Shown piece after piece: positions 1 through 64,000 of a DNA stretch of 64,000 nt. The notes beneath the pieces were generated by a model. It saw only the letters and a list, made by a program, of their open reading frames with translations, was not told where the DNA came from and did no database searches. Position 1 is the stretch's first letter; each line of letters starts with the position of its first letter. Origin of the DNA: Bilabrum cf. latius (lineage: Eukaryota). Location of the stretch: NCBI GenBank assembly GCA_965178125.1, contig OZ237738.1, positions 1,426,001 through 1,490,000 of the forward strand, in the 5' to 3' direction. The position numbers and the translations under genes were made by a program.

Positions 1-1752
1 ATTCGTCGATGCCGTCTATTTCCTCGTCTTCGTCGCCTTCGTCCTCATCCTCACCACCATTCATGAGATGATCCCGGCTTCGTTTCTATGCAAGCAAAGA
101 TTGGCGCCTGCCTAGCCTTGAGGCAGAGACGATGCCTCGACTTGGCCGTGTGCCATCACTGCCGGGTCCGATTTGGCGATGGCTGCCCCTATGATCGGAT
201 GGAGAGCTAGGAAGCATCAATGGGACATCAGCATCGTCCATGCTGCCAAGTCCTAGTGCATCCTGGGTGTCCTCCATCACCATGGTGCCTCCTGCGTACA
301 TGTCTGCCTCCCCGCTGACGTCCTACTCGAGGCCCATGCCAGAATCGGCCGCTTCAGCACCATCCTACTGGGAGCCTCTCAGCGATGTTGCCCTACCGCT
401 CTATGGAATAGCCTCATCGTTCGCTCTATCGGCATCGTTCGCGCCGTTCGCGGCTGAGGATGAGCTACTGCTGCACGCGGTGCCAGCTGGACCGGCCTTG
501 CCAGTGGCGGCCTACTGGCTGTCATGCTCTTGTTCGTTGTCATCGCCCGCGGCTTCCAAAGCTTGCGATGAGAGCCCAACATCAGGAATAGCTTGCGTCG
601 GAGCGGTGGCAATGTCGCCGTACGCCTGAGTGGGAGCAGTGGCAACCGGCATGGTCTGAGCCGTCTGGCCTCCAGAGGACGAAGACGTAGATGACCCGCC
701 CCGCGACGACCCCGACGCCACTCCCTCCTGCGCGTCCCAGTGGCGACCACCCGCAGCAGAGGGGTTGTTCTAGCCGTTTCCATCCACGGCACCTGCAGCT
801 ACGTCGGCCGGGAGGACCTGCGTGGCATCATCATCATCGTCGTCTGCGTCTGCGTCCCAGGAGACCTCCCTCACTGCCTCTGCAGCGTCCTGTGCTTGCA
901 CAGCTAGCGCGGCATCGTCTTGGGATCCTTCTGCAGGCCTGCCGTCGGCATTAGCTGCGGCTGCGGCTGAGCTGCTCGACGAGGCGGCACTACTACTGCC
1001 GCTATTGCTCGCTGCCTGCGCATCCACTTGCGAGGCTGGTGCAGACTGGGACGGGAGAGCGTCGAGCGCCTTGGCGACCGCAGAATCGGCTCTCGCGAGC
1101 ATCTGGCTGCCGACTCCGGACGTGTCGGCTGAGCCCGAGCTGGAAGCCTCACTTCTTGGGCTGGATGCAGGCTTGGGCGACTGCGCAGCCGCCGCTGATG
1201 CTGCTGTGGCCGGAACATGCGCGCCCTTCCCTTGATTCTCGCGTGGTGATGGCACCCCTATTGAAGACTGCGGAAGGTCAATAGCACCAATTCCCTTGCT
1301 CTTGGCGTTACTGCCGCCCGCACCTCCACCCACCGCCTCTTGAACTGTCTTTCCTCCTAGCACTGCCATGAGCTCTTCGGTTGAGGCTCCATCCTCATCG
1401 TCCCCAGTGTCGCGCAGCATGTCCTCTTGCTCCACCATGTCATCTTCTTCATCGTCATCATCATCGTCCTCGTCTAGGATACCATCTTGCGTGTTGTGGA
1501 CAGCAACTACTGTTCCTCTTTCCTTATCGGCTCCTTCATGCTGGCCCGCTGACCGCTCCACCTCGTCCCCGCCCTCCATGGGCACCTGGCCCGCTGCTGC
1601 TTCCGGAGTGCCACGGCCCGTTGCTCCCGGTGGCTCATCCCCCGGGTCAGTTTCAGCGTCAGTACTATCTCCATCGTCGTCTCCATCGCCGTCCGCATCA
1701 GTGTCCCCGGACTGCATGGGCGCCTGCTGAGCGGCAGCCGCGCTGCTGCTGC

Positions 1753-1787
<35 letters not shown>

Positions 1788-2509
1788 GTCGCAGGCGCGG
1801 GTTCAGGTGCGCCAGAGAGAGTTAAAGTGCTTTCTTGTGCTTTCCCAGGCCCGGCGCCGTCGGTACTCCCAGACGAGAGCTGGCCGAGTTGCATAGCAAC
1901 GTCGATGGAATCGGTAGCGAGGACCTGCTCCTCTGTCAGCAGCGGCCTCACTTTTTCGCTCTCAGCGGATGCTGCCTCTGAAGAAATCCCATCTGGCAGT
2001 GGGCATCCGTTGAGTACCAGACGGACAACGAGGGTTCCGGCCTGGATCCTGCCATACTGAGGACAAGCTGCACCGGTGGAGCCGCTAGGCACCTCAAGCC
2101 TTCCGCCGCCGGGCGTGGCAACGATCACCCGATTAGTGGCACCTTCCCTAGTTTGAACAAGCATCCCTCCGCCAAATCCAGGAACTGGCGCCAAAACGAA
2201 ATGCTGTGAAGACAAAGACCCATTCGGTAGTCGAATGTTGATGCTCTCGGAGCTTGAGCCGTGCAGCCATGGGGTCACCTGTGTCTCAGATTCTGTTAGA
2301 GCTGTAGCACTCTATCGTTCGAATATGTACTTGCACCCTGAACGCAGTGGAATGCTAGGAATAACACTATCAGAGGATCCGCTGCCGCGAAGCAAACGAA
2401 TGTGACCGATTACAGCACTAGCCTTCGCTGGATCAGACCGTGCAGGAAGTGACGGCTGCGTTTCCATATCATCTAATAAGAAATCGTCGTCAACTGCCTG
2501 AGTAGCCAT
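1..2509 (-). CDS. FHA-domain protein with long acidic/TQ-rich disordered region (MDC1-like architecture), 3' partial
   Basis: ORFs 2312..2509, 770..2278, 512..721 and 86..301 share one frame and are separated only by TAG (7 in-frame TAGs). The frame stays open to base 1. It has an FHA-like segment 'SINIRLPNGSLSSQHFVL...GATNRVIV' and repeated ATQ/ETQ/PTQ/DTQ motifs. A short intron near 2280-2335 is possible. Confidence 0.6.
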
Positions 2510-2619
2510 ATTTTGAGTTGTAAGCTACAGGTGAGCATTTCGATCCGCAAGTGAGTCCCAAACAGCACGTTATATTTGAATAGCTGCAACTGGCGGCGAT
2601 TTAGCAGTATACAGCGGCC

Positions 2620-5600
2620 ATGGCAACTTAGTCGTCCACAATGCATGGTATACGGGTTCTATAGCTAGCCAGTGCGGGGGAAAGCGCGTTTTGCTGCGCT
2701 CTACAGGTCCGTAGCTAGCATTTACTCCTAGATTGCGGGTGGTCCGAGGGTCTTGCGCATGTGTCTCGCCCAAAGTTTAATCTGTGGGTGTTTCTCAATG
2801 CTGAAAGAAACATACTCGCGGTCTTCAGTTTGCCGTTTAACTTGACTGCGAGTTTAAATCGCTCAAAACTCCTCACCGCAGACTACCAAGTGCTCCAGAG
2901 GCTGTGTTGGTGTCCCATGGGACTTTGGATCATGTCGGAGCTCTGCCAGAGTTTGTGAAGAGAAATAATGGGAAGTACATGGTCCTGATGACGCGCCCAG
3001 TGCACAAGCAAGCACGTGTGAGTTGTTGCAGCGGGTTGCGTACTGCAAACTAGATCGATTCCGTGATTTTGGATGGCTGGTTCTCCCGCCCATAGTCTGC
3101 ATTCCTCCGCAGCTGGCTTTATACGAGCTCGCGCTTTCTCATCGTTCCGTTGGAAGCCCCAGCAACGTGTCTCTGGAGGACGTCGACCGCTGCCTGCGCA
3201 CCACGGCCCAGGGCGGCCCCGTGCGGCTGCTGTCGGTCGGCGAGGAGGTCCGGTGCGGGGCATCCACGCTAGTGCCGCACAGGGCCGGACGCACGTTGGG
3301 CGGGTGCGTGTGGCGGATCACCGCCGGGGAGCACACGGTGGTGTACGCCCCGGACTTCAGTCCCAGGAACGAGTCGGCCGTGGACCGCTGCGTCCTGCCC
3401 TCCGAGGGGGCCGGGGGGCTCTTCGGGAGGGCCGCACTCGTCATCACTGCGGCCTTCCCCAGGTGCAGCGATGCGGTGGCTGCCATACAGCAAGCAAGCG
3501 GCACTGGGGGCGACTAGAAGCAACAGGCGACAGGGGCGGGCTCTCAGGACAACTCGTCCGCATCCACGGGACCAGGCGAAGTAGACAGGGAAGACACGAA
3601 ACCGCCGACCCTGCCCCGCCCATCCAGCACCAGCACCAGCACCAGCACTAGCACTACCTTCAATCGCAGTCGTCACACCCCACCATCAGCCTACGTGCCC
3701 TCTCTAGTCCGCGACAGCGACCTGGCCTCCAGCGTGAGGCGGGTCCTGCGGCGGGGCGGAGACGCCCTCGTGCCCCTGGAGACCGCCTCCCGTGGGGTGG
3801 AGGTGCTTCGGAGGCTGCACGAGGACTGGGACGGGCGCTACAGCCTGGTGGCCCTCGGCAGGCTCAGCAAGCATGCCACGAGGTACGCTGCGCTGCACCT
3901 TGAGTGCGCCGCGCGCGACCTGGCCAACCAGTTCAACGAGACGAGGAAGAACCCCTTCGCCCTGCCACAGGTGAGGCACGTGGCCTCCGTGGAGGAGCTC
4001 AAGAACGTTCCTCGGCCCATGGCCATCGTGGCATCGTGGCCCAGCTTGGACAGGGGATCGGCCCACCGGCTGCTGCCCGCCATCCTGCCCAACCAAGCCA
4101 GCTGCATCTTCCTCACCGAGCCGCCCAGGCCGGGCACGACCGCGGCGGTGCTGGCGACGCTGCCCCGCCCCGCCGAACTGGTCATGCTGCGGCGGTTCAG
4201 GAGGCGGCGCACGGCCAGGGAACAAGAGGAGCACAGGGCGGAGATGGCCAGGGCCAGGGCGGCGAGGGAGGCGGCGGCCACGCGAGAGGCCGCGGAGCGG
4301 GCGCTGCAGAGCTCGTTGAATGCGGCAGACGCAGAGGGCGACACTGGTGACGGTCAGACCGACAAGGGGGCGCGGGAGGGTGCCAGCGGTGGGGTAGGGA
4401 ACAGCGGCAGCGGTGCCGCGGCGGGTTCGACTGGAGCTCCAAGTCGGGGGCCGGGCAGGTACCAGCGCGCGCGCCTGCGACTCTGCGTGCGGTATGGGGT
4501 GCTTCCCCACGATGACAAGGCTCCCAGGGCGGAGGACGGGGACGACTACGGGATCCCTGCGGATGTTTCCTGGTTTGAGGGGCTGCCCAAGGGGGAAGAG
4601 GTCACGGGGAGGTCGGGGGCGGAGGCAGTGGTGGCGCAGGACATGTCGGACAAGACGGCAGCCGACGAGGCCGCGCTGGCGCTGAGATCGGAGGCGGCTG
4701 GCGGGGCCGAGAGCGGGGCGGCCGACCGGCTGGATCGGGCGACGGAGGCTGCTGCGGGGGAGATCGCCGGGGACAAGGTGGGCGGGGGCGCCTCGGGCCA
4801 GGGAACAAGCGGGGGGAGAGCCGGCGACGACGACGGCACAGTAGTGGACCTGTCGCCCATGCGGGTGGTGGCCCGATGCGACGTTGCCCTGGTGGAGCTC
4901 TCGGGGCGCGCGGACGCATCCTCCATCGCGGCGATCCTGGAGAACACGCAGGCACAGCGGGTGGCGTTTGTGGGTGGTGCCCGCAGGTCTGCGGAAGCCG
5001 CCATCCAGCAAATGTCCACCTCGGGTGCCGCCAGGCTGCAAGCGGCCAGGTGGCTGGCAGCGGGGGAGTCCATCCAGTGCGCCGCCCCCCAGCTGCGCAT
5101 CGAGGCGCACATCCACCCGAGCCTGCAGAGGCCGGATACCGCCAGCAGGTCCGGCGGGATCGGGCTGATGCCCGTTGAAGCTGACCTCCTGGTTGACGTG
5201 GGCCAGCGGTCGGCGGGACCCGGGGCGAAGCGCAAGCGGGAGGTGCACCTGGTACCGTCCACGCGTCCCACGTCGGGCAGGGTGCCCGTTCTGCTGGGCT
5301 CCAGGGCGCCCACGGTGGCCACCGTCGGGCGCAAGCTCGACAGGGCGGGTTTGGTGGCGCGGCTCGTCGACGGGGCCATACACGTTTGGGCCCAGGAGAG
5401 CAGCGGCTCGGCTAGCAAGGCCGGAAGTGTAATGGGTACCGATGTGACGAGTGGTCCTCCACTCGCGGTGGTCCGCGTTGTTCCCTAGAGGGAGGTGGGG
5501 CGCGCCCGTAAGCGGATCAGGTCCGAAGCGCGAGCCGCCCGGGAGGCCCTGGAGCTAGCAGCCGCAGAGGACGCGGCTGACGCGCAGGAGGCCATGGTGG

Positions 5601-5941
5601 ACGAGGGAGGCAGCAGCGAGGACGGAACAGGAGCGGGTAGTAAAACTGGCGCGAGAGCCAGGCACCGCCCGGAGGCGGTCGAAGCTTAGGACAAGCTGGC
5701 TAGAGCCGCTGGTGCCATATCGCGCGAGCCGTGGCTGGCGACTCCCGCTGCCCTGGCTGAGGGAGAGCACGATACCCTGGTGCTGATGGGGGACGCCCCG
5801 CCCGTGCCCCGCTCCGATGCCGCTCTGGTGGAAGGCTCCACTGCGGCGGGTGAGTTCAGCGTGGTGATGGCAGAGGGCAGGCCGGGGCCCGTGCTGGACC
5901 AGGTGCGGAGGGTGCTGGCGGGCATGTTCGTGCAGGGGTGA
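2620..5941 (+). CDS. CPSF2: Cleavage and polyadenylation specificity factor subunit 2 (CPSF100)
   Basis: Exon 1 from ATG 2620 reads 'MAT*SSTMHGIRVL*LASAG...VRS*HLLLDCGW'. Exon 2 reads 'EAVLVSHGTLDHVGALP'. Later motifs are 'AGRTLGGCVWRI', 'VVYAPDF', 'GGDALVP' and 'ELSGRAD', and the C-terminus is 'AEGRPGPVLDQVRRVLAGMFVQG' TGA. Introns lie at ~2763-2881 (donor uncertain) and 3018-3112. There are six in-frame TAGs. Confidence 0.9.
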
Positions 5942-6050
5942 GGAGGGTGCTGGCGGGCATGTTCGTGCAGGGGTGAGGAGGGTGCTGGCGGGCATGTTCG
6001 TGCAGGGGTGAGGAGGGTGCTGGCGGGCATGTTCGTGCAGGGGTGAGGAG
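5907..6050 (+). repeat. Perfect 35-bp tandem repeat x4 spanning the CPSF2 stop codon
   Basis: The unit GGAGGGTGCTGGCGGGCATGTTCGTGCAGGGGTGA starts at 5907, 5942, 5977 and 6012, with no spacers. Confidence 0.95.
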
Positions 6051-6264
6051 CGAGGGGCGCGGCTGTCCGGCTGCATTCAGTACGCGTGCACGTATATCTG
6101 AGTCGGTAGTGAAGCACGTATCCGGTTACCGGTATATATGTATATATCACTCACACATTCGGGCCCCGCGCCCCAGGCTAGCAGCGCTCCGTGCAACCCA
6201 CGAGAGGGGCCGCCAGTCCGGCTCGCTCCCAATCCACGTGCAGGCACACATGCGCTGGCCACCA

Positions 6265-8077
6265 TCACCAAGCCCCCAACGCCGCCGCCTTTGAGTCCGC
6301 CATTCGCTTCATGGCCGCCTTCGCGGACCGCTCCATGGGCCGCAGGAAGGTCCTCTCGAAACCGTCAAGGAATGGCTGCAGGGCTGTACCCTTGCCGCCC
6401 GTGGCGGCCGCGGCGGCAGCCTTGGAGGAAGAGGAGCTGGCGGCACCTGACGAAGAGGAGGAGGCTGCGGCCCCGCTGGCCTTCTCCCCCGCCGCTGCGG
6501 CCTCCTGACAGAGCTCAGCAATGGTGGGCACGTCGAAAGGGTCAAAGTCGTCGCACTTGGATGGCTCGATGGGCACGCAGACCCGCCCCGTCTTGGGGTG
6601 TACCACGAAGGGCGACTTGAGGAGATGGTTCATGTGCGTGGACACGTTGACGTCCAGTCGGGGGAAGGTCAGCAAGAAGACCAGACGGGGGACGGACTTC
6701 TGGAGGTCCTGCACCTTGCCGGCATACCTCCTCGCGTCACTGGGAGTCTTTGTGAGCGCCTTGATGGCATTCGACACTCCCTGCTTTAGGATGTCCCAGC
6801 GCCTTGCAGGGGTGATCTTGGAGCCGGCTTTCTGCCATGCCTCCCGAATGGCCTTCTTGAGCTCCACCCCGGGCACCTCCAGGTCGGGCAGCATGGCTAG
6901 GATCTTCTCCCTGAGCTCCTTGCTCTCGTCCGACAGGTATCCCTGGCCGCCCTTTGAGGCCCCCGGTGCGATCTTCTCCACGAACATCTGCTCGAGGTCC
7001 TCCAGGGCGCGCTGCATGGCGGGGTGCAGCGGCCAGGTCAGGTGGCAGGAGCCCAGGGGGTTCTCCTTCGTGCCCGCCGTGACGGCGCTGAAGTAGTTCA
7101 CCACGGCCGTCCTGCCCTCGTCCGACAGCGCCCTCGCTGCCTTGTCGCACACCCAGCAATGGATACCACGCCGCCCTGAATACACCCAGAAGATCTGCCT
7201 GAATCCGAAGTCCTCCCTCAGGCCCCTGTCCACCACCTTGAGCGCAACGGTCATGAATGGCCAGCACCGAGGGCAGATCTTGGCCCCCGAGCAGCAGGTC
7301 CTGATGTCGTCGTAGTCCGTGAGATCCACGTCGAAGACCAGCTCGCGCTCCACGGGGAAGAACGCCTCCTTCTTCACGCTCTCGTGCCGAGAGGGCGCCA
7401 TGGAGAAGACGGCCCCAATGTCGATCTTCTTTGGGTTCTTGGCCTGGATCTGGCGCTTCATGTCGGCCTCGTCCTTGAAGCTCAGGTAGCGGATGTACAC
7501 CTCATCCTCCATCGTGTCTCCCACCGTGAAGGAAATCTCACGCCTGGACATGTATGCTTTCTGCACCGCGGGGTCTTCTGAGTGCGGGTCTGCGGACAAC
7601 GCAAGAGTGCGAGCGAAAGAGTGTGCAGAAGGTGAGGCGACCAAGTCACAGGTTGCGAGACAGCACGCAGCGGCAAAGCGGGTCTCACCCTGGCAGTACG
7701 AAAGCCATCGAAACATATGACGATACGGAAACACTTTCTGGTAGTATATTCTGAGCAGAGCCGGGTTGTAGGTACCGACAAGAGCTGCTGCTTTCTCCGC
7801 CCTGGTGAGCTCGCGCTCTTCCGTAGCTCCATATGCCTTGGCCGGGGTTCCGACCGATGAGCCAGCACCAGATGATGCTGGGACTGTGCTCGAGTCGGGC
7901 GCCTTTCTCTTTCGACCTGCGAAACAGACAGCCCAGAACGACCATTGCAAGATTCAAAACAGCGAATCAACCATAATCACGGGATCACCGAGAAAAATCT
8001 CCGCAGTTCCTTGTATATGAAAACATACCTGCTAGTGGAAGCGATGGGGAGGTCACTGGATCCTACAGGGCTTGCAT
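6265..8077 (-). CDS. PRIM1: DNA primase small (catalytic) subunit
   Basis: Motifs 'REISFT', 'KIDIGAV', 'ERELVFDVDLTDYD', 'YSGRRGIHCW', 'PRLDVNVS' and 'HLLKSPFVVHPKTG'. Introns at 7590-7688 and 7917-8028. The proposed exon 1 'MQAL*DPVTSPSLPLA' contains a TAG at 8063-8065. Ends TGA. Confidence 0.93.
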
Positions 8078-8199
8078 CCTTGGGTAGAGTTGCTCTTGGG
8101 ATTCTTTTTGAATTGAATCTGGTATTAGTGTGCGGGGACTGGAATAGCACGTCACAACTCCAGAATGCCACGTCGGCCGAAAGCACAGTCTTTGTGACT

Positions 8200-11100
8200 A
8201 TGCTGCGCAATGCTCGGCATCTTAAACGAAGCACCATTAAAATTCTTGGGCTGTAGCACCAGCTACGCCAGTCATTGGGCGGAGGTACCTTGATTTGGCA
8301 GCCACAAGTACGATAGTTCTGGTGGCGATCAGATGGCGGCAACGATGGGAAGAACGGGGATGGAAAGAATGCTTCTAAGGAGGAATCAACGCAATCAAAT
8401 GATACCGTGAGCTGTTCTGCTTTAGGGCGCCGCTCAAACTTGCGTGCGATCGCAACCGCTTCCTTTGCAGCCGTTGCCACGTCCTTGACTATTCGGTTGG
8501 TCGGGCATGGGAAGTAGGATGGTCGGGTGAATAGTGCTGGCAACACAGACAAATATTTCTATCTCTTGTGACTTGACTACTCGCAGAAGCCAAGCACGAA
8601 GCCGAGCAGTGCCACGTCTATCCCACAAGCAAAGCCAGCAGATGCTTCGCCACGCTTTCCGCGAGGCTCTGGTCTGCGAGCAGCCGCGGCGCCAGGCCCA
8701 GAATCACCAGATAGTTCCAATAACTCCAGTAATTCCAGCGAATAGTCGTCGAGTGGCTCAGGAAACGATAGCGACGGCGGGGGCTCGGGCGGGAGCTCGA
8801 GCGGCTCTGGCGCCGTGGCCCGCAAGGGCATCGGCGAGCAGGCCCCCAAGCCCCCCCAGGTTCTGGCCCTGCCGCTGCGACGCCCATGCATGCCCTGGTT
8901 CCTTTCATAGATGTACACGTCTGATCCCAGGCTGGTCCAGGCGCTCACCGCCACCAAGGCCTCCCAGGTCCCGTACGTCGGACTGTTCATGGAGAAGCCA
9001 GGCGTGCCCGGGGCCGGTCCCGGGGACGAGGGGGGCGACACTGGCGAGATCTCCACGCAGGCGTTGCCCCTGAATCGACTGCACGACGTGGGCACGCTTG
9101 GCTCCCTGCAGACCCTGCAGTCCACTCCTGACGGGGGCGTGGTGGCTTGGTTCCTCGCCCACAGGCGCATCCGGGTGCTGGACGCGGTGCGGGAGGACAA
9201 GCTGCCTCCTCTCGTGAACGTGCACCACGTGCAGCAGAGGATGGCCGAGGCGCAGGACGTGAAGGTGAAGGCCCTGTCGAACGAGATCGTGTCCACCATC
9301 CGCAGCGTGGTCAGGCTCAACCCCATGTTCAAGGAGCAGATGCAGTACATCACCCACAGGGTGGAGATACACGACCCGTACAGGCTGGCGGACTTTGCCA
9401 CCAGCACGACGAGCGCCGACCCCGAGGACGTGCAGCGCGTGCTGGAGACGGAGTCCCTGGAGGAGAGGCTGCACCTTGCCCTGCAGCTGCTGCGCAAGGA
9501 GGAAGAGCTCTCGAGGGTGCAGCAGCAGATCGCGTCCAAGGTGGACGAGACCATGAAGGAGCAGCAGCGCAAGTACTTCCTCAACGAGCAGCTCAAGACG
9601 ATCAAGCGCGAGCTGGGCATGGAGAAGGACGACAAGGACGCTTTGGTGCAGAAGTTCAAGGAGAAAGCAGAGGAGGTCGACATGCCCGCGACCGCCAGAG
9701 AGGTCTTTGACGAGGAGATCGACAAGCTGGCGGTGCTCGAGAGGAACTCGTCCGAGTTCAACGTGACCAGGTCATACCTCGAGTGGCTGACCTCCATCCC
9801 GTGGGGTGTCTACTCCGAGGACAACTTCGACATCGAGAGGGCGAGGGGCGTCCTGGACGACGACCACTTCGGGATGAAGGACGTCAAGGAGAGGATCCTG
9901 GAGTTTATCGCAGTGGGCAAGCTCAGGGGCTCCGTGCAGGGAAAGATCATGACGCTGGCGGGGCCTCCCGGGGTAGGCAAGACATCGATCGGGCAGAGCG
10001 TGGCGAAAGCCCTCGGCAGGGAGTTCTACAGGTTCAGCGTGGGCGGGCTCACGGACGTGGCGGAGATCAAGGGGCACAGGAGGACGTACGTGGGCGCCAT
10101 GCCGGGCAAGCTGATCCAGACCCTCAAGGCCACCAAGGTGAGCAACCCGCTGGTGCTCATCGACGAAGTGGACAAAGTGGGGCAGGCGGGGTACAGGGGC
10201 GACCCGTCAAGCGCTCTGCTGGAGCTGCTGGACCCGAGCCAGAACTCCACATTCATGGACCACTACCTGGACACGCCCGTGGATGCCTCCAAGGTGCTCT
10301 TCCTGTGCACCGCCAACGTCCTGGACACCATCCCGGGTCCCTTGCGGGACCGGATGGAGATCATCAATCTGAGTGGGTACGACGGCAACGAGAAGGTGGA
10401 GATCGCCAGGAGGTATCTGGAGCCCAAGACCCGCAGGGAGACGGGGCTTGAGGTCGGCGGGGAGGGCGTGCCGGACTCGCTCTTGCTGGACGAGAGCGCC
10501 ATCCGGTCACTCATCCGGTGGTACTGCCGCGAGTCCGGAGTGCGGAACCTGGAGAAGCACGTGGAGAAGGTGTACCGCAAGGCGGCTCTCAAGCTGGTGC
10601 AGGCGAGGGAGAAGGGGCTCAGGGAGCTGGGATGGTCTCAAGAGAGGATCACCAAGGTGGAGCAGGCAGCGCACAAGCGGGCAGAGGCCAAGGATGCCGC
10701 CAGGAAGAAGAAGGAAGACGAGGAGAAGAAGGCGAACGTGGTGGTGAGTGGGACATAGGGGCACGGGGACGGGAGCAGTGGCAGCGCTGAATCTGAATCT
10801 TCCTCCAAGGCTAGCGAATCTGTGGCTGCGGCTGCTACTGCTCCTGCTGCTGCTGAATCAGGAGACGAGGCGCAGCAGCAGTAGCCTGAAACCGAGGAGG
10901 AGGCGGCTGAGAGCGCCGACTCCAGCGTGGTTGACGCGGTGGGAGTTGCTAAGGACATCGAGGAGGAGGTAGTGGAGGCTGGGGAACAGCAGGGAAAGAG
11001 CGAGTAGGAGTAGGGGTAGGAGGATGCCCTCGTGTTCCCCGAGCACATCCCTGGCGTGCACGACAAGGATTGGACCATCACGAGCGATAACTTGGAGGAC

Positions 11101-12045
11101 TACGTGGGCAAGCGGGTCTTCACCTCGGACAGGATGTACCAGCAGCCGCCTCCCGGCGTGGTGATGGGCCTGGCCTACACGAGCATGGGCGGCGCGGCCC
11201 TGTACGTCGAGGTAACAACCACCTCGGAGCAGTGGGAGGGTCCCAAGGACGGCAAGGGCAAGGGCGAGGGCAAGGAGGGCGAGGGTGAGGGCAAGGACAA
11301 GGGTGAGGAGTCGGGCGGTGGAGGCGGCGGGAGGGCTGCACTGATGGTGACCGGCAAGATGGGGGATGTCATGCAGGAGTCTAGCAAGATCGCGCACACG
11401 TTTGCCCGGCGGTTCATCCGGCGGTACAAGGGCATCAAGGTCGCTGGGGAGGCTGGCTTCGACCATGAGGGCAACCCCCTGCCGACCAAGGGGGGGGTTG
11501 CTCCCTCGGATGCTGCGATCGAGGAGGAAAGGGAGTCTAGGCTGGGCGCTCTGGAGCGGTTCCAGCTGCACATGCACGTGCCCGAGGGAGCGACCCCCAA
11601 GGATGGCCCCAGCGCGGGGTGCACCATGGTCACGGCCCTGCTGTCGCTGTCCACCGGGGTGCCCGTGAGGTCTGACGTGGCCATGACGGGCGAGGTGACC
11701 CTCACTGGGAAGGTGCTTCCTGTGGGGGGCATCAGAGAGAAGAGCATGGCGGCCAAGAGGGCGGGGGTCACCTGCCTTGTGCTGCCAGAGGGGAACAGGA
11801 AGGACGTGGAGGAGCTGCCCGAGCACCTGACAGAGGGCATGCAGTTCCACTTCGCCAGCGAGTACAAGGACGTGTACGAGGTGGCCTTCGATCACGCGGA
11901 GCAGAGGCGCAGGGAGGCGGAGGGCAGGACGGACGAGGAGGCCGTGGGAGGGGGAGGGGCCAAGGGGACGGACGGGCCGGAGCGGTGGGCGGCGGGGTGG
12001 TCTGGTGGTGGATCGAGGCTGCATGAGGAGAGCAGGCTGATCTGA
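8200..12045 (+). CDS. LONP1: Mitochondrial Lon protease (~1,220 aa)
   Basis: Basic presequence-like N-terminus 'MLRNARHLKRSTIK' and an intron at 8407-8586. Lon-N 'VLALPLRRPCMP', Walker A 'GPPGVGKTS', 'IKGHRRTYVGAMPG', catalytic 'PKDGPSAG' and 'VGGIREK'. Nine in-frame TAGs, including a CAG CAG CAG TAG run at ~10873-10884. Ends TGA. Confidence 0.95.
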
Positions 12046-12266
12046 TGTTGGTTTGAATGGCATTGGCTGGATTGATGTGGATGTCCAAGGATTGCACAGC
12101 ACCGTGTCCATCCCATTTTCATCCCGTGTACCGACCCGAAGCAAGTTCTTGTGTTGCTCGCACTTCCGGTATTTGGTCAAGCCTGAAATTCAAGGCTTGA
12201 ATCGGGGCTCTTCTTGCACACGAGGGACAGCTTATTAGTGCCCAATAGGCCAAGTTGCTCATCGAT

Positions 12267-14486
12267 ATGGCATCCATCTCAAGCAGCTTCAGCCAGGCAG
12301 TCGCATCGTACGAGCAACATGGCTCCAGCGTCGCTGCAAGCACCGGACCAGCTGCCACACTTCTGGACCGATTCTCGATCGTGGTATCGCCTGCCGACTC
12401 GCATTCGCCTCGATTCTCATGGTCCAAATGGCAGTCCAACCCTGTCAAAGTGCAGACTGCGGAGGGTGCCATCAAGCTGAAGTGCAAGGTAGACCTGCTC
12501 AGCGATGAACGAGCAACACTTCACGACAAGGTGGCACAGCTGCTGGCATTGCGCGGCATTGAGGCCGAGTCTGCCATTGATGTCAATGCAAGCTCGGAAG
12601 AATCAAGCAAGGCTGCTGGCAGTAGTACGTCTGCCAACATGCGATTCTTGGTTCGCTCGCTCACCACGGCGAACGATCCGGCGCAGAAGGTGATTGAGAT
12701 GTTCGGCTCTGTGTCAGCGACTGGGAATGCGATTGCTGCCAGAGACGTGATCTACTCGATGTCCAATGACGCGTACGGCAGGAACCGCAAGCTGGACAGC
12801 ATGAGCGAGCAGTCGTTCTTCGTGCTGGACGATGGCACGGTGAAGGTCAAGTCGCGGCCTGTTCGCACTGAGCTGGTCGGATCCATGGATGCCAGTGTGT
12901 ATGCTCGAGGTGTGCAGAGCGGGCTGTACAGCGAGGACTCGTTGGAGGCGCTGGTGGGGGCACCGACGGAAGTCGTTGCCAGCAGCGAGCCGGACTCGTC
13001 AATCTCCGACGAGGTGCCTGTGGAGCTCGTGGGAGTCCAAGGCGGCGGGGCTGGTGCAGCCTCTGGTGGTGCGGCGAGTGGTGCAAGTACAGCTGACAAG
13101 ATGCGGGAAGCAGCAGGACTGCCGGGCAAGGTGCGTCTCGATCGGGATGAAGATGGCAACGCAATCGCCCGTCGGCTGCAGGCACGCTTCGCAGGTTCAT
13201 CACACCCTCACATGGCGCTCAACGCATCAAGCCAGGCGATGGCATGCGTGGAAGAGTGGGACGCAGTGACAGCAGCACGCGAAGCAGCACGAGCAGCGGA
13301 ACTAAGGACTAGGAGGACGAGGAGTGGACGTGTGTATGGCCATCCTGCGCCCATTCAATGCGCAGCGTCCGAGATAGTGTCGCTGGCCAAGGTGACCGGG
13401 GCGGTCGTTGGCGTTGATGCAGGCAAGCGCACCCGTGTGAGCGTGCACACGGAGCTGGTATGCCTGGTGGACACACCCTTCGGCAAGCAAGCGGCCATCA
13501 GGGCCAGCACGAAGAGCACGCCCAAAGACATCGTGGGCATGCTTGGCGACTGGCTCGGCGCATCTGACGCACAGTACATCCGCTGGGGCAGGCACACGAT
13601 GCATCGAGTGGCCTTGGATGAGAAAGCAGAGGAGCACCAGCTGGACCCGTCGAAGCTCCTAGGAGAGCAAGGGTGCTTCGGGGTGTGCCGGCTGCGGCTG
13701 GTGATGGATGTGTCCAGCAGCATGCAGATCTTCGTCAAGACATTGACCGGCAAGACCATCACGCTGCGGGTGCACCCATCGGAACGGGTCTGGACTGTCA
13801 AGCAGAAGATCCAGGAAAGAGCGGGGGTGCCTGCACACCAGCAGCGGCTGCAGTACGGGGGCAAGGAGCTGCACAACCCGGTTGGGCTAGTCCACTACCG
13901 CATCGAGAAGGAGAGCACGCTGCACCTGGTTGGAAGCTTGCGCGGCGGCATGCAGGTCTTTGTCAAGACGCTGACTGGTGCGACCATCACGCTTGAGCTG
14001 GAGAGGTCGGACACGATCGAGACTATGAAGGCATGGATCCAGGCCAAGGAGGGCATCCCCCCGGACCAGCAGCGGTTGATCTTTGCCGGGAAGCAGCTAG
14101 AGGACGGCCGCACGCTTGCGGACTACAACATCCAGCTGGAGAGCACTTGCCACCTGGTGCTGCGCCTGCGCGGCGGCATGCTGCACCCCTCCTCTGGCGG
14201 CGTCGGGCTGCGAGCAGACATCCGCAAGCGCTTCAACATTCCCGAGGACGAGAAGGAGTGCAGGAAGCTGGAAGGCTATGCCCTGGTCAATGCCTGGCGG
14301 GCCCAGCTGGAGGACAAGCTTGTCTTTGCCGAGGTGCATCTGCCGGGGCGGCAGGACCCGGTGCGGGTGGAGGTGGATCCGGGGATGACGCTGGAGGGAC
14401 TGCGGGATGCGGCGGTGAAGGCGGCTCGCGAGGAGGACGAGGAGGAGGATGAGGACGAGGACAAGGATGAGGTTAAGATGCTGTGA
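12267..14486 (+). CDS. Ubiquitin-domain fusion protein, paralog 1 (uncharacterised N-terminal region + 2 divergent ubiquitin units + C-terminal extension)
   Basis: Ubiquitin units start at 13722 ('[15 protein letters not shown]...GSLRGG') and 13950 ('...LVLRLRGG'), followed by 'MLHPSSGG...' and an acidic tail. Ends TGA. Confidence 0.9.
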
Positions 14487-14578
14487 TGAAATTCTCAACG
14501 CAGGTATGATTGCAGCAATGAATCGTTCAGGTTTCTGATTTGACGTTTGCCCCTGCCTGTCTAGTCTGCCTAGCCAGC

Positions 14579-14939
14579 GGAGGAGCTGCCCGAGCACCTG
14601 ACAGAGGGCATGCAGTTCCACTTCGCCAGCGAGTACAAGGACGTGTACGAGGTGGCCTTCGATCACGCGGAGCAGAGGCGCAGGGAGGCGGAGGGCAGGA
14701 CGGACGAGGAGGCCGTGGGAGGGGGAGGGGCCAAGGGGACGGACGGGCCGGAGCGGTGGGCGGCGGGGTGGTCTGGTGGTGAATCGAGGCTGCATGAGGA
14801 GAGCAGGCTGATCTGGTGTTGGTTTGAATGGCATTGGCTGGATTGATGTGGATGTCCAAGGATTGCACAGCACCGTGTCCATCCCATTTTCATCCCGTGT
14901 ACGGACCCGAAGCAAGTTCTTGTGTTGCTCGCACTTCCG
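14579..14939 (+). pseudogene. Duplicated 3' fragment of Lon (last ~80 codons + 3' UTR), copy 1
   Basis: About 99% identical to 11808-12168 ('EELPEHLTEGMQFHFASEY...'). The stop TGA has mutated to TGG, and the 5' part of the gene is absent. Confidence 0.92.
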
Positions 14940-14949
14940 TATTTTGAAG

Positions 14950-15528
14950 TTACAGAAATACAGAAATACATTGTTGGGTAAAGATTCCGTAAGCACCCAG
15001 ATGCACCGTCGCCTCCGAAGGGGTTTGGGTGATCACCTAGATCCAGGAGAGCCCTCAAACAAGGACTACAAGACCCCCGACCCTTTCAGGCCAAAGGCCC
15101 CCCGTTCTCAGCCTATGCCGCCGAGTTCCCATTCTTCGCCATCAGTGTGGTCCCCCACAGGCCCCAGCCTAAGTTGCGGGGGGGATCTGATATTTTGTGG
15201 ACTCAACTCAAAAGCGCACGCTATCACGAAGAAACATCTGGAACGAGGGCCCGGGACCTACCAGACTTCACGCTTCAGCTGCAATGGCCTAAACCACCTA
15301 AGCTCCACCCTGGGGACCCATTTCCCCTTGGGGAGCGTCAGCATTCCCGTTCCCTCCGGCGCCCGCTGCCGGCACCCCGTCCTGCTTCCCGTTCTGAGCC
15401 AACCCTGCCTTGACGTTGGCGATCGCCACGGCGAGGTTGTTGTTTTCGGCTGCCCCTACAGCCAGGCTGGCAAAGTCCTCCCGGACCGCCCTTGCGAGCG
15501 CCCGTTTGGCCTTCGCTGCAGCCTGAGT
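14950..15528 (-). mobile_element. Short retroelement-like insert sharing its 3' end with the 18408-20016 element
   Basis: The terminal ~215 bp are ~90% identical to 18408-18620, including a (TGTATTTC)n-type tail on the minus strand. The remaining ~360 bp are unrelated to that element and look coding on the minus strand ('EDFASLAVGAAENNNLAVAIANVKAG...'). Confidence 0.55.
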
Positions 15529-15686
15529 TGCTTCACTGGTCAGTAACGTGTGGTTTTAGAGGCGAGCACGGTCTCGGTCTAGAGCCCAGCGATACCAGAC
15601 TCCGTTCGAGTAGGGCCTCAATCAGCCGTCTGAATTCAACATAGCCAGGGCAATTGAGTAGAGTCCGGAGAGTCTCTCTGTTAGAT

Positions 15687-17882
<2,196 letters not shown>

Positions 17883-18008
17883 GGACGAGGATGAGGATGA
17901 GGTTAAGATGCTATGATGGCACACTCAACGCAGGTATGATTGCAGCAATGAATCGTTCAGGTTTCTGATTTGACGTTTGCCCCTGCCTGTCTAGTCTGCC
18001 TAGCCAGC

Positions 18009-18370
18009 GGAGGAGCTGCCCGAGCACCTGACAGAGGGCATGCAGTTCCACTTCGCCAGCGAGTACAAGGACGTGTACGAGGTGGCCTTCGATCACGCGG
18101 AGCAGAGGCGCAGGGAGGCGGAGGGCAGGGCGGACAAGGAGGCCGTGGGAGGGGGAGGGGCCAAGGGGACGGACGGGCCGGAGCGGTGGGCGGCGGGGTG
18201 GTCTGGTGGTGGATCGAGGCTGCATGAAGAGAGCAGGCTGATCTGATGTTGGTTTGAATGGCATTGGCTGGATTGATGTGGATGTCCAAGGATTGCACAG
18301 CACCGTGTCCATCCCATTTTCATCCCGTGTACCGACCCGAAGCAAGTTCTTGTGTTGCTCGCATTTCCGG
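18009..18370 (+). pseudogene. Duplicated 3' fragment of Lon, copy 2
   Basis: About 99% identical to 11808-12168. Confidence 0.92.
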
Positions 18371-18407
18371 AATTGTCTACCAGAATAGAGCCACTTCCGG
18401 AATTGTC

Positions 18408-20016
18408 TTACAGAAATACAGAAATACATTGTTGGGTAAAGATTCCACAAGCACCCAGATGCACCGTTGCCCCCGAAGGAGTTCGAGTGATCACCTGAAT
18501 CCAGAGGAGTCCTCAAACAAGGACTACAAGACCCCCGACCCTTTCAGGCCAAAGGCCCCCCAATCTCAGCCTACACCGCCGAGTCCCCTTTATTCGCCAT
18601 CAATGTGGTCCCCCACAAGCCCTCAGCCTGATGCCTTCACAGGGAGAAAGCATACAGGTGCGGAGCATGTGCCCGGCACAAAGCGCGGTCCAGTCCCACA
18701 TCAGGGTCCCCTGCCGGGACCCACCATTTCCTCCTCCATGACCGTCTCTGCGTCTCACGGTCCTTCAGAGAGGCTAGCATGCACGCGCTCATGCCTTTGG
18801 CCCATTGCCTCTCTATGTCCCTTAGCAAGCCGTGGGGCTTAAACATCCGTCGCTGTAGCCGAGCGTTCGCATTGGTTGCCGCTATCAGCTCTTGCGTGGC
18901 CGTGGCGGCAAGAGCAGCCGCCGCATCGCCTCGCATCCACTGCCTGCACGTCAGCTACTCCTGCTAGCGCAGCTGGTTCCTGATCACCTGCACCACTCGG
19001 TTGGCCAGCTCCTTGACAGCTGTCCGTTCCGATGACCGCGCAATCGTACGCTCTATCCGAGTGAGTGCGTCTTCGACGATTGGCTTGGCCCTGCTGGTGC
19101 GCTCCAGCTTCTCGTCCCAAGGGTCCTGAGCGAGAGCTGTCTTCGCCCATGCTTTCCGGAGAGAGGCAGGGGACCTCCCTCTATTCTGATCCGCATCATC
19201 GGGTTGCCACGGTCTCGTTCCGGCATGATGGTCATGCTCGGCCCGCTCCATCTGCTCTACCGCGGTGCCCATCACTTGAAGGTTGGGCGTGCCCTGTTGC
19301 GGGTATTGTCCAGCTCGGATGCGCAGAATTCGTCTTCCTTGGTGGCCGTATTCCTGCACCACCGCTGCTGTTGGCATGGCTCCTGGTCCGAAGGCATACC
19401 GTCCCTTCGTTGCGTACCGGTTAAGCATGACCACTCCGAGCGCGGCTCTCTCCCGGTCCCAATCCGACAGTGCCGGATCGTGCGAGCATCCCAGGCTCAG
19501 GCTTGTGAACGATCGGTCAGCAGCTCCGGATTTGGATTTCCTCCACTTTGTGACTGTTTTTGCAGTCTCCTGGCATCCCAGCCAGTCCTTCGCGTCATCG
19601 ATCCGTTGGGTCCACCCTGCCATCTTGATCCTGAATCCCAGTGCCAGCGCGGCCCCGAGTGGGCCTGTCTGTACTGGTGGTCCCTGCAGGAATCGGCCCT
19701 GGTGGATGAACCTGGCCGCAACATCAAGGCCCTTCTTCGAGGGACACTCGATCAGGTCCAGCAGGCCCATAGCAACACGCCCTGCTGCCGATGCCGTCAG
19801 CAGCTCAGTGTCCATCGCAAGGTTTGGCACGTATCGACCGCCCATGGTGAAGGGCCTTACCTGTGTCGATCCGCTGACAATCATCCAGCGCGTATCCAGC
19901 AGGAATTTGTCCAGCATCTTGAGGACTTCCAGGTTCAGTTCCATCCCGTAGAAAACTTGGGAACCATATCCTAATCCTGACAAGGTGTCCCATCCTGTTG
20001 CACATGCCGCTGCCTC
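18408..20016 (-). mobile_element. Probable 5'-truncated non-LTR retrotransposon (LINE-like) fragment
   Basis: The minus-strand frame is open from ~20016 to TGA 18637 through two TAGs (joining ORFs 18964..19983 and 18637..18936). It begins with 'WDTLSGLGYGSQVF...LKMLDKFL...RWMIVSG', which resembles the YG thumb motif that follows non-LTR reverse transcriptase. The 3' UTR ends in a short tandem tail. Codon usage is less GC-biased than in host genes. No RT core is present. Confidence 0.6.
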
Positions 20017-20186
20017 TGCTTCACTGGTCAGTAACGTGTGGTTTTAGAGGCGAGCACGGTCTACTGTACGGTCTCGGTCTAGAGCCCAGCGATACCAGAC
20101 TCCGTACGAATAGTGCCTCAATCGGCCGGCTGAATTCAACATAGCCAGGGCAATTGCGTAGAGTCCGGAGAGTCTCTCTGTTATAT

Positions 20187-22346
20187 ATGGCATCCATCTC
20201 AAGCAGCTTCAGCCAGGCAGTCGCATCGTACGAGCAACATGGCTCCAGCGTCGCTGCAAGCACCGGACCAGCTGCCACACTTCTGGACCGATTCTCGATC
20301 GTGGTGTCGCCTGCCGACTCGCATTCGCCTCGATTCTCATGGTCCAAATGGCAAGCCAACCCTGTCAAAGTGCAGACCGCGGAGGGTGCCATCAAGCTGA
20401 AGTGCAAGGTCGACCTGCTCAGCGATGAACGAGCAACACTTCACGACAAGGTGGCACAGCTGCTGGCATTGCGCGGCATTGCGGCCGAGTCTGCCATTGA
20501 TGTCAATGCAAGCTCGGAAGAATCAAGCAAGGCCGCTAGCAGTAGCCCGACAACTGATGAGCTCCGATTCTCGATCCGCTCGCTCACCACGGCGCACGAT
20601 CCGGCGCAGAAGGTGATTGAGATGTTCGGCTCTGTGTCAGCGACTGGGAATGCTATCAATACAAAGGATGTGATCTACTCGATGTCCAATTATGCATCTG
20701 GCAGAAACCGCGACCTGGACAACATGAGCGAGCAGTCGTTCTTCGTGCTTGACGATGGCACGGTGAAGGTCAAGTCGCGGCCTGTTCGCACCGAGCTGGT
20801 CGGATCCATGGATGCCAGTGTGTATGCTCGAGGTTTGCAGAGCGGGCTGTACAGCGAGGACTCGTTGGAGGCGCTGGTGGGGGCACCGACGGAAGTCGTT
20901 GCCAGCAGCGAGCCGGACTCGTCAATCTCCGACGAGGTGCCTGTGGAGCTCGTGGGAGTCCAAGGCGGCGGGGCTGGTGCAGCCTCTGGTGGTGCGGCGA
21001 GTGGTGCAAGTACAGCTGACAAGATGCGGGAAGCAGCGGGACTGCCGGGCAAGTTGCGCCTCGATCGGGATGAAGATGGCAACGCGATCGCCCGTCGGCT
21101 GCAGGCACGCTTCGCAGGTTCATCACACCCTCACATGGCGCTCAACGCATCCCGCCAGGCGACGGCATGCGTGGAGGAGTGGGGCACAGTAGCAACGGCA
21201 CATGCGGCTGCGGCGTGTACTGCGGTACAAGATCGGTATAAAGGCCTGTCGATGCCTTTAGCGGCAGAGTCGCTGGCCAAGGTAACCGGGGTGGTCGTTG
21301 GCGTTGATGCTGGCAAGCGCACCCGTGTGCGCGTGCACACTGAGCTGCTGTGCCTGGTGGACACACCCTTCGGCAAGCAAGCGGCCATCAGGACAAGCAC
21401 GAAGAGCACGCCCAAAGACATCGTGGGCATGCTTGGCGACTGGCTCGGCGCATCTGACGCACAGTACATCCGCCGGGGCAGTCACACAATGCATCGAGTG
21501 TCCTTGGATGACAAAGCAGAGGAGCACCAACTGGACCCGTCGAAGCTCCTAGGGGAGCAAGGGTGCTTCGGGGTGTGCCGGCTGCGGCTGGTGATGGATG
21601 TGTCCAGCAGCATGCAGATCTTCGTCAAATCCCTCAACAACAAGACCATAACTCTACGGGTCAACCCATCTGATACAGTAGACAGTGTTCATGGTAAGAT
21701 CGCGGAGAGAGGGGGTGTGGGCCGCTGGTTGCGGCTGCAGTACGGGGGCAAGCATCTGTCAGGGTGGGACAAGCTGGCGGACTACAACATCCACAAGGAA
21801 AGCACGCTGCACCTGCTGGGGAGCTTGCGCGGTGGCATGCAGATGTTCGTCAGGACGTTGACTGGCAAGGGCATCACAATTTGGGCAGAGCCAGCGGACG
21901 CAATCGGGGATGTTAAACAGAAGATCCAGGACAAGGAGGGCATCCCCCCGGACCAGCAGCGGTTACTCTTCGCCGGGCTGCAGCTCGAGGATGACCTCTT
22001 GCTGGCGGACTACAACATCCAGAAGGAGAGCACTTTACACCTGGTGCTGCGCCTGCGCGGCGGCATGCTGCACCCCTCCTCTGGCGGCGTCGGGCTGCGG
22101 GCAGACATCCGCAAGCGCTTCAACATTCCCGAGGACGAGGAGGAGTGCAGGAAGCTGGAAGGCTATGCCCTGGTCAATGCCTGGCGGGCCCAGCTGGAGG
22201 ACAAGCTTGTCTTCGCCAAGGTGCATCTGCCGGGGAGGCAGGACCCGGTGCGGGTGGAGGTGGATCCGGGGATGACGCTGGAGGGACTGCGGGATGCGGC
22301 GGTGGAGGTGGCTCGCGAGGAGGATGAGGATGGTGATGGTCTGTGA
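20187..22346 (+). CDS. Ubiquitin-domain fusion protein, paralog 3
   Basis: Same architecture as paralogs 1 and 2. The ubiquitin units at 21612 and 21837 both differ strongly from those paralogs. Ends TGA. Confidence 0.9.
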
Positions 22347-22642
22347 GCAGTAGTCTTAATCATAGGTTATATAATTTACCAACGAATTGAGGAGAAGAAG
22401 ATGCCGCTTATTTTTTCCCGCAGTGCGGCGCCTCGACCTGCTGGTATAAGTGCACGCTACCAAATATCGATTTGGCCGTTGAGACAAGGAGGTGCGCGAA
22501 CTCAATCGCGAGCGCAGTTGGAGCTTAATTGCTTGTTAAAGCTTGGTTTCATATCAATAGATTACCACGGCCTCGATTTGCTTGCTTGTTGTTGCGCGGC
22601 GAGACCTGACGATCGTTCCGATCGGTTGATAGCAGTTGCAGT

Positions 22643-25600
22643 ATGTCGTCTGCACCAGAGCAAACCCTCGCCCTCGTGAAGCCGGATGCGTGCGGGAGAC
22701 CATGGATCCAAAAAATCATGAAGAAGGTTGAGGAAGAAACGGAAGACGGGGAGACGGTGGAAAAATGGGTCGAAACGGAGGAGGAGAGAGCGCGGGACAA
22801 GGCTGCGCTGATCCAGCAGCGGATTCGGGACGAAGGCTTCCGCATCGTGAAATAGCAAACCATGCGGCTGACAAAGGCACAGGCAGAAGAATTTTATCGA
22901 GAGCACAGGGGCAAGCCGTTCTACGAAGGCCTGACATCGTTCATGAGCAGCGGCTCCCTGCTCGCCATGGTGCTTGAAAAGCCGGGGGCCATCAAGGCCT
23001 GGCGGGCGCTCATGGGCCCCACCAACACCTTCAAGGCGTAGGAATTTGCAGCGGACCAGAACCCCTTGGACGAGAGCAAGTGGCCCCTGCGAGCACTCTT
23101 CGGAACCGACGGCACTAGGAACGCCACGCACGGCAGCGACAGCGCCTACTCGTCCCTGCGCGAGCGAACCTTCTATTTCCCGGAACCCAGGCGCTGGCAG
23201 CGCAGTGTGCTGTATCTGCTTCCCTCGATCGCCAAGGACGAGGCCGCCGTGGATCGCGCCGTGGAGCTGCTCGCCCACCGCGAGTTCGTGGTGGTCGCAA
23301 GGCGAGCATTCTCCTCCCGAGCAGGTGCTCCGGAAACCTCCCTCTTCGCGGAGCACGGAGACGTCGCGAGGGCGGCGGCGCACGAGGGCGACGGCCAGTG
23401 CGTGGCACTGGTGCTGGAGCGGGCCGGTGCCCTCACCCAGCTTAGGCTGGTGGCAGGCCCCACGGAGGGCAGGGAGACAGCGCTGGACAAGGCGCCGGAC
23501 TCGCTCAACGCGCTCCTCACAGAGGGCATGGGCGACGGTGCCGTGGCGGCGCTGGCGGCAGAGACCGAGGCCGCCGTCGCCCGCGCCGTGGACGTTTTGT
23601 TCGGCGGAGAGCTGGAGGCCGAGCTGACCCTGGGCGTGATCAAGCCGGGCACTGCGGATGACCCCGCCGCCGTCAAGGGCATCGTCAAGTCCATCCGTGA
23701 GGCAGGCTTCCAGATAGTGGCGCAGCGACGGGCCAACGTGAGCAAGGAGCAGGCGGAGGAATTCTACGCAGAGCACAAGGGGCGGTTCTTCTTCGAGGGG
23801 CTGACCGCGTACATGAGCAGCGCGCCCGTGCAGGCCTTCGTGCTCAGCAAGCCGGGTGCCATCAAGGCCTGGCGGGCGCTCATGGGCCCCACCAACACCT
23901 TCAAGGCAAGGGAGGAAGCACCCGATTCCCTGCGGGCCAGGTTCGGCGTGGACGGCACCAGGAATGCCACGCACGGCAGCGACAGCCCTGCGTCTGCCGC
24001 CCGCGAGATCCGCTTCTACTTTCCCTCCTTTGGCCTTGACCCCGTGCCCACCGGGCCCGCGGCTCGGGCGGCGCTGGTGGAGGAGCGAGTGGCCGACCTG
24101 TTCTCTCCCGCGGCGGGGAAGCCCGTCCCCGCCAGCCTCTCAGTTGTCCTGGTGCGCGCGCTGACTGCGCTGGCCAAGGCCAAGCCGGGCAAGGGCGCGG
24201 ATGCAGCGAGGTTCCTCGGGCGGTGGCTGCTGGAGAACAACCCGAGGTCCGGCGTGGTGGGGTCGATCAGTGCCGGCGGTGCGGCGGGCACGGGGCAGGG
24301 CGAGGGCAAGGAGGAAGAGGAGGGTAAGGTCGACGACGAGGAGGGACAGGGACAGGGCCCCGCGTCCGGGGCCGGCTCGGACGACTCCGGGCCTCAGGTG
24401 GAGGAGCTTTCCACCACTGTGCACGTGGGTGGAGCGGGCGGGGAGGAGTCCATGCCTCTGCCGGACAACTTGAACGTGGTGTTCGTGCTGGGCCCCCCTG
24501 GGGCGGGCAAGGGCACCCAGTGCGCTAGGATCAGGGAGAGGTTCGGGTTTACCCACCTGAGCACCGGCGACCTGCTGCGGGCCGAAGTTGCGTCGGGGTC
24601 TTCTTTGGGCCATGAGCTCAAGTCCGTCATGGAGAGCGGTCAGCTGGTGTCGGACGAGCTGGTGCTCAGGCTGCTGAGAGGGGCCATGGCCAGGGACGGT
24701 GGCAGGAAGTTCCTCGTGGACGGCTTCCCGCGGGCCATGCAGCAGGCCCTTGATTTCGAGAAGCACGTGTGCAAGCCACGGATGGTGCTGGCCTACACGG
24801 CCAACGAAGACGCCCTGGTGAAGCGGCTGGTGGAGAGGGGCAGGGCCAGCGGCCGTGCCGACGACAACGAGGAGACCATCCGGAAACGCATGGCCACGTA
24901 CCACGCTCAGAGCGCAGACGTGATCGAGTTCTACAAGAGGCAGGGAGCCGTCAAGCTCGTGGACTCGGACGGGCTGGGCCCCGACGAGGTCTTTGAGCAG
25001 GGCACTGTGCCCTGCTTCAAGCCCAAGGTGGTGTTCGTGCTGGGCGGGCCGGGCGCGGGCAAGTCCACTGTGAGCGAGGCTCTCGAGGCGCAGATGGGGT
25101 ACCAGCGAGTGAGCACGCGGGACCTCATCGAGAGGGAAATCCAGTCGGGTTCCACGCTGGGACAGCAGCTGCAGGAGAAGGTGGACCGCGGCGAGCCCGC
25201 GGACACTGAGAGCGTGCTGCAGCTGCTGGAGGAGGCGGTGCACAGGGATCCCAAGGGGACGGGCCGCTTCGCCATCGACGGGTTCCCGAGGAGCAAGGAC
25301 CAGGCCATCGCCTTCGAGAAGAGGGTCGGCGCCCCCCAGATGGCGGTGCACGTCAAGTGCTCGGACGCCACCATGCAGGCGCGGTACAGGCCGCACGCGG
25401 ACGCGCGTGTCCGCAGGATCCTCAAGAGGACGGGCGGGGAGCTGCCCGAGGAGCTGGCTACCATGGTGGCAGAGCTGGAGGCAGCCGCCTCCAAGGGCAG
25501 CAAGAAGAAGACAGCGGCTGCAGCGGCAGCCGGCGCCAAGTCTGCCAAGGCGGCCAAGCACGAGCTGGCGCGCAAGCAGCTCAAGATTCGGCAGAGGGCC

Positions 25601-27403
25601 GCCAGGGTGCTCACGGACCGTGCCATCGCCAGCTACCATAAGTCCCAGGAGGCCGTGGTGGAGCTGTACGGTGCCCTGGGGCTGACTCGGGAGATCGACG
25701 GGGAGCTGCCCGAGGCAGAGGTGGCGGCCGCGGGGCTTCGCGCAGCCCGACCCGAGATCGTGTTCGTGCTCGGGGGGCCAGGCAGCGGCAAGGGCACCGT
25801 GTGCGCCAACCTGGTGCGGGACGAGGGCTTCGTGCACCTGAGCGCGGGGGATCTCCTGCGGGCCGAAAAGCAGCGCGACAGCGAGCACGGCACTATGATC
25901 GCCGCGTGCATCCGTGAGGGCAGCCTCGTCCCCGTGGCTGTCACGTTGGCGCTGCTCAAGGCTGCGATCGAGGGTAACGGCGGCAGGAAGTTCCTCGTGG
26001 ACGGCTTCCCTCGTGCAGCTGACCAGGCCGAGGAGTTCGAGAAGGTGCTTGGCAAGCCGGACCGCGTGATCTACCTCGACTGCCCCGAGGGCACGATGCG
26101 TGAGAGGCTCATGGAGAGGGGCAAGACCAGCGGGCGGGCCGACGACAACGAAGAGACCATCATGAAGCGGTTCAAGACGTTCCAGGACCAGTCGGTGCCG
26201 GTGGTGCACCGGTACGCGAGGGAGGGGCTGGTGGTGAACGTGGACGCGACAGCAGGCAGAGACGAGGTGTACCAGCAGGTGACGGAGCTGATGGCACCGC
26301 AGGTGTTCTTTGTGGCAGGAGGACCGGGCAGCGGCAAGGGCACGCAGTGCTCTCGACTTAGGGCCGAGTTCGGGTTCACCCACCTGAGCACCGGCGACAT
26401 CTTGCGCGCCAACGTCGCGAGGGGTACCCCCGAGGGCGAGCTGCTGGACAGCTACATGAAAGAGGGCAAGATGGTGCCTATGGACGTCATCATGGACGCC
26501 ATGAAGAAGGCCATGAGCAACGCGGGGCCTGGGAGATTCCTCCTCGATGGGTTCCCCAGGACCCTTGAGCAGGCGCTGGCCTACGAGGAGAAGCTGGGCA
26601 AGCCCGACGGAGTGCTCTTCTTCGACTGCCCCGAGGGCACGATGCGTGAGAGGCTCATGGAGAGGGGCAAGACCAGCGGGCGGGTGGACGACAACGAAGA
26701 GACCATCATGAAGCGGTTCAAGACGTTCCAGGAAACCACGCTCCCCGTGATCGCCCACTACAGAGAACAGGGCCTCCTTTGGCAGTTCTCCTCGATCCCG
26801 CCCAAGGATGTCGTGTACGCCTCGGTCCGTGAAAAGTTCATGCCGGAGCTCGTTGTGCTCGCAGGGGCGACCGGCTCCGGGCGCGGGGAGTTCTCGGCTC
26901 GGGCCGGGCTGCACCTGGGCTTCCACACGCTGCGCGTGAGCAAGCTGCTGGAGGAGGAGGCCGGGCGCGGCTCCGTGCACTCTGCGGGCGTGGCGCTCGC
27001 CCTGCGCACCAAGCGCACGGCACCCCTCGATGCGACCACATCTGTGCTGAGGCGGGCCATCCTGGCGTCCCCCGCGCGCCGGTTCCTGCTGGACGGGTTC
27101 CCTCGGGTGGTGAGCGAGGGCTTCCCCTCGGTGCACGACCAGGTGTTCGCGGTGGAGCAGGCAGTGGGCCCCATCCGCGGGTGCGTGTGCCTGGATGCGT
27201 CTGCCGACCAGAGGCAGGTGCGCGTGTCGGAGTCGCCTACGGTGGGCCAGCTGGCGGCGCTGCAGAGGAGCTTGCAGGTATTTGCGAGGGAGAAGCTGCC
27301 CGTGGTGCGGTTCTTCGGCAAGCTGAGCAAGACCTTCGTGGTGGACACCTCGGAGCGGTCGCCGGATGACGTGTGGGCCGAGGCGCAGCCTTTCCTGGAG
27401 TGA
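22643..27403 (+). CDS. Multidomain nucleoside-diphosphate kinase / Dpy-30-like / adenylate kinase fusion (~1,586 aa)
   Basis: NDK motifs 'EQTLALVKPD' and 'RNATHGSDS' (twice), plus one degenerate NDK repeat. A Dpy-30-like 'LVRALTALAKAKP...FLGRWLLENNP' follows. There are five AK P-loops: GPPGAGKGT, GGPGAGKST, GGPGSGKGT twice, and degenerate GATGSGRG. TAGs at 22853 and 23039 are read through. Ends TGA. Confidence 0.92.
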
Positions 27404-27606
27404 TCTGAGGACCAGGACACCCAGCATTTGACTTGCTAGACACGTACTTTAAACGAGCTAATGCAGCACAAAGCAGCGAGGCACAGCGTGATCACGAATC
27501 CGCAGATCAAATTGAGTGCAGTTCACAGTGGTTCCAACACACACCTTTATCCAGACCTAAATCAGATTTAGCTTGCGAATCTACTATGAGCAGTTTCAAA
27601 CCCACA

Positions 27607-30595
27607 TCACTTCTTTTTCTTCTTCTTCTTGTCCCCTCCCTCCGCGTCCTCCCTCAGCTTCGCCCTCGCCTCCTTGTACCCAGTGATGGCGTCGTGGAAG
27701 CCGGCCCACTCCTTGTCCTCGTCCGCGAACACGCGGTGGCACCGGGCCAGCACGCCGAGGAACTCAGATTCCTGAAGCGGCCGCTTCTTCATCCGTTGGA
27801 TGCGGCGGCGGCTCAGCGTCGCGCGCACGGCCTTGAGTATGCTGCCCACGCTGTAGCCCGCGCTGATGTGCGCCAGGGAGGAGAAGTCCATCCCCTCGGC
27901 CCGGATGGGCGACTGGGCCGCCCGAAGCGCTCCCTCGATGGCCCTTTGCCACGTGTGCAACCTCGAGGCGTAGTCAGGCAAGGGACAGTAGATGTACTTG
28001 TCGAAGAGCGCCCTGTACTGCTTTTCCTCTCCGACCCACGGCTGGTTGGAGCAACCGATGATGAGCACCGCGTCGTCCGGCTGGAGGCTCTTCACGTACG
28101 TCGGCCAGTCCTTCCTGAATCTACTGAGGTCTTCGCCCTCGTCCCCGCCCTTGCCTTTCTTTTTCTTCTTCTTTTTCTTGGGATTCACGGCTAGCTTGTG
28201 GGCGTCATCAACGTAGAGCACCACGGGCTGGTTCGTCTTGTCCCTGGCCACTTCGAACACCATGTGCAGGAATTTGGCGGCCTCCTTCTTGTCCGAGTAC
28301 TTGCCCTCCAGGTTGCCCGCGCTCAGGTTCATGAAGAGCGCGCCCGCCTGGTTTGCGACGGCCTGCGCGAGCATGGTCTTGCCGCTCCCGTGGGGGCCGT
28401 ACAGCAGCAAGCTGCGAGGGGCCGGCCCCAGCTGCCTGGCCTCGCAGTAGTCGTGCTGCCCCATGCGCACCGCCTCGCTGCCCAGAGGCAGCACAGCGTA
28501 CTCTGTGATCGCCTGCCTGACTTGCTGCGCGGAGGGGTTCGCTGGCACCCAGTGAGGGTCCTCCGGGTTGCTCTGGTCCACGTACGCCGCCGATGTGCTC
28601 GTGGCGCGGGCCGTCGCGAGGAAATCGAACTGCCCGGAAAATGCCTCGATCCTGAGCCCCGGGTCCGTGTCATTGATGATCTTCTGCTCGATGAGCTCCG
28701 AGAGCATGTCGCTGACGGTCATGTCTCCCACCTGCTTGAGGCCGGGCAGCTTCTTGCCCTTGCCCTTCTTGCCCTTGCCTTTGCCCTTCTTGCCTTTGCC
28801 CTTCTTCTTTTTCTTCTTCTTGCCCGCGTTAATCACCGATTCCCAGTTGGCTAGCTGCTCCATCAGAGCCTTGTCCACCTCTTCCCTCAGCTAAGCCTCC
28901 ACAGCGGGACGGCTGCCCTCCTTGGCCAGGTCCTCGTCATACCTCGCCGGCCCGCTGCCACCGCCCGCGCCCGACGCAGCGCTGGCACTTGCAAGGGTGT
29001 CGTCTCGGTCCAGCCACGTCGCCTCGTAGCCTCTGATGAGCTTCTCCAAAAACTGTGTGTAGTCGGATCGTCCCACCAGAGGCTGAGGCATCTCGGGTGC
29101 ATCGTCCTCGTCCCCACCCTTCTTGCCCTTGCCTTTGCCCTTCCCTTTGTCTCCCTTTCCCTTGTCTCCCTTCCCCTTGCCCCCTTTCGCCGCCGCCTCT
29201 GCCTCCTCGCTCGCCTTGCTCTCTTCTGGAGTCGCCTGGAATTGGGCATAGTACGGCTCCAGAGTCTCCGGCACCTGGCCCCCGTCCCCGACCACCTGCG
29301 CCACCCATTCCGACCTGTCCCTAAACATCCTGTCCCGCATGTCCGTGCCCTCCTCGTCCAGAACGGTCTGCCGTAGCTCCACCAGCGCAGCTTCGTACTC
29401 CTCCTTGTCCTACCTCCGCTCTTCTCTCCTCACCGCGTCTGCCTCTGCCTTGGCTTCCTCCAAGGCCTCGAGCGCGTCGGGCGGCGGCGCCTTCATCCCG
29501 ATGAACTCCAGCTCCTCCTCCTTCTTCTTCTTGGCGGCCATGCGGCTGAGGTATCCCCTAGTCACCCGCTGCATCACCTCGGCTGCCGCCTCCACGTCCA
29601 TCCCCCCGCCCCCGCTCCCTCCCCCTCCCCCTCCCCCTCTCGAGTCGTCCGCGCCAGCCCCCGATGCAGGCCCACCGCCCCGACCACCCCCTAGCCCCAG
29701 CCCCAGGCCCAGGCCCAGTCCATCGGCGCCCCCCTCCGCTACACCCATGCCCCCCCTTGCACCCCCTTCGTACAGTCCCTGGCTCTGGTCCAGCTCGCCT
29801 GCCCTCCTGACAGCGTGTCCCCGCATGAGCCCCTGCCGCCCGCGCTCGTTCCGACGGATGATCGCGATGGCGTCTTCGGGCCGCATGCGCTCGCCCTCGT
29901 CCTCGAATAGGACGTCGTCCATCTCTACCAGGATTCGCTCGGCGCCGCTGTGCTTCTCTCTCATGATAGATCGAACCACTTCCGACCTCGCGGCCAGCTC
30001 CTTCTCCCTGTCTTCGACGAAGTACCGCGGGACGGGGAGATCAACGGCTTCTGGCTGCAGCTTCAAGTCCTGGAGCAGAGAATCGATAGCAACGTACTCC
30101 CAAGGAAAGTGGAACGCGGCAGTCGTTCCAGGGGGGGCTAGGCCGGGGTTTGGCGGGTTCCACTTGACGAGCTCGTGCTTGATCTGAACCACGCGCGTCA
30201 TGACGGCCTCCAGGGTCCTCCGAACGGCAACACGCTTCTGCGGATGACGCATTCCATTGTAGCAGTCGTTCAATTTTCGAAATATCTGAATGTACCTGAC
30301 ATACAGGGCCAAGTAGTGGTGAAATGCTTCAGTTCTGGTTGGCGTGGCGCTACTGAGGCCAGGATGGTCTGGCGGCAAATCCAGCGTGGGGTCTTCGATA
30401 TGGAGCTATTCATTTAGGTCTGTCATTGCCTCTTGCCACAAGGCGTCCATAGTGCTGCGAGGAGAGTGATTTTCATCTAAAGATTGCATCCAGTCGATGG
30501 GTAGCCGCTAAATTCGAGATCCACTCATAACGCACCCACAGTGGCGTGAAAAACAAAGGAACTACGGTATAATGTGCAACTCACGCGGACGACAT
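27607..30595 (-). CDS. IQCA1: IQ and AAA domain protein (dynein regulatory complex DRC11)
   Basis: N-terminus 'MSSA/TMDALWQEAMTDLNE*LHIE' (intron 30455-30584), 'HPQKR', IQ-like motifs, Lys-rich tracts, and AAA 'LLLYGPHGSGKTML'. Three in-frame TAGs (~30406, 29410, 28891). Ends TGA. Confidence 0.9.
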
Positions 30596-30688
30596 GGCAG
30601 TTGTTTCAGTGCGTCCAGCACTATGGGCCTCCAAACTCGGTATCCGTTGTCGCGACCAAAAGCGGAACCAATGGTGCGCGGCGCCATG

Positions 30689-33463
30689 TCACGTTGTCCG
30701 CGTCTGTTCGAGCCGTGCAGCCAAGGACCGCACCCAATCCTGCGCATCCACGATTGCTGGCAAGACACCCGGGTCTTTCACGCCGGCTGGCTGCCTCCCA
30801 AGGGCTACTTCGGCACCGCGCTCGCCCCTCCCTCCCGCGGCGCTGCCAATGGACGGTGCTTCCTAGCCCTAGCCCCCGCCCAGCCTCCGCGCCACCAGGG
30901 CTCCGTACCCGCCGGGTGGCGCCCAGCCCCTGTGAATGACCTTCACTCCCAGGCGGCGATAAAACCCCTCGAGAAATGTCGCGGAAACGGCCCCGCTACC
31001 AGTGTCCAACCCCAGCTCGCGCTCTGCCTCCTCCACGGCCTGCTCGTCGCTCAGCGAACGTTCGGCGATGTTCCTCAGCGCGGCACGCACCACCATGGCG
31101 TCGTGCCTGAGGCTGACGATCCCCGTGCGGCTCTCAGTGTTGGTGAAGAGACCGGCAGCCACCTGCCCCACCCCCATCTGCAGAGCCACCACGCCTTTGG
31201 GGCCCAGTGAAATGAGGGGGGCACCCGCAGCCACCGCTGCTTCCTCGGCGAAGGAAGAGGACAGCGCGTGCACCACCAAGTGGCAGCTGCTCAGCGACAG
31301 CCAGTCCTGCAGGGCAGCCTGCACGCCTGCAGCACTGGATCGTCCGTCGTGCACCGAGCTAAAGCCCCCACCTGCTACCGCCCCCGCCCCTGCACCTGCA
31401 CCTGCACCTGCACCTGCACCTGCACCTGCACCTGCACCTGCACCTGCACCTGCACCTGCACCTGCACCTGCACCTGCACCTGCTTCACCCGACCCGAACA
31501 GCCCGATCCCGGCCGCCTCGTCCACTGCTCTTTCATGCTGTTCCCGCTCCTGCTCCGAGTAGGCCTCGGCAGACCCAGACCCAGACCCAGACCCAGCCCC
31601 GGCCTCCGCTCCGCCGCCCGGCCGTCTCCTCTTCCTCTCTGCTGCAGCCGCCCGTCTCCTCGCCGTCCGGCCCTCACCGAAATCGATCGCGTCAGCTGCA
31701 CCGCTGGCCATGGCCCCCGCCTCTTTGGCCAGTCTCCGGAGCTTCTTGTGGATCCCCCTCTCCCGCCTCAGGATGGTCTGGATCCACGACGGAGACATCG
31801 CGCCGGTATTCGGCTCCGGGTCATCCCACGAGGACCCCTCGGCTGCCATCCCGGCGGCCCTCGCCTTGGCACGCCCCGAGATATTTAGCAGCGCCGCGGT
31901 TACCCACTTCCGGTTTGAGGCGGGCACCAAGGTCCAGGACCTCGCCCTCCGTGTGGCGAGGCCCCGTGCCCCCAGGGAGGAAGGGAGGGCTCGGGGCTGC
32001 GGAACCAGCGCCGCGCATTCGCACTCGCTCGCTCGAGGCCCCGCAGGATCCACATCCCCGAGTCTGCCCCGCAGAGCCGCGGGCGAGTCCCCGTCCCAGC
32101 CGCACCGCAGTCCAGTGCACCCCAGAGCGCGCACGAGGAAGGATGCGTACCTGGCAGGCGGGGCCACGCGGCTGAAGCTACCGCTGTCCGTTGTTCCCTG
32201 GGCTCCCCCGCCAGGCACCACTGGCCAGTCGAACCGCCCATCATCCACGCGCACGTGCAGCCCCAGCCGAAACGAGTCTGTTTTCCCGCTTCCCTTCACC
32301 CAGACACTGGGGGCGGGCATCCACTCCTTCCGCGGCGCATACCTGCCGCATACTGGAGCTGCTGCTGCTGCTGGCTGCTGCTGCGAGTGCTGCTCGCCCG
32401 TCTAGGGTGCAGCGCACGATCGCATGGACCGGGCGACCTTTTGGAGCACCAGCGCCTCCTCGGTGTCCTAAGCGCCGCCCGCTGAGTTCCCCAGAACCGC
32501 CGCCCTCATCCCCGCCCGCACCAGCGGCCAGAGCACGCCCCTGTAGAAGGCCCTCCTCCTCAGCTGTGCCTCGCGGCTCGACAGGTACACCAGGCGAAGG
32601 AAAGAGGTCGAGTCGATCGACGCCCAGCCGCGGCCAAAGCCCGGCTCTGCCCAGGACCATGACGGCGAGGCTCGCTGCGAACCTTCGCTCCTCGCTTCGA
32701 GCATCTCGAGGACTCTGCCCAGGACGTGGAGGTCGAACCTTCCCCTTGTGGCGCCCGTGAGCTGCTGCGTGACGTCTTCCGCCAGGGAACAGCCCATGCT
32801 GCGGTAGCGGGCCCGCCGTTCGAGGGTGCTCCTGCTGGCAGTCTCGTTTACGGCGCAGAAGCCGCGAGTGATGCGAGCAGTGCGGCCGTCGGGCAGCTAC
32901 TTTTCGCAGCTGCTCCGGTCGTAGAAATCCTGGAAGCAGGGCCCGTCGTACCGAAACAGCTACCCGTAGGGCGGCCCGTGCCCGGCCAAGGCACCTGCTC
33001 CAGCCAGCTCGCTCCACCGCGGCAGCGGCTCGAAGAGGTCGCTCCACTCGGCCTCGCATCCAAGGCCCGGGCGCCAGTCCACGGCTACGTGCAGCTACAG
33101 ATCCTGCGCTAGAGCGTGCATTGATGCTAGCGTTCTGAACCGGTTCGCCAGGCCCAGCGTGTGCAGCGGCAGCAAAATTGCACCGCCAGACCACGGAAAC
33201 AGGTTCGCCCCAGACTTCGCATCCCCCGCCCGCTGCACAAGGCGCTCTAGAGCTTGAAAGGCCCTAAGTGTTGACCTTGACTCTGACGTAACTGCAGCTC
33301 TCGCCGAAGTTAACAGTGTTGCGGTGCATGATGGAGGCGTTGGATCTTGTCGGTCGCTCAATCGGTCCAAGGCATCGTGGTGGTGAACGCAGGAGGTTTC
33401 TCGAACCATCGCGGATTCCGCGGTGGATAGTATGGCCGCACACATAACAAAAAGTGGCAGCAT
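30689..33463 (-). CDS. Secretory-pathway glycosyltransferase, fucosyltransferase-like GT-B fold (~924 aa)
   Basis: Signal peptide 'MLPLFVMCAAILSTAESA'. Motifs 'GLANRFRTLAS...A.DL*LHVAVDW...DLF', 'LGLHVRVDD' and 'DWLSLSSCHLVVHALSSSFAEEAA'. Seven in-frame TAGs join ORFs 33095..33535, 32468..32797 and 30869..32320. Ends TGA at 30689. Confidence 0.75.
31390..31484. repeat. (CCTGCA)n hexamer microsatellite encoding an Ala-Gly repeat
   Basis: About 15 perfect units inside the glycosyltransferase reading frame. Confidence 0.95.
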
Positions 33464-33590
33464 GGTGGAATGTGACTGTGTTCTTGGCAAGAACAGAATG
33501 GCGCTTTCGCCTGTGTGTTCGTCACATGATTTCAAATTATTGTTTCACTCTCTGGCCGCTCGGCTGCACACCAAAGGAAGCCCAAGTAGA

Positions 33591-34323
33591 ATGGCGGCCT
33601 CTACTGCAACCGGAAAACCCTTAGGCCTGCCCGCAAGGGAACTTATCCGAGAGGTCCGCGGGATGGAGGGCCTACCAGCCTACAACGTGAGTGGTAGTGC
33701 AACTAGCATTTTTGCCTCACTCACGCTTGCAATCTCGATTGTATTACATCCAGATCCTCAGAATAGTTGATTAACAATTTATTGGGTTTGTTGAACCGCA
33801 GGACAATGGAGTACGCATCACAATCGCGGAGACAAATGCCCTGGTTGACGAGGTCGATGGCGTGATGGAAGCGACTGGCGGTGCTGACGCCGTAAAGAGA
33901 GACAGGTCCATGATGGCTGGTCTCATGGCGCTCAATGAGTTTGCAGTTAGGAACAGGAGGGTATTGATGGCGTATCATGAGCGGAGAGCTAGGAAAATTG
34001 AACAGATTCGATGGGACTACGGCGCAACGCTGCCTTCAGGGACAAAGAGCAGGCTTGGGGCAGGCGAACTGGACTACTTTAGGCAATACAACAGAATTTT
34101 GGCCTAGTTTGTTCGCGATTCCGGCATTGACGTGACGGTGGATTCTTGCGCTCCCGTGGGCGAGCCCCGGATCAAGGTGAGGGCGCTGTGCGACCTGACC
34201 GACGTGGTGGTGGGCGGCATCCCGAAATCGTACGTCAAGGGGCAGAGTGCCGTGGTATTCCGAAGGGACGTGGAGCACCTGGTGAGGCAGGGGAAGATGG
34301 CCCAGGAGGACGTGGCCTCTTGA
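33591..34323 (+). CDS. GINS1: GINS complex subunit Psf1
   Basis: 'ARELIRE...LPAYN/D', 'RNRRVLMAYHERR', 'ELDYFRQYNRILA*F', 'IKVRAL' and 'EHLVRQG'. Intron at 33687-33801. The TAG at 34105 would otherwise remove the B domain. Ends TGA. Confidence 0.9.
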
Positions 34324-34585
34324 GGAAGGGTGTGATCTGTTCGTGCCTAACTGCCAGTGCCAGTGGCCCGGACCTCGCGCCGCGGCTTCAATGCCATGAT
34401 CGTGGGTTGCATGTATATCCGGTATAACGACGAATGAAATCCCGCATCTCTCTCGCACAAGCATGCAGGATTGAGGTCGTTCTGTGCATGCAGCGCCTCC
34501 GCACGCGCTGCCCATTCCACACTCTCTAGGCCTCCGCAGTGCCGGACAAGCACAGGGTCGCGCAGTGCAATGCACTGTGCTGGCC

Positions 34586-35818
34586 TCACTTGCCCTTGCC
34601 CAGCCCAAGCGGAGACGTGGCGATGGCACCGGACCCACCGCTCGCCCCCGCCCCCGCCCGGGGCTTGAACCCAGCATCGCCTCCCCGTTCGCCCAATGCT
34701 TTCGCGGCCTGCTCGGCAGACTCCTCCGCCCCCACCGCACCCACACCGGGGGTGGCCGTCAGCCCTGGGGCGGCTGCCTTCGCCCTGAGCAGCTTGGCAG
34801 CGTCCAAGGCGAAGTACGTGAAGATCATGCTGGCCCCCGCTCTCTTGATGGCCAGCAAAGACTCCAGCATGGTCGAGGGCAGGTCCAGCCAGCCCTTCTG
34901 CGAGGCAGCGTGCAGCATGGCGTACTCCCCACTGACCTGGTAGGCAGCCAGGGGCAGCGCACTGCGGTGCTTGAGGTCCCTGAGGATGTCTAGGTATGGA
35001 CCCGCGGGTTTGACCATGAGGAAGTCGGCGCCTTCCTCCTCGTCCAGGCGCGTCTCCTGGGCTGCTTCCGAGGGGTTGGCGGGGTTCAGCTGGTAGGTGC
35101 GCTTGTCCAGGGCGCGGGTGCCGGCCGCCTTGGAGCTTCCCACCGCATCTCTGAACGGGCCATAGAAGGCGGACGCGAACTTGGCCGAGTACGCCATGAT
35201 GCTCGTCTGGGTGCGGCCCGCTGCGTCAAGCGCGGAGCGGATGGCGGCCACGCGGCCGTCCATCATGTCGGAAGGGGCGACCATGTCCGCGCCCGCCTCG
35301 GCGTGAAGCACCGCCATACTTGCTAGAATCTTCACGGTGGCGTCGTTGTCGACGTATCCGCCGCTGCCGTCCAGCACGCCGTCGTGGCCGTGTGACGTGT
35401 AAGGGTCCAAGGCAACATCCGTGATTACCACCAGGGAGGGAAGCGCCTCCTTGATTGCTCGCACAGCTCGAAGTACGAGGGTGTCTTTCCGCAAGCCTTC
35501 CGTGCCGACCTCGTCTTTCTTGGAGCTATCGATGCAGGGGAAAATGGCGATGGCAGGAATTCCGAGCGACAAGGCCTCAGCAGCAGCCTTTATCGTCCCT
35601 GCGATGTTCCTCCGAACGACCCCGGGCATAGATCCTACATGCTCGTCCGGGGTGTCGTCTCCATCAAGGATAAACATGGGCAGAACGAAGTCTGATGGAT
35701 CCAGCTTCACCTCCTCAACCATGGCGCGCACGGCTGGAGTTACACGTAAGCGCCGTAATCGCCTAGGGATACCAGCTTCCTTTGAATTACTTCCAGACCC
35801 CGATGCCGCCGATGCCAT
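34586..35818 (-). CDS. hemB: Delta-aminolevulinic acid dehydratase (porphobilinogen synthase), Asp-rich non-zinc type
   Basis: 'RRLRRLR', 'DVALDPYTSHGHDG', 'APSDMMDGRV', 'YSAKFASAFYGPFRDA', 'MVKPA' and 'AYQVSGEYAM'. No in-frame TAG. Ends TGA. Confidence 0.95.
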   Translation of the reverse strand: MASAASGSGSNSKEAGIPRRLRRLRVTPAVRAMVEEVKLDPSDFVLPMFILDGDDTPDEHVGSMPGVVRRNIAGTIKAAAEALSLGIPAIAIFPCIDSSKKDEVGTEGLRKDTLVLRAVRAIKEALPSLVVITDVALDPYTSHGHDGVLDGSGGYVDNDATVKILASMAVLHAEAGADMVAPSDMMDGRVAAIRSALDAAGRTQTSIMAYSAKFASAFYGPFRDAVGSSKAAGTRALDKRTYQLNPANPSEAAQETRLDEEEGADFLMVKPAGPYLDILRDLKHRSALPLAAYQVSGEYAMLHAASQKGWLDLPSTMLESLLAIKRAGASMIFTYFALDAAKLLRAKAAAPGLTATPGVGAVGAEESAEQAAKALGERGGDAGFKPRAGAGASGGSGAIATSPLGLGKGK

Positions 35819-36037
35819 GCTTGCAACCTTTTTACTGCCTAGTGGATGCCGCAGGCTGCCGAACACCAGCCGAGCTCCGATCGAAGGAGAGGTGCTCTTG
35901 TGAGGCATTTGAAGTAAGACGATCTGGCTCTTGGGTCTATTGCCGTCTTTATTTAAGTCTCAGCCGTCTAGTAGAGGCACGTTATCCTATTTAGTACAAT
36001 GGCCGCCTGAAACCTAGTCTGATATCTAAGCGTTGCC

Positions 36038-39000
36038 ATGGAAGCCGGTGCATTCCGTGTTTCAGTGACGCTTCACGAAGTGACGCAAATCGTGCTACCG
36101 TGAGCCACACTGCAGAAGAGCAGCTAGCATCTGGATGGTATCATATTTCATATGTATTGTAGCGACCAGTATGATTCGACTGCCGCTGGTGCCGTTGCTA
36201 CTATCCCTATTCCGAGCTCGCTTTTTGCTGCACTCGATTCGCAGCAATGGCGGCATCCCGAATCCGTATGCCATCGTATCGGTGTGTGGTTCGCAGCAGG
36301 AGACAGAACCTGAGCCTGGATCACATCGAGTCGTATGGGACCGCGCGTTCGGCTTCACGGGCCTCTTCCTTACCGCCGCCTAGCTGCAGCGCGCCGAGGT
36401 CCGGATCGAGGTCAGGCACGCTCGCCTGCTGGGCAGGCACGATCACGTGGGCTCGTACGCTTTCCCACTGATTCAACTGGTTCGTAGGTACAAGGATGAC
36501 GGGGACGCGGACGTGGAGGCGGGAGGAGGCGGCGTGGGCGGCCCGGTGGCCCTCGAATCCGAGAGCGGCATAGGGGATGTCTAGCAGCTCCTGGGCGCCG
36601 CCGTGGCCGATGCCTGGGTCCCGCTCACGAGCGGCGAGAATCCAAGGAGGCCCACGGGGCTTTTGCGCGTCTCAGTCGACGTGATGGGCCCTGCTGGCGC
36701 GATCCCTTCCGTCCGCAGCTACTCCCAGGGCACTGCAGGCAACGGGCTCCCGGAGCAGTTCCAGCCAACCGTGGACCGGCAGGGGCTGCTGCCCAACGCA
36801 GACCCCGCGCTGGCCCTCCGCGCGGCACTGCAGGCCGATGCCAGCGGAACCGACGGTAGCATCTTGGACGCGCTGCAGACGCCCAGCTACCAGCTGGCCT
36901 TGCAGGTCATCAAGGCGGAGGGACTGCCAGCCATCTCGGGGGCCGACGACGATGGAGACGAACCAAGGACCCTGCTGCCCCAGCTGGGGGACGGGGAGTG
37001 GAAAGCGGGTCATCTGGAAGGGGACCAGCAGGGCAAGCAGGCGGCGGCGCTGGCGGGCGGGACCGGCGGTGCGGGAGGGGCGACGGGCGGCAGCCACTCC
37101 CTGAACCCATTCATCGTGCTGCGGTGCGGGGGCCTCTGCAGAGCCACGCAGGTGCACCAGGGAAACCGCTCGCCCACCTTCAGCGAGGAGCTGCAGCTGC
37201 CTGTGCAGCTACAGCAATCCTGGCAGCACGCTCGTGTGGAGCTGTGGCATGCCATCGGGGGCGTCGGCGGCGAGGATGGGGGCGCCTCGAGGGCGCGGCT
37301 GCTGGCCACCGCCACGATCGACGTGGGGCTGGCCCAGCGAGAGGGTCGGGTGGCCCCCTACTGGATGTGTCTGTACGGGCCCACGCCGCAGCAAGGGGCG
37401 GGCTGGATCAGGGCGCTCGCCGACCTGTGGCCCGCTGGTGAGACGGAGGGCATTCCCCGACATACGAGGTACCTGGGCCGGATTCTGGTGGCCCCGCGGG
37501 TGTTTCGGGACAGGAGGCCCCGGCTCGCTTCGGTGCGTATCAGGGCACAGCCCGGGGGCCCGGTCCCTGTCGACACGAGGCTGGCGCTGAGGGTGCTCCG
37601 TGTGAAAGGGATCGACCCCGGTGTGCTCGGCCGGCTGCAGGTGGAGGTCTGTATGGGTGAGCTCGCGCACAGGACCAAGTGGGCGTTCCCCAGCGAGCCC
37701 GCCGCAGCGGTGGTCAACGCGGCGAGGACTGTCGGTGGGGTGCGGGTGGACGGCAGCGAGTACGTGACAGACGACGGCGCGGCCAAGAACGAGACGTTCT
37801 TCGTCCCCCCTCGGCTGCCGAGGAGCCTAATGGCGGGCGGCGGGCCTTCTGGTGCTGGTTCTGGTGCTGGTGCTGGTGCTGGTGCTGGTGCTGGGGTCAG
37901 GAAGGGCCAGCAGCCAGGCAGCAAAGTGGACGGGGGAAAGGACGACGCCACTGCGAGGGTGGAGGATGAGGCCCAACGGGCGCGGCTGCGGGTCCTGTTC
38001 GGGCGCGCCTTTGGGGGGGAGCCCGCGGGGGAGCTGCTCTCGAGGCGCCTGCCAAAGGCAGACTCCACGGCCTCGGAGCGCATCCGTAGGCAGATCCCCG
38101 ACGTGATCGTGAACGTGTTCGCGTCGGGGCCGGCCACGGGCTTCGCGCGGACCCTGGTCGGGACGGCGCGGGTGTCCGCCATCCAGCTGGCCAGGGTGTT
38201 CGGCGAGAGGCCCGAGGCGGCCTCGCCCATCCAGGCAAGGACCATCCCGCTGCTGCCGCCCCGACGGCCCACCAGCACGGCGGCCCGGGCGGCGTGGGAG
38301 CGTCGGGAGGAAGAGCAGGACACGAAGGCGCGCTTCGGCATCCTGGCCGCATCGGAGGAAGGGGGCACGGGGCTGGACTCGGCGGCGGGGTCTGCGCCCG
38401 TGGCTGTGGGTGCCTTCGGAGGCGAGGCTGCGCGGGGCACCGGGTATCGTGCAGACGAGGAAGATGAGGTTGGATCCAGCGGGAGCGGGGGCAGGCTGGG
38501 CAGCGGTGCCGTGGGCGAAGCGCCCATCGGGCACGTGGTGCTCCAGGTTGCGGTGTGCCAGAGGGACTCGGACCGGGCATAGAGGGGCGGAGACAGGGGC
38601 AAGCGGCTGCAGGCCGTGTTTGGAATCGGGCACGGGAGCAGCATGGTGAAGCGCGGCCAAAGGACAGAGGAAGAAAGCGAGGAAGCGAGCGGACTGTCCA
38701 CTCGAAGCACCTCAGCCGCGCCCACACCACGCACGGGGCCAGCAGGCGGGATCATCGCGGAGCATCCCGCGGAAGACCACGAGCTGCAGAGCCAGATGAA
38801 GCTGGCGGCCAGAGAGAGGCTCAAACAGGCCGCCCGCTCCCTGCCTCCCATGCCCTGGCCCTGGCAGACCTCTGGCACTGCCGGTGCGGTAGAAATGTCT
38901 GGTCCCGGGGAGCTCGGCTTGGACGCGGGGAAAGAGGCAAGGGCCAGGGCCAGGGCGCTCCGCAGCGCGATCCACAGCCGCGCGCTGGCCCGCCGGACCG

Positions 39001-42000
39001 CCCTGCACCGCGCCAGGCGCAGATCCCTCCTGGGCTCCAGCGACCGGACCTACCAAAGGGGCGAAGGGGGCGAGGCCGCTGCCAGGCTGCAGCTGGGGTG
39101 GTCCTGCTTCTCGGACCGCGAGCTGGGCGAGGCACAAGCGATGCTGGAGGGGGCTCCTCCGGGCACCGCGCGTGACCTCGCCTCCGACCTGATCCGGGAT
39201 GCCTCCAGGCGGCTGACCGTCGGGCCCGACTCGGCGGTGCCGGACCCTGGCCTGGGCACGAGCCCAAGCCCCAGTCTAGCTGCCACCCCCAGCAGAGGCA
39301 AGGACAGCGACGTTGACGTGGACGAGGATGGACCATTCACGCCTCGAGACCCGCTGGACGATGCCGCAGAGGGCTCCCCTGTGGACCTGCCTGCCCCCAC
39401 GGCTGGAGACGTGGTGCAGCTGCTGCAGGAGCGCCCACCCGGAATCGCGGCCGTCCTGCACGCCGTGGACGAGCCTCCTATGCCTTCCCCGCAGAGCAAC
39501 GTCAAGGAAGACCTCGTCGTGATCGTGTACGCCGCAAGGGGCTTGGACATACCCCCCTACCCCATCGGGCCCAGGTTCTTTGACAGGCAACCGCGGCGTA
39601 TGCCGGCTGGAAATGGGGAGGCGCCTCAGCTGGCAAGTCCGGGTTTGTACGTCGAGTTTGGGGGTCCATCCACTGGCCTGTGGAGGACCGACCCGGCCGC
39701 GTCCTTTGGCCCCAGCGTGTACTGGGGCGAATCGAACGGCTTCAAGGCCGTGCTGCCTCCGGCCGCGCTTCCTCGTCGGCTGGCTGTGCTGACGAAAGCG
39801 GAAGAGAGGCTGCGGGCAGCCTCGGACCACATCGCGCACCTGATCCTCGTCGCTGAGCAGCACAGGGGGAGAGCGAGGGCGTGGAGGTGGAGTGTCGTGG
39901 ACATGCAGCGGAGGGTGAGGGAGGCGAGGCGGGCGGCGCCACACGAGGACAAAGAGGAGGAAGAGTAGGAGGGCGAGAACGGAAAGAAGGACGAGAGCGA
40001 TGACCACTGGCAAGGTGCAGCAGGGCACGGACCTGACGTGGGAAAGCCGGGCGGTGCCCTACTTGGGGGCACTGGCGAAGCGGGCGAGCGCAAGGACAGC
40101 GACACTGGCGACGGTAACCCGCTGCTGCCTGGCTGGGCAGGGGCGGATGCCCCCGGCAATGCGTGGACGTCCATCTCTCACGCAGTTGAAATGGACGAGT
40201 CGGGCGGGCCGCTGGGTATGCAGGGGGCCGGTGGCGGCATGCACGGGCCAGCAGGGCGAGACCCATCGGCTTCGGCCGATTGGCCAGCCCTCATATCTGA
40301 CCTGAGGCAGGCGGTCCGGTCCTCCATACGGCTCGAAGTGGACTCCGTGGAGGCTGCCAAGCGGCTCCACTCGTCACATGAGCGGGTGCAGTCGCTGCTG
40401 AAGCAGGTTGCGCTGGCCCTCCGCGGCTGGGAGGCAGCCGGGGCCAGCAGCGCGAGCCGCGGCAGCGGAGGCGGGTCGACCGGCGGGTCCGGCGCATAGG
40501 AGATGCAGGTGAACGCGGTGCTGCAGCAGCTTGTACCGTTGCCAGAGAAGACGCACCTACGGGTGCACTTCGGCTGGGGCGGGCTGGCGCGACACGCAAG
40601 GCGGCAGCAGGCGGGAGGGCGCGGGCAGGCAGGGGCTAGCGGGGGAAAATAGCCCCGGCAGAAGTCGTCACCGTCGGGCACGGCGGCATCGGGCAGGGAC
40701 TAGAGCCAGGACCAAGACCCGGACTAGGGACCCGCCTGGAGCCCGGACCCCAGCGGAGATTTTGCCATCGCCGAGGTGCCGCAAGCCCTGCTGCGGCCCA
40801 CGGCAGAGCCCGTGTGGCTGCCGCTCCAGGCGGTGGGAGCGGTCGTTCCCGGGTTCGGTACCCAGAGGGCGGACAAAAAGAGAATGGAGCGGGAGCGCAA
40901 GCAGCGGAAAGCCGTGGGCGCGGCACCTCCGAGCGAGCGCACGTCGCTGGGGCTGGCTTGCAGGGTGCCCGAGCGGCCCAGGGCGGCGGGAGAGGTGCTG
41001 GTGTGGGTGACCTACCGCTCCGGTGTGACGAGGGCGTGGCATAGGGCACAGGTAGCCACGCGGTCCGCGGCGGCAGCGGCGTCGCTCGGCGTCCCGCGCA
41101 TCGCCCTGCCACGTGCCCTGCTGGATCCGGCCCAGGCTCGCGGTGCGCAGGACGTGCTGATCCAGCACCTGAACCAGGCCTTGGCGAGTGACGCGTCGGG
41201 GGGGCCAGCCACGCGCCGCCGTGCAGTGCCCCCGTGGTCAAATCCGCACCGCCGATCCGCTATGGTCACGGGCAGGCTCCTGCACGAGGCGCAGACGAGG
41301 GGGATCCCCTCAGAGGCGCTGGCCATGCGGGTCACCAGACAGGTGCAGCCCTGGCTGCCCGAGATGCGGAGGTACTGCGTGAACGTGTCTCTCGTGGGGC
41401 TGCGCGAGCTGGTTGCATCTGCCGAGGCGCTCGGGTTCTCAAGGGGTACTCTGCGGTCGAGGACGGCGGGGCAGGGCAGGCACCTGCGCTGGAGAATCGA
41501 GATCAGAGTCCCTTCCGTGGGGCACAGCGCGCTGCGGCAGGCGGGCTGGCACGTGGCAGAGGTATCAGCGGAGGACTGGGTCTCGGTGGGCCACGAGACG
41601 AGGCAGCAGCTGCACCGCTTCGACTACCACAGGTCCAAGAAGGTCGCCCAGGTCGTGCTCAGGGCCATCGACAGACTCATGCGGCCCGTCCGCAACATGC
41701 GCCGGGGATAGCCAGCAAGGGTGGCTGATTCCCGCAGGCGAGCCTCCAGTATTGACCTGCTGATTGAGATGCAGAAAGCGGCCACGAGGCTGGGGTCTCT
41801 CAGGTTAAGATAGGAACGAGAAAGGCGGAGCAGGCGGGAGGGGGGCTTGCTGGGGGCCGCAGGGGGCGCATCTGCAGCGGCAGCGGCCGGTCCAGAGGAG
41901 GACAGCAGCGAAGGCGAAGGCGAAGACGAGGAGGGCAAGCGCAGCCGGAGCGGGAGCGAAGATTCGCTGGACGGGGCGGGCAAGGAGGAGGAGGACGGTG

Positions 42001-45000
42001 GCAGCACGGTAGACTCGGGTGCTGGCAGGCGGCACTTGAAGGTTTGGATGTGCGGGCGAGGCGTGGGCAGACTGGCGCAGGCCGCGGGTCCCTCGGGCCA
42101 CGCGATGCGGTACGGGGAACAGGGCCTGGATGACGAGAGTCTCAGCCCCATGCTGGTGCGGCCTCGGGCAGTGATGCCGGTGCACAGCGGGGACACCCTC
42201 CTCGTGCTGGAGGGCGACGGGCTGCCCCCTTCCAAGCCGCTTTCCGAGGCCGTGGCCAAGCGCACCGTCGCGGAGACGCTGACGGCGAAGGGGGCCACCA
42301 GCGAACGCTCGGTGGCGAAGGTCCGCGCCTACGACATGGAAGGGGCAGAGTCGCCCGAGACGGAGCTGGCTGCCCTGGCGGCTCCCCAGCTGTTCCTTGG
42401 GGGTTCCATCGGGTCCGTTGGCGGCAATGCGCCGGCGGAGGCCAGTGACCCGGAGACCCGGCTGCGGCATGCAGTGGAGGAAGTGCTGCACGCGAGCGCA
42501 GCGGGGGGCCAGGGGGCTGAGGACCCCGAGGTGGGGTCAGCAGGGGATGACCCCATGGACGCGCGGGGTGCCTCGTCCTGGCAGCAAGCTAGGTCGGCTC
42601 GGCTTGGGGTGTGGCTGCCCAGGCTGGCCGCATTGTGCCCCGAGGCCCAGGTGTCGGTGTACCGCCGCACCATCAAGCCGCTCTCCGAGACGTACAGGGG
42701 GGCGGGCCTGCCCCCAAGCGAGGGAGGCAAGGCCTCCGACGAAATGGCGGCTCGTCGGCTGGGCACCCAGGCCTTCCTCCGCGGGCCTGCTCCCGTGGAC
42801 GTCGGCAAGGCGATGTCCAACGCGGCGGCGGCGCGGAAAGAAGGGCTGGCGGCCGCAGCGGCCGGAGACGGGTCACCAGCTGCAGCGGGCAGCGAGGACG
42901 TGGGCACGGGTCTAGGGGGCGAGTACAAGCCCCACGGGGCCGGGGGCAAGGAGGACGATGGTGAGCTCGGGCGGGCCTGGCAGCTGGTGGGCGTGGCGTC
43001 CATGCCGCTGGGTCCGCTGGTGGAGTCTGCGGAGAGGGCGGAGGTGAGGGAACAAGAGGAGCAGGAGCAGGAGCAGGAGAGGCAGCAGCGGATGGCCATG
43101 GTCCCCTTCGCTGGCTCGCGTGGGGCCACCAGCCGAAGGCTAAGGCATCACAAGCCATTTGAGATGGACGGAGAAGGACGAACCCTGGTTAGTGAGGTGC
43201 CACAGAGGCTGTCTGCTGACGAGCTGCAGCTGGGCAAGGCTGTCGGACCGAAGGGACTGTGGGGGGCGCTGGAGCGCGCCGCCACCATGCAGGCGGCGGA
43301 GCAGAGGGTAGCAGGTGGTTTCCGCCAGGACGGTCTCACGCTGAAATCGGCGCAGGCGTCGACCATGTCTGCTCGGGAGAGGCTGCGTTTCTGGCTTCCG
43401 TCCAAGGACAAGGGGCGAGTGGTGCGCAACGGAGCGGCACCTGGCCTAGACGCCCAGAACGAGGAACAGCTGCTGTCCACCGTGCTGAACGCGTCGGCCA
43501 ACGCGCACGTGCTCGCGAACCAGCTCAGGCCAGGAGACGAGGAGATCCAGGTGGGCGGGGCGGGAGCGGACAAGGCCGAAGCTGCCGACCCCCTGCACTT
43601 TGAGGCGCCACCGCAGCTGCTCAAGTCCGTGGGTGCGGATGGGGACGACGGGGAGGAGGGGGGTGAGATGGACGGTGACGCCTTCCCGGGCACGACCTCA
43701 GTGGAGCTGAAGCGGTTCCTGGTGACGCCCACAATGACGGCATTTGCGAGCGGGCTGCTGTCCTCGCAGGAGGCATGGCTCATACGGCTGGCCATGGCGG
43801 TGCGGCCAGACGGCACCATGGACGGGTGGTGGATGAGGGCGGGCCCGGAGTTCAGGGGCGGGATCCTGCCTCCTCTGACGGAGCGAGAGGCCAGCGAGGC
43901 GGGGGCAGGTCGCGGGGGATTCGGTGCCGGGAGCCGCGACGGCGCTGGCGGCGAGGCCTCGAGTGGCGCAGGTGCAGACTTCCGCGGTGGCGGCGGGGAG
44001 ACGCCCGGGGCCGCCATATAGAGGCTGGACCAGGACACGGCAGACGCCCTCAACCAGGTGCTGGAGCGGGGGGCCGACAGGTTGAACACCGCCACGGAGA
44101 AATACAAGGAGGATTCAGATTCAGATTCCGAATCGGACGACGAGTACGAGGACGAGGATGAGGAGAGCTTGCTGGGGAGTGAAGAGGGCGAAAGCGTTGG
44201 AGATGTGGAAGCAAAGGCAGCAGACGTTGGCGCTCTCCTGTTCGATGACGGGGAAGAAGATTATGGGGACAGCGCGGATGATAGCGAGGGGGCGGCCAGT
44301 GCATCGGCTGCCTCGGCCTCCGGCAGGAGCGCCAGCAGCAAGAGCAGGGGCAGGGGCAGGGGCAGGGGCAGGGGCAGGGGCAGGGGCAAGGGCAAAAGGT
44401 CGAGTCGCGCCTCCGGAGCCGCTGCGTCCGTCCGCAGAGATGGCGCTCGGCTGAGGGCCCGAGGATCGGACGACTCGGAGCGGAGCACGAACGAGGACGA
44501 TGGTGTTCCCTGGGACGCGGAGGAGCTCCTGAAGCAGGCGGACGCCTCGAGGCAGGGCAGCGGGACGGGCGCAGAGATGAGGGTGGTGCTCGGCAGGGAG
44601 GACTTCACCCCGCAGCTGCAGCTGGCGCTCAGGCCGGTGCCCACGCGCGTCACGGCGGGGCGTGTGCGTGAGCTGGAGGCTCGCTGGCCCAAGGTAGAGG
44701 TGGATGGGGGCGACGTGGCCATCCGAGAGAGGTATATCAGGCCACTCGAAGCGCAGTGGTGGCTGCGGCCCGTGGCCCCAACGCAGCACCTGTGGATGCC
44801 TGCGGGTCCCATCTCTACGGCTGAAGTTGCGAGCAGCGCGGTGTCCGGGCAGCTGCTCCCAAGCGGGGTACTGCCCGCGCTACCGCCGGGTGCGAGTGGC
44901 CAGGGCGCGATCGTGCAGTGCACCCACCCTCCTCCAGGTGCCGAGGACGAGCCGCTCCCGCTCGAGGGGCGCGCAGCTCTGTCCAACGGTCGATCCACCT

Positions 45001-47999
45001 GGCGCGGCTGGGCCCCACCCAGGCAGGCCCTCAGCTTCACCGTGCACGGCGTGCTGTTCCTCTCCCCCTACGAGAGAAGGCTGAAGGGGGAAGACCCGCT
45101 GCCACAGTACCTGGAGCACGACGAGCACCAGCACATGCAGCAGATGCAGGAGGCCGCCATGGAGCAGCAGAAGGCCAGGGGCTGGGGCCATCAGGGCGGA
45201 CAGGCCGTCGACGGGAGGGACAGAGATCACAAGGCGCGCGTAGCACGTCTGCCGGAGCCCGTGCGCCGCCGCAGCGAGCTCGCCCAGTCACCCGGGTTCT
45301 TTGCCCCCTCCAAATGCGCGCTGCCGGTGGGCGCCAAGCAGGTGCTGTGCCGCCCCTCCTCGCTCGGAGGGCGCTGCAACGCGTCTTTCGTGGGCTGGCG
45401 CAGGGCAGGGGCCATGCGCACGCGCGTGCGGATGGTCACCGCCTCTGGTCCGACAGGCCTCGGCAGCGGCATGGACCAGGGCATGGGTGCAGCAAAGCAC
45501 GCGGCCACGCAGCTGCTCGCAGATGGGGCAGCGGACGATGACTGGCGCCTGGCGGGGAGCGAGGTGTTTGCCAGCACGCAGCGGCTGCTGACGGCCTACT
45601 CGAATACGGTGGAGGCAATGCTGGGCGAGCTGCTGCCCCAGCACGAGGAGCTCCCCCCCCTGGACTTCGAGGGCACCTGGATGTGGAGGCCACCCGACAT
45701 GGTGGTGGTGCATGACACTGGCCCGAACGCCGATCCGCTAGAGGCATTCCTTGGGCCCGACTACCGCTTCGACGGCGAGGAAGAGGGCCCTCGGCATCCT
45801 GAGAGTGCTGACTTGGAAGAAGAAGAGGATGCGGGGCTCCGCGGCGGGACCGATGGCGAGGGCGCCGACATGGGCAAAGGAAGCGGCACAGGCGCGGGCG
45901 GAGCTGCTCCAGCGGCTGCGTCAGTCCCGGGGAGACCGGTGGGCGGCCGCGGCAGCATCACTGGGTCGGCCGGGTACCTCGGATCGGTGGATGGGTCGAG
46001 CGTGACGGGCGGAACCTCCACCACGGCGCTGACGAGGCTGAACCAGCACCACCACAGCTAGCCTCGGTTCAGCGCCAGAGAGTTCACAAAGATGATGCGG
46101 AGGCTCGTGAGCCCCGGGCCCGCCGTGCAGCGCCTGGAGGTGACCGTGATCATCCGGCGGGCACTCGGGCTGGTGGCACCGGACGGGGGCCAGGCGCGGC
46201 CTCTTGTGCGCCTGAGGGTGGAAGGGACGGGCGCGCCTGACCTCGCGGGGCCCTTCCACGCGCGGGCCACGGCCCCGACCGAGGTGGTGGGCACACTGGG
46301 GGCCGGCGGGATGCCGATCCTGGAGCAGCTGCACGTGACAGCGGTGGTGCCCGGGCGGTGCAGGCTGGTCATCGAGGTGCTCCACGTGCCGGCTTTGACC
46401 ACCTTTGGGGGCGGAGGAACACAGGGTCCTGGGGAGGCCGCCGTGGCGATGCTGCAGAGCGGGATGCAAGGCCTCTAGGCGGGGTCCGGCGGGGCGGGTG
46501 CGGACACCGGCGCGGACGGGTCCTCCGGACTGGCTGGTGCCAGGACGATCGGCTGGACGTCGATCGACCTGGAGGACCGGTGGACCAGTCCGGCCTGGAG
46601 GGCGGCCTTGCGAACGGACGCGCTGCCCGTGGAAAGGCGGCAGCTGCGGCCGCCGTGGGAGCCCCGATGGGAGTTGGAGCAGGCGCTGCTGGGGCCTCCC
46701 GAGGTGGCCGACCAGCTGCGTGACGAGGACGACAACGGGGGGAACAGCGACAGCGACGCTGGGGACGAGGGCCGCGCCAGGAAGAGGGTGGGCTGGCTCG
46801 TCAAGGCGCAAGGGGTGGAGACAGATGCGGCAGCCAAGGGCAAGGCAGCAACAGCGGCGCTGCTGGCAAAGAGGTAGGCCAAGCGAGCGCGCAGGCACCG
46901 TGCCGAGGTGCTGGGCAAGGGCAAGGACAAGAGTGCTGGTGCGGCCGGCGAGTCGAAGGGCAGCGGGGGCAAGGGCCAGCTGGCCGGGCTGCCGGGGACG
47001 TCGCAGTCCACGCTCAGGCGCAGGGCGAAGCGAGGCATGCCACGGGGGTCGCTGGACGTGTGGGTTGCCATGAGGCGCCCGGGTGACTCGCTCTAGCTGC
47101 CCCCTTGGGCCAATGACCAGGTAAGGAGAGGGCAGGGCGTCCCATTCGAGGCCCGCTTCGTTGCTTGGACGGCGAGGCAGCGGCGAGGGGACGGCACCAA
47201 AGTGCCTGTCTACTGCACTGCCGAGCTGCTCGTGCCTGGTGGTGCCAGGGCACAGCGGGGGATGGGCGCGCTGGGGCGGCTCTTCGCGGACGGGCTCGAG
47301 CCGTCTGTCGCGATTCGGCAGCAGACGCAGTCGCACCCCGGCCAGATCGGCACCGGCGACGACAAAAGGAACCTGGAACTCAACTACCGGTTTGTTCTCC
47401 GGTTCGAGCTGGAGCAGGAGGTGCTTGAGGCGATCGAGGGGGTGCGGAGACAGGGTGCGGGTGGAGGGGGGGATGCTCTCGGGGGTGCTGGCGGGGCCGG
47501 CGGCGAGGGGGGTCCCGGGGACGGGGACCAGGCCGGGCGTCCGCGGGGGGCGGGGGGCACTGCCTCCCCCCTGGCCCTGCGCGTGCCCAGGGTGCGGCTG
47601 AGGGTGTGGCAGGAGGGCGGCATCTTCGCGGACCCGGTGCCCCTCTCGGAATCGATCCTGGACCTGGCGCCGATGGTGCGCGAGTGCCACGCGCAGCAGG
47701 GCTCCGTGCAGGTGCCCAGGACCTGGGCGGCGACGAGGCCGACCGGAGTGCCGGGATCTGCGGCGGGTCAGGTGGAGCTGGAGGCGTCTTGCCTGCCCGG
47801 CGTGATGGCGGATGCAAGGCCGGTGGGAGTCGGCAGGGACGCGCCCAACAGGGACCCTTTCCTGAGGGAGCCTCGCGTGCCCGAGCAAAAGACCGTCTGG
47901 GAGCAGTTCCTCGAGACCCTGCGGTACGTGCTGGGCTGGATCCTGTGCCTGGTGGTAGTCATCGTGCCTATCAGCATCATCGCCAACCAGTTCACCTGA
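36038..47999 (+). CDS. Giant ferlin-family multi-C2-domain tail-anchored protein (~3,940 aa)
   Basis: Eleven ORF-track fragments from 36135 to 47999 lie in one frame. I read every gap and found only TAG (15 in total). Intron at 36100-36244. C2 motifs 'PNPYAIVSV', 'LQVIKAEGLP', 'LNPFIVL' and 'YLGRILV'. Ferlin motifs 'IGWTSIDLEDRW' and 'RPVGVGRDAPNRDPFLREPR', then a C-terminal transmembrane helix. Ends TGA. Confidence 0.88.
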
Positions 48000-48141
48000 A
48001 CGAGAGAACAGGCCCGTTTTCTGAGAGAGGGTGCGGGAGGGCCAGAGAGCACGGGCTCAACAGCAGCGCGCACCTTGAGTGAATTGGATTGAAAGCTCTC
48101 TAGATTAAATATAGGATGCACTGCATTGCAAAGCAGGATCG

Positions 48142-49454
48142 TCAGGACTCCATGGGCGCCGCTCCGCTCCCACTCCCACCGGGCCCCCCTGTGCCTCCAC
48201 CCGGACCCCCCGACGCATCGCCCCCCTCGCCCCCCTTGGCACCGCTGCCGCTGTCCGCCCCCTTGCCCCCCCCTTCTCCTCCTCCTTCCTTTGCCCCACC
48301 TTCTTGTTCCCCAGTGTTCCCTGCCGCCGCCCCGTCCGCTGGGGCACCGGCCTGGCCCGACCCCGCGAACCCCGGCGGGAGCTTCTTTCCGTGTGCGTGC
48401 GCTGCGGCGGTGATATTTGCGATGGACAGCGGCCCCGCGCCCCCTGGCCACTCGGTGGAGGGGATGGCTGCGGGATCCAAAGCCTTGACGATGAGGTTGT
48501 GCCCGTACCAGTCGGCAAGCTCTATGGCCGTGTGCATCAGCTGCGGTGGAGGTAAGGCGGCAGGCAACGGGTGGATGGAATAAGGGGCTTGGTGCTCTGG
48601 GGAGCGAGTTGAGAAGCAGAATCAAGTGCGATCGGTGCGTGTGTGGTTGGGGGTGGTGGAGCGGTGGGCGGCCGCGCATAGTATGATACGCAATGCATTG
48701 CGCTGCACTCACCCTGTTCCCCTCCAGCTTGTCCGCCTTGCACCTCGTCAAGAAGAGCACAGCCTCGTGCTTGCCGTACTCGGCCGCAGTCATCAGGGGC
48801 GTGTACCCGCTGCCGTCCTTTGTGTCCACCATCGAGGCACCCCCGCGGCGCAAGAAGGAGCGCACCGTGCGAAGGCCGCAGGACATGCACGCAAAATGGA
48901 TGGGCAGCCTCCCGCAGAGGTCCCTCGCGAAGATGTCGGCCCCGGCGTCGATGAGCAGCTGCGCGGCGGCATCGTTGCCCGATCGGCACGCAACGTGGAG
49001 GGCTGTCACGCTTCGCTCGTGCTGCGAATGCATAGAAAATAAAACAAGTTACGAGTCTGGTACTGCCCGCAGATAGCTGCATCGGTTTGCCAGCCTAAGC
49101 TCAGCAGGAAACTGATGTCCAAACCCTCACCACTTTAGTGTTCACGTCCACGCCAAGCTCCTCCACGAGCGCTCGGGCCATCTCGATGGCCTCAATATTT
49201 TCACACGCAAGCATTAGTGGCGTCATTTCCCGTCCCTCGTCCAACACATTGTTCAGTTCCAGCATAGGGTGCCTCTCTATTACGTCCAAGAATTGCCCGA
49301 CGTCCCCGTTGCTGCATGCAAGCATCATACGCTTCGTTTCCACCTCGCTCAGACCCATGGGAGATGGTTTCGAGTATGAATATTCCGGCACCACGGGCGG
49401 TGCCTTGATTTCTTCCTTGATCGTGCTGATTGTGCTTGAGCTGACCGCGGCCAT
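48142..49454 (-). CDS. Ankyrin-repeat protein
   Basis: 'MTPLMLAC', 'TALHVAC', 'LPIHFAC', 'GYTPLMTAA' and 'TAIELA' across three exons (introns ~49024-49129 and ~48541-48712). Ends TGA. Confidence 0.85.
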
Positions 49455-49714
49455 TACTTATCTGTCCTGAATCTATTGCGACTAAGGAGGTTCACAGAGC
49501 TGTGCAAGTTCAACCTTTGGATTATTTTTGGTCCCACAACCACACTAGAAGTACCGCTCGCTCTGTTTAGCAGAAAGTATACTCCCAGTAAATTCGAGCC
49601 GTTTATGGTTGCGCGCAGTTTCGAAGAAAAGCAGACTGCAACTGAACGGCAACGAATTTTACAAAACCGACCTCACGTGCCAAACCTCCTTAATTCCCGC
49701 GCACGAAAGTAGCC

Positions 49715-50542
49715 ATGGCAGCATCTGGATATAGCAGTTTGTCCCCGGCGCACTTGGCTGCATCGGCTGCAAAGGCAGCCACTAGGCATTCTTCGTCCCC
49801 TGCAGCTCACGCCATCACCGACCTGAGCTCCACAGACGATGGTGCGCTTGGAATGCTGGATCCGTGCATCCGTGGCGGATTTCGGCTTGTGTACGATCGC
49901 GAGTGCCCGTTTGAGGTTCGCGTACAGGAAGGTGACAAGGGGCCCGAGGACGTTGGCACGCTCGAGGCGATCCGAGCTAAAGTTCTTGTATCCGGCGATG
50001 CCAGGGCCCCGGCTGCAGTTCGAGTTGAGCTTTCTTCTGAGAATGATCTGTTCTTTTAGTACTAGCACGAGTGCTCTTCGGCTGATTTCGCCACCGTGCA
50101 AGAGGAATAGAAGTTGATGGTGGAATTTTCAGACTATGCCAGTGTTCTGTGCAGGAGCCTGAACAGTGCTATCAAGGATCCACACTCGTATTTGGCGGTA
50201 TTTGTCATGCATTCGGATGGTCACGCGCGCCTAGACTTCATCTAGAACATGGAATACAAATTCGTCGAGCTGCTGTCGGCAAACTTCATGCGAACACCCG
50301 ACGCGGCGGTGCGGGAGAGAATAAGTTACAGATACAATACAGTCAAGAGCAAGCTGGCGATGCTGCAGGCTCGGATCAGCGACGTGCAGAAGATCGTCCA
50401 GGCGAAGAACCCCTCCCTGCTCCTCCAGCTGCAGAAGCACGCCGGCGCCGCAGTGGCCGCTGCAACGCACCGGGCAGCGAGTTCCCGGGCTGCAGCTGCC
50501 TCGGGCGGGGACGCGGACCCTTCTGCGGGAGGCGGGAAGTGA
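49715..50542 (+). CDS. SAS-6-like protein (SAS-6 N-terminal head domain + short coiled coil, 275 aa)
   Basis: 'VRVELSSENDLFF*Y*H...VQEE*KLMVEFSDY...YLAVFVM...ARLDFI*NMEYKFVELL', with TAGs at 50057, 50063, 50108 and 50243. Ends TGA. Confidence 0.9.
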
Positions 50543-50783
50543 TTGCGGAAGCTGGAGCCTGCGTTGGGTGGGGTCGCAAAAGTGGGGAGGCCTGTGGCCT
50601 CTCATTTCACCCAATCGCAAGGCTTCAAGTTGGCTGTGTGCGGAGTCCGCGTTCGTGTCTCGATGCCGTTGGCATCTCCAAACTCTTTCTCATCTATGGC
50701 TTTGTCTACCACGCGAACATTCAATGCCACGAGTGCAAACATTTGATTCGCCACGGAGCTAGTGAGGCGTTTCTCTCAATTTT

Positions 50784-53426
50784 TCACGATATTGTGCAGC
50801 ACCCGCCGCTCGCTTGAACGGGCGGTTTCCGAGCAGGTGCTCCGAACGCCTAGCCCCCTTTCGGTCGCAACCCAGGTCCCTGCATGTCCTCTGCCGGCAT
50901 GCTGTCCTCCCTATATGCCGCCGATGCCCTCCTCCTCTCGCCGCTCCCCCCTTCCCCTTCCTTGCCTGCCGCTCCACCAGCACCCTCCTCTGGCTCGCCC
51001 AGATCCTGCTCGCCCATCGCAATCATCCGTCCGACTTTGTCAACCGCCTCTCCGCCCTCGCCCTCACCCTTGCCGCCCGAGCCATCTCCGGCCCTGCCCC
51101 CTCTCTTGTTCCCCGGCCTCTTCTTCACCGAGTCCTCGTACATCTCGCCCAGCCGGCTGCTGGTCAGCTCCGCCTCCCGCACCGCCTTCTCGGCTCGAGC
51201 CTCTGCACGGGCCACGGCAGCGCGCGAGGACTCGGCCGATGCCCGGGCCGACTCCGCCTCGGCTTCAAAAGAGGCGACACGGCGCTCCGCATCCTCCACG
51301 GCCGCCTTGCTCCTCGTCGCCTGGGCCTGCGCCGCCTCAAGCTGCCCCTGCAGCCGAGCCCTGTCCTGTCTGGCCTCACTGGCAGTCGACTGAGCCCGCC
51401 TCAGCTGGGCCCTGGCCTCATGAAGCTCGGCCTGCACCCCCGTCAGCTGCCGCTCTGCGGTGCTGGCCCGCTGCTGCCACGCCTCCGTGCGCGCCTGCTC
51501 CTCTCTAGACCTCGCGGCTCCCACCGTCTCGGCCACAGTCGGCAAAATGCCCGCCAGGAAGTCGTTCAGACACGCCTGCCTTGAGGGTCCTTTGGCCCGG
51601 TCTCTGTACCGTGTGACGAGTGAGGACAGGTCCGCGGCGATGGCGGATTCCGTGGCCCACACAATCGCGGAGACCTCCCCCTTGCTTGTTCCCTGGCTAG
51701 AGCTGCCCCCCGCCGGCCCACCCCCGCCCACGTCTCCACCCCTCCCTCCACTGCTGGTGCCTTTTCGCAAGGCATCCAGCGACGGCTCGAGATACTGCAC
51801 GCGTAGCTCTGCCAGCACCGCCATACAATGCACCCTGGAAGCCTCCTTGTTCTCTGCAAGCGCCCTTTCTCGCAGCTGCTGCAGGCCCTCCTGCAGCGCG
51901 CGGAGGTGCACCCCCTGGGCCTGCTCGCCCCCAATGGCCCTTCCCTTGAAGGCCCCTAGAACCCTGTCGCTGAGCCTCTCCATCTAGACCACAACGTCGT
52001 CTTCCTCCCGAGGTAAGGACTTGAGCAAAGCGCCAGTTCCTTCCTCTAGCACCCCTGCCGCCAGCCGACGAGCAGCCTCACACTCGGCTGCCGCGACACC
52101 CTCCCACGCGCCCGTGATTGAAGGCACGGCGTTGTTGTTGATCGCACCCACGTAGGCCGCCGCCAGCCCGCCAAGCACCCGCCCCGTCACCTGCTCACCG
52201 TACAGCGTCTTGGGCTTGAGCCGCACCCCGAAGACCTGCCCAAACAGGGCGTGGAGTCCCCTCCTGAACGCAGGCCTGAGCCGGTGCAGAGGCATGTCCT
52301 CCAGCCTCTGCAGGTCGTCCTCCTGTTCCGTGGGCCTCCTCAGCATGGCACAGTCCCTGTCTCGGAAAAAGCTCTTGAGGGAGCGCCTGGTGCGGTTCCT
52401 CGCCCGCGTGTCCTCCCTGAAGTTGCTGTCGTCCTCCTCCAGTGACTGCTCCAAGTAGTCCCGGGGGGAGAGGCGGGAGCCGTCCTCGGGGTCGATCAGC
52501 TCCAGGGCGAAATCGCGGAGGATCCACAAGAAAGAAGGCAGGAAGGCGGGGAGATCCTGCCCCGTGCCTTCTCTTGCCTGCCCATCGACAGGCCCTCCGC
52601 CAGTTGCCCCCGCAGGTGATGCCCCTGCCCCTGCGTCGCCGCTACTGGGGGCAGCATCAGCATCATCACCATCTCCCGCGCCGCTACCGCTCGAGGCCGC
52701 CACCGCACTCCCGCCTGCGCCCCCACCTCTCGTCTGAATGTGCTTCGTGAGATTCGCAACGAACGAAAGAGACTGGATGGCACCCTCCGAGATGGTCCCC
52801 ACCGAGTTGTAGGCCAGCAGCGAGCACAGCAGGGTCGCCAGCGCGAAGATCCTAGCGTCGTGCTCCTCGCTCGCGTCCTGCGCGCCGAAACCCTCTGTGT
52901 CCAGGACCAGAATGCCCGCACCCGAGGCAGAGGATTCCTCGTGGATGTCCACGGCGCCGTGCCAGCTGTCCTCGTCCTCCTCGTCGATGGCTGCTGCGCC
53001 CGAGCCAGGCCCACCACTGGCCTCGCCGCCAGCCCCGCCCGCATCAGTGCTCGCCTTGGCTTCTTCCTGTGCCAGCTGCTCCTCCTCCGCAGCAACAGAT
53101 GCAAGCCCTCGGCAGACTGCGTCGGCGTCAAAGCACCGTGGGTACAGCCAGACGCCCTTGGTGCAGCTCTAGATCGTGGAGCCCACCTCGAATCCAGAGA
53201 GAGACACTGTCTCGGACTTGGCGGCCCCAGTGCCAGCTCGCTCGGCCTATTCCAAAGTTTGAATCATTCGATTGAGCAGGTAGGACTTGCCAGTCCGTGC
53301 CTTGCCGGCAATGGCTAGAGGAGCAACCGGCCTGCCGATGCTAGCCAGAAACTTCAGCGCATCAGCTCCCACCTCAAATTTGGAGGGGTCCGATGCTGAT
53401 GGGAAAATGAATGGCAAGGGCTGCAT
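50784..53426 (-). CDS. Guanylate-binding protein (GBP/atlastin-type large GTPase) with C-terminal CaaX
   Basis: P-loop 'IAGKARTGKSYLLN', 'GFEVGSTI*SCTKGVW', 'LDTEG', 'HDARIFALATLL' and 'FLWILRDF', then a coiled coil. The C-terminus is 'GGCCTIS' TGA. TAGs at 53247, 53169, 51984 and 50850. A further upstream exon cannot be excluded. Confidence 0.9.
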
Positions 53427-53752
53427 GCCTCACTACGCGCGCAGAATGTGAAAGAGTGTATCCAGTACCAGCACGGAGCCGGCTGCTGTGCACGCCGGAT
53501 CAATCAACGGAAACCTTGCTGTCTGCTGCGTTGTACTGGCCCAGTTGGTATCACACTTCGAGTGATGCGCTTGCTAAACTAATCTTTATGTCCTAGCAAC
53601 TATCCGTTCCTCGTAAGGCCGTCTGTATCGCACAAAAAATGAGCGGGTCTCTCCACTGAACGGCAGCGAACCAGAGCGAACCCGGAACCAGCCCCCGAGC
53701 CCCCCCCCAAACGAACAAACGAACGAACCTGCAGGCGGCTGGCTCCTGCTCG

Positions 53753-56587
53753 TCAGACATCCTGCTCGTGCACAGCCCCACTTGCCCCGCTATCCTATGC
53801 CTGCTCCTCCTTCCCTTTGCTATTATCCTGTGCAGCACTCGCGGCATCCATTACCCACCGGAGCGACTCTGCCAGCGCCCCCACATTGCGCCCGTCCCTC
53901 CCGCACACTGGAATCACCGGCAGGTCCGTGGCCATGCGGAGGGCCTTGAGACCCGCCTGCGCCCCCGGCAGGTCCATCTTGGTCGCAACCACCACCGCCG
54001 GCCGCCTCGCCAACTCGGAATCGTATCTCGCGACCTCCCCCTGCAGCGCCTTCAGGTCCTCCACAGGACCCTGAGAGAGCCGGGGGTGCGCCCGCCAACC
54101 GGGACCGGGACCGCCGGCCGCAGCGTCCGCGGCTGCTTCCTTGGCGGCTTTGTCTACCTCTAGTTCATCACCGGCGCTTGCAGTCCCACCCTGCCCTTGC
54201 CCCTGCCCCTGCTCCTCAGCCACCCCTGGCTACCCCTGCCCGTGCCCGTGCCCGTGCGCTTGCCCCATCCTGGCACGCAGGGCCGCCAGAGCATCGGCGC
54301 CCTCGGCGGACAGGCCCTCCTGCAGCGCTGCTTCTCGTGCCTTCTGCTTCTCCTCCTCCATCGCAAGCTCGGCCTGTTCCCTGACAGTCTCCTCTTGTTC
54401 CCTGGCCTCCTCCCTGGCCATCTCGCTTGCCAGCCAGCGGGCGTCCTGCTCCATGTCGTGCCGCACCGACTCGGCCGCGATGTCGACCGACACAGAGGCC
54501 GGGCCGGCGGCATCGACAACGTACACTAGCACGGCAGTGCGCTGCACGTGCCGCAGGAAGTCCCGGCCCAGGCCCCGGTCCTCTGCGGCACCGGCGATCA
54601 GACCTGGGATATCAGCGATCCGCAGCTTGCGACCGTCCTGAAAGTGCACGCTACCCACAACCGGGTGTAGCGTTGTGAATGGAAAGGCGGCTACCTTTGG
54701 CCTGGCCCTAGACACGGATCGGAGGAGCGTGCTCTTCCCAGCGTTGGGGTACCCCACCAGCCCCGCATCCGCCACTGCCTTGAGCTCCAGTTCCAGGAAC
54801 CTGAGTTCCCCAGTCTGCCCCTGAACGTGGGTCGTGTCCGCCTGGTACTGCAGCTTGCCCGGCAGCTGCTTATTCCCTCGGCCGGGTGCGCCCCCTCGGG
54901 CCACGAGCACCTCCTGCCCCTCCTACGTCAAGTCTCCCAGCACGACCAGCCGGTCCGTGTAATCGGCCCTCACGAGGTATGACGAGTGTCCCAGCTGCCC
55001 CTCTCCCTCTCGATCGGACGCCACGGGCCCGAGTGACCGAGCCACGGACTGCCGCCCGCTCGAGGTGCTTCCAGCAGTACCAGTAGCAGAAGCAGCAGTA
55101 GCATCAGCATGACTAGCAGTGGTGCTGGTCGCATCCACATCTGTGTCTGATTCTGGTTCCGAGTCGTCGTCGAAATCCGATTCCGAGTCGGCACCTTCCT
55201 CCAGGACTCGCCTCAGCAGATCGTCGTCTCCTCGTCGCCCGCCGCTACCGGTCGCCACAGGCTACCCTCTGCTTCCCCTGCCCTCCCGGCTGGCCTGCCC
55301 CGTTGATGAGTCATTCATACCGATACCAATCTCGCCAATACTATTGCTATCACTATCGCTGTTGCTATCGCTCCCGTACTCATCGCTCTGCACGCGAGCC
55401 ACCAGTCCCTCCAGCGCATCACCAGCGGCACCCTGCCCCTGCCACCGTGCCCGCCCCACGCCCATGCCCCCAGCCACTACGCCCTCCATTCTGCCACGTG
55501 CTTCGCTATCGATTTCTCTGCTATCGAGCCCAATGCCTCCTTCGTCGTTTTCCTCCCCCTCCCCCTCCCCCTCCCCCTCCTCCTCCCCTTCGCTCTCGCT
55601 GTCCTCTTGCCCGAGCACCTGCCCGCGAGCGAGCGCCCGGCCCTCTGGGCTCCTCCTCGGGGGCATCTTCCCGCGAGGACCACGCTCTAGCACGCCCGCG
55701 CCCATGACAGGGACGTTGTTATCGGCATACTCGTCCCGGAAATCATCGTCATCCTCCAATTCGTCAAAGCTCTCGCCGCTCCCCAGCAGGCCCAGCTCCT
55801 CCAGCGTGTCACCACCTCCCTGCCAGTCCTCGTCGTCGCCTCGGGCGGCTGCAGCGGCCCGAGCAGCGTCGCTGCCTGGAGCTTGTTGTATCTCGGCTAG
55901 AAACTTACCCATCGCTCCCGGAAAAGAGGCCTGTATGTCCGCAGCTGTCTCCTGGATGTTGTAGGTCTGCAAGGCAGTGAATTGGAAGGGAACAGGTAAC
56001 ACTAACAGGACATCGAGTGGCTGCATAAAGGACTTGCATGCAGCTTAGATGAGCTCATGTCTCACTCTGTGCACTTCCTTGACCGTGGTGCCCACAGGCA
56101 CGTGCACGATGGTGTCTCGACCCCTCCCACCACCTTTGTTGCTGCCCTGTGCATCCCTGCCGTGCCCACCATTAAAGACGAATGTGCTGAAGCTGAGATC
56201 GCCTAGTGAGCTCACTGCGCGTATGACTACGTTGCCGCCTCGGCCTCCGGATCCACCGGCGGCCTTGCGCTTCGCCTCCTGCAGCTGCTCAAAGGCAACA
56301 ACTCCTTTACCGCCATTGCCACCGTTGACCTGTACCCTGACGCGATCCATAAAAGTCCCACGCTTTCTTCGTTCGGCACCAACCCCGGCGGAATAACTTT
56401 TGATGCTGTCATCGTCACGACGAGAGCGTGCCGAAACTCGAAAGGTGCGCCTGTCTTGACGACGGCGTGGTCGTACACTGGCTACTTCTGGTCCCCACAG
56501 TTTCGCTGCACCTGGCCTAGCTGTTTGTATGAAGCAGTACAACAAAGTCCTACATCGATTGGAGAGCTGTGCCCTTTGTCGGAGCAT
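53753..56587 (-). CDS. Obg-family GTPase, probably mitochondrial (MTG2/ObgE-like, ~910 aa)
   Basis: 'FMDRVRVQVNGGNGGKG', 'GGSGGRGGNV', 'VPVGT', 'GDLT*EGQEVLVARGG', 'LELKAVADAGLVGYPNAGKST', 'PFTTLHP', 'DIPGL' and 'TKMD'. Intron at 55967-56065 and four in-frame TAGs. Ends TGA at 53753. Confidence 0.9.
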
Positions 56588-56679
56588 GGAATCGGTGTTT
56601 AGTGCCGCAAACCCGCCTCTCTACTCGGTTGTAACCTCGAGTTTACACGAAAGGCAACTTGCTCCACATTCTCGGTAAC

Positions 56680-57922
56680 ATGTCCGTTTCTGACGTTGCG
56701 CCAGGAAGCTATGTCAAGGTGTATGCTGATGGAGTCTGGTGGCAGGGGCTTGCATTGCAGCTGCTGGATCGTGGCGCCAAGGTGCAGCGCCAGCCGCTCG
56801 AAGGTGAGAACGAAAAGAGACGTGGCAGAGACACGTGCCAGTTCCCTCGCGGCCACTGGACGCAATCTTAAGGCATTTAGCTGTACAAAGTTCGGTTGTT
56901 TTGCACCATGATGACCTTGTTTGGCCAATTCGAGTTTGTTATGCGCAGGCGCTTCGATGCATGCTGCCCATTCCGAGCATGCAAACATGGCTATCGTGAT
57001 CCCTAGCTCAGCTGAGGCATCTAGGATTGACTCAGCGCTTGCAAGAGCGCACTCTGCACTCTCAAGTGGTGGCAAACTGGTGGTGCTGCTTCCTGGAGCT
57101 GGCTCCGACGTGGCTCAGTTCAGCGTGCGCGTGCTGGTCGCCGGATTCGAGCAATCGGTGCAGTCGCACGCCGCCGGCATGGGCCCTTGCTTGCTTGCTC
57201 GAAAGTCATCAGTGGCGCAGGCATTATCGGCTGCCGCTACCACCGTTGCGGCTGCGGTTCCTCCGTCCGTCCCGAAGCAGCCCGTGGTCACCCCGGCGAG
57301 CACAGACGCGGTTCCGCTACGGCGCCGCAGAAAGAACAAGGCGTCCGCTGGCTCGAGCGCGGCCTCTGGCTCGGGATCAGGATCCACCATACTTTCTTCC
57401 TCCTCCCCTTCCTCGGGCTGGGACGCGGCAGTGGCCTCAAGCTCTGTGCAGGAGAGCAAGGAGTCCGGTGCTGGTGTGACGAGTGTGCTGGTGGACGAGG
57501 ACGCGCTGCTGGCGGCGGATGCGGGTGCCTTGGACAGCGTGAGCAAGGCTGCAGGCGGGTGCGAGACCAAGCGCCGGGCCTGCAAGAACTGCTCCTGCGG
57601 GAGGGCACAGAGAGAGGAGGCAGAGCTGAGGCAGGGAACAACGGCGGCGGCGGCAGTGGGGGCCGCGACCGAGTCCAAGGACGGCGAAGCAGCGGCAGAA
57701 GGAACGCCAGGCGACGCTGCTGAGCTGGCAGCCAAGGCGCAGGCAGCCACGGGGACAGACGCACCGACGAGCGCCTGCGGGAACTGCTTCCGGGGGGATG
57801 CCTTCCGCTGTGCCTCGTGCCCGTACAAGGGGCTGCCCGCATTCAAGCCGGGGATGGGGGCGCAGCTGGTGCTGGATGTGGGAGGCACGGGGGATCTGGA
57901 TGCTCCGATCGAGACGGAGTGA
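56680..57922 (+). CDS. CIAPIN1: Anamorsin / Dre2 Fe-S cluster assembly factor
   Basis: 'LVDEDALL', '[14 protein letters not shown]' and '[28 protein letters not shown]'. Proposed intron at 56804-56948. Ends TGA. Confidence 0.9.
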
Positions 57923-58640
57923 GCATCAGCGGCGGGGAGGCACCTGTGGCCTCTGCTCGCCCTCGGGTGTTTGCTTGCTGATCCAATGGTCGAGTGAGAT
58001 TTGAACGAATTGGTGCATGACGCAGCTGTTTCCTTTGCTATTTCGTGGAATTTCTTCACAGAGGTCAATACACCCGACAGCTGCATTGCTGCAGCAAGAG
58101 CGACAGACCTTGATGATCCCACGTCTCGGCCGCCCCTAGATCTATGCTCGAAACCGCTTAGATTGGAATCTCTTGCGCTACCGCTGCCTGTCTGCCCGAA
58201 CACGACAACGCACGGCCCAGCCTCCCAAGTAACCAAAGTTTCTACAGTCAAGTGGTCCTGAAAGCTGTGCTCCCACCGGTTTCACGGATTACAGAACCGC
58301 GCGGCCTGCACTAGCAGGCAGCTGCTCGCGGCCAATGCTCGCTCACCCGCAACACCGCGCAGTCCACCCTCTCACGACCGCGCCCTGTGCTCGTCACATG
58401 CGCCACGAAGCACAAAGTACACGTGGCAACTATCTTTAATGGCCCCCACTCAAATTCTAGCCCGTACACTGCACATCGCTAGTCCTCCAAGCCACTGGAG
58501 ACGGTGGCTCGAGTAGACCTCGTGCACTGGGCCCACTCCTGCGCCGAAGCAATGCTACCCTAGTCTATATTGTGGCGCGATAGATCACGCGTGCTGCAGA
58601 TTTATGCTGCATGCACGCATGCGTTTATCCCACGTGAGCC

Positions 58641-58988
58641 TCAGGTAGGCTTGTAGATGCTCTTGCGCTTCTTCGCTGCCGCCGCGCGCTCTGCCTCTGC
58701 AGCCTCCACGCGCTCCTTGGCCTCCTCCACCCGCTTGAATAGCGGTGCATTCTTCAGCATATCCGGTAAAACTATGAATCTAACTGCGCTACCACGCAAG
58801 AAAACGTGATCCATTCGGGCAACCTTCCCTGACTTTGATCTGGCAGTGACCGCAGACAGGTGACAGTTCATGTTTGGCTCTGCCTCGTCAAGCTGACCCC
58901 TGTACACTTCTCCGGTGGTCAGCTCAACGATGACTGGGTGGCCCTCGCCTTCGTGCAGAAGCTTGATGGGGATACTAGCGGACGCCAT
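58641..58988 (-). CDS. SNRPD3: Small nuclear ribonucleoprotein Sm D3
   Basis: 'IPIKLLHEGEGH...GEVYRG...NMNC...FLRGSAVRFIVLPDMLKNAP'. Ends TGA. Confidence 0.95.
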   Translation of the reverse strand: MASASIPIKLLHEGEGHPVIVELTTGEVYRGQLDEAEPNMNCHLSAVTARSKSGKVARMDHVFLRGSAVRFIVLPDMLKNAPLFKRVEEAKERVEAAEAERAAAAKKRKSIYKPT

Positions 58989-59407
58989 TGCAGAGTTGGA
59001 GCTTCTCGAATCGGATCAGGCAAATACCACCTTGTTCAACCAGAAAGTCGGTTGAAAGCACAAATCAAACAGAACTACAGATAGGTGTGAGCCCAGGTGT
59101 TCTCTAGAGCGCACAGAATTCGCCACAAATGGAAGACTTGCCGTCACAGTGTTGTAACGTGGCATTTATGGTTTGTGGAGCTCGCGTTGCGACCAAGACT
59201 TGGGCGATTCAACTTTCTGCGTAGCTGCGGCACGGTGCAGCTGCTTTGCGCGTTCTTACCATTTTCTTGAAGTTTCCTCCGCTCTATTTCTTTTGGTAGC
59301 CGGTAGAGCTGTCAAGGTCTTCTTGCAGTACGCTGGGAGAGCCGGCCCGCGACGCTTGCAAGGTAACGGCAACCACGCAGTGATTGCAGCAGCAAGGAAG
59401 TGCTACG

Positions 59408-62400
59408 ATGGCAAGCCAGGTATCGGACGGGGTTCGGTAGGATAGCGAGCGAGATAATCTGCTAAGAGGCTCCGGTGGCAGCTCGCGCGGCCTCGGTGTT
59501 GATAAGGGGGGTTAGCGACGAGCCAACGAGCGTTCGGACAGAAGCGTTGGCCTTGGGACCGGAGGCGAGCAGGGAAACCACCCTCAAGACGAGAGCAAGG
59601 CATCAGTAGGTGCAGCGACTGGACCTGGAAGTCGCCTTCGCGAAGGACACGGTGATCCTGGGGTGAGAAGCAGCGTCGGTTTCGGTGCCAGCGGCCGACG
59701 GGTTGCCGTGCCACCGCAGGGCGAGAATGCATCTAGTCGGTACGCTAGCAGCAATTTAGAAGGGCCGCACGACGGACGAGCAGAGCCTCGCTGGCGCTGG
59801 ACGCGCGGCGACGGCCTGGTGGAATCTGCGAAAGTGGGGTTCTGCGAGCGTCGCGTGGCGAGCATGTTTTGGCCCGAGAAGCTGCTCGTGATGCTGCAGG
59901 CCGTGCAGTGGTTCGCTCTGCTGTGGGCCTACATGCGGCCCCGGCCGTGGCCTTTGAATTTCCGTAGGGCCATCGGGCCCGTGGTCTGGGTGAACGCCGA
60001 CTGGGTCTCTGACCTGGCGCGACGGAGGGACGGGAGGGAGGTGGACGTGGGGACGGCGACGACCTACGTGTCTCCCTGGGGAGAGATGGAGGGCTTCTGG
60101 ATGTACGCGACGGGGTGGGCGGCTCTCCCCTTCGCGGTGATCGTGCTAGCATGGGTGGGGGAGGGCGTGGCATGGTGCCAGGAGCGCCACCAGCAGCGCA
60201 CCCGCATGCGCTGGAGGGACGCACTGAGGGGACTCGGAATCGCGCTGCAGCTGCCCGCACTCGTCACACTGCTCCGCGTCTACGACTGCGAGGCCTACAC
60301 CGAGAGCTTCCTGGAGATCGCGCCTGACGCAGAGCCGCAGACCGTGTATAGGATGGGCGCAGAGCCCAGCTTCGAGTGCCTCTCGTGGCAGCACTGGGCG
60401 CTCATGGGGGGCTGCCTGCCCGCGGCCCTTCTCTTTGCCGTAGGGCTGCCCTGGTACCTGGGTGTGGTCGCGAGCAAGAACACGATCTACGATGCGCCCA
60501 GGCAGCACGAGAGGTACCTGAGGTGGAGGGAGGCCGAGTACGAGCTGGGCCTCGGTGTGCAGTGGAGGCACGCGGGCATGTGGGTCATGTCGTCCTTCCG
60601 CAGGGGTTTCCTGCACCCCTGGGACAGGGCTCTCTGGGCTGCCTCCTCGAGCGCTCTCGCTCTCATGTGGATCTTCTTGCGGGACTACCCCGAGCTGCAG
60701 GTCGACCTGTTCCTCGTGGTGATTGTTCTCTGGGGCATCAGGCAGTGGTACCACCCGGCCTTCCGCTCGATGACCACCAACCTCGTGGCCTGGGCCTGCC
60801 ACTGGTGGATCGCGGTGTGCGCCTTCTTGACGGCGCTGCGGGTGCACGGTGTGCGCACGGAGGTCACCGTTGCCTCCCGATTCGCGGACTGGCTGCGGCT
60901 GTCGTGCATCGTTGCGGCAAGCCTCTGCGGCGGTGCCGTGCTGCTGGCGCTGTGGCCCCACTGGTGCCTCCCTCGCTTCCTGCGGGACCCCTGGCCCACG
61001 GCCGTGCTGACGGACCAGGCGGACCTGCCCAGGCTCGGCATGGAGGAGCTGGCGGGCCTGGGGCCGGCCCTGCCCGAGGTGGGCCCGCGGCTGTTCCCCG
61101 CCGGTATCGCCGCGGACCGTGCTGCGAAGCAGGCCGCCGCGAGGGGTAACGACGCTGCGCAGAAGGCGGTGGCAGCGGCCGCGGCCGTGTCTCCGTACTC
61201 TGGCTCAGCCGGCGACCTGTCCGAGGGAGACGCCTACCTCTTCGGGATGTCACTGTGGCCGGGGCCACCAAGGAGACCGTCCTCCGCGGGGAACAGCAGC
61301 AGCGGCGGGAGGGGAAGGGAAAGGGGGGCCGGCGGCGGCCCGCCGTCGTCCGCCGGTGGGATGTCGCCCACGAGCCAGGGAACAGCGGGCGCGGCGCGGG
61401 CTCTGCTAGCGGACTGGGGCCTGGCCGGGGACGACTCCTCGGAGGCTCACAGCGACGGGAGGATGAGCAGCGGGGAGGCGGGCGGGCTGGGGTCGGGGTC
61501 CGCGTCGGTCCGGTCCCCTGGGGTCGGTGGGGGCGCGGGTGTGTTCCCCGGGGATGCCTATGGGAGCGAGGAAAAGGGAGGCCCCCGCAGTGGGGGCAAG
61601 GGGCGGGGTGTGGGCCTGTCCCAGCTGCTGCGAGCCAAGGCCAGCTTCCTGCGTGACAGGCGCAGGATCGAGCACAGGGCAGCGGGCTCGCGGGCGGGTG
61701 CGGGTGCGCTGCGGAGACAGAAGCTGGCCATGGGCCTGCACTCGTCACGAAGGCTGCTGGACCCGCTGGGTGCGGATGGCGGGGCGGGTGGCCGTGGGGG
61801 CACCCTGGGCGCCTTTGGGGCTGGGGCAGGGGCCGTGGGTTCGCGCCCCGGGACTGCATCGGGGTACAGCACTGCCTCTGGATCCACCGCGGCCGCTCCC
61901 CGTGCCGACTCTGTGGCGCGAAGCCGGGGCAAGCTGTCCAGCGCGGGGGGGTTGAAGCATGCAGCCGCGGATCTCGGGCAGGACGATGGCTCGCTGGCCG
62001 CCGTGGAGAAGGGGCAGATGTCGGCCGAGCAGGCCGAGCGGGAGCTGTGGAAGCAGCTATTCTGGAGACCCCTCGACACGCTGGACGTGCTTCGGCTAGA
62101 GAGGAGGTGGGTGCTGATGGTGCGCGCTGCCAGAGACAGGATCTCGAGGGCGGTGCTGGGGCCTCCAGAGCTCGTGCACTGCCCCGCGCTGCGAGCCGCC
62201 GCCCGGCAGCTGAGGGAAGACATGCAGCTGGCCAACAAGGCCGGACACGTGTTCGCGTGGAGCCTGCAGGAGGCCATGGAGGACTGCGCCGACCTCGCGC
62301 AGGCGGCCTCTCCGATTTCCGCGCTCGAGGGTAACCGCACGCTACAAAGGACCGTGATGGACCTCTCCCGCCGGATGCGTCAGCGGCGGCTGGATTTCGC

Positions 62401-63394
62401 CCTGGTGGACCCGAGGAAGCGACGCATCCTGATGAAGCTGCTGGCCCTGCGGTGCTGGCTGGGCCGCCGGCGGGTCGCCAAGGTGCCGTTGCGTCAGCTG
62501 CGGGCGCTCACGATGGCCCTGCGGAGGGGGGACGCGGACGCGGCGGCTGCCACGGACCAGAGCATCCTGGACGGGCTGGAGGGGGTGCACGAGGTGGAGG
62601 ACATCGACGACGACGATGAGGATGAGGATATAGATGAAGGGGCTGCTGGTGGTGGTGCGGGCGCTCGCGAAGACGCCGAGATGGGGGTGGGGCTGCCACG
62701 TGCGGGGTCGCAGGCAGGGGCGGGCATGCTTCCTTCGCAGGGATCCGTGCTGCTGATGCCTGGCAACACGGACGAGAGGCAGGGGGCCGGTCTGTTCGGG
62801 CTGCACCCCGGGGCCACTTCGCTGGCCGCTGTGCGGGCTGACAGCCTGGAGGGGCTGGGGCCCTCCACGCTGCAGTCGCTGACGGGCGCTGTGCTCGCGA
62901 TGCTGCGGCGAGGGGCCGAGTCGGAGCGGGCCCGGGAGGAGGCCAAGAGGGCGGAGAGGGGCGCTGCGGCGCTGCTGTCGGGAGACCGGGTGCAGTCGGA
63001 CTCGGAGGACTCGGAGGGTGCCGGGGTGGACGAGGGCAAGGGCAAGGGGGCGAGCGGGGGGATGGAGGTGGAGGACGACGGGGGAATGGGGCTCAGGCGC
63101 AGGGGCAGGGAACAGAGGCAGGGGGGAGGGGGTCTGGGGGAGGCCGCGCGGCTTCGGTATGCCTCGCTGGTGCGGGGGGGGCGGCTGACCCGGAGGGAAC
63201 AACGGGAGCTGCAGGCCGCCCGGCTGCTCGTGCGTCCCCTCCGGGAGCGGTGGGACAAGCTGGTGTCCGGCTGGGAGGAGGCGTACAGGGTGGGGCACAG
63301 CGGGCTGGACCCCTCGGCGGGTGAGCAGGCCTCCATCGTGGGCTGGTACGAGGCCAGGAAGAGGCTCGAGGCAGCCACGCCAAGGCTGTGGTGA
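59408..63394 (+). CDS. Uncharacterised multi-pass membrane protein with long cytosolic tail
   Basis: A 1,243-aa ORF with ~8 hydrophobic segments in the N-terminal half. The frame extends upstream to ATG 59408 through two TAGs, so the start is uncertain. Ends TGA. Confidence 0.7.
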
Positions 63395-63619
63395 TGGAGG
63401 CTTTCGGCCCGCGGATGTATTGCGCGAGCTTTCCCGGTTGAATACAGTTCGAGATTTTGGACACGCGTACGGCTGTACTTGGTTCCGGGGGGTGGCCAAT
63501 CCGAAGCAAGCGGCGCCGCTTTTGGTTCCGTTAACCAGTTCCTGTGCACCGCTGGGTCAACAGCGTGTAGCTGCTGCTTGATCGTATTGCAGATCTGCAG
63601 TAGCCAATAAGTTGAATTC

Positions 63620-64000
63620 ATGTCATCTTCCGAAGGCTTTGAGCTTACTTTGAGCGCGGGATCTTTGAGCGCTGCGCAGGCTCGCAAGTATGAACGATCC
63701 GCGCTCGATGGGACCACTCTACCAAAAGGGGTTCCTCTCCCTGCATCCGATCCTAGAGTGGATCCTCTGTCCAGGCTATTTGTTAAGAATGACAAATCTC
63801 CCTTGGAATTGTTTTAGAAGAGGCTGGTGCGTTTGCTGGTGCCAAGCGCGAGGATCCAGCGCCACCTGCTGAACTTGAAGGAGGCTGTTCCTATGCCAGA
63901 GGACGGTACCGATGAGCAGGATGACGCGAAGGGCTTGGTCAGTAGGATGCAAGGGTCAGCTCTGCGCCAGCCCCCCGGGCAACCCGTGGTGATTATTATG
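63620..64000 (+). CDS. 5' part of a gene running off the window (unknown product)
   Basis: ATG at 63620 and one TAG at 63815. The frame stays open to the end ('...PPGQPVVIIM'), a hydrophobic strand of the kind that precedes a P-loop. Confidence 0.55.

What the first reader, a model, noticed from the sequence alone, without database searches (positions are those of the whole stretch)
2620..63394. TGA is the only stop seen, and TAA is absent both as stop and as sense codon
Seen: all 19 complete host genes, plus the retroelement ORF, terminate in TGA. I found no in-frame TAA in reconstructed exons, against ~70 TAG, although CAA is used regularly. Inference: if TAA were Gln (table 6), some in-frame copies would be expected. 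If it were a normal stop (table 15), some genes should end with it. UAA and UAG meanings are usually coupled, so an uncoupled or nearly unassigned UAA would be the rarer outcome. High GC content alone could also explain its scarcity.
Basis: partly seen in the sequence, partly recalled or inferred. Interest (0 to 1): 0.85.

Follow-up and report, generated by a model that had tools for sequence, protein, structure and literature searches.

The report
TAG read as glutamine, TAA unused
This GC-rich relative of the flagellate Cafeteria reads the stop codon TAG as glutamine and ends every gene here with TGA, while TAA never appears in a reading frame, so its meaning is still open.

Summary
In my gene models 19 of 19 complete genes end in TGA. 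Their 18,022 in-frame codons hold 64 TAG, 0 TAA, 92 CAA and 587 CAG. TAA is not missing from the DNA: it occurs 60 times out of frame in the same coding strands and 129 times in 9,952 non-coding bases.

TAG is a sense codon and most likely glutamine. Summed Pfam scores over 9 families are Q 755.7, E 748.9, K 748.6, R 742.7 and Y 732.5 bits. Close homologues carry Q at several TAG sites. Spliced transcript contigs carry the TAGs unchanged.

TAA as an ordinary glutamine codon (table 6) is disfavoured: about 9-10 copies are expected, and P(0) is about 1e-4 to 3e-4.

TAA as a rarely used stop is not excluded. P(0 of 19) is 0.38 at 5% use and 0.14 at 10%.

My best reading (about 0.55) is a table-15-like code (UAG=Gln) in a stramenopile, with TGA favoured by GC bias. 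A truly unassigned UAA gets about 0.25. No genome, tRNA genes or eRF1 were available, so the window cannot settle this.

Four literature searches found no report of a stramenopile nuclear code variant.

The parts
2641..5941 (+). CPSF2-like gene. Exons 2641-2783, 2882-3017 and 3113-5941. 5 in-frame TAG, 0 TAA. Stop TGA at 5939-5941.
   Evidence: Pfam Lactamase_B_6 and Beta-Casp. Exon 1 reads HLLLDCGW in frame (sequence; model). The introns are inferred, not shown by RNA.
6265..7914 (-). DNA primase small subunit (first exon not resolved). 0 TAG, 0 TAA. Stop TGA at 6265-6267.
   Evidence: Pfam DNA_primase_S, E 1e-42. Homologues.
8200..12045 (+). Mitochondrial Lon protease. Exon 1 8200-8406, intron 8407-8586, exon 2 8587-12045. 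9 in-frame TAG, 0 TAA. Stop TGA at 12043-12045.
   Evidence: PDB LONP1, E 4e-241. Contigs of runs X5 and X6 join 8406 to 8587 (GT..AG) and match with 0 other letters, while a DNA contig of run X8 runs straight through. Exon 1 translated.
12267..22346 (+). Three tandem paralogues with two ubiquitin-like domains each: 12267-14486, 15687-17882 and 20187-22346. 2 in-frame TAG (both in copy 2), 0 TAA. All three end in TGA.
   Evidence: Pfam ubiquitin. Models.
22643..27403 (+). NDK / adenylate kinase multidomain protein. 2 TAG, 0 TAA. Stop TGA at 27401-27403.
   Evidence: Pfam ADK and NDK. PDB alignments.
27607..30450 (-). DRC11 / IQCA1-like axonemal AAA protein. 3 TAG, 0 TAA. Stop TGA at 27607-27609.
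   Evidence: PDB 8glv_Ea, E 5e-101. 150 homologues aligned.
30689..33463 (-). Unknown protein with a signal-peptide-like start. 7 TAG, 0 TAA. Stop TGA at 30689-30691.
   Evidence: Open frame and codon bias only. No Pfam hit. This is the least certain gene.
33591..34323 (+). GINS subunit Psf1. Exons 33591-33686 and 33802-34323. Intron 33687-33801 holds a TAA at 33772. 1 TAG. Stop TGA at 34321-34323.
   Evidence: Pfam Sld5. Exon 1 found in another frame, with GTGAGT...CGCAG signals.
34586..35818 (-). Porphobilinogen synthase (ALAD). 0 TAG, 0 TAA. Stop TGA at 34586-34588.
   Evidence: Pfam ALAD, E 1e-130. Homologues.
36135..47999 (+). Giant single-exon C2-domain protein of 3,955 codons. 15 in-frame TAG, 0 TAA. 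Stop TGA at 47997-47999.
   Evidence: One open frame with GC by codon position 0.72/0.56/0.81. Pfam C2. Two fragments from relatives at 92-94% identity.
48142..49480 (-). Ankyrin-repeat gene with two inferred introns. 0 TAG, 0 TAA in the exons. Stop TGA at 48142-48144.
   Evidence: Pfam Ank. Exon and intron signals read.
49715..50542 (+). SAS-6 N-terminal domain protein. 4 TAG, 0 TAA. Stop TGA at 50540-50542. An in-frame TAA lies 8 codons upstream of the ATG, in the 5' UTR.
   Evidence: Pfam SAS-6_N. PDB 9y9z_20, E 1e-65, has Q at 2 of the 4 TAG sites.
50784..53426 (-). Guanylate-binding-protein-like GTPase. 4 TAG, 0 TAA. Stop TGA at 50784-50786. The protein ends in CTIS, 21 codons after its last TAG.
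   Evidence: Pfam GBP and GBP_C. PDB GBP1 has Q at one TAG site. C-terminus.
53753..56584 (-). Obg-family GTPase. Exons 56584-56066 and 55966-53753. Inferred in-frame intron 55967-56065 holds a TAA. 4 TAG. Stop TGA at 53753-53755.
   Evidence: Pfam GTP1_OBG and MMR_HSR1. GTGAGA...TTGCAG signals. Not checked by RNA.
56957..57922 (+). CIAPIN1 / Dre2-like protein. 0 TAG, 0 TAA. Stop TGA at 57920-57922.
   Evidence: Pfam CIAPIN1.
58641..58988 (-). Sm/LSM protein. 0 TAG, 0 TAA. Stop TGA at 58641-58643.
   Evidence: Pfam LSM.
59408..63394 (+). Unknown multi-pass membrane-like protein. 2 TAG, 0 TAA. Stop TGA at 63392-63394.
   Evidence: Open frame with GC by codon position 0.71/0.57/0.83. No Pfam hit.
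2..2509 (-). Partial gene whose 3' end lies off the window. 7 TAG, 0 TAA.
   Evidence: Open frame. No Pfam hit.

Best explanation
The window comes from a GC-rich, intron-poor flagellate on the Cafeteria (bicosoecid) side of the stramenopiles. Its nuclear code has UAG reassigned to glutamine. Inferred, not shown: UAG is read by a tRNA-Gln with anticodon CUA, which pairs with UAG but not with UAA, and eRF1 no longer releases at UAG. UGA is the working terminator. UAA is not a glutamine codon. Most likely it is still formally a stop that GC bias has driven to very low use. That would make the code NCBI table 15-like (UAG=Gln; UAA and UGA stops) with stop usage skewed almost wholly to TGA. Shown here: TAG is sense and is best read as Gln; 19 of 19 genes end in TGA; in-frame TAA is absent. 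Inferred: the tRNA, the eRF1 change, and the residual meaning of UAA.
For: (1) TAG is sense. There are 64 in-frame TAG in 18,022 codons of frames with strong codon bias, including 15 in a single 3,955-codon frame. Spliced transcript contigs of runs X5 and X6 cover Lon 8198-8406 plus 8587-11898 with 0 other letters. So its 9 TAG are neither spliced out nor edited. The GBP-like protein ends in a CaaX-type CTIS 21 codons after a TAG.
(2) TAG is best read as Gln. Summed Pfam bits over 9 families: Q 755.7, E 748.9, K 748.6, R 742.7, Y 732.5, and L at least 18 bits below Q. The nearest SAS-6-domain structure has Q at 2 of 4 TAG sites. At DRC11 site 1, Q is found in 2 of 2 aligned PDB chains and in 20 of 34 homologues. 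GBP1 has Q. An 82%-identical relative has Q at DRC11 site 348.
(3) TAA is not a free Gln codon. There are 0 in frame, against 9-10 expected from the CAA/CAG or TTA/TTG ratios, yet 60 out-of-frame copies on the same strands.
(4) Precedent and logic. Reading UAG while sparing UAA needs only anticodon CUA (PMC5304391, passages). In AT-rich UAG-only ciliates a valid stop (UGA) is used in only 1.7-13.1% of genes (PMC11687900, passages). The mirror case in a 64% GC genome would leave TAA at a few percent, which fits 0 of 19.
(5) Lineage. The nearest named homologue is Cafeteria, at 46% identity. The window groups with it at SH-like support 99 in a FastTree of 40 of the 120 listed primase homologues.
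Against: No TAA stop was seen, so the claim that UAA still terminates has no direct support. If stop choice followed the local TAA:TGA ratio, the TAA share would be 0.10 (out-of-frame coding, 60 TAA against 542 TGA) to 0.30 (non-coding, 129 against 296). Then 0 of 19 has P from 0.14 down to 0.001. In every published UAG-only nuclear code that I read, UAA is the main stop: 56 UAA against 15 UGA in the rhizarian exLh, and 92.6-100% UAA in the ciliates. An all-TGA pattern is therefore unprecedented for this kind of code. The Gln call rests on about 16 sites inside Pfam domains and leads Glu and Lys by only about 7 bits. At DRC11 sites 348 and 521, E is commoner than Q among homologues (35 against 24 of 109, and 79 against 7 of 118). 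No tRNA gene lies in the window and no genome is held.
Confidence: 0.55

Rival explanations
1. UAA is effectively unassigned. eRF1 has narrowed to UGA, as in organisms where both UAR codons are reassigned. Only a tRNA-Gln(CUA) exists, so UAA is neither decoded nor efficiently terminated, and it is purged from every reading frame. This could be a stage on the way to table 6. It could also descend from table 6, after GC pressure removed the TAA codons and the UUA tRNA was lost.
For: TAA is absent in both roles: 0 of 18,022 in-frame codons and 0 of 19 stops. It is common enough out of frame (60 copies) and in non-coding DNA (129 copies) that mutation clearly supplies it. If TAA were a neutral alternative stop at the local 10-30% share, 0 of 19 has P 0.14-0.001.
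Against: Nineteen stops are too few: a real stop used in 2-5% of genes gives the same picture (P 0.68-0.38). I know of no nuclear example of an unassigned stop codon. That is recall plus four searches, not an exhaustive check. I had no tRNA set and no eRF1 sequence.
Confidence: 0.25
2. This is ordinary table 6: both UAA and UAG mean Gln and UGA is the sole stop. TAA is merely very rare because of GC3 bias and a scarce tRNA-Gln(UUA).
For: It is the commonest kind of nuclear stop reassignment, with at least 13 independent coupled cases (PMC5304391 abstract, listing). TGA as the only stop is exactly what table 6 predicts (19 of 19). TA-containing words are depleted genome-wide: TAA is at 0.34 of expectation.
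Against: There are 0 TAA among 64-66 in-frame TAR codons. With the CAA/CAG or TTA/TTG bias, P is 7e-5 to 3e-4. With the most extreme pair bias seen (0.07), P is about 0.01.
Confidence: 0.07
3. The stop codons have context-dependent dual meanings: UAG, or UAA, also terminates at gene ends, as in Condylostoma or Blastocrithidia.
For: Such codes exist (PMC5304391 background passage).
Against: No gene here needs a TAG or TAA stop. All 19 frames run on to a TGA, and where the C-terminus can be judged it lies after the last TAG (the GBP-like CTIS).
Confidence: 0.03
4. The pattern is an artefact: the in-frame TAGs are sequencing errors, pseudogenes or unrecognised introns, and the code is standard.
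For: Most introns here are inferred, not verified.
Against: The 64 TAG are spread over 15 of the 22 coding segments counted, with intact conserved domains. Runs from separate studies reproduce the sequence with 0 differences, including spliced transcript contigs that carry 9 TAG. TGA never occurs in frame before the gene end.
Confidence: 0.01

Closest known systems
NCBI table 15-type nuclear codes (UAG=Gln; UAA and UGA stops): Iotanema spirale (PMC5304391) and the phyllopharyngean ciliates Hartmannula sinica and Trochilia petrani (PMC11687900)
   Same: UAG alone is reassigned, to glutamine, and UAA is not used as a sense codon. The proposed mechanism is a tRNA-Gln(CUA).
   Different: Those lineages are AT-rich and use UAA for the great majority of stops (93.5-100% in the ciliates). 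Here 19 of 19 stops are TGA and no TAA stop is seen. The lineage, a stramenopile, is also different.
NCBI table 6 (ciliates, dasycladalean algae, hexamitid diplomonads; also Streblomastix): UAA and UAG = Gln
   Same: UAG=Gln and TGA is the only stop observed.
   Different: In-frame TAA is absent here: 0 against about 10 expected.
Oligohymenophorean ciliate PL0344 (PMC10553269; title and abstract seen in listing): UAA and UAG code for different amino acids
   Same: UAA and UAG have uncoupled meanings.
   Different: There both codons are sense. Here UAA shows no sense use.
Rhizarian exLh (PMC5304391): UAG=Leu; UAA and UGA stops
   Same: UAG-only reassignment in a non-ciliate protist.
   Different: Leu fits worst of the six amino acids tested here, at least 18 bits below Gln. 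In exLh UAA is the main stop (56 UAA against 15 UGA).
Unassigned sense codons in bacteria with extreme base composition (CGG in Mycoplasma capricolum; AGA and AUA in Micrococcus luteus). These are recalled and were not checked here.
   Same: A codon disappears from reading frames under mutational bias. This is the 'codon capture' stage described in the PMC11687900 discussion.
   Different: Those are sense codons in bacteria. Here the codon would be a stop codon in a eukaryotic nucleus, and its unassigned state is not shown.

Membership tests
Table 15-like code (UAG=Gln; UAA and UGA stops) | UAG is translated, as glutamine | tested here: met
   64 in-frame TAG. Pfam bit sums: Q 755.7, E 748.9, K 748.6, R 742.7, Y 732.5, L lower. 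Q at TAG sites in close homologues.
Table 15-like code (UAG=Gln; UAA and UGA stops) | UGA terminates | tested here: met
   19 of 19 complete genes end in TGA, and there is no internal in-frame TGA.
Table 15-like code (UAG=Gln; UAA and UGA stops) | UAA terminates | tested here: inconclusive
   0 of 19 stops are TAA. This fits a stop used in fewer than about 10% of genes, and equally fits no stop function at all.
Table 15-like code (UAG=Gln; UAA and UGA stops) | tRNA-Gln with anticodon CUA is present and none with UUA | not testable with these tools
   0 tRNA genes in the window. No genome is held.
Table 6 (UAA and UAG = Gln) | UAA is used in frame as a Gln codon | tested here: not met
   0 in-frame TAA against 9-10 expected; P 7e-5 to 3e-4, or 0.01 under the most extreme bias.
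Table 6 (UAA and UAG = Gln) | UGA is the sole stop | tested here: met
   19 of 19.
Unassigned codon | The codon is absent from all reading frames genome-wide | tested here: inconclusive
   Absent from 18,022 codons and 19 stops in this window only. One TAA depends on an unverified intron call.
Unassigned codon | No tRNA and no release factor act on the codon | not testable with these tools
   No tRNA set and no eRF1 sequence were available.
Stramenopiles (bicosoecid-related) | Conserved proteins group with stramenopile homologues | tested here: met
   Primase: the best named hits are Cafeteria at 46%, then ochrophytes. In a FastTree of 40 of the 120 listed rows, the window groups with Cafeteria at SH-like support 99. 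This is one gene only.

The most novel reading that the evidence does not exclude
UAA is a truly unassigned codon in a eukaryotic nuclear code. eRF1 releases only at UGA, the only suppressor tRNA is tRNA-Gln(CUA), and GC pressure has removed UAA from all reading frames. That would be a living example of the 'vanished codon' stage that codon-capture theory predicts, in a lineage (stramenopiles) where I found no report of a nuclear code change.
Probability: 0.25. Interest if true: 0.85.

Novelty: new member of a known kind. Interest (0 to 1): 0.65.

Why it matters
Nuclear genetic-code changes are rare outside ciliates. Cases where UAG and UAA have different fates are rarer still: a handful of lineages in the papers I read. 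This window adds a GC-rich stramenopile, for which four full-text searches found no report.

It is also the first case I could find of a UAG-only reassignment in which UGA, not UAA, carries termination. That gives a mirror-image test of how base composition shapes stop usage after a reassignment.

If UAA proves unassigned, it would show a stop codon at the 'extinct' stage of codon capture.

There is a practical point too. Any annotation of this genome under the standard code will truncate most genes, because 15 of the 22 coding segments counted here carry at least one in-frame TAG.

Tried and rejected
1. Whole genome: none is held. So there was no genome-wide tally, no tRNA set and no eRF1.

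3. tRNA scan of the window: 0 genes.

4. The look-up of sequencing runs: no RNA holder is listed on record. Runs X5-X7 are only guessed to be RNA.

5. Read laying was meant to look, in a relative, for TAG/TAA, CAA/TAA or TGA/TAA differences.
- Run X9 is a relative about 4-10% divergent in the listed pieces.
- Only 40 difference rows were printed and 1,159 were withheld, so no codon-level test was possible.
- Joints for the CPSF2 introns were not among the rows shown. The OBG, GINS1 and ankyrin introns lie outside the stretch laid.
- X8 proved to be the same strain (0 differences) and added nothing about the code.

6. Fragments from relatives in the protein collection ('shorter'): only 2 hits. 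Neither spans a TAG site, and neither ends at an informative codon.

7. A tempting exon model for CPSF2 (acceptor at 2828) would have placed TAA 2838-2840 in frame, opposite a conserved Leu before an 'LDC' motif.
- I rejected it because the true LLDCGW motif lies in exon 1, in another frame (2725-2745).
- The 2881 acceptor also matches the CGCAG acceptors of the other introns.
- A PDB search of that stretch was uninformative.

8. DRC11 columns alone cannot separate Gln from Glu (log-likelihood -5.18 against -5.06). The Pfam score comparison was needed.

9. The first tree run timed out. I reran it with 40 of the 120 rows under FastTree.

10. Literature: four searches and passages of PMC11412368 and PMC10120064 gave no stramenopile nuclear code variant. 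PMC6972860 gives no nuclear stop-codon usage for Cafeteria.

11. Supplementary tables were closed. The stop-usage and codon tables of PMC5304391 and PMC11687900 could refine the precedents.

12. One PDB query was mis-set and included an upstream TAA. I corrected it.


Full report
WHAT THE WINDOW IS. The 64-kb window is 64% GC and densely packed with eukaryotic genes on both strands. Pfam and PDB searches identify the following genes:
- a CPSF2-like protein
- the DNA primase small subunit
- mitochondrial Lon protease
- three tandem genes with ubiquitin-like domains
- a flagellar-type NDK/adenylate-kinase protein
- the axonemal protein DRC11/IQCA1
- GINS Psf1
- ALAD
- a 3,955-codon C2-domain protein
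- an ankyrin protein
- a SAS-6-domain protein
- a GBP-like GTPase
- an Obg GTPase
- CIAPIN1
- an Sm protein

The best named homologue of the primase is Cafeteria roenbergensis (46% identity), followed by ochrophyte algae. I built a FastTree from 40 of the 120 listed homologues, keeping the named rows and the best unnamed ones. In it the window groups with Cafeteria at SH-like support 99. This rests on one gene, but it points to a heterotrophic stramenopile on the bicosoecid side. No whole genome is held, and the window has no tRNA gene.

GENE MODELS. Most genes are single long open frames with the codon-position GC pattern of coding sequence and a matching coding-potential track. Introns are few and share GTGAGT-like donors and (C)GCAG acceptors.
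- One intron is verified. Contigs of runs X5 and X6 join 8406 to 8587 (180 bases skipped, GT..AG) in Lon, while a DNA contig of run X8 runs straight through.
- The others are inferred from homology and splice signals: CPSF2 2784-2881 and 3018-3112, GINS1 33687-33801, Obg 55967-56065, and two in the ankyrin gene.

I first considered a CPSF2 exon model that would have put TAA 2838-2840 in frame opposite a conserved Leu. I dropped it once exon 1, read in its own frame, gave the family's LLDCGW motif at 2725-2745. I also dropped it because the 2881 acceptor matches the other acceptors.

THE OBSERVATION. With these models, 19 of 19 complete genes end in TGA. The 18,022 in-frame codons contain 64 TAG, 0 TAA, 19 TGA (all terminal), 92 CAA and 587 CAG. 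Lon exon 1 adds 69 codons and 2 more TAG.

TAA is present elsewhere:

| Location | TAA count |
|---|---|
| In frame | 0 |
| Coding strand, phase 1 | 26 |
| Coding strand, phase 2 | 34 |
| Antisense to coding | 61 |
| Non-coding (9,952 bases, 54.7% GC) | 129 |

So the in-frame zero is specific and is not mere scarcity.

There are two qualifications.
- One in-frame TAA (56047-56045, minus strand) lies in the 99-base Obg segment that I call an intron on signals alone.
- I found no evidence that the repeat-like insertion near 18.2-19.9 kb is a retroelement: 0 of 5 frames hit a family at its cut-off.

WHAT TAG MEANS. TAG is certainly translated. Fifteen copies lie in one 3,955-codon frame. The spliced Lon transcript contigs match the window with 0 differences across its 9 TAG. 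The GBP-like protein carries a CaaX-type CTIS end 21 codons after a TAG.

To name the amino acid I translated eight domain-bearing stretches six times, with TAG as Q, E, K, L, R or Y. I then summed the Pfam bit scores of nine families (SAS-6_N, GBP, GBP_C, NDK, GTP1_OBG, LON_substr_bdg, Sld5, C2, ubiquitin).

| TAG read as | Summed bits |
|---|---|
| Q | 755.7 |
| E | 748.9 |
| K | 748.6 |
| R | 742.7 |
| Y | 732.5 |
| L | 18 bits below Q over eight families; GTP1_OBG no longer reported |

. The other 14 amino acids were not tested.

Direct alignments agree, but not unanimously.
- The closest SAS-6-domain structure has Q at 2 of 4 TAG sites, and N and T at the other two.
- At DRC11 site 16, Q is found in 2 of 2 aligned PDB chains and in 20 of 34 homologues.
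- At DRC11 sites 348 and 521, E is commoner than Q (35 against 24 of 109, and 79 against 7 of 118). An 82%-identical relative has Q at 348 and E at 521.
- GBP1 has Q and GBP2 has K at one site.
- At one NDK site, two PDB chains have R, and the protein's own second NDK domain reads FKAREEA at the matching place (translation).

Gln is therefore the best reading, ahead of Glu and Lys by about 7 bits (roughly 100 to 1).

WHAT TAA MEANS. Three readings are possible.

(a) TAA = Gln (table 6). If TAA shared the A-versus-G bias of the other R-ending pairs, 9-10 in-frame TAA are expected. Those ratios are CAA/CAG 0.157, AAA/AAG 0.156, TTA/TTG 0.133 and GAA/GAG 0.252. The chance of seeing none among 64-66 TAR codons is about 7e-5 to 3e-4. 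It is about 0.01 even with the most extreme pair ratio seen, 0.07 for CTA/CTG and GTA/GTG. This reading is disfavoured.

(b) TAA = a stop that is rarely used (table 15-like). Nineteen stops give P(0) of 0.38 at 5% use, 0.14 at 10% and 0.014 at 20%. The local TAA share among TAA+TGA words is 0.10 in out-of-frame coding sequence and 0.30 in non-coding DNA. A neutral choice of stop is therefore mildly disfavoured, but a biased one is not. In AT-rich ciliates with UAG-only reassignment the valid stop UGA is used in only 1.7-13.1% of genes (PMC11687900, passages). That is the mirror image of what would be needed here.

(c) TAA unassigned. The data fit this exactly, but the window cannot tell it apart from (b).

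MECHANISM. A tRNA with anticodon CUA pairs with UAG and not with UAA. A tRNA that reads UAA would normally read UAG as well. UAG-only reassignment is therefore the mechanically easy direction, and it needs one base change from tRNA-Gln(CUG) (PMC5304391, passages). eRF1 must also stop acting on UAG. All of this is inferred for this organism.

COMPARISON WITH KNOWN CODES. UAG-only nuclear codes are known from the rhizarian exLh (Leu), Iotanema spirale (Gln) and several phyllopharyngean ciliates (Gln, Leu). In all of those UAA is the main stop: 56 UAA against 15 UGA in exLh, and 92.6-100% UAA in the ciliates. Here TGA takes that place.

Four full-text searches and passages of two stramenopile papers gave no report of a nuclear code variant in stramenopiles. 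The Cafeteria genome paper mentions a non-standard code only for the mitochondrion. Supplementary tables were closed, so finer stop-usage figures from these papers were not seen.

VERDICT. The window shows a UAG=Gln nuclear code in a GC-rich stramenopile, with TGA as the only stop seen and TAA excluded from reading frames.

| Reading | Probability |
|---|---|
| Table 15-like code with extreme TGA preference | 0.55 |
| Unassigned UAA | 0.25 |
| Table 6 with very rare TAA | 0.07 |

The rest goes to dual-meaning codes, artefact and unlisted readings. The code type is known. The lineage and the stop-usage pattern are new as far as I could find. Deciding between the first two readings needs the whole genome (terminal codons, tRNA anticodons, eRF1), none of which was available here.

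Noticed in passing
window 11900-22400: Tandem triplication with a period of about 3.39 kb (contig joints skip 3,386-3,392 bases) of a gene with two ubiquitin-like domains. Each of the first two spacers carries a copy of the last ~90-100 codons of the Lon gene, including its TGA (14544-14843 and 17974-18243).
   Followed up: partly
window 18250-19900: An insertion in the second spacer of the triplication, with raised depth in three runs (bins up to 386 in X6). Its long open frames have no Pfam family. It is probably a repeat or mobile element, but nothing marks it as a retroelement.
   Followed up: partly
window 34586-35818 (-): Apart from one 88%-identical relative, the ALAD gene's nearest homologues (62-67% identity) look bacterial. 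All 9 of the 120 listed hits that name an organism are bacterial, mostly Verrucomicrobiota/Opitutaceae, and none names a eukaryote. This could be an old bacterial-type or transferred gene.
   Followed up: no
window 5900-6000: A tandem repeat of about 39 bases spans the CPSF2 stop, so that '...MFVQG-TGA' is repeated about three times (sequence). Several transcript and DNA contigs break near here (pieces end at 5936-5938).
   Followed up: no
window 50784-50800 (-): The GBP-like GTPase ends in CTIS, a CaaX-type prenylation box. I recall that human GBP1 ends the same way, but did not check this.
   Followed up: no
window 36135-47999 (+): A single uninterrupted 3,955-codon frame encodes a giant protein with one N-terminal C2 domain and a C-terminal hydrophobic tail. 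No other family was found. Only near relatives were found, at 92-94% identity.
   Followed up: partly
introns 2784-2881, 3018-3112, 8407-8586, 33687-33801, 55967-56065 and two in 48571-49130: The introns are short (95-180 bases where measured) and share GTGAGT-like donors and a recurrent (C)GCAG acceptor. Two of them (Lon at 180 bases, Obg at 99) are multiples of three.
   Followed up: partly
stop contexts of the 19 genes: The base after TGA is T in 7 genes, G in 7, C in 3 and A in 2. One gene (stop at 14484) has a tandem TGA TGA.
   Followed up: no
window 1-20000 in run X9: A DNA run from 2019, under another organism label, holds a relative about 4-10% divergent across the listed pieces (for example 194 other letters in 2,016 aligned bases). 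It is the natural partner for a codon-level comparison.
   Followed up: partly
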